Below, one piece after another: positions 1-21,133 of a stretch of 21,133 bases of DNA. The notes beneath the pieces were generated by a model. It worked only from the letters and a program-made list of their open reading frames with translations, was not told the origin of the DNA and searched no databases. Every line of letters begins with the position of its first letter. Position 1 is the stretch's first letter. The stretch lies in IMG/VR virus record IMGVR_UViG_3300020185_000302; one strand, given 5' to 3'. Source of the stretch: a virus. A program made the translations under genes and the position numbers.

Positions 1-127
1 TTACATGCCAGTCCTGTTGTTCCACTACCCATAAAAGGGTCTAAGACATAGTCCCCTTCCCTTGTAAATAAGGTGATGAGGTAAGACATTAACTTAATAG
101 GTTTAACGGTGGGGTGAATGTTTTTAT
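1..127. repeat. Left copy of an exact 127-bp direct repeat shared by the two window ends (1-127 = 21007-21133). It is interpreted as a circular-closure overlap.
   Basis: Direct reading shows ttacatgccagtcctgttgttccactaccc...ggggtgaatgtttttat at both ends. The repeat lies inside a coding sequence and the frame is continuous across the junction. Confidence 0.95.
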
Positions 128-794
128 TCACTCCTATTTGTTTTTCTTTCTTACTAGGTTTAGGTGTCTGTATTAAGGGATAGGTTCGTTGTATATTCTC
201 TGGTAGTTCCTCAAAATTTAATACCTTATCTATATAAGATTTTTCTTTAAATGGTTTCATCGCCACCACAATAATTTCTCTTGCTGGTTTAGGTTGGAAC
301 CCTAACTTACTACCTTCGTATTTTTGTCCTATATCTGTGTTAGATGAAGTAATATTATAATCAGTTCTAATATCATTATTACCTAATTCTCTAAATCCAG
401 CACCTCCTTTTTTATAATTTTGCCTTTCGTGAGGTTTTACTACTTCTCTTTCCACTCTTAACCTTTTATCTATTGCTTTAGATGTATCACTGGCTTTAGG
501 AAAACCTGTGTGGTATACCCATTCTATATTACTAAAAGATAAGTCAAACCCTACCCCCTCTAAATCCCTACACAACCTCCATAACACATCACTTCGGGGT
601 GCTGCCATTACACAGATAAAAGAACCTTCCTTTAATACTCTATAACTTTCTTTCCATATATCCACATCGGGTAATACTTTATCCCATCCCTTATTCATAA
701 ACGAATAACCATAAGGTGGGTCAGTGCATAACATATCTACACTATTGTCTTGAACCTTCTTTAATTCAATCTTGCTGTCTCCTTGTAAAATCAT
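1..794 (-). CDS. DNA amino-methyltransferase (beta-class, N6-adenine or N4-cytosine type), 5' part. The gene continues across the circular junction to the stop at 20874, giving 927 nt / 308 aa in total.
   Basis: The ATG is at 794-792. Translation reads MILQGDSKIELKKVQDNSVDMLCTDPPYGYSF..., with the DPPY motif IV encoded at 711-722. It continues ...WVYHTGFPKASDTSKAIDK...IIVVAMKP...HPTVKPIKLMSYLITLF. The frame runs open to base 1, and the codon phase matches ORF 20874..21095 once 1-127 is overlaid on 21007-21133. Confidence 0.9.
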   Translation of the reverse strand, partial: MILQGDSKIELKKVQDNSVDMLCTDPPYGYSFMNKGWDKVLPDVDIWKESYRVLKEGSFICVMAAPRSDVLWRLCRDLEGVGFDLSFSNIEWVYHTGFPKASDTSKAIDKRLRVEREVVKPHERQNYKKGGAGFRELGNNDIRTDYNITSSNTDIGQKYEGSKLGFQPKPAREIIVVAMKPFKEKSYIDKVLNFEELPENIQRTYPLIQTPKPSKKEKQIGVNKNIHPTVKPIKLMSYLITLFTREGDYVLDPFMGSGTTGLAC

Positions 795-894
795 TTGTCT
801 TTTCACATATTTCTTTTATTACCTTCCGGTCTTGTTCTGTGTATTGTGCTGAATACCATTCAGGAAATCTATTTGGGTCTATATAATTATCCAT
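766..894 (-). CDS. Possible 42-aa ORF (below the ORF-track size cutoff) that fills the gap between the AT-hook gene and the methyltransferase.
   Basis: My own translation is MDNYIDPNRFPEWYSAQYTEQDRKVIKEICEKTNDFTRRQQD*. Its ATG (894-892) overlaps the upstream stop (ATGGATAA) and its end overlaps the methyltransferase start. I see no homology. Confidence 0.25.
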   Translation of the reverse strand: MDNYIDPNRFPEWYSAQYTEQDRKVIKEICEKTNDFTRRQQD

Positions 895-1132
895 AGTATT
901 TTTTCTTTATTGTATCTATTATGTGTCTATGACACCCCCCACACTTACCTGGTGTTTTATTAGAATTATATACGATATTGTATAATGCATAAACCTTTCC
1001 TAAGTCTTCTCTTGTCTTTCTATTATGATTAAAGAAAAACTCTTGATTATCTTTTACCCATTGTTCTAATACTTCTTGTTCTGTTGGTTGTATTTTTTTT
1101 GGTCTCCCCCTTTTCTTTTTATTGTTTTCCAT
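887..1132 (-). CDS. Small basic protein with an AT-hook-like N-terminus (KKKRGRPKK) and a C-terminal Cys/His cluster (CGGCHRH). Putative DNA-binding protein.
   Basis: It has an ATG start and overlaps the upstream gene by 14 nt. It contains the RGRP core of the AT-hook motif. No other family was recognised. Confidence 0.6.
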   Translation of the reverse strand: MENNKKKRGRPKKIQPTEQEVLEQWVKDNQEFFFNHNRKTREDLGKVYALYNIVYNSNKTPGKCGGCHRHIIDTIKKKYYG

Positions 1133-1721
1133 AATTTTTAAGTATTTTACTTTTTAATATTTTAATTGTTTTATTATCTAATTCTATATTATCTTTGGTT
1201 ACTTTACTATATCTTTCTTTTAATAACTCCAACCCCTCATAATATGATTTAGATACCGTTGTCCGTCCTATATTAAGTCTTCTACCCACTTCACTGAAGT
1301 TTCCTAAGGTAATGTATAACAATATCAACATAACGTAATATCGTTCCTTATTTGAACCTTGATACATATCATCCAAACAATTCATTAATTGTTCTATCTT
1401 ATTGTCTTTATCAATATCATATTCTGTTTCTTGTTGGTCATATATCTCTTCATTGAACTCATAACTATATTTCTTGTATAGTTTATAATGTTGACTATTA
1501 ACACTCCTCGATTGATTTAATGCAACCCTAACAATAAACCATCTCGCCTCATCGTTATTAATCATATATTCAGCTTGTGGGTGTTCCATAAATGTTATGA
1601 GTATCTCATGGAATAAATCATCCCTTACAGAATGGTCTTCATCTTTTAAGATATTTTGTAACCACATCTTAATATTGTTATAGTTTTTATTTATCCACTC
1701 GTCTACCAAAACAATATCCAA
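1119..1721 (-). CDS. ECF-type sigma-70 family factor-like protein (phage-encoded sigma / transcription regulator).
   Basis: A region-2-like segment is present (DDLFHEILITFMEH...ARWFIVRVALNQ). A region-4-like HTH is also present (ERYYVMLILLYITLGNFSEVGRRLNIGRTTVSKSYYEGLELLKERY). The track start at 1721 is a TTG. The first ATG is at 1667 (MWLQNIL...), so the true start is uncertain. Confidence 0.6.
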   Translation of the reverse strand: MDIVLVDEWINKNYNNIKMWLQNILKDEDHSVRDDLFHEILITFMEHPQAEYMINNDEARWFIVRVALNQSRSVNSQHYKLYKKYSYEFNEEIYDQQETEYDIDKDNKIEQLMNCLDDMYQGSNKERYYVMLILLYITLGNFSEVGRRLNIGRTTVSKSYYEGLELLKERYSKVTKDNIELDNKTIKILKSKILKNYGKQ

Positions 1722-1757
1722 TTAGAGTTATTATGATTGTATAGATTGATAATATTA

Positions 1758-2171
1758 TTAAGTCCATGTTTTTTTATTTATACAAGACATTATGGTTGAA
1801 GGGTGACAATCATAGTCCTTAGACAACTTATAAGATGATATCTTCTCTTCTTTATACCTTTTCCTTATCGACCTACACACTTCCATAGATAATCGATTAT
1901 AAGACCGTTTACGAACATTTTGTTTTTGTGTAACAAGTTCTAAGTTTTCTAACCTATTATCTGATTTATTCTCATTCATGTGATTAACCTCTAACCCCTT
2001 TGGTATTTTACCATTGTAATATTCATAAATAAATCTATGAACATATTCATTGTATGCTCTACCGTCTTGATAAGGTTTAAACATTATATATCCATCTCTG
2101 TGATTATATAACTTTAGTTTATAATCGTTTTGGTTATATACATTTCCTTTTTCGTCTCCGTAATATTCCAT
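1758..2171 (-). CDS. Free-standing HNH homing-type endonuclease with a C-terminal helix-turn-helix.
   Basis: The motif HRFIYEYYNGKIPKGLEVNHMNENKSDNRLENLELVTQKQN is the classic HNH_3 pattern (H-N-N). The C-terminal segment ISSYKLSKDYDCHPSTIMSCINKKTW looks like an HTH. ATG start. Confidence 0.85.
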   Translation of the reverse strand: MEYYGDEKGNVYNQNDYKLKLYNHRDGYIMFKPYQDGRAYNEYVHRFIYEYYNGKIPKGLEVNHMNENKSDNRLENLELVTQKQNVRKRSYNRLSMEVCRSIRKRYKEEKISSYKLSKDYDCHPSTIMSCINKKTWT

Positions 2172-2230
2172 ATTGTATTTAGTTTATATACTATAAATAC
2201 TTCGTCAATCATCAAACGCCCAATATTGTT

Positions 2231-2262
2231 AAAAAAAAAGAGACCCCACGTTTGGAGTCTCT
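2231..2262 (-). terminator. Intrinsic terminator T2 (minus strand).
   Basis: The minus-strand RNA reads AGAGACUCCA-AACG-UGGGGUCUCU. This is a 10-bp stem including one G.U pair, which would be a C/A mismatch on the plus strand, so the hairpin is strand-specific. It is followed by a run of 8 U. Confidence 0.8.
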
Positions 2263-2291
2263 TCGGTATCATGGGAGGGATGAAGCAATAA

Positions 2292-2324
2292 TAAAACTAT
2301 TTAAACTAAATAACGAGTGTCAAA
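2292..2324 (-). promoter_or_regulatory. Promoter-like element P2 (TTTGACA, 21 nt, TAGTTTTA).
   Basis: On the minus strand, TTTG lies at 2324-2321 (TTGACA at 2323-2318) and TAGTTTTA at 2299-2292. The architecture matches P1 and resembles the Bacteroidota -33 TTTG / -7 TAnnTTTG arrangement. Confidence 0.4.
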
Positions 2325-2380
2325 AAATATAAAAATATAACCTCCTAACCAATACTATATATAATAATAAAAAAATTGTT

Positions 2381-2408
2381 AAAAAGAAAGGGAGGTTTTA
2401 CCCTCCCC
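2381..2408 (-). terminator. Intrinsic terminator T1 (minus strand), 6 nt after the stop of the 78-aa gene.
   Basis: The minus-strand RNA reads GGGAGG-GUAAAA-CCUCCC followed by UUUCUUUUUAACAAUUUUUUU. The stem pairs 2390-2395 with 2402-2407. Confidence 0.8.
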
Positions 2409-2413
2409 ATCTA

Positions 2414-2650
2414 TTAGTCAACTAATTCTCTGTATAACCATGGACTACCTTCTCCATTCCAACGACTAAGGTCTATCATCTTATTATCCACATCTTCCCA
2501 AAACCTATTTACCATATCCGCATGTATCTCATCCTGTCTAACCACTCTACCTCTCTTAGGGACATTTGGTAATGTTATGGTAGTTGACCCTACCTTTTGT
2601 TGTTTTAACTCCTGCATTCTACGGAATGCTTCTTTTCTTAAATTACTCAT
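2414..2650 (-). CDS. 78-aa protein of unknown function with a basic helical N-terminus (MSNLRKEAFRRMQELKQQK) and a Trp/acidic C-terminus.
   Basis: The track ORF (2414..2710, 98 aa) starts at a TTG that is itself the TTG of the promoter TTGACA box. The first ATG is at 2650. The gene is flanked by promoter P1 and terminator T1. Confidence 0.7.
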   Translation of the reverse strand: MSNLRKEAFRRMQELKQQKVGSTTITLPNVPKRGRVVRQDEIHADMVNRFWEDVDNKMIDLSRWNGEGSPWLYRELVD

Positions 2651-2679
2651 TTTGTTTATAGTTTTTAGTTTTATTACTA

Positions 2680-2715
2680 TAAATATATGAAAAAAAAGAA
2701 AAGTTGTCAAATATA
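2680..2715 (-). promoter_or_regulatory. Promoter P1.
   Basis: On the minus strand, TTGACA (2710-2705) is followed by exactly 17 nt and then TATATT (2687-2682). Read in the Bacteroidota style, this is TTTG, 20 nt, TATATTTA (2687-2680). An exact TAnnTTTG match (TATATTTG, 2715-2708) overlaps the -35 box. A T/A tract lies immediately upstream. Confidence 0.55.
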
Positions 2716-2734
2716 ATAAATATTTTTTTTTAAC

Positions 2735-2761
2735 TATTCAAGCTTCGGCAAAACTTGAATA
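2735..2761. other. Perfect 8-bp inverted repeat (tattcaag / cttgaata) with an 11-nt loop.
   Basis: Bases 2735-2742 pair with 2754-2761. On the plus strand a T9 run precedes the hairpin, so on the minus-strand RNA no U tract follows it. It is therefore not a canonical minus-strand terminator. Confidence 0.4.
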
Positions 2762-2798
2762 TATTTATTAACAACGAGTGGACAAGTGAGTATAGTGA

Positions 2799-2838
2799 AG
2801 ACACCTTTCTCTCCCCATGAACGATAGATTTAATATTA
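2799..2838. repeat. Copy A of an imperfect ~34-40-nt direct repeat (agacacctttct-ctcccc-atgaa-cgatagat-ttaatatta).
   Basis: The 12-nt core agacacctttct and cgatagat are both identical to copy B at 2935-2968. The flanks match at 7 of 9 positions, and the copies differ by one 6-nt indel. Confidence 0.6.
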
Positions 2839-2903
2839 GCGCCTTAGTCGGTTGGATACTTCAGTTGTAATAGCCTGTTTGGAACAGATAACTTACCTCT
2901 TAC

Positions 2904-2914
2904 AGAGAGGTGTC
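2904..2914. repeat. Inverted copy (agagaggtgtc) of the repeat core. It can pair with either direct-repeat core.
   Basis: Bases 2904-2914 pair with 2936-2946 over 11 bp (one G.T) with a 21-nt loop. They can alternatively pair with 2800-2810. They also overlap a competing local hairpin, acctct-tacag-agaggt (2895-2911). Confidence 0.5.
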
Positions 2915-2934
2915 GTTTCTTGCCTACTTCTTTG

Positions 2935-2968
2935 AGACACCTTTCTATTCCCGATAGATATTATATTA
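2935..2968. repeat. Copy B of the direct repeat (agacacctttct-attccc-gatagat-attatatta). It overlaps the stop codon of the 62-aa ORF.
   Basis: See copy A. The two copies start 136 bp apart. Confidence 0.6.
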
Positions 2969-3149
2969 TATCTCTATCAGTATCTAGTCTCTTATGTCTT
3001 TTGATAAATTGCTCATGAATATTTTTACTAATATCATATCCAATGTTAGATAAGAAATTACGTGTATCTATCCAATCTTGTTCTGTTATATTCTTTTCTC
3101 TATATAAGAACCAAGGTAAAATTGCTTTGTTATTCTTTTTAACACCCAT
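2961..3149 (-). CDS. 62-aa hypothetical protein, the last gene of the long operon.
   Basis: It has an ATG start coupled by TAATG to the upstream stop at 3149. No homology was recognised. Confidence 0.55.
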   Translation of the reverse strand: MGVKKNNKAILPWFLYREKNITEQDWIDTRNFLSNIGYDISKNIHEQFIKRHKRLDTDRDII

Positions 3150-3682
3150 TATATTTCAGGATAACAATTATTCCGTTTAGGTATGTATAACCCCTGAAAG
3201 TAAGGATTAGTCTTATTAGGTAACATACCTTCCGTACCAGGGTTAAGATATAAAGGAAAGTATGACTCATTATCTATAATGTATTCTCTTGTTCTCTCAA
3301 GGTAAAACTGAGCTGTATCTAATATAGATTGTCTTACATACTTTATACTTGTTAGGTCAACAACAGAACTCTCTTCACTTGTAGGGGTCATAATAGCTTT
3401 ATTCTTTATCTTATAGTTCAACGATGGGAAAGCCAAATATACGGCATAATTTGCTAATGCCGGAGCAATATAATCATCTAATAATGTTTCAGTATAACCA
3501 CTAACTGTATTGTTAGATATTTCTGTCTTTATTTGTTGATAAAACTTTGTGCCTAATACATCTTGAATGTATATGTCCTGAGCCTGTTGAACAAAGGGTG
3601 TTAACTCCTGTGGTTCAACGTTATCATGGATAGCTGTTAATTTCTTTAATCTTGCTTCTGATATAAATAATACGTAACTCAT
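3149..3682 (-). CDS. Putative head-tail adaptor / head completion protein.
   Basis: It lies immediately after the portal gene with an ATGA overlap. Its size (177 aa) and helical N-terminal pattern (ISEARLKKLTAIHDNVEPQELTPFVQQAQDIYIQDVLG) are reminiscent of gp6-like connector proteins. The assignment is weak. Confidence 0.45.
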   Translation of the reverse strand: MSYVLFISEARLKKLTAIHDNVEPQELTPFVQQAQDIYIQDVLGTKFYQQIKTEISNNTVSGYTETLLDDYIAPALANYAVYLAFPSLNYKIKNKAIMTPTSEESSVVDLTSIKYVRQSILDTAQFYLERTREYIIDNESYFPLYLNPGTEGMLPNKTNPYFQGLYIPKRNNCYPEI

Positions 3683-4776
3683 TCTTCTATAACTATTTTT
3701 TGAAAGTCTAATGTTGATGGTATAACTCTAATTGATACATTAATACCCATACCCCTTAATATCTTTTCAAGGTTCTTATTAACAACCTTTTGTTTTGGTT
3801 CAATAACTGATGCCATAAAGTGTACATAGGCAACTTGCATCTCGGCGGAATTATTCCCTAGACCACTTGCTCCCTCAACTGTTAGACCAACCAATCGTGG
3901 TGAAGCTATTCTATGGGCTGATAAGATACGACTTGTTATACGGGTTTCTAAGACAACGTAATAGTCATCGTTAGCACTATCTACCGTAGATATCTGTGGA
4001 GCTAAATCTTGACCCTCTGAGAACGTTAGGAAGAGTTTACCTGCGTTATGTTCAGATGAGAATGCTTCATTTAAATCATTATGTAAAGTTCTCATTTCTT
4101 CAGGTGATGGTTCCCCATTTGGAAAGTTAATGATTAGACCTGGTGTCATACCATTAGATAAATTAGAATTATGGAAAATACTAATACGACCATCCAACTG
4201 TATATCGTTTACTGCACCTATATAATCAGGTAGGGGATACAAATCAACACCTGGTGAGTATTGGTAACAATAATAGATTTGACTTGCACTATCACCCTTT
4301 GTATTCGTTTTATCGTATATAGGATATTCAACGGGTTTATACTTTCTTGTGTTAGCCCAATTAGAACTGTAGTAGTAATGTGTAACCTCATCTTCTTCGT
4401 TTATCTTACCTGACCTTACTTTGTCAAATGGTAGATGGTATATCTCAGCAATCTTATCACCCCCTTTACTCCATATAACATTTAAACTAAAACCTCCATA
4501 CAATAGGAAGTCATAAGAAATCTTTCTATAAATGTCTTCTAATGTTTCATCTTCACGGTTTACAAAATCATCACCAATTAAAGCGATACCTTCACCTATC
4601 ATTGCATCTAACTGTGCATTAATACATGTATTATGTATTGCTGAAGTCTGTTGTAATTCAATTAATTTTTGAGGGTATAGGTTATCAGCACCATAACTGA
4701 CCCAATCCTTACCTCTTACTTCTGAGAATACAGGTAAATCTAATGCCTGTAAATTAACTATCTCTATATTTTTCAT
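3679..4776 (-). CDS. Portal protein (HK97-family-like, compact at 365 aa).
   Basis: The C-terminal half reads ...GMTPGLIINFPNGEPSPEEMRTLHNDLNEAFSSEHNAGKLFLTFSEGQDLAPQISTV...DYYVVLETRITSRILSAHRIASPRLVGL. This matches the conserved portal wing/stem/clip pattern. Confidence 0.8.
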   Translation of the reverse strand: MKNIEIVNLQALDLPVFSEVRGKDWVSYGADNLYPQKLIELQQTSAIHNTCINAQLDAMIGEGIALIGDDFVNREDETLEDIYRKISYDFLLYGGFSLNVIWSKGGDKIAEIYHLPFDKVRSGKINEEDEVTHYYYSSNWANTRKYKPVEYPIYDKTNTKGDSASQIYYCYQYSPGVDLYPLPDYIGAVNDIQLDGRISIFHNSNLSNGMTPGLIINFPNGEPSPEEMRTLHNDLNEAFSSEHNAGKLFLTFSEGQDLAPQISTVDSANDDYYVVLETRITSRILSAHRIASPRLVGLTVEGASGLGNNSAEMQVAYVHFMASVIEPKQKVVNKNLEKILRGMGINVSIRVIPSTLDFQKIVIEE

Positions 4777-5234
4777 TGTCTATAATATATATATTCTGCA
4801 CCATCTTCTTGAACACGGGTGCCTTTATTACTTACATCTATGGTATCACTCCAATCATTTATAACTTTACATAATGTTGTAACAAGAGGTTTCGTAAATA
4901 TAGGAAATAAATTAGTACCTCTTAATTCTAAATTATAATACCCCTCTAAATCTTCTTTACCATATTCGCTTGGAAGTACTCCACCAACCCCATTATAATC
5001 GTTTCTATCCCAACTAAAACTAATGTAGTTATCGTTATCATCAACCTTAGTTAGTCTAATATAAAATAATTGACTATCCCATCCATCACTATATAACGGA
5101 GTAATATTAGTTAAGTAATTATTAGAATATTTGCTTTTAAAGAATAAATAATATTGTTCTTGTTCGTAATCTACACTACTACTACCCTTCCTAAAAACAA
5201 GGTTTCTACTGTCATCTGCAAAGTTAAATATCAT
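4773..5234 (-). CDS. 153-aa hypothetical virion-module protein.
   Basis: ATG start and ATGA coupling to the portal gene. It is the first gene after terminator T3. No homology was recognised. Confidence 0.65.
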   Translation of the reverse strand: MIFNFADDSRNLVFRKGSSSVDYEQEQYYLFFKSKYSNNYLTNITPLYSDGWDSQLFYIRLTKVDDNDNYISFSWDRNDYNGVGGVLPSEYGKEDLEGYYNLELRGTNLFPIFTKPLVTTLCKVINDWSDTIDVSNKGTRVQEDGAEYIYYRQ

Positions 5235-5256
5235 TCGTGCATTGTTTTTACACCCT

Positions 5257-5264
5257 TAAATATA
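5257..5264 (-). promoter_or_regulatory. TATATTTA box 22 nt upstream of the 153-aa gene ATG. Candidate restart promoter after T3.
   Basis: The same octamer occurs at P1 and upstream of the scaffold and TerS-like genes. CTTG lies 18 nt upstream. Confidence 0.3.
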
Positions 5265-5285
5265 ATAAATGCATTATCTGCGCAA

Positions 5286-5311
5286 GAAAAAGGGGAACAA
5301 CTACGTTCCCC
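5286..5311 (-). terminator. Intrinsic terminator T3 after the putative tail tube gene.
   Basis: The minus-strand RNA reads GGGGAAC-GUAGUU-GUUCCCC followed by UUUUUCUU. The stem pairs 5292-5298 with 5305-5311. It lies 26 nt after the stop at 5338. Confidence 0.8.
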
Positions 5312-5337
5312 CATTTCACTATATATAGGAATCTGAA

Positions 5338-5871
5338 TTAGCTAATAGATAATTCAAACATGGGTTGTGGAGATATCCCCGTAACCTCAATTGTTATTCC
5401 TGAACGGTCACCAAATGCGGTACCACTTTCTGCTGTTGAAGCAGTTACGATTGCACCTGTGTCGTTACCAAGAATCCAATATCTATCGTTACCATCCTTG
5501 AATATAACAACAAGTCTTGTGTTCTGTCCTAATATATTAAGAGTGTTTAACTTCTCACCCTCTAATGTATTAACAACTAAACTTCCAACTTGAGTATAGA
5601 ATGCTGTTCCGTTCTCCTCACTAAATGCACCAGTCTCAGAAAGAGATGCAGTTTGACGAGGTTGTTGGAATTCAAACATTCCACTACTTGTTAAATCAGC
5701 TACAGATGTGATATCAATAGTTCCTCCCTGTGCGGTTAGAGCTGTTGCAACACCTGTGGATGCTGTAATAGATATGTCTTGACCTGTTGTAGAACCAATG
5801 TAGACGGACTTAATTCCACCTAACGAACTCCTACAGTCGAGGGTTGCCCCTGTATTTAATAGACATGCCAT
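5338..5871 (-). CDS. Putative major tail (tube) protein. A head decoration protein is the alternative.
   Basis: It is a 177-aa Gly/Thr/Ser-rich beta-type protein (LDCRSSLGGIKSVYIG...FEFQQPRQTASLSETGAF...TRLVVIFKDGNDRYWILGNDTGAIV...GITIEVTG). It lies directly after the capsid gene and is followed by a strong terminator. The pattern resembles siphovirus tube proteins, but the call is from memory only. Confidence 0.5.
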   Translation of the reverse strand: MACLLNTGATLDCRSSLGGIKSVYIGSTTGQDISITASTGVATALTAQGGTIDITSVADLTSSGMFEFQQPRQTASLSETGAFSEENGTAFYTQVGSLVVNTLEGEKLNTLNILGQNTRLVVIFKDGNDRYWILGNDTGAIVTASTAESGTAFGDRSGITIEVTGISPQPMFELSIS

Positions 5872-5901
5872 ATTATTTAATTTTTAAGTAGTTTATTGTT
5901 A

Positions 5902-6795
5902 TTATAATTCTGCAACGAAGAGTGATGGTTCAGAAACCGCAACACCTAATCTCCATCTCATCAAACCTCTCATTTCGTCGTTATCCTGAGAATACCACAA
6001 TCTGAACTGTTCGAAGTCTGAAGTTAAGTCAGTACCCATGAAGAGTGCTGATGTTGGTCCCATGTACTTCTTATTATCACCTACAAGTCCACCTGAAGCG
6101 ACCGCTCTAACCTGTGTACCTGGTACGAATACGTTGGTAGCACCTGGTTCGATATGGAAGTAGTTACCTTGTGTGATACCTAAGACTAACGCTCTGTAGT
6201 TCTGAGGTGACAAGATTAATACTAAGTCGTCCATTGTGTAAGACTTATCGGGTAAAGCTGCGTACATAGCTTGTGCGTTTGCAACAGCGTTTGAAGCTGT
6301 CCACTGAGTTGCACTTGCTCCACTAACTGTTCCGTTAGCAACTGTCAAGATGTCAGTCAAACCTGAGTAAGCACCGTCACCATTGATGATGAAGTTCTCA
6401 TTGTAGTTATGCAACTTACCTACAAAGTGTTCTGCCAACGACTCCTCGAAAGGAATAGAAGTACCACCGTTGTAAGCACCTGCTGCTAACTGTTGTGAGA
6501 AGAAAGTGTCTCTCAATGTTTGAACACACTGAACCACGTTTACTTTATTATTTTTTAGTGTCATTGGAACGACTGAAATAGTGGTATCACCACTAGCATT
6601 CCAACCACAATCTGCACCGTTCTGTACATCAAAATCAGTGTCTAAGAGGGGAATATCAACTGAGTTTCCCTGAAGTCCAACACGGACATTCATAAAAGAT
6701 GCTAAATTGGTTTCTAAGATAGACTTCGAAATAAGTCCAAAAGACTCCTGGTCTATATATCCCGCAATAGCTGTTACATCAAATCCTGTAGCCAT
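5902..6795 (-). CDS. Major capsid protein (HK97 fold).
   Basis: It is 297 aa and preceded by an acidic scaffold gene. Motifs such as ...NFIINGDGAYSGLTDIL... and the C-terminal ...LRWRLGVAVSEPSLFVAEL are typical of HK97-type capsid proteins. By eye its G+C is higher than that of its neighbours. Confidence 0.8.
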   Translation of the reverse strand: MATGFDVTAIAGYIDQESFGLISKSILETNLASFMNVRVGLQGNSVDIPLLDTDFDVQNGADCGWNASGDTTISVVPMTLKNNKVNVVQCVQTLRDTFFSQQLAAGAYNGGTSIPFEESLAEHFVGKLHNYNENFIINGDGAYSGLTDILTVANGTVSGASATQWTASNAVANAQAMYAALPDKSYTMDDLVLILSPQNYRALVLGITQGNYFHIEPGATNVFVPGTQVRAVASGGLVGDNKKYMGPTSALFMGTDLTSDFEQFRLWYSQDNDEMRGLMRWRLGVAVSEPSLFVAEL

Positions 6796-6807
6796 AATTA
6801 TTGTTTT

Positions 6808-7383
6808 TTATTTTAATTTATTGTAAGATTGTTTACGGAGTTCTAAAATGGTTTTCATTCTAGCATCAGCAACACTATGTTCAGCTTTGTTTAAAGCGTT
6901 GATATTGTTTCTGATTTTATCCGTAGCGGGCTCATCTTTAAACTCGCTAAATTCACCCTTCATAGTATCTATTTGGGCTTGGATGTCATCGAACTTTGGA
7001 GAAAGTGCTCCGACAATTTGTTTAATGAAGTCATCACCGAACTGTTCTTTTTCTTCGACAATAACTTCTTCTTCTACTTCTTCCTCCGCTACTTCGGAGA
7101 TTTCCATTATCTCACCGTTGTCTCCAACACCGATAAGTAATCCGTCTGTGGTTTCGTGAATACCTGATGGTGCGTAAGGACTTTCGACCCCTTCTTCAGT
7201 TCTGATAAGTAATCTCTTACCTACTTCCAACTCACCATCTGTGTATACCACTGTACCGTCAACTAAGGTTGCTTCCGCAAGTGCAATATCAGTAGTTTCT
7301 GTTTCAGTTTCGAGTGATACATTCTTTTCATCCTCTACTCCTAACATAACTCTGATTTTGTAAAGTGCTTCTTGTGCAGTCAT
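6808..7383 (-). CDS. Scaffolding protein.
   Basis: It is a 191-aa acidic protein (EEEVEEEVIVEEKE) with a helical C-terminus, immediately upstream of the capsid gene. Confidence 0.6.
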   Translation of the reverse strand: MTAQEALYKIRVMLGVEDEKNVSLETETETTDIALAEATLVDGTVVYTDGELEVGKRLLIRTEEGVESPYAPSGIHETTDGLLIGVGDNGEIMEISEVAEEEVEEEVIVEEKEQFGDDFIKQIVGALSPKFDDIQAQIDTMKGEFSEFKDEPATDKIRNNINALNKAEHSVADARMKTILELRKQSYNKLK

Positions 7384-7414
7384 TTTTTTAAGAATTTATT
7401 TGTTTATTTGGTTT

Positions 7415-7422
7415 TAAATATA
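7415..7422 (-). promoter_or_regulatory. TATATTTA box 32 nt upstream of the scaffold ATG. Candidate internal promoter.
   Basis: The octamer is identical to the P1 box and lies in a 45-nt intergenic gap. No TTTG box is present at -33. Confidence 0.3.
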
Positions 7423-7428
7423 AAAACG

Positions 7429-7599
7429 TTATTTTTCGTCATTTTTCTTACATACCTCCTTATATATTCTAATTGCGGTATAGATTATAGATATAGTTAG
7501 TAGTAATAGTTTTAAGACCATCTCCACATTCATAAACGATACTGTTAAAGCCCCACTGTTTAACAGAATGACTTTATCATTAATAATTTGTTTTAACAT
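7429..7599 (-). CDS. 56-aa single-pass membrane peptide (not in the ORF track).
   Basis: My own translation is MLKQIINDKVILLNSGALTVSFMNVEMVLKLLLLTISIIYTAIRIYKEVCKKNDEK*. The ATG at 7599-7597 overlaps the upstream TAA (TAATG). It has a hydrophobic helix followed by a charged tail. Confidence 0.45.
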   Translation of the reverse strand: MLKQIINDKVILLNSGALTVSFMNVEMVLKLLLLTISIIYTAIRIYKEVCKKNDEK

Positions 7600-8969
7600 T
7601 ATTTAACTTGTTTTAAAATATCTTTGATATCATTTAATTTTGTTTCAGGGTCAATTTCTTTCATTTTTTGAATAAATCCACCAGCCAAACTAAATCCTCT
7701 AAGTTCTCCCTCTTTGATAAGGTTCCACGTTTCATCATCATTGATTTTATAACTAACATACCACGTTCCTTCCGGTAATGCGAATCCGTACTTGTAACTT
7801 TTATCATGTTTTATACTTTCACTAATCCAACTTTCGATTAAGGTATTTTCTGTTGTAATATTCTCATCGTGGTTGATATCAGTATTGTTGTGTTTATTCT
7901 TAGCAAAGAACTTCTCAGACATCTTTCTAATGGTCTCCTTTGTAAAATAAATGTAGAATGGATTACCATCTTCATCTCTACGTAATATCATCTTATTTGG
8001 TATCATAACGGGTCCTGTTACAATTCTCTTTTCATCGTCATAACTAAAGTTCCAACTCTTAGGTTTTTTAATATATGCGTTATTCTTAGTTGAACCTTGA
8101 GGTGCTGGTTGATTTCTATTGTTAGACTTCATTGCATTATTCTCATTACGATTTGTTGGAGTATTAGATGCAATGATTACCTTAGTCCCCGTTTCTCCTT
8201 TAAACACTTCTAATTTAGTCCAATAATGAACACAGTTAGGTCCCCCTTTCCAACTTAGTTTAGAGTAAGGTGAATTTCCTCTTGGACCAAAATCTCTATT
8301 TAAAGAACTCATCTTATTTACCTCATCGGTTGTAAATATCTTACCTGCATTTGCTAGTCTTAACATTGCTCTACAGAAGTCTCTTTGTGCTGATGGTCCT
8401 GTATATTTCCAATAAGTCTCAGGTGGATTGTCTTTTTTGATAGTTAACCTTTTCAATATATCTAATGACCTAATAGCTGTTACAACGTCACCAACACCCG
8501 CAAATTGATTTAAGGTCATATCCATATACAAATCATCTTTGGTTATGTATACACCGTTCTCATCGTTCTCAGCAAACTCCACAATAGCTAACTTCTCTTC
8601 TTCAGAATAACCTTGAGGTGCTTTCTTACATTTACCGTTAGCTTTCTTACCATACTTACAATTATGTTCTTCCATTTCAGTTGGACCATGTACTGCTTCC
8701 CATTTACTATGACAGATTGCAACAGCTTGTTCTTGTGGTTTACCTTCACCTATCTCAACACCGATACATCTTTCCATATAGTCATCATGGCCTTCACCAG
8801 TATTTGGTTCTACAAATTCTTCTTCATTAAAATATAAGAAGTCTGTTTGAATTGCTGGTTGGTCTACAAAGGATATTATATCAACACCCATTTCATCAAA
8901 CAACTCCTCATCCAATTCGTCGTCACTTATATCTAATTCAACTATCTTATCTATTTTTTCGTCAATCAT
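7599..8969 (-). CDS. XkdF-like (putative prohead protease-like) protein carrying a large internal insertion with a Mu F / SPP1 gp7-like minor-head motif.
   Basis: XkdF-type motifs are ISFVDQPAI (aa 32-40), RIVTGPVMIPNK...DGNPFYIYFTKETIRKMSEKFFAKNKHNNTDINHDEN (aa 315-370) and GTWYVSYKINDDETWNLIKEGELRGFSLAG (aa 401-430). The insertion (aa ~47-310) contains QAVAICHSKW and RDFCRAMLRLANAGKIFT...GGPNCVHYW. Confidence 0.7.
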   Translation of the reverse strand: MIDEKIDKIVELDISDDELDEELFDEMGVDIISFVDQPAIQTDFLYFNEEEFVEPNTGEGHDDYMERCIGVEIGEGKPQEQAVAICHSKWEAVHGPTEMEEHNCKYGKKANGKCKKAPQGYSEEEKLAIVEFAENDENGVYITKDDLYMDMTLNQFAGVGDVVTAIRSLDILKRLTIKKDNPPETYWKYTGPSAQRDFCRAMLRLANAGKIFTTDEVNKMSSLNRDFGPRGNSPYSKLSWKGGPNCVHYWTKLEVFKGETGTKVIIASNTPTNRNENNAMKSNNRNQPAPQGSTKNNAYIKKPKSWNFSYDDEKRIVTGPVMIPNKMILRRDEDGNPFYIYFTKETIRKMSEKFFAKNKHNNTDINHDENITTENTLIESWISESIKHDKSYKYGFALPEGTWYVSYKINDDETWNLIKEGELRGFSLAGGFIQKMKEIDPETKLNDIKDILKQVK

Positions 8970-10744
8970 AATCTTGAAAGGTTTTCTATCTGTTGATTTG
9001 CCTGTTGTGCTGATGTTACATCACTTGCAATTACATAGGCTTGTATTGTTGGTGCTTGATTAGACTGTGCACCTGTAATATCTATATCTTCACCAGCACC
9101 TGTTGTAGTAGCCGGTATTGTAAATTGTGGTGTAGGTCCCGCACTTATATTTGGAGCTGGTACAGATGGTCCTGGTACATCTATCGCTAATATCTTTTTA
9201 ACATTAGCTAAACCTGCTGCGATTGCAACACCCGCTGCAATAGCAGGAAACGGTGGTGGTGCTGGTGTGTTTTTCAATGCATTGTTAGCAGCCGCATAAG
9301 TATCTATTGTAGCTGATGCGACAGCTGCTGCTTTACCTAATGCTGATTGTTCACCTGCTATTTGTGATATAGCTGCAAATGCTGATGATGTAATCGATAA
9401 TGCACTTTCTAATTGTGCTTTACGTATTTCTTCTGCTGTTTTTGCTTCTTCTTCGGCCTTATCAATTCTCTTTTGTGAAAACTCATCTTCAAGCGCTTCT
9501 TTTTGTTTTTCGAACTCTTCTTGTATTGCAAGTTTTTCTTCGTCAGTTGCTCTTAATAACTCCAACTCTTTCATTGCAGCCTCTTCAGCTAACTGAAGTG
9601 CTCTTAAGGCTTGTTGTTCTTCATCTTGAATGTTCTCAGCCCTCATCTGTTCTATCATATCATTGATAGATTGTTTTCTGTCCCTTTCCTCTAAGTCTAA
9701 CTCACGTCTTAACTGTGCTGACTCCAAAGTTACAATAGACGCTTCCTGTTCTCTTGCAATTCGTTCTGCGGTTGCTCCCGCTAATTCTGACTCTAACTCT
9801 CTACGGTCTTCATCGTTCTTTGTAATAGCTAACTTCTGTTTCAACAGACTTTCCTGTGCTTGTGCCTCTATCAGTGCATTCTCTACCAACTGTTCGTTAG
9901 CTTCAATAACCTTTTCAAGTGCTTCACTACGTTCGTCATAAGCGCGTGTTGTATCTTCACTAATCTTTTTCTGTTCTTCTAAGTCTTTGGTTAGTTGTGC
10001 ATTCTGTACTAATAGTTTGTTTTGTAAAGCTGCAAATCTGTTGTTTGCATCGATGAGGTTGTTTGTGGTTTCAATTGCAGTTTGTACTTGTTTTACTACA
10101 TTACCTACAACTTCCGCTGCAGTGTTGAATGCCTCTACTGCTTTGTCTGAGAAGTCTTCAACTCCTAACGCCACCTTAGCTACCGCATCAGTAGCAATCT
10201 TTCCTGCTTCACTAAAGTTACCTTTGAACAACTCACCGATTGCATCTGAAAGTGACGGTATTAATCCTAAGATACCTTCAAACCTTGTAATAATATTATC
10301 AATGATTGCTCTACCGAAACTCTTAAGTGATTCTAAGGGGTTCTCAAAGAGTTCAGACAATGGTTCACTTAATGATATAACAAAGTTGTAAAGGTTCTCA
10401 AATACCACCCCTACTGCAGCTGTAGCACCCTGTAGTATCTTAGCACCTGTGTCAGTCTTTTTGAAGAATTCAATCAACTGAGCAAATGCAGTTAGAAGTA
10501 ATCCGATACCTGTAGCTGCGATTGCACCTTTGAGTAGGGTAAATGCTGACTTACCTTTTTTACCTAACTGTGTTAAGAACCCTCCACCTTTCTTTGAGGC
10601 TTTACCTGTATCCTCTATTTCATCGTTTACTTCTTTTTGTTCTTTTGCTACATCTTGTAAAGCATCAGACAATTCATTAAGGTCAGTTATATAACCATCA
10701 ACACCTTCGACTTTGAAAAATATTTGTACCTCTTCTTGTGCCAT
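8966..10744 (-). CDS. Tail tape measure protein.
   Basis: It is 592 aa with N-terminal hydrophobic segments (LLKGAIAATGIGLLLTAFAQLI) and a long Glu/Lys/Gln/Ala coiled coil. The C-terminal Ala/Gly/Pro-rich hydrophobic region (AAAVASATIDTYAAANNALKNTPAPPPFPAIAAGVAIAAGLANV) is typical of tape measure proteins. Confidence 0.75.
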   Translation of the reverse strand: MAQEEVQIFFKVEGVDGYITDLNELSDALQDVAKEQKEVNDEIEDTGKASKKGGGFLTQLGKKGKSAFTLLKGAIAATGIGLLLTAFAQLIEFFKKTDTGAKILQGATAAVGVVFENLYNFVISLSEPLSELFENPLESLKSFGRAIIDNIITRFEGILGLIPSLSDAIGELFKGNFSEAGKIATDAVAKVALGVEDFSDKAVEAFNTAAEVVGNVVKQVQTAIETTNNLIDANNRFAALQNKLLVQNAQLTKDLEEQKKISEDTTRAYDERSEALEKVIEANEQLVENALIEAQAQESLLKQKLAITKNDEDRRELESELAGATAERIAREQEASIVTLESAQLRRELDLEERDRKQSINDMIEQMRAENIQDEEQQALRALQLAEEAAMKELELLRATDEEKLAIQEEFEKQKEALEDEFSQKRIDKAEEEAKTAEEIRKAQLESALSITSSAFAAISQIAGEQSALGKAAAVASATIDTYAAANNALKNTPAPPPFPAIAAGVAIAAGLANVKKILAIDVPGPSVPAPNISAGPTPQFTIPATTTGAGEDIDITGAQSNQAPTIQAYVIASDVTSAQQANQQIENLSRL

Positions 10745-10762
10745 TATTATTATATATAATTT

Positions 10763-12874
10763 TTACCTGTTTAGTAGTTTGATAAGGTCAACTTTTACTG
10801 ATGCTTTCTCCCCTAATGGAACATCGTATATTTTTTCAACGTAGTAATATGCATCTTTGACGAAGATTACATCATCGAAACTAAAGTCTACTAAGTCTTG
10901 TGAGTTCAATACAAAATAAGCTGTAACTCTTCTTGCCCATTTATCATATAATGATTGAATGTATTGTGACCAATATATATCATAAACTGAACTACCGATG
11001 TTTTCATTGTGTTTATCAAATTTAATAAATCCTACTTCTCTTTGCCATGATAGGTCAGTAGTACTCGCGCTTACAGGAAAGTCAGAATATGGACTTACCA
11101 TTGGATAAGTTGTAAATCCTGTTGTTCCACCTCCGTCAGCTTCAATAAACCAATTATCAGTAGTAAAGGGGGGTGTAACCGTATTTTTAATACCGTTATA
11201 GAACGCTAATCTATCTTGTGATACAACGGGTTCATGTCTTGTATTTGTGTCAGTAGCTTCAAACTTATTAAGTTGTGGTAAAATACAATTATCAAATCCA
11301 CCGTTTGATTCTGATGCCCCTCTAATTTGTGTTACAATAGTAGGTTGTATGGTTGTTTCAACTTTTCTTTCCCCATCTAATAATATGTTATTAGAAAAAA
11401 TATTAAGAGTTCCAAACACTTCCTCAAATTCGTCTTTATATAATACATTATATTCATCACCCCCCTCTTTATCTGTAAAGATTATTTTAGATGTTTGAGT
11501 ATAAAATAACGGATTTAATTTAAAGTCCTTTGATACATTTAATTTATCTGTCCAATCAAACTCATCACCTGATGCGATATAGTTCGACCACGGTTCTATA
11601 ATGAAGTTAGATGAGTTGTTTTTATCAGGTGCAAGAACCAATCTGAACTTTGTGATGATATCTCTAATAAAATCTATCTTCTTGTAGTTGTTTGATAATA
11701 GAGGTGCAATTGATATTTGACCTGGTGCATCTAATACTGTTAATGTACCTGTTCCGTTTAACTCAGAACTTGGCGAACTATATCTAATATTAACTTCCTG
11801 ACCGGCAGTTAATGAACCAGTTGTATATACATCAGATAAACTTGCAATAAAATCACCTTCTTGGTCAGGTATAAATTCGTCACTCACAAAATCTACTTGA
11901 GTACCATTAACATATATTCTTAAAGTTACAGTTGCTTCAGGGTCTGTTGTTGTTCCTTCACCGATTAACTGATATCTAAAACTATAACCCCCCGTTATAG
12001 GTACAACATATCTTCCACCTGAGAAGTTATTACCAGGGTCGAGTATAATATTATCTAAGTCTATTTCACCTGTTGCGGGTAAGTCACCTTCAGCTTGACC
12101 TATATTTTGTAAATTGTCAGTATATATACTTGCTTCATTACCAAATGCACTAGAATATAACTTTTGAAATGTTTCACCTGATAAAAATGATGAGCTATAA
12201 GTAAACCCCGCTTCCTGAAAGATTGCATCCCATACAGCTTTTGCTCTAATCATAGGTTTAAATCTTTCCCTATCTAACGCATTAATTGAACTAGTAAAAG
12301 GTAATCTACCACTACCTGTTGTAATTGATATCTCACCCTCGACAGGTTCATTATTACCATTGTATGTATTACCGTGGTCAATAAGGGGATATATAACATC
12401 ACCATCAAATAACCCATCTGTACTCGCACCTTCAGGAAAGGCTTGCCATGATAATACTACATTATCTGTTGTAAGGTCATGGTCATAAGCTGATAGGTCT
12501 AATTCGTTTAAAGTACCCTCACCAATTGATGTTGCTAATGAACGTGTTGAACCAAAAAAGATAACCTCATAGTCAATCTTCTCATTCTCCCTTGTAATAT
12601 AGATGTTATTTAATCTTAACTCCCCTTGTCTAAATAGATTACCATCAATCATCAACTGAGCATCAATCTTCTGTGTAATATCAAAGTCAAATCCATTGAT
12701 ATCAAATGCAGTTGTAAAGAACTCAGAATTGTTAGATGTAGCAGGTATTCTAAATGTTTGAGTAAACTCAGAACGAGCTGAAGTATCCGTTATGTCTTCA
12801 ATTGCAAAGTTTAACTTAGGGGGGTCAAACTGATATAAGTCTAAGTATATATCACCTACTCTAATCTGTACCAT
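10763..12874 (-). CDS. Large tail-tip / baseplate-hub-like structural protein (703 aa).
   Basis: It is adjacent to the tape measure gene. The N-terminus (IRVGDIYLDLYQFDPPKLNFAIEDITDTSARSEFTQTFRIPATSNNSEFF) resembles tail-tip proteins of Bacteroidota phages. The functional call rests on position only. Confidence 0.5.
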   Translation of the reverse strand: MVQIRVGDIYLDLYQFDPPKLNFAIEDITDTSARSEFTQTFRIPATSNNSEFFTTAFDINGFDFDITQKIDAQLMIDGNLFRQGELRLNNIYITRENEKIDYEVIFFGSTRSLATSIGEGTLNELDLSAYDHDLTTDNVVLSWQAFPEGASTDGLFDGDVIYPLIDHGNTYNGNNEPVEGEISITTGSGRLPFTSSINALDRERFKPMIRAKAVWDAIFQEAGFTYSSSFLSGETFQKLYSSAFGNEASIYTDNLQNIGQAEGDLPATGEIDLDNIILDPGNNFSGGRYVVPITGGYSFRYQLIGEGTTTDPEATVTLRIYVNGTQVDFVSDEFIPDQEGDFIASLSDVYTTGSLTAGQEVNIRYSSPSSELNGTGTLTVLDAPGQISIAPLLSNNYKKIDFIRDIITKFRLVLAPDKNNSSNFIIEPWSNYIASGDEFDWTDKLNVSKDFKLNPLFYTQTSKIIFTDKEGGDEYNVLYKDEFEEVFGTLNIFSNNILLDGERKVETTIQPTIVTQIRGASESNGGFDNCILPQLNKFEATDTNTRHEPVVSQDRLAFYNGIKNTVTPPFTTDNWFIEADGGGTTGFTTYPMVSPYSDFPVSASTTDLSWQREVGFIKFDKHNENIGSSVYDIYWSQYIQSLYDKWARRVTAYFVLNSQDLVDFSFDDVIFVKDAYYYVEKIYDVPLGEKASVKVDLIKLLNR

Positions 12875-14271
12875 TATCCTCTTAAACTATTTAATTTATG
12901 TGCAATTCTAAATCTTGTTGTCGCTTGAAATAACTTATCTTTTCTAAATGTCTTTTCAGTCCATACAGTATCTTCTAATACTACGGGGTAAAAGTCTGTC
13001 TCACCTTCAAACCTAACTTTTACATCAGGACTTAAATAAAGGTTTTTAAGGAACTCTGCTTCCTCATCTGATAGGTAATCAGTGTTGATGGTATATCGTT
13101 CCTGTAAGGACTGTGAAAATACCTTCTCACCCCTATCGTATGTGTTTACTTCGTAGTCCTGACCACCCCATGTTCCGTCAACCTGTTCATAAGTGTTTCT
13201 ATTGATTGATATATCATAATCACGTCTTTTTCTAAATGTAAAGTAATCTCTAAAACCTAATGAGTTTAACCAACTTACATCGACATACTCAAAGTCATTA
13301 CATGAACCATCATCAACATTAAATCGATAAACATTACTTATCGGAGTGTCCCAAAATGTGTTAGAGTCGGCAGGACATGCTTTAACAAATGATGCAACAA
13401 ACCAATGGGTCGCATTAGATGTATCACCAGTATACATATTATGTCCACATTGAACGGTTATAACATCATAGGGGTATTCATCATATCGTGTTCCTCCAAC
13501 AACTGTATTAGGACCCCCTCCGTTTGATTGTATGTTCTCAATAAAAAAGTCATCCAATTGTGTTGAACCACTCATAATAGTTACCCTAATTGCACCGATT
13601 GTTTTTCTTGAGTCATCTAATGCTACAGCTTTAGGTACACATCTGTTAACAAAACTTAATGTTCTTTTTGCTTGAGTATCAGCGGGTATGGTTTGTGTTA
13701 ATACAGTTTCACCTGTAACCCATGCAGGAGTATCCGCACTAGACTTAGGTCCTGATAAATCACTTAATGCAAATATTCTATCTCTACTAATGGGACAACC
13801 AAGCAATTCAGATATTCTAGATACATACTGGTTTTCATCCTCCCAATCTAAATCATAGTAAGGTTTTCTACCACCTATTACACAATATGAACCCGTAGTT
13901 CCTGATGCAATCTCATCCACATCAAACCCATCTAAATCAGTTCCTACTTGACCTATAAATCTAAATGTTTCATATGCACCATCAGTCAATCCTGTAATTG
14001 ATTCTAAGTTAGGATTAGGGGTTGTTTGATTCTTTAATATATTCTGTAAGTCAAAGTGAGCAGTCCCTGATGGGTTCTCAAATTGTCTTAGAGTTGCAAT
14101 AGTACTACCAGTTGTTGTTGTACCGGTTGTAATAGGTAATATATTCAAAGCAAATTTAACTTGGTCTGTTGCACCCCCTGTGTCCTCAAGGGTGAATATA
14201 TTCTTACCAAATGATAGGTTTCTATCAGGTGGTGTATTTCTTAAACTAGCTACTGGTGTTGGTCCCGCCAT
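12874..14271 (-). CDS. Tail-tip associated structural protein (465 aa), function unknown.
   Basis: It is TAATG-coupled on both sides within the tail gene block. No family was recognised. Confidence 0.45.
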   Translation of the reverse strand: MAGPTPVASLRNTPPDRNLSFGKNIFTLEDTGGATDQVKFALNILPITTGTTTTGSTIATLRQFENPSGTAHFDLQNILKNQTTPNPNLESITGLTDGAYETFRFIGQVGTDLDGFDVDEIASGTTGSYCVIGGRKPYYDLDWEDENQYVSRISELLGCPISRDRIFALSDLSGPKSSADTPAWVTGETVLTQTIPADTQAKRTLSFVNRCVPKAVALDDSRKTIGAIRVTIMSGSTQLDDFFIENIQSNGGGPNTVVGGTRYDEYPYDVITVQCGHNMYTGDTSNATHWFVASFVKACPADSNTFWDTPISNVYRFNVDDGSCNDFEYVDVSWLNSLGFRDYFTFRKRRDYDISINRNTYEQVDGTWGGQDYEVNTYDRGEKVFSQSLQERYTINTDYLSDEEAEFLKNLYLSPDVKVRFEGETDFYPVVLEDTVWTEKTFRKDKLFQATTRFRIAHKLNSLRG

Positions 14272-14723
14272 TATAATACTGCTTTTTCCATTATTTTTAT
14301 TACTAAGTCTGTCACGTCTTCAGGGTAGAATCTAAATGCATCAATACCCGCAACATATTTACTATTTGTTTTTTGACCAAACTTATAACCTGTTGGTTCA
14401 TTGAATGCACTTGCAACATCTTCTGTTAATCCAAATGCACCTTTACGTTTTCTACCATCTACACCGAAAGAAAGAAAATAACCGTAGACTAACATAGAGA
14501 CCTTTAATTGTTCTCCACCAGCAGTTACACTCATACTTCTTCTTAAGTTTCCTGTGCGGTTCTTAAAAGGTTGGTTTTTAATACCTCCTGAACCTCCCTT
14601 TTGAAGTTGTATTTGTAATTGCGTAGCAAGTTCTACTAACTCACGGGGTATGTCTTTCTCGACATAGTCTACCGTGTTTAGTATATTATTTACTAAGTCA
14701 TCTATGTTATCCGTTACAGGCAT
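14271..14723 (-). CDS. HK97 gp10-like tail/neck component.
   Basis: The TGNLRRSMSV motif and the 150-aa size fit the HK97 gp10 family pattern (TGxLrrS). Confidence 0.6.
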   Translation of the reverse strand: MPVTDNIDDLVNNILNTVDYVEKDIPRELVELATQLQIQLQKGGSGGIKNQPFKNRTGNLRRSMSVTAGGEQLKVSMLVYGYFLSFGVDGRKRKGAFGLTEDVASAFNEPTGYKFGQKTNSKYVAGIDAFRFYPEDVTDLVIKIMEKAVL

Positions 14724-14920
14724 TATTTATCCTTGTCTTTCTTTGAGATAAAACTCCATACAAAACCTACTAATGTGATTAGTGCTCCGACTACCTCCAT
14801 TAATAACGCTTCGTCAATTATACCTGCGGTGACTAAGTATCCACCCGCAAATGTTAAAATGTGTCTTAAAATTCCTTTAATCTTTTCGTCCATAATTCTT
14901 TGTATTAATCTTTTTATCAT
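14723..14920 (-). CDS. Holin-like small membrane protein (two predicted TM helices, Lys/Asp-rich tail).
   Basis: The 65-aa sequence is MIKRLIQRIMDEKIKGILRHILTFAGGYLVTAGIIDEALLMEVVGALITLVGFVWSFISKKDKDK. It has an ATGA overlap with the fibre gene and a TAATG overlap with the next gene. No endolysin is adjacent. Confidence 0.45.
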   Translation of the reverse strand: MIKRLIQRIMDEKIKGILRHILTFAGGYLVTAGIIDEALLMEVVGALITLVGFVWSFISKKDKDK

Positions 14921-16221
14921 GTTATTCTTATTCTCATATTACCCGCATTTTGATACATACCGCCTAAGGGTACGCCCCCTGCTGCTGCAGCTATGTCATT
15001 AGCAAAGTTTAAGTTAGCGTAGTCATTCAATATAATACCATCAAACGCTTCCAATGTCTCTACATAGGTTGTGTAACTACTAACACCTGTTCTTCCACTA
15101 CAACCTAACATAATGGTACTATCAGTTCCACCAGTTATTTGTGAGGACTCAGAACCTATAATAACAGCTTTATTACTTTCGTTACCACTTTGTCCGTTAA
15201 TTTCACTATTTGAACTTAACATAATACCGTGTAAACCACCAACAATATTAGCAGTTCCCGAACCGTTGGTTTGTCTTACAAATGTATTATTTGAGTATAT
15301 TATTATAGAACCCTTGTCTGGATTAGTACCACTACCACTCTGACCATAGGCATATGTTCCCCATCCACCGATAATTGTTGTAGAATTCTTTGCTTCTGTG
15401 AATTCACTAGACATAACTAATGCGTCCTTTCCGTTTGCGAAATTATCTCTACCTCCAACAACAACAGCATGGCTACCATTAGTACTATTATTCTGACCAC
15501 CTAGTATTACGTTCCATTGTCCGCTAACATTATTAGTATTACCACCTATTATTCCTGAGTTAGCACCAGTAATAATATGATTAGTACCACCACCAATAAA
15601 TGACCTTCCTCCACTAACGTTGTGAGCATATCCACCAACTATAGCATTTTGGTCACCACTATTAATATCATTACCCGCACCAGCAAATACTCCATTATAA
15701 TTACCTCCCTTAACTTCACTTGTAAAACTAGTACCAGCAAGAATATTACCATATCCAGCACCTGAAATTTCACCCATACCTATTAAAATATTCCAGTAAC
15801 CATTATCTATTACACCTTGTAGTGTTCCCATTAATAAGTTACCACCTGTAGAGTTAGTAGATGATATTTTAGAGTTACTGTGTCCAGCAAATGCTCTATT
15901 ATTAGGGTGGTCTGTTATTGTAGTATTACCCTGTACCAAATTAAAAGTTTCATTTGCGTTAGAAACAAATACTTCACCTTCAATATTTAGTTTATCTATA
16001 TAAGTAGTACTACCCGATACACCTCTACTTGTTGGTGAGTATCCAGGAACTATACTATCTGTTGCGTCCCCTACCTGAAACGCTCCACCACCAACACCTG
16101 ATAAGAGTGTTGATAACTTTATTTTACTTGTTGTTGTCTCCCCACTATCGACAATGGCTAACAAATCATTATCTGTTATGCCAGTCTGTAGGGGAAGCTG
16201 TGGGATTGTTTTATTAGCCAT
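14917..16221 (-). CDS. Tail fibre protein with a Gly/Asn-rich repetitive beta-helix-like core.
   Basis: The N-terminus ANKTIPQLPLQTGITDNDLLAIVDSGETTTSKIKLSTLL is the common fibre attachment motif. Roughly aa 140-275 repeat a GGxxNxxSG-type unit (IVGGYAHNVSGG, FIGGGTNHIITGANSG, IIGGNTNNVSGQ, ILGGQNNSTNGS, VVGGRDNFANGK). The C-terminus reads NFANDIAAAAGGVPLGGMYQNAGNMRIRIT. Confidence 0.7.
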   Translation of the reverse strand: MANKTIPQLPLQTGITDNDLLAIVDSGETTTSKIKLSTLLSGVGGGAFQVGDATDSIVPGYSPTSRGVSGSTTYIDKLNIEGEVFVSNANETFNLVQGNTTITDHPNNRAFAGHSNSKISSTNSTGGNLLMGTLQGVIDNGYWNILIGMGEISGAGYGNILAGTSFTSEVKGGNYNGVFAGAGNDINSGDQNAIVGGYAHNVSGGRSFIGGGTNHIITGANSGIIGGNTNNVSGQWNVILGGQNNSTNGSHAVVVGGRDNFANGKDALVMSSEFTEAKNSTTIIGGWGTYAYGQSGSGTNPDKGSIIIYSNNTFVRQTNGSGTANIVGGLHGIMLSSNSEINGQSGNESNKAVIIGSESSQITGGTDSTIMLGCSGRTGVSSYTTYVETLEAFDGIILNDYANLNFANDIAAAAGGVPLGGMYQNAGNMRIRIT

Positions 16222-16230
16222 TTTTATTTA

Positions 16231-16533
16231 TTAATTTAAATCTACTATCACAACTGAATAACCTCTAGCTTCCAATTGTGTTTTTATGAATTCGTTTGAG
16301 AATAGTAGTATATCACTACCGTCAACCGTTCTGTCGTATGGTGCGTATGCTGGAAATCCATCTAATTCAACTTGAGGTGCTCCACTATCATACGCTTCTT
16401 TATTTGAGTAGAATGATGGTGAACATATTACCTTGTCACCATCTACTACTAAATTTGCTTCAGTTCTACCATATAATGATGGTACTGCTATACCTGATGG
16501 TAAAACTATGTTACCTGTTACTTCTAATGCCAT
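16231..16533 (-). CDS. 100-aa hypothetical protein.
   Basis: ATG start and compact placement between two structural genes. No homology was recognised. Confidence 0.55.
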   Translation of the reverse strand: MALEVTGNIVLPSGIAVPSLYGRTEANLVVDGDKVICSPSFYSNKEAYDSGAPQVELDGFPAYAPYDRTVDGSDILLFSNEFIKTQLEARGYSVVIVDLN

Positions 16534-16564
16534 TTTGTTTTTGTTTTTATTTTAATTTATTTGT

Positions 16565-18403
16565 TTATAAGGGGAACCAATCTATAAAGTCCCCACCTTG
16601 AGTTATTATTAAGTCACCATTCTGTGCTTCTATGTGATAGAATATAGGTGATGGTGTTGGAGTCGGAGTAGTAGTCTGAGTAGGTGTTGGTGTTACAGTC
16701 GGAGTTACAGTAGTTGTTGGTGTTACAGTATTAGTTGGTGTAACAGTTATTGATGGGGTAGCCGTAATAGAAGGTGTAGCTGTAACCGATGGGGTTACGG
16801 TAGAAGTTACACTCGGAGTTACCGTTGGTGTCGTAGTATTTGTAGGGGTCGGTGTTGGAGTTGCACATACACCATAAACTATACTATCACCTGCAGTGTT
16901 CGATATTGGTACAAGATATCCACAATTACCTTCAACGGGGAATAAACCACCCTGACCACCAGTACTCCATGTAGCACTGTTAGTTGCACTTACTCCACAA
17001 CTTATATCTTTAGCTGTACCACCTGTATCATATAGTAATCCAAAGAATGCATATTCAAATCCACCACTAACTGCATTTGCAAATACTTTTCTGTTATTCT
17101 TATTAACCCATAAGGTTTGACTTGTATAACCAGTACATACTATTGTATTAGTTGCAATTTCTGAGAAGTTAGATATTAATTCATATTCACCGTTTACATC
17201 CCATGAGTTACCTGCACCATCTTGTACTAAGTTATCCCCTGCACCTCCACCTGCTGTTAATGTTAAGCAATCGGTAGGTTCAACGAAACAACTCGGTGTT
17301 GGTGTAATAGTCGGAGTAATGGTAGGTGTTACAGTATTTGTTGGAGTTATACTTGGAGTCGGTGTTGGACTTGGTGCTATAGGACTTGGAGTCACAGTTG
17401 TTGTCGGTGTGACAGTTGGGGTAGGAGTATTAGATGGTGGTGGTACAGGTGCCGCAGTTGGAATAGGTTTAGGGTCAGTACAATCAGTTTTAAAGATATA
17501 TACATTACCCGTTCTATCTTCACTATTGTTAGGGTCAAATGTTTTTATCCACCCCTCAGTTGGTAATATCCATCCATTATCATTTGTTGTTGGTGCGTAT
17601 GATACAGCATTGGTAACAGAATTAAAGAGTGAACCTTGTTTAGCTCCACATTCAAATGTAGTTCCATCAACAGAATACCAATTATAATAACCACTTAAAT
17701 TATTAATAGGACTATTAGGGTAACCTGTATCAAAATAAGACATTATTGGATAAACAGGGTCGCTACCAGATAACTTAACTTCAGTACTAATATAATATCC
17801 ATACCTTGTATCACATATCCATTTAAAGTAATCTACTTCACTAGTTGAATATTCATCTTCTACATACTTCCAATAACCCCATCCACCAAACTTATAGGTG
17901 GTATTATATTGGTCTACATTGGTTTTATTATAATCTCTTGCAACTAAACAATAATTAGGGTCGGCTATAGGTGCACTACATGCATCCATTATAGTTGGGT
18001 AGGTTACAGTTATATTACAACTTGCACCTACCACATCATCTTGAAATCGTTCTTTAAAGGGGGTAAAGGTAAACGGTTGTTGTATCTCTACTAATGGGTC
18101 AATCAATGTGTTGTTAACACGTCCGATAAGGTCTCTTAGGTTATCGATACAATCTGATTGATTTCTAATTACACTTTCTTCATCATCGTTAGACTGAGTC
18201 ATACAGATGAGGTTAAATGTAAAGGTGCTGACTCTATCCCCACCGGTAACACTTATGGGGTTTATAAAGACATATGGATAGTATGGTGACTTCTCATTAT
18301 CAGGGGTTGATATATCAGATATATCACCATAACCAAACTCATTAATAAAAAAGTGTCCTTGAGCTTTTTGTTTAAATATGTCTATTATTTCTTTGTAAGT
18401 CAT
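16565..18403 (-). CDS. Modular 612-aa virion-module protein. It comprises an N-terminal domain, Pro/Thr linker 1, a Cys-rich module, Pro/Thr linker 2 and a short C-terminal peptide.
   Basis: ATG at 18403. Linker 1 covers aa 311-371 and linker 2 covers aa 514-586. The middle module (aa 372-513) has six Cys. The first ~140 aa (YYPYVFINPISVT...FTFNLICMTQ...SDCIDNLRDLIG) faintly resemble tail-terminator/completion proteins. That resemblance is a weak impression only. Confidence 0.7.
   Translation of the reverse strand: MTYKEIIDIFKQKAQGHFFINEFGYGDISDISTPDNEKSPYYPYVFINPISVTGGDRVSTFTFNLICMTQSNDDEESVIRNQSDCIDNLRDLIGRVNNTLIDPLVEIQQPFTFTPFKERFQDDVVGASCNITVTYPTIMDACSAPIADPNYCLVARDYNKTNVDQYNTTYKFGGWGYWKYVEDEYSTSEVDYFKWICDTRYGYYISTEVKLSGSDPVYPIMSYFDTGYPNSPINNLSGYYNWYSVDGTTFECGAKQGSLFNSVTNAVSYAPTTNDNGWILPTEGWIKTFDPNNSEDRTGNVYIFKTDCTDPKPIPTAAPVPPPSNTPTPTVTPTTTVTPSPIAPSPTPTPSITPTNTVTPTITPTITPTPSCFVEPTDCLTLTAGGGAGDNLVQDGAGNSWDVNGEYELISNFSEIATNTIVCTGYTSQTLWVNKNNRKVFANAVSGGFEYAFFGLLYDTGGTAKDISCGVSATNSATWSTGGQGGLFPVEGNCGYLVPISNTAGDSIVYGVCATPTPTPTNTTTPTVTPSVTSTVTPSVTATPSITATPSITVTPTNTVTPTTTVTPTVTPTPTQTTTPTPTPSPIFYHIEAQNGDLIITQGGDFIDWFPL
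16646..16864 (-). repeat. Low-complexity coding repeat (Pro/Thr/Val/Ser linker 2).
   Basis: It encodes TPTPTPTNTTTPTVTPSVTSTVTPSVTATPSITATPSITVTPTNTVTPTTTVTPTVTPTPTQTTTPTPTPSP. The DNA is a degenerate ACN-CCN/GTN periodic repeat. Confidence 0.85.
17291..17473 (-). repeat. Low-complexity coding repeat (Pro/Thr linker 1).
   Basis: It encodes PKPIPTAAPVPPPSNTPTPTVTPTTTVTPSPIAPSPTPTPSITPTNTVTPTITPTITPTPS. Confidence 0.85.
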
Positions 18404-19079
18404 TCTTCTTTAATTGTTCTTGCTCTTTCTCCATTTTATCTTTGTTCCATGCTAACCAATTAAACGCGGATATTAATGGTTTATCAGTAACCTTATCTAT
18501 ATATAAAAACTTCCCTTCTGCAAGAGTTAGTATGATGTCATACCATATTCTTTTTATATCTACAGTGGTTGTATCTTTTTCTACTTTGAGGTATTCTCCG
18601 TCTTCGTCTGTACCAAATAAGTTAGTGTAATTCTTATATAGATTGTTCCTGTAATCAATGAATGTATTTATACCACCCCATACTCCACTTATCTTAACCT
18701 CATCGGTAACATCAATACCCCATAGTGTTTCTATCAGTTTATCTATACCTTTGTTGATACCATCAGATAGGTATACTTCCAAATCTATAAACTTACCTAA
18801 GGTGAGTCCGTTTAGATTGATGTAGTCACCCCCCATATAATCTTTGTTTAGTTTACTATCTTGTGGATATAACATCACACTGATAAAAGCTATAAGTAAT
18901 TCAACGGTCTTATCAGGTATTATATCAACCTCATCGTAGTCAATCTTAAATGCTACTGATATAATCTTCTTATGGTTGAAGGGGATTGATATATCGTATT
19001 TGGTTATCTCTTTCCAATGACTTATTGTGAAGTCCTCAGGTAATTGATATTCTGTATCTTTGATAACTAAACTATACAT
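18372..19079 (-). CDS. 235-aa hypothetical protein directly downstream of the large terminase.
   Basis: ATG start. It overlaps the next gene by 32 nt. No family was recognised. Confidence 0.6.
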   Translation of the reverse strand: MYSLVIKDTEYQLPEDFTISHWKEITKYDISIPFNHKKIISVAFKIDYDEVDIIPDKTVELLIAFISVMLYPQDSKLNKDYMGGDYINLNGLTLGKFIDLEVYLSDGINKGIDKLIETLWGIDVTDEVKISGVWGGINTFIDYRNNLYKNYTNLFGTDEDGEYLKVEKDTTTVDIKRIWYDIILTLAEGKFLYIDKVTDKPLISAFNWLAWNKDKMEKEQEQLKKNDLQRNNRHI

Positions 19080-19092
19080 GTAATTAAATATA

Positions 19093-20319
19093 TTATTTTA
19101 TCCAACTGTAACTCCCCTTTTTCCTCATTGTCTTTCTTGCGTAGTTAGCTATCGCTAATGACATAACACAGTCATCATGTAACCCCTGAGGTGAACCATA
19201 CTTTACGGCTCTTGTCTTTTGTGAATACTCATAAGTGAATGATTGTAATTCGTTATATAAAGGACCAAATAACTTCTGTGAAGGTATGGATATGTTCCCT
19301 TCGTTAAAGTCCAATATCAACCCCTCTATTATCTCCTGTTTGGATTTATTTGTTGTAACGAAGGGGTCAGTCTTATTGTATCTTTTCTTTACCTGTTCAT
19401 AGATTACATCACCTATACTATTTGCTTCAATCAATACATGACAATTACTTTCTTTAGCTAAGTCGACAATATCATTGATGATGAAGTTCCACTCCTGTTG
19501 TCTTGCTCTATACATCTCTATTACCTGACCTTCCTTATCCATTAATGTACATACGGTAAAGTCTTCTTGTCTACCTAAGTCAACACCCATATATATTGTC
19601 CCTTGTGATATGGGGTAATGGTCAAAGGTTTTTATATTACTAAATACAGTTCCTCCCCCCTCAATGAAGTCAGCTAAATACTCTTGTTTGTAGATATTCT
19701 CAGGTAGTGTCTTTCTACTATCTTCTATCTCCTTAAGGTCTGCGTATGGATTGTCCATTGAGGTTCCCTTATAACTTTTATACTCTTCGTGAGCATCGGA
19801 TAGTCCCATCTGATATAATCTATAGAACCAGTTCTTACCCTTAGGGGTTGATAAGAATAGACACTTCTTTCCCCTTACTAATAACGTAGGTTTTATTGCT
19901 TCGTTGAATGCCTCTTCTTTTATGAATGCAGCCTCATCAATAATACAGTAATCAACAGTGTAACCCCTTATGTTGTCATATCGTTCTGCACTTCTGAAGA
20001 TTATTTCACTCCCGTTCTTTAGGGTTATTATGTTCTCACTGTAATTACATTGGTCTACAATACCGGTATCTACAATGGACTTGAATAGTTCCTTCTGTAC
20101 TTTGGTGGTTTGACTATAAACGGGTGAGACCCATAAGATGGTCGTAAGGGGATTATTAATAGACCAGTCAAGGACTAAGTTCATTGCTAGTAAACTCTTT
20201 CCTGATTGTCTTCCTATTGCAACTACGTGATACTTATGAGGACTCCGTATCCCCTGTATAATTTCCTGTTGCTTCTTCGTCGGGGTTATCCCTATCAGTT
20301 GTTGGTTCTCCAAAATCAA
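19093..20319 (-). CDS. terL: Terminase large subunit.
   Basis: The ATPase motifs are Walker A AIGRQSGKS, Walker B DYCIIDEAAF and coupling motif LSTPKG. The nuclease acidic motifs are MGVDLGRQEDF, LIEANSIGD and GLHDDCVMS. There is no in-frame ATG before Walker A, and the track start is TTG (20319-20317). Confidence 0.9.
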   Translation of the reverse strand: MILENQQLIGITPTKKQQEIIQGIRSPHKYHVVAIGRQSGKSLLAMNLVLDWSINNPLTTILWVSPVYSQTTKVQKELFKSIVDTGIVDQCNYSENIITLKNGSEIIFRSAERYDNIRGYTVDYCIIDEAAFIKEEAFNEAIKPTLLVRGKKCLFLSTPKGKNWFYRLYQMGLSDAHEEYKSYKGTSMDNPYADLKEIEDSRKTLPENIYKQEYLADFIEGGGTVFSNIKTFDHYPISQGTIYMGVDLGRQEDFTVCTLMDKEGQVIEMYRARQQEWNFIINDIVDLAKESNCHVLIEANSIGDVIYEQVKKRYNKTDPFVTTNKSKQEIIEGLILDFNEGNISIPSQKLFGPLYNELQSFTYEYSQKTRAVKYGSPQGLHDDCVMSLAIANYARKTMRKKGSYSWIK

Positions 20320-20584
20320 ATACTACTTTTCTTAATGGTTTATCCTCTCCTCCTGAGAGTTCTGTTCTTTGTAGTTTAGGAAGTATAAAGTCTGAGTATC
20401 TTTCTACAATTGATAATGCTTTCTCAGGGTTTTCTTTTGCAACTTGCTTTAACCACTTCTGAATGTCAGGTAACGATGACTCTATCAGAGCTTGGAATGC
20501 AAGTCTAATCTCTTCTGTGGTTTTGTTTACTGACCCCTTCTTACGTCCTTTGGGGTTTCCTGATTGTCCTTTCTTAAATGGCAT
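20234..20584 (-). CDS. DUF5681-type protein, putative terminase small subunit.
   Basis: The N-terminal FKKGQSGNPKGRKKGSVNK motif is characteristic of DUF5681 phage proteins found upstream of terL. ATG start. The 3' end overlaps terL by 86 nt. Confidence 0.65.
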   Translation of the reverse strand: MPFKKGQSGNPKGRKKGSVNKTTEEIRLAFQALIESSLPDIQKWLKQVAKENPEKALSIVERYSDFILPKLQRTELSGGEDKPLRKVVFDFGEPTTDRDNPDEEATGNYTGDTESS

Positions 20585-20602
20585 TACTGGTAATTGTTGT
20601 TA

Positions 20603-20887
20603 TCAATAAATATAATTTTCTAATAGGTTGTCAAACCAGGCGTCTATATTGTAGTATTTACTATTACTAACACTACCATCATTTAACATATCATCACTAA
20701 CCAATAGATTAGCGGGGAACCTACCTTTAGTATCTCCATATATTTTAGTTTTATTATGTAGATTAAATATACTATTACCATTACCTCCATAACCATTACC
20801 ATATTTCTCAATATGCTCTTTTAACCCGTCATCTACAAATGGTATTCTACAATCGTCAAACCAACTTATACCTTTAGAATAATTCAC
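20603..20887 (-). CDS. 94-aa ORF encoding a methyltransferase-family middle module that the adjacent methyltransferase lacks.
   Basis: The sequence reads GISWFDDCRIPF...KGRFPANLLVSDD...SKYYNIDAWF. It matches the NIDxCRI / GRWPxNV / RFF segment normally embedded in this methyltransferase family. The start is GTG at 20887, 14 nt inside the methyltransferase 3' end. There is no ATG start. Confidence 0.55.
   Translation of the reverse strand: MNYSKGISWFDDCRIPFVDDGLKEHIEKYGNGYGGNGNSIFNLHNKTKIYGDTKGRFPANLLVSDDMLNDGSVSNSKYYNIDAWFDNLLENYIY
20607..20635 (-). promoter_or_regulatory. Promoter-like element P3 upstream of the packaging/structural operon (TTTGACA, then TATATTTA).
   Basis: On the minus strand, TTTGACA lies at 20635-20629 and TATATTTA at 20614-20607. 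There are 17 nt between TTTG and the box, and the box is 22 nt from the TerS-like ATG. The spacing is shorter than in P1 and P2. Confidence 0.3.
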
Positions 20888-21133
20888 CTTGAAGTTTTAT
20901 CTTTAATGTTTTTATCAGTTCCTCTTTTGTAACCTCCAATCTTTCTTTTGCTATTTCAACATACTCCTCCGTAAAATCTATACCTATAAACTCCCTGTTT
21001 AATAACTTACATGCCAGTCCTGTTGTTCCACTACCCATAAAAGGGTCTAAGACATAGTCCCCTTCCCTTGTAAATAAGGTGATGAGGTAAGACATTAACT
21101 TAATAGGTTTAACGGTGGGGTGAATGTTTTTAT
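20874..21133 (-). CDS. DNA methyltransferase, 3' part (continuation of 794..1 across the circular junction). It is open at the window end.
   Basis: It encodes ...NIHPTVKPIKLMSYLITLFTREGDYVLDPFMGSGTTGLACKLLNREFIGIDFTEEYVEIAKERL...*. The AdoMet-binding motif I DPFMGSGTT is at 21021-21047. The track ORF 20874..21095 starts at an internal Met. Confidence 0.9.
   Translation of the reverse strand, partial: KNIHPTVKPIKLMSYLITLFTREGDYVLDPFMGSGTTGLACKLLNREFIGIDFTEEYVEIAKERLEVTKEELIKTLKIKLQGELF
21007..21133. repeat. Right copy of the 127-bp terminal overlap.
   Basis: It is identical to 1-127 by direct comparison. Confidence 0.95.

Follow-up and report, generated by a model that had tools for sequence, protein, structure and literature searches.

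A closed 21.0-kb genome, probably of a minimal siphovirus-like phage of marine Flavobacteriaceae, with no recognisable replication or endolysin gene

Results and Discussion

The window analysed here, a whole stretch of 21,133 nt, is best explained, with a probability of roughly 0.6, as the complete genome of a minimal siphovirus-like phage that infects marine Flavobacteriaceae, is autonomous and probably strictly lytic, and is replicated by the host machinery. No gene for replication, recombination, integration, a repressor or a muralytic enzyme could be recognised, and this lack is a stable feature of a large clade known from uncultivated members.

Genome Closure and Layout

The first and last 127 nt of the window are identical (1..127 = 21007..21133), which gives a circle of 21,006 bp. 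The length of this overlap is presumably the k-mer size of the assembler, so it marks a circular path in the assembly, and with it a genome that is circular or circularly permuted, and says nothing on the physical termini. The junction was spanned by four independent assemblies with the same gene order and breaks elsewhere (contigs of 20,932, 19,910 and 21,045 bp and an IMG/VR contig of 20,966 bp), and the DNA methyltransferase ORF was intact across it, also in independent contigs. A sister genome (L140) with the same genes and ~77% nucleotide identity closes independently to 20,968 bp through a 30-nt terminal overlap, and its ends are bridged by identical sequence out of a different sample. 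The genome is a closed 21.0-kb circle or its circularly permuted equivalent.

All supported genes (~26) lie on the minus strand, with a coding density of 95.5%. Each plus-strand ORF is antisense and inside a homology-supported gene, and the gene starts are without Shine-Dalgarno sequences. One packaging and virion block of 17.4 kb (~83% of the genome) is accompanied by a non-structural block of ~3.6 kb, where the genes for an HNH nuclease, a methyltransferase, an AT-hook protein and a tentative sigma-like factor lie together with small ORFs without a family. The initial annotation had described a complete, closed, unidirectional genome of ~21.0 kb; the overlap, the junction-spanning contigs, the sister genome and the all-minus gene set confirm this, and the ~17.4 kb assigned agree with its view that the coding capacity is mostly virion and packaging genes.

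Readings of the circle as something other than an independent virus (a structural cluster of the GTA-like or defective-prophage kind, a phage-plasmid, a chimera or a misassembly) are very improbable. The structural-gene-only make-up does resemble GTA clusters, and the 127-nt overlap taken alone would be an assembler artefact, but the same circle was recovered from at least five independent assemblies with different breakpoints. No integrated copy was present in 185,579 species-representative genomes, and plasmid similarity, partition genes, Rep genes and any tRNA or att-like feature were looked for and not found. The element also has its own TerS, TerL, HNH, sigma-like and methyltransferase genes and is abundant in viral-fraction collections (IMG/VR).

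Packaging and Head Genes

The nearest cultured relative is the Nonlabens siphophage P12024S (35.7 kb), and the larger ORFs without clear function resolve to structural or packaging-module proteins with P12024S counterparts. The following genes were assigned to packaging and the head.

20234..20584, minus strand: small terminase-like (TerS-like) protein, 116 aa, DUF5681 (Pfam DUF5681 E = 1.7e-8); immediately upstream of TerL and kept in relatives
19093..20319, minus strand: large terminase (TerL), 408 aa, TTG start (Terminase_6N E = 8.6e-19; Terminase_6C; phrog_2 E = 5e-50)
18372..19079, minus strand: 235-aa helical protein of the packaging/structural block, conserved (AF2 pLDDT 83)
7599..8969, minus strand: XkdF-type prohead serine protease fusion, 456 aa (Peptidase_S78_2 E = 3.7e-21; head-maturation-protease PHROGs; phrog_33693 positions 443-506)
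6808..7383, minus strand: scaffold-like acidic protein, 191 aa, pI 4.3, conserved, between the protease and capsid genes
5902..6795, minus strand: major capsid protein candidate, 297 aa (position; phrog_11320)
5338..5871, minus strand: abundant structural protein candidate, 177 aa (phrog_19091; homologous to P12024S gp03 and gp09)
4773..5234, minus strand: 153-aa ORF upstream of the portal (by position)
3679..4776, minus strand: portal, 365 aa (phrog_11226 E = 1e-40; Pfam Phage_portal E = 2e-9)
3149..3682, minus strand: DUF6712 protein, 177 aa (Pfam DUF6712 E = 1.3e-24), conserved immediately after the portal; P12024S gp08 homologue

TerL overlaps TerS by 86 nt and is at most 29% identical to the TerLs of cultured phages; the shorter start chosen by automated callers (363 aa) would remove its Walker A motif GRQSGKS. 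The portal is 26% identical to that of P12024S. The portal and protease-fusion assignments, like that of the tail-tube fold below, correct the initial annotation. In the protease fusion, the protease forms the C-terminus, and the N-terminal ~300 aa are related to the C-terminal extension of the P12024S portal (phmmer against gp01, E = 1e-29, and gp06, E = 1.5e-9). No family match was found for the scaffold-like protein, and its assignment is positional. The capsid is assigned with moderate confidence: phrog_11320 is the family of P12024S gp02, which weakly matches the major-head family phrog_10 (E = 6e-4), and a PDB profile search was negative. The product of 5338..5871, a gene directly followed by a strong terminator (5312..5291), is a candidate tail tube or head decoration protein on its homology. 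The DUF6712 protein is a probable head-tail connector. The 153-aa ORF gave no match in family searches (Pfam, PHROGs and NCBIfam among them); its position is filled by 120-150-aa ORFs in relatives and by gp05 in P12024S, and from this position it is probably a head or connector protein.

In the case of 18372..19079, a PDB fold search with the AF2 model gave no match, and the BFVD matches were all uncharacterised phage proteins, including P12024S I6R9M9 (175 aa), whose length agrees with that of gp38, the gene following TerL in P12024S. The family occurs on contigs of 22 kb or less only. The protein is read as a conserved member of the structural or packaging module and not as a replication protein.

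Tail and Receptor-Binding Genes

8966..10744, minus strand: tape-measure-like (TMP-like) protein, 592 aa (four TMP PHROGs, E = 5e-14 to 2.5e-10; P12024S gp49 homologue, E = 7.5e-23)
10763..12874, minus strand: tail-tip or receptor-binding platform, 703 aa (family includes P12024S gp45 relatives)
12874..14271, minus strand: tail-tube-fold protein with Ig-like domains, 465 aa (AF2 pLDDT 86, pTM 0.83; Foldseek)
14271..14723, minus strand: HK97-gp10-like tail or connector component, 150 aa (hhalign to the L056 positional homologue, probability 92.6%, E = 4.5e-7)
14917..16221, minus strand: Gly-rich beta-roll protein, 434 aa, fibre or receptor-binding candidate (Pfam LbR_Ice_bind E = 4.8e-7)
16231..16533, minus strand: 100-aa ORF adjoining the fibre gene, with the same adjacency in relatives
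16565..18403, minus strand: modular protein, 612 aa; conserved N-terminal ~150 aa, variable modules on Pro/Thr-rich linkers

The model of 12874..14271 matched, at a Foldseek probability of 1.0, the SPP1 tail tube, a monocin tube, a GTA neck protein, and the baseplate tube-like proteins of phiCD508 and E217; it showed no muralytic fold and is best read as either a tube or a distal tail protein. The Pfam search detected no domain in the tape-measure-like protein, and no sheath family was found in the genome. The tail-tube fold, the TMP PHROGs, the absence of a sheath family and the cultured siphovirus relative (PMC7198788, PMC8776804) strengthen the siphovirus-type call made earlier by eye.

Longer homologues of the tail-tip protein add DUF285, SprB-repeat or C1q modules, and none contains a lysin domain. 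The gene 14271..14723 occupies the classical endolysin position and was rejected as an endolysin; its L056 homologue passes the Pfam HK97-gp10_like threshold (24.5 bits vs 21.4). The N-terminus of the beta-roll protein is common to the fibre-position proteins of relatives. The neighbouring 100-aa ORF, with no family match in Pfam, PHROGs or NCBIfam, is possibly a fibre assembly factor; P12024S gp11 (99 aa) also adjoins its fibre gene and matches it by position and size only. Homologues of the 612-aa protein range from 149 to 718 aa and keep the N-terminal domain. Pfam, NCBIfam, PDB and phage searches returned nothing for this protein apart from a phrog_15511 match confined to the linker region, and it is the gene where assemblies break. 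It is a probable tail or receptor-binding protein.

Non-Structural Block and Candidate Origin

1..794 (N-terminal part) and 20874..21133 (C-terminal part), minus strand: N6/N4 DNA methyltransferase, 308-312 aa (Pfam N6_N4_Mtase E = 2.4e-33)
20603..20887, minus strand: acidic ORF, 94 aa, accessory, between the methyltransferase and TerS
887..1132, minus strand: AT-hook (GRP) basic protein, 81 aa, pI 9.7, with a C-terminal CxxCHxH motif
1119..1721, minus strand: tentative sigma-factor-like protein, 200 aa (phrog_1740 sigma factor E = 1.9e-5)
1758..2171, minus strand: HNH endonuclease, 137 aa (Pfam HNH_3 E = 1.2e-19; phrog_59 E = 9e-27)
2414..2650, minus strand: ORF B, a basic protein of 78 aa (pI 9.3) whose C-terminal motif MIDLSRW.GEGS is invariant
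2745..2960, minus strand: conserved non-coding block, ~215 nt, in which AGAAAGGTGTCT occurs twice in direct and once in inverted orientation
2961..3149, minus strand: ORF A, 62 aa, basic; orientation differs among relatives

The methyltransferase continues from 1..794 into 21006..20874 (21007..21133 repeat 1..127). It is missing from L005 and L140 and is accessory. The acidic ORF had no match in Pfam, PHROGs or NCBIfam and stands alongside the methyltransferase also in L143. The AT-hook protein, for which no family match was found, is conserved in distant relatives and belongs clade-wide to the block that separates TerS from the sigma-like gene. The weak and tentative sigma-like assignment was suggested by profile similarity: the family profile reached E = 0.014 against SigW region 4, and one protein in its 90% cluster carries the JGI name 'specialized sigma subunit'. 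An hhalign comparison with the sigma-like gp33 of P12024S was not significant. The position of the HNH gene is fixed in close relatives, with 45-57% identity at the same locus. ORF B, without a match in PDB and NCBIfam searches, is followed by two terminators (2408..2389 and 2264..2237), and its strand is opposite in every relative examined. The set of small genes listed earlier (HNH, sigma-like, AT-hook, methyltransferase, 78-aa basic protein) is upheld.

The non-coding block is 85% identical in L005 and 77% in L024, which exceeds the conservation of the flanking small ORFs. In all, 8 copies were found. Pair counts gave 91.6% paired vs ~45% in slid controls, with 8 double-sided changes; the MFE z-score was not significant, and there was no Rfam match. 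Some close relatives lack the block, and in other relatives it is replaced by a conserved type of unrelated sequence. Siphoviruses of ~22 kb are known to have a non-coding origin that depends on a transcript and on no protein, and that comes in discrete unrelated ori types (PMC7150918). The blocks described here follow the same pattern. The block is a candidate for a transcript-primed, c2-like origin or a structured leader RNA; it could instead be a regulatory leader or operator set.

Searches for Replication and Lysis Functions

Pfam, PHROGs, NCBIfam and PDB profiles detected no polymerase, primase, helicase, initiator, recombination, integrase or repressor gene in any ORF. The two AF2 models with fold searches gave no replication, recombination, integration or repressor family, and a six-frame search with the P12024S replication proteins was negative. 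The same four profile sets, the two AlphaFold models and a six-frame search with the P12024S lysis proteins revealed no muralytic enzyme. The claim that replication, integration, repressor and muralytic motifs are lacking thus held under sensitive profile and structure searches, and so does the conclusion drawn from it, that these functions have to be supplied by the host, by a helper or by genes not recognised as such. Four ORFs had been singled out for checking: 18372..19079 and 12874..14271 proved to be conserved structural or packaging-module proteins, and 4773..5234 and 16231..16533 stay without a family and have ORFs of similar size in P12024S (gp05 and gp11), a phage with its own lysin and replication genes.

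Two small membrane proteins bear on lysis.

14723..14920, minus strand: holin, 65 aa, TM segment at ~29-59 (Pfam Phage_holin_10, PF23987, Pam3 gp28 family, E = 3.6e-16, cut-off 27 bits; hydropathy)
7429..7599, minus strand: single-pass membrane protein, 56 aa (hydropathy), between the protease and scaffold genes clade-wide

The holin was missed in the initial annotation, and its implication that lysis genes are wholly lacking was not borne out. L140 and L143-145 have a holin of the same family at the same position. ORFs of 56-57 aa occupy the position of 7429..7599 in L138-L145; family searches with this protein gave no match, and it may be another lysis factor or holin-type protein. No recognisable endolysin was present among 91 accessory proteins of uncultivated relatives. 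A holin is normally partnered with a lysin, and to our knowledge a holin without an endolysin is very unusual for a tailed phage of a Gram-negative host, which argues for a lysin that is present but unrecognised. The clade-wide absence of a recognisable endolysin is the unusual part of this genome.

It is possible, though we hold it rather unlikely, that the phage is autonomous and complete and that its ORFs without a family include a novel endolysin and/or a novel small protein that initiates replication or recruits the host replisome, so that the apparent absence reflects the limits of current profile libraries. About one third of the ORFs have no family assignment, and the candidates are ORFs A and B, the AT-hook, 153-aa, 100-aa and 177-aa proteins, the 56-aa membrane protein and the central modules of the 612-aa protein. 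The presence of a holin, which would normally act with a lysin, is in favour of this explanation, and the lack of an endolysin in the 91 accessory proteins suggests a clade-specific family over repeated loss. ORF B has its invariant motif and adjoins the conserved non-coding block, and the AT-hook protein is conserved throughout the clade. However, three HMM libraries, PDB profiles and six-frame searches yielded nothing, and the ORFs above 100 aa without a family sit among structural genes, several being matched by position and size in the lysin-bearing P12024S. The other lineage-specific ORFs (56-98 aa) are below the size of a polymerase, a helicase or a canonical lysin, but still big enough for a recruiter or an amurin-type lysis protein.

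Relatives and Host

The longest contigs of three protein families, at 27-99% identity, are ~19.5-26 kb with one 38-kb outlier, and L138 and L139 share the same backbone. P12024S differs in having its own M15 endolysin, Erf, exonuclease, SSB, primase and helicase genes, none of which is recognisable in the 21-kb genome. Some relatives in the wider group carry VapE/DUF5906, DnaB_C or RepL-type genes, so host dependence is not uniform across it.

We also weighed a helper-dependent, satellite-like 'virion-only' phage that forms its own particles and leaves replication and lysis to a larger relative infecting the same cell, such as a group 1 phage of 24-36 kb with VapE, primase, helicase and M15 lysin genes. 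The replication and lysin genes absent here are indeed present in larger phages of the same radiation, and relatives co-occur in the same metagenome bins. Known satellites are built in the opposite way, keeping integrase and replication genes and dropping virion genes. The 21-kb architecture is stable at 27-99% protein identity and very widespread, which is hard to reconcile with obligate co-infection; the element has its own regulatory genes, holin and packaging genes, and cis sites shared with larger relatives were not found. Moreover, cultured actinobacterial phages of like content plaque alone (PMC7302621). We consider helper dependence improbable.

In these actinobacterial siphoviruses (14.2-17.5 kb) replication genes are likewise absent, and the virion genes are accompanied by an HNH nuclease and regulators, the same architecture as in the 21-kb genome (PMC7302621). 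The size and lack of replication genes are thus not unprecedented. The host is predicted to be a marine member of the Flavobacteriaceae: P12024S, the closest relative in culture, infects Nonlabens; relatives share a bin with a Flavobacteriaceae MAG; SprB and DUF285 modules occur in homologues; and Shine-Dalgarno sequences are missing. The published host prediction for group 1 agrees (PMC5332604, PMC7198788). The broader group had been delineated before, as 'group 1' of the Flavobacteriaceae environmental viral genomes (PMC5332604); in the literature we found no description of its ~21-kb members without replication genes.

Proposed Life Cycle

For the autonomous, host-replicated phage we infer the following scheme, including its origin, promoters, sigma-like role and HNH-terminase link. 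Early in infection, the host RNA polymerase would transcribe a short unit from the AT-rich non-coding region 2172..2960, from which the sigma-like factor, the HNH nuclease and the AT-hook DNA-binding protein, and in this strain also the methyltransferase, would be made. Later, the sigma-like factor would switch the core polymerase of the host to transcription of the long structural operon. DNA synthesis would be carried out wholly by the host replisome from a non-coding origin within 2172..2960, most likely the conserved ~215-nt block, transcript-primed as in lactococcal c2-type phages and possibly aided by the small basic proteins. TerS and TerL would package concatemers, probably assisted by the conserved HNH nuclease. 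Release would use the holin together with peptidoglycan degradation, either by a phage protein of a new, unrecognised kind or by an autolysin of the host. The genome illustrates the extent to which tailed phages of Gram-negative hosts can be reduced.

Genome closure and organization

The two ends of the window were identical over 127 nt, which left 21,006 bp of unique sequence with a G+C content of 35%. The junction was crossed without interruption by the open reading frame of an N6/N4 DNA methyltransferase (MTase). Closure was not deduced from the overlap alone, because several other assemblies support the same cycle. L005, an IMG/VR contig of 20,966 bp, has the gene cycle of the window and ends elsewhere. 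Three near-identical ENA contigs (20,932, 19,910, and 21,045 bp) cross the window junction with the MTase gene intact, and all three are broken within the Pro/Thr-rich 612-aa gene, away from that junction. The sister genome L140, with the same gene set and about 77% nucleotide identity over about 85% of its length, was reduced to 20,968 bp by a terminal overlap of 30 nt, and its ends are spanned by identical sequence from a different sequencing run. The exact 127-nt overlap, which matches the overlap expected when a circular path is assembled by a de Bruijn method with k = 127, is a sign of circularity or circular permutation and not of physical termini.

All supported genes were located on the minus strand, and the coding density was 95.5%. 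The packaging and virion genes formed one block (20584..3149, minus strand) of 17.4 kb, which is 83% of the genome. The remaining ~3.6 kb comprised ORFs A and B, a non-coding region, and the genes for an HNH endonuclease, a sigma-like factor, an AT-hook protein, the MTase, and a 94-aa ORF. The initial annotation, which described a closed, unidirectional genome of about 21.0 kb occupied mostly by virion and packaging functions, was correct in these respects. The genes were preceded by A/T-rich leaders without Shine-Dalgarno motifs, as is expected for Bacteroidota. The G+C content of several intergenic spacers was 0-13%.

Features of the window, with packaging, head and tail genes in transcription order; gp numbers refer to P12024S, a cultured Nonlabens siphophage
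20584..20234, minus strand: TerS-like (small terminase) DUF5681 protein (Pfam)
20319..19093, minus strand: large terminase, TerL (Terminase_6N, E = 8.6e-19; Terminase_6C, E = 6.5e-5; phrog_2, E = 5e-50)
18372..19079, minus strand: conserved 235-aa helical protein, after TerL
16565..18403, minus strand: 612-aa modular protein with Pro/Thr linkers, after the 235-aa protein
between the 612-aa and 434-aa genes, minus strand: 100-aa ORF
before the holin gene, minus strand: 434-aa Gly-rich beta-roll fibre candidate (Pfam)
after the 434-aa gene, minus strand: 65-aa holin, Pam3 gp28 family (PF23987)
14271..14723, minus strand: 150-aa HK97-gp10-like protein, directly after the holin
12874..14271, minus strand: 465-aa tail-tube-fold protein with Ig-like domains (predicted model, pLDDT 86)
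10763..12874, minus strand: 703-aa tail protein, with longer homologues that carry adhesin modules
8966..10744, minus strand: 592-aa tape-measure-like protein (four tape measure PHROGs, best E = 5e-14)
7599..8969, minus strand: 456-aa protein with C-terminal XkdF-type prohead protease (Pfam)
7429..7599, minus strand: 56-aa membrane protein, between the protease and scaffold genes
before the capsid candidate, minus strand: acidic scaffold-like protein
5902..6795, minus strand: 297-aa major capsid candidate, moderate support (synteny and phrog_11320, common with gp02)
after the capsid candidate, minus strand: 177-aa structural protein, then a strong terminator
before the portal gene, minus strand: 153-aa ORF
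4776..3679, minus strand: portal (phrog_11226, E = 1e-40; Pfam Phage_portal, E = 2e-9, at 37.4 bits slightly below the cut-off of 39.1 bits)
after the portal gene, minus strand: DUF6712 protein (Pfam)
2961..3149, minus strand: ORF A, 62 aa
2745..2960, minus strand: non-coding block, ~215 nt
2414..2650, minus strand: ORF B, 78 aa, basic, then two terminators
non-structural arm, minus strand: HNH_3 endonuclease, 137 aa (Pfam)
non-structural arm, minus strand: 200-aa sigma-factor-like protein, tentative (phrog_1740, E = 2e-5; SigW region 4, E = 0.014)
non-structural arm, minus strand: 81-aa AT-hook protein
beside the MTase gene, minus strand: 94-aa ORF

Packaging and virion genes

As in members of Caudoviricetes, the window encodes a portal protein and a TerL in which an ATPase and an RNaseH-like nuclease domain are combined. 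Translation of TerL necessarily starts at a TTG codon, so that the gene overlaps that of TerS by 86 nt. In automated gene calls on the near-identical public contigs, the start is placed 45 codons later, which deletes the Walker A motif (GRQSGKS). The assignment to siphoviruses, a prediction from gene content, is based on the tube fold of 12874..14271 (Foldseek probability of 1.0), the tape measure PHROGs matched by 8966..10744, and the lack of any sheath family of Pfam or PHROGs in the window ORFs. Siphovirus morphology has been reported for the cultured relatives P12024S and P12024L (PMC7198788, PMC8776804). For the capsid candidate, gp02 of P12024S weakly matched the major-head family phrog_10 (E = 6e-4), and a PDB profile search of the window protein was negative.

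Several of these genes vary in architecture among relatives. The 612-aa protein contains two long Pro/Thr-rich linkers, and its length in relatives ranges from 149 to 718 aa. Three independent assemblies of near-identical genomes (L143-L145) each end inside this gene, which suggests either that repeats caused the assemblies to fail or that a host-recognition protein is hypervariable within the population. Among the homologues of the 703-aa protein (P0174-P0273), many reach 950-1,200 aa by means of DUF285 (BspA-like), SprB-repeat, or C1q modules; judged from their sequences, these extensions would fit modular swapping of receptor-binding domains and a Bacteroidota host range. In 7599..8969, the N-terminus of the protease is fused to a segment that, in the 560-aa portal of P12024S, makes up the C-terminal extension, as the comparison of gp06 and gp01 indicated. 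The portal of the window has merely 365 aa, and the protease gene encodes 392-689 aa in relatives. With respect to P12024S, this arrangement is, on sequence comparison, apparent domain shuffling.

Search for replication and integration functions

The initial annotation had recognized no replication, integration, or repressor gene. In a comparison of every ORF with Pfam, PHROGs, and NCBIfam, no polymerase, primase, helicase, initiator, recombinase, integrase, or repressor family was found, and an NCBIfam scan of the remaining unassigned proteins gave no match. Sequence-profile searches against the PDB gave nothing useful for the 465-aa, 703-aa, 177-aa, 150-aa, and 612-aa proteins, ORF B, and the capsid candidate. 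Structure prediction was applied to the two ORFs likeliest to conceal something, 18372..19079 and 12874..14271. The former gave a confident helical model without a PDB match, and its Foldseek matches in BFVD were uncharacterized phage proteins, including I6R9M9 of P12024S; on these grounds it was rejected as a hidden replication protein. The I6R9M9 protein has 175 aa, which fits gp38, the product of the gene beside the P12024S TerL gene. The latter ORF gave the tail-tube fold. A six-frame search of the window revealed no homologue of the P12024S endolysin, holin, Erf, exonuclease, SSB, primase, or helicase. Neither a tRNA, nor an Rfam family, nor an att-like feature was detected in the window. 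As the HMM, PDB-profile, fold, and six-frame searches all gave negative results, the reported absences stand up to sensitive searching, with the exception of the holin. The ORFs left without assignment encode 56-177 aa or are parts of the 612-aa protein that resemble variable binding modules, and any of these may hide a new type of lysin or else a small protein that acts as initiator or recruiter.

The possibility that the window represents a different kind of element was also considered. A temperate phage would be recognized by an integrase or recombinase, a repressor, and integrated copies; no such family was found in the window ORFs, and no integrated copy was found among 185,579 species-representative genomes. 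The phage-plasmid reading was rejected, as no plasmid matched the window. Satellites (PICI, cf-PICI, and P4-like) combine an integrase and replication genes with an incomplete virion set, and gene transfer agents (GTAs) are encoded by a chromosomal cluster. The window shows the reverse pattern, in which the virion set is full and integrase and replication genes are lacking, and it is a free circle, not a chromosomal locus. Since the defining features of each were looked for and not found, the window is not a satellite, GTA, prophage, or phage-plasmid.

Lysis genes

The claim that no lysis gene is present was only partly upheld. A holin of family PF23987 was identified with E = 3.6e-16 and a score of 59 bits, against a cut-off of 27 bits. 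The other part of the claim stood: no lysozyme, amidase, peptidase, or transglycosylase family of Pfam, PHROGs, or NCBIfam was found in any window ORF, and the PDB-profile, fold, and six-frame searches were likewise negative for a muralytic enzyme. Three candidate lysins were rejected. The product of 14271..14723, directly 3' of the holin gene and hence at the classical site of an endolysin gene, is HK97-gp10-like; that of 12874..14271 has the tail-tube fold plus Ig domains; and the 201 homologues of the 703-aa protein showed adhesin-type additions only. When 91 accessory proteins of relatives were scanned, the sole endolysin family found was that of the P12024S control (M15).

A single-pass membrane protein of 56-57 aa is encoded between the protease and scaffold genes throughout the clade, which is an odd site for a membrane protein.

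Loci of the 56-57-aa membrane protein
7429..7599: window
L138:13254-13427: divergent relative
L139:10664-10837: divergent relative
L140:15184-15354: sister genome

This conserved protein may be a second lysis factor. Lysis requires a peptidoglycan-degrading activity beyond the holin, which may come from a novel phage protein, with the 56-aa membrane protein and the products of the small ORFs as candidates, or from an autolysin of the host that the holin would trigger. A holin without an endolysin is an unusual configuration, and the clade-wide absence of a recognizable lysin merits follow-up. The observation made in the initial annotation was confirmed, and its interpretation was supported in part, a complete lack of lysis genes not being upheld.

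Relatives and taxonomic position

No deposited phage matched the window at the nucleotide level (megablast), and 68 loci related to it were found in IMG/VR. For homologues of three window proteins (27-99% identity), the maximum lengths of the contigs clustered at 19.5-26 kb, with one outlier of 38 kb. The divergent relatives L138 (21,623 bp) and L139 (21,189 bp) have the backbone of the window and no replication or lysin family. The sizes and scans of relatives therefore indicate that small size and the lack of a recognizable lysin are traits of the clade and not accidents of this contig. Among species-representative genomes, the only occurrences of relatives were short fragments and separate 24-kb contigs that had been binned with a Flavobacteriaceae MAG.

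The 91 accessory proteins of relatives included sporadic VapE/DUF5906, DnaB_C, RepL, HTH_36, and ParB_N matches. In larger relatives, represented by contigs of 20-32 kb, accessory modules occupy the region that is reduced to a minimum in the window. VapE/DUF5906 helicase-primase-type proteins are encoded by two of them (L034:15697-16947 and L064:14228-15715), and a third (L063:14945-19267) has genes for ParB_N, a methyltransferase, a glycosyltransferase, and QueD/PTPS, a set that, from sequence, suggests DNA hypermodification. In L138, a 21.6-kb relative from an NCBI MAG, a GIY-YIG homing-endonuclease-like gene (L138:17208-17714) is inserted between the portal and DUF6712 genes.

The nearest cultured relatives are the Nonlabens (Persicivirga) phages P12024S and P12024L (Inhavirus), around which group 1 of the Flavobacteriaceae environmental viral genomes (EVG) was described (Nishimura 2017, PMC5332604; Tominaga 2020, PMC7198788). 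The homologous proteins are the portal, the XkdF-type protease, the capsid candidate, and the 177-aa, DUF6712, and tape-measure-like proteins. The homologues of the 703-aa tail protein in relatives are matched by P12024S gp45, and the 235-aa protein that follows TerL has a structural match in I6R9M9. Common to the window and the cultured phages are also a sigma-like gene 5' of the terminase, a similar G+C content, and a marine Flavobacteriaceae setting; the comparison of the sigma-like protein with gp33 was not significant. In contrast, the portals are only 26% identical, there is no nucleotide similarity, and the TerL proteins are unrelated. By phmmer, just 6 structural genes of P12024S and the MTase gene have homologues in the window. 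In the 35.7-kb genome of P12024S, the stretch from the fibre gene to the sigma gene encodes an M15 endolysin, a holin unlike that of the window, Erf, an exonuclease, SSB, a VirE-primase, a helicase, and VRR-NUC, whereas the window has only two small ORFs, the non-coding block, and the HNH gene at that position. The published subclades of group 1 have genomes of 27.5-50.5 kb with conserved replication genes (PMC5332604, PMC7198788). By gene homology, the window is placed with this group, as its portal and prohead protease have phmmer matches to gp06 (E = 3.8e-39) and gp01 (E = 1e-29), together with Bacteroidota indicators. Within the group 1 radiation, it represents a deep and as yet uncultivated lineage. 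Given the lack of a megablast match and the low portal identity, it is not a member of Inhavirus.

Regulatory genes and the conserved non-coding block

A cluster mate of the sigma-like protein has been named 'specialized sigma subunit' by JGI. The MTase gene and the adjoining 94-aa ORF form an accessory cassette (window 1..806 plus 20603..21006). At the cassette site, the sisters L005 (12958-13212) and L140 (1166-1420) have an unrelated 84-aa ORF, and the MTase is present in L018 and in L143-L145. A HEARO-like RNA 5' of the HNH gene was rejected, as there was no Rfam match and the HNH protein is a 137-aa HNH_3 protein, not IscB.

The intergenic non-coding region at ORFs A and B measured 250-313 nt and contains a conserved block, copies of which were found in relatives.

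Copies of the non-coding block in relatives
L005:11287-11495
L024:6250-6460
L011:12506-12719
L013:8330-8551
L116
L125
L140:20463-20671

The block of the window is 85% identical to that of L005 and 77% to that of L024. At the nucleotide level it is more conserved than the adjoining small ORFs, of which ORF A is 40-49% identical in amino acids. Its orientation is constant while ORFs A and B flip among relatives, and in most relatives that carry it, it lies directly 5' of the HNH/early operon. In other close relatives it is replaced by an unrelated, equally conserved 'type II' sequence. The sequence AGAAAGGTGTCT occurs in the block as two direct copies and one inverted copy and is absent elsewhere in the genome; being confined to the block, it was rejected as a genome-wide phage promoter. 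In the predicted consensus structure of the block, 91.6% of cells pair, compared to about 45% in slid controls, and 8 pairs show double-sided changes; this test used no more than 7 distinct sequences, which were also those from which the structure had been derived. The folding (MFE) z-score of the block was not significant. No match to the Bacteroidota -33/-7 composite promoter and no enrichment of the -7 motif were observed; the search for flanking promoters gave one Bacteroidota-type -7 motif, and no upstream promoter was identified. A sigma-70 promoter scan was uninformative (77 sites against 86 expected). We regard the block as a candidate origin or structured RNA.

Relative to the portal gene, ORFs A and B (2414..3149) showed at least four arrangements of order and orientation among relatives (L003-L024): A+B+ (the window), A-B- (most relatives), and B-A+ or B-A- (other relatives). 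That of the window is the sole arrangement seen with every gene on one strand. Since the copies of A and B are just 40-78% identical, the different orders stem from old rearrangements, not from active inversion, in an early region that is variable. The idea of an invertible segment (shufflon) was set aside on the basis of this identity and the absence of long inverted repeats and of a recombinase.

Comparison with other small siphoviruses

Minimal siphoviruses of Actinobacteria (Microbacterium EE, 17.0-17.5 kb; Arthrobacter AN/AX/FE; Gordonia CW/DM; Rhodococcus RRH1, 14.2 kb) have genomes of 14.2-17.5 kb without replication genes and a ~4-kb arm with regulators and an HNH nuclease (PMC7302621). 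The window likewise is a tiny long-tailed phage genome with mostly virion genes and no polymerase, primase, helicase, integrase, or repressor; a lytic lifestyle is probably common to both. At 21.0 kb, it has a comparable 3.6-kb arm (HNH, sigma-like, AT-hook, and MTase genes) and no replication family. In contrast to the window, the actinobacterial phages infect Gram-positive, high-G+C hosts, have a recognizable lysis cassette with an endolysin (holin only in the window), a protease-scaffold-capsid fusion (separate genes in the window, with the protease fused to a portal-extension-like domain), and defined cohesive ends, whereas the window is known as a circular assembly. No relationship to the window was found at the sequence level, and the resemblance is one of analogy, not of homology.

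The lactococcal c2-type phages (Ceduovirus, ~22 kb) are also siphoviruses of ~21-22 kb with a non-coding region beside the early genes. The c2 origin lies in this region, occurs in three mutually unrelated conserved types, is transcribed into a structured non-coding RNA, and allows a plasmid to replicate without the help of any phage protein (PMC7150918). The window too has a non-coding region beside early genes in discrete conserved types. No sequence similarity to c2-type phages was found; ceduoviruses keep Erf, SSB, and DNA-polymerase-like early proteins, none of which was found in the window, and their early and late blocks are divergent, whereas the window is wholly co-directional. By analogy, a c2-type mechanism is of the kind that a phage free of replication genes would need, and a c2-like transcript-primed origin at 2745..2960 is the best available hypothesis, not a finding.

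Proposed mechanism and significance

In the proposed scheme, the host polymerase would start at the AT-rich non-coding region and transcribe the early unit (HNH, sigma-like, AT-hook, and MTase genes), and the sigma-like factor would next switch on the long structural operon. All DNA synthesis would be performed by the host replisome. An HNH-terminase partnership is known, and for this reason the fixed HNH nuclease probably helps the terminase; that other minimal siphoviruses also keep an HNH nuclease (PMC7302621) points the same way.

The broadest reading is of a global clade of ~21-kb marine flavobacterial siphophages without replication proteins of their own or a canonical endolysin, which would use a swappable structured RNA origin (the 2745..2960 block or type II) and only the host replisome, and would lyse a Gram-negative cell by the holin in combination with either small lysis proteins of a new class or an autolysin hijacked from the host. 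We consider this full combination possible, with a probability of about 0.2.

Small siphoviruses without replication genes are already known from Actinobacteria and are no surprise to specialists. New here are a minimal lineage of siphophages with a Gram-negative marine host, the unusual holin without an endolysin, and the candidate non-coding origin. The swappable conserved non-coding element, the abundance of the clade, and its uniform size of ~21 kb are also worth follow-up. Carbon from algal blooms is degraded mainly by Flavobacteriaceae, whose phages are abundant but for the most part uncultured. Annotation pipelines would call genomes of this kind incomplete because the hallmarks of replication and lysis are absent, and they also mis-start TerL.

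Together with its many ~21-kb relatives, the window sets out the minimal gene content of a long-tailed phage with a Gram-negative host, namely ~17 kb of virion and packaging genes and a handful of small regulators. If the proposals made here are true, it would become testable how a tailed phage starts replication without its own initiator, and the compact ~215-nt candidate origin could be used as a replicon for genetically difficult marine Bacteroidota. Lysis without a recognizable endolysin would then point to a new lysin or amurin-type family or to dependence on a host autolysin. The gain and loss of replication modules would also be testable within one radiation, in which the 24-36-kb relatives carry VapE, DnaB, RepL, or primase modules.
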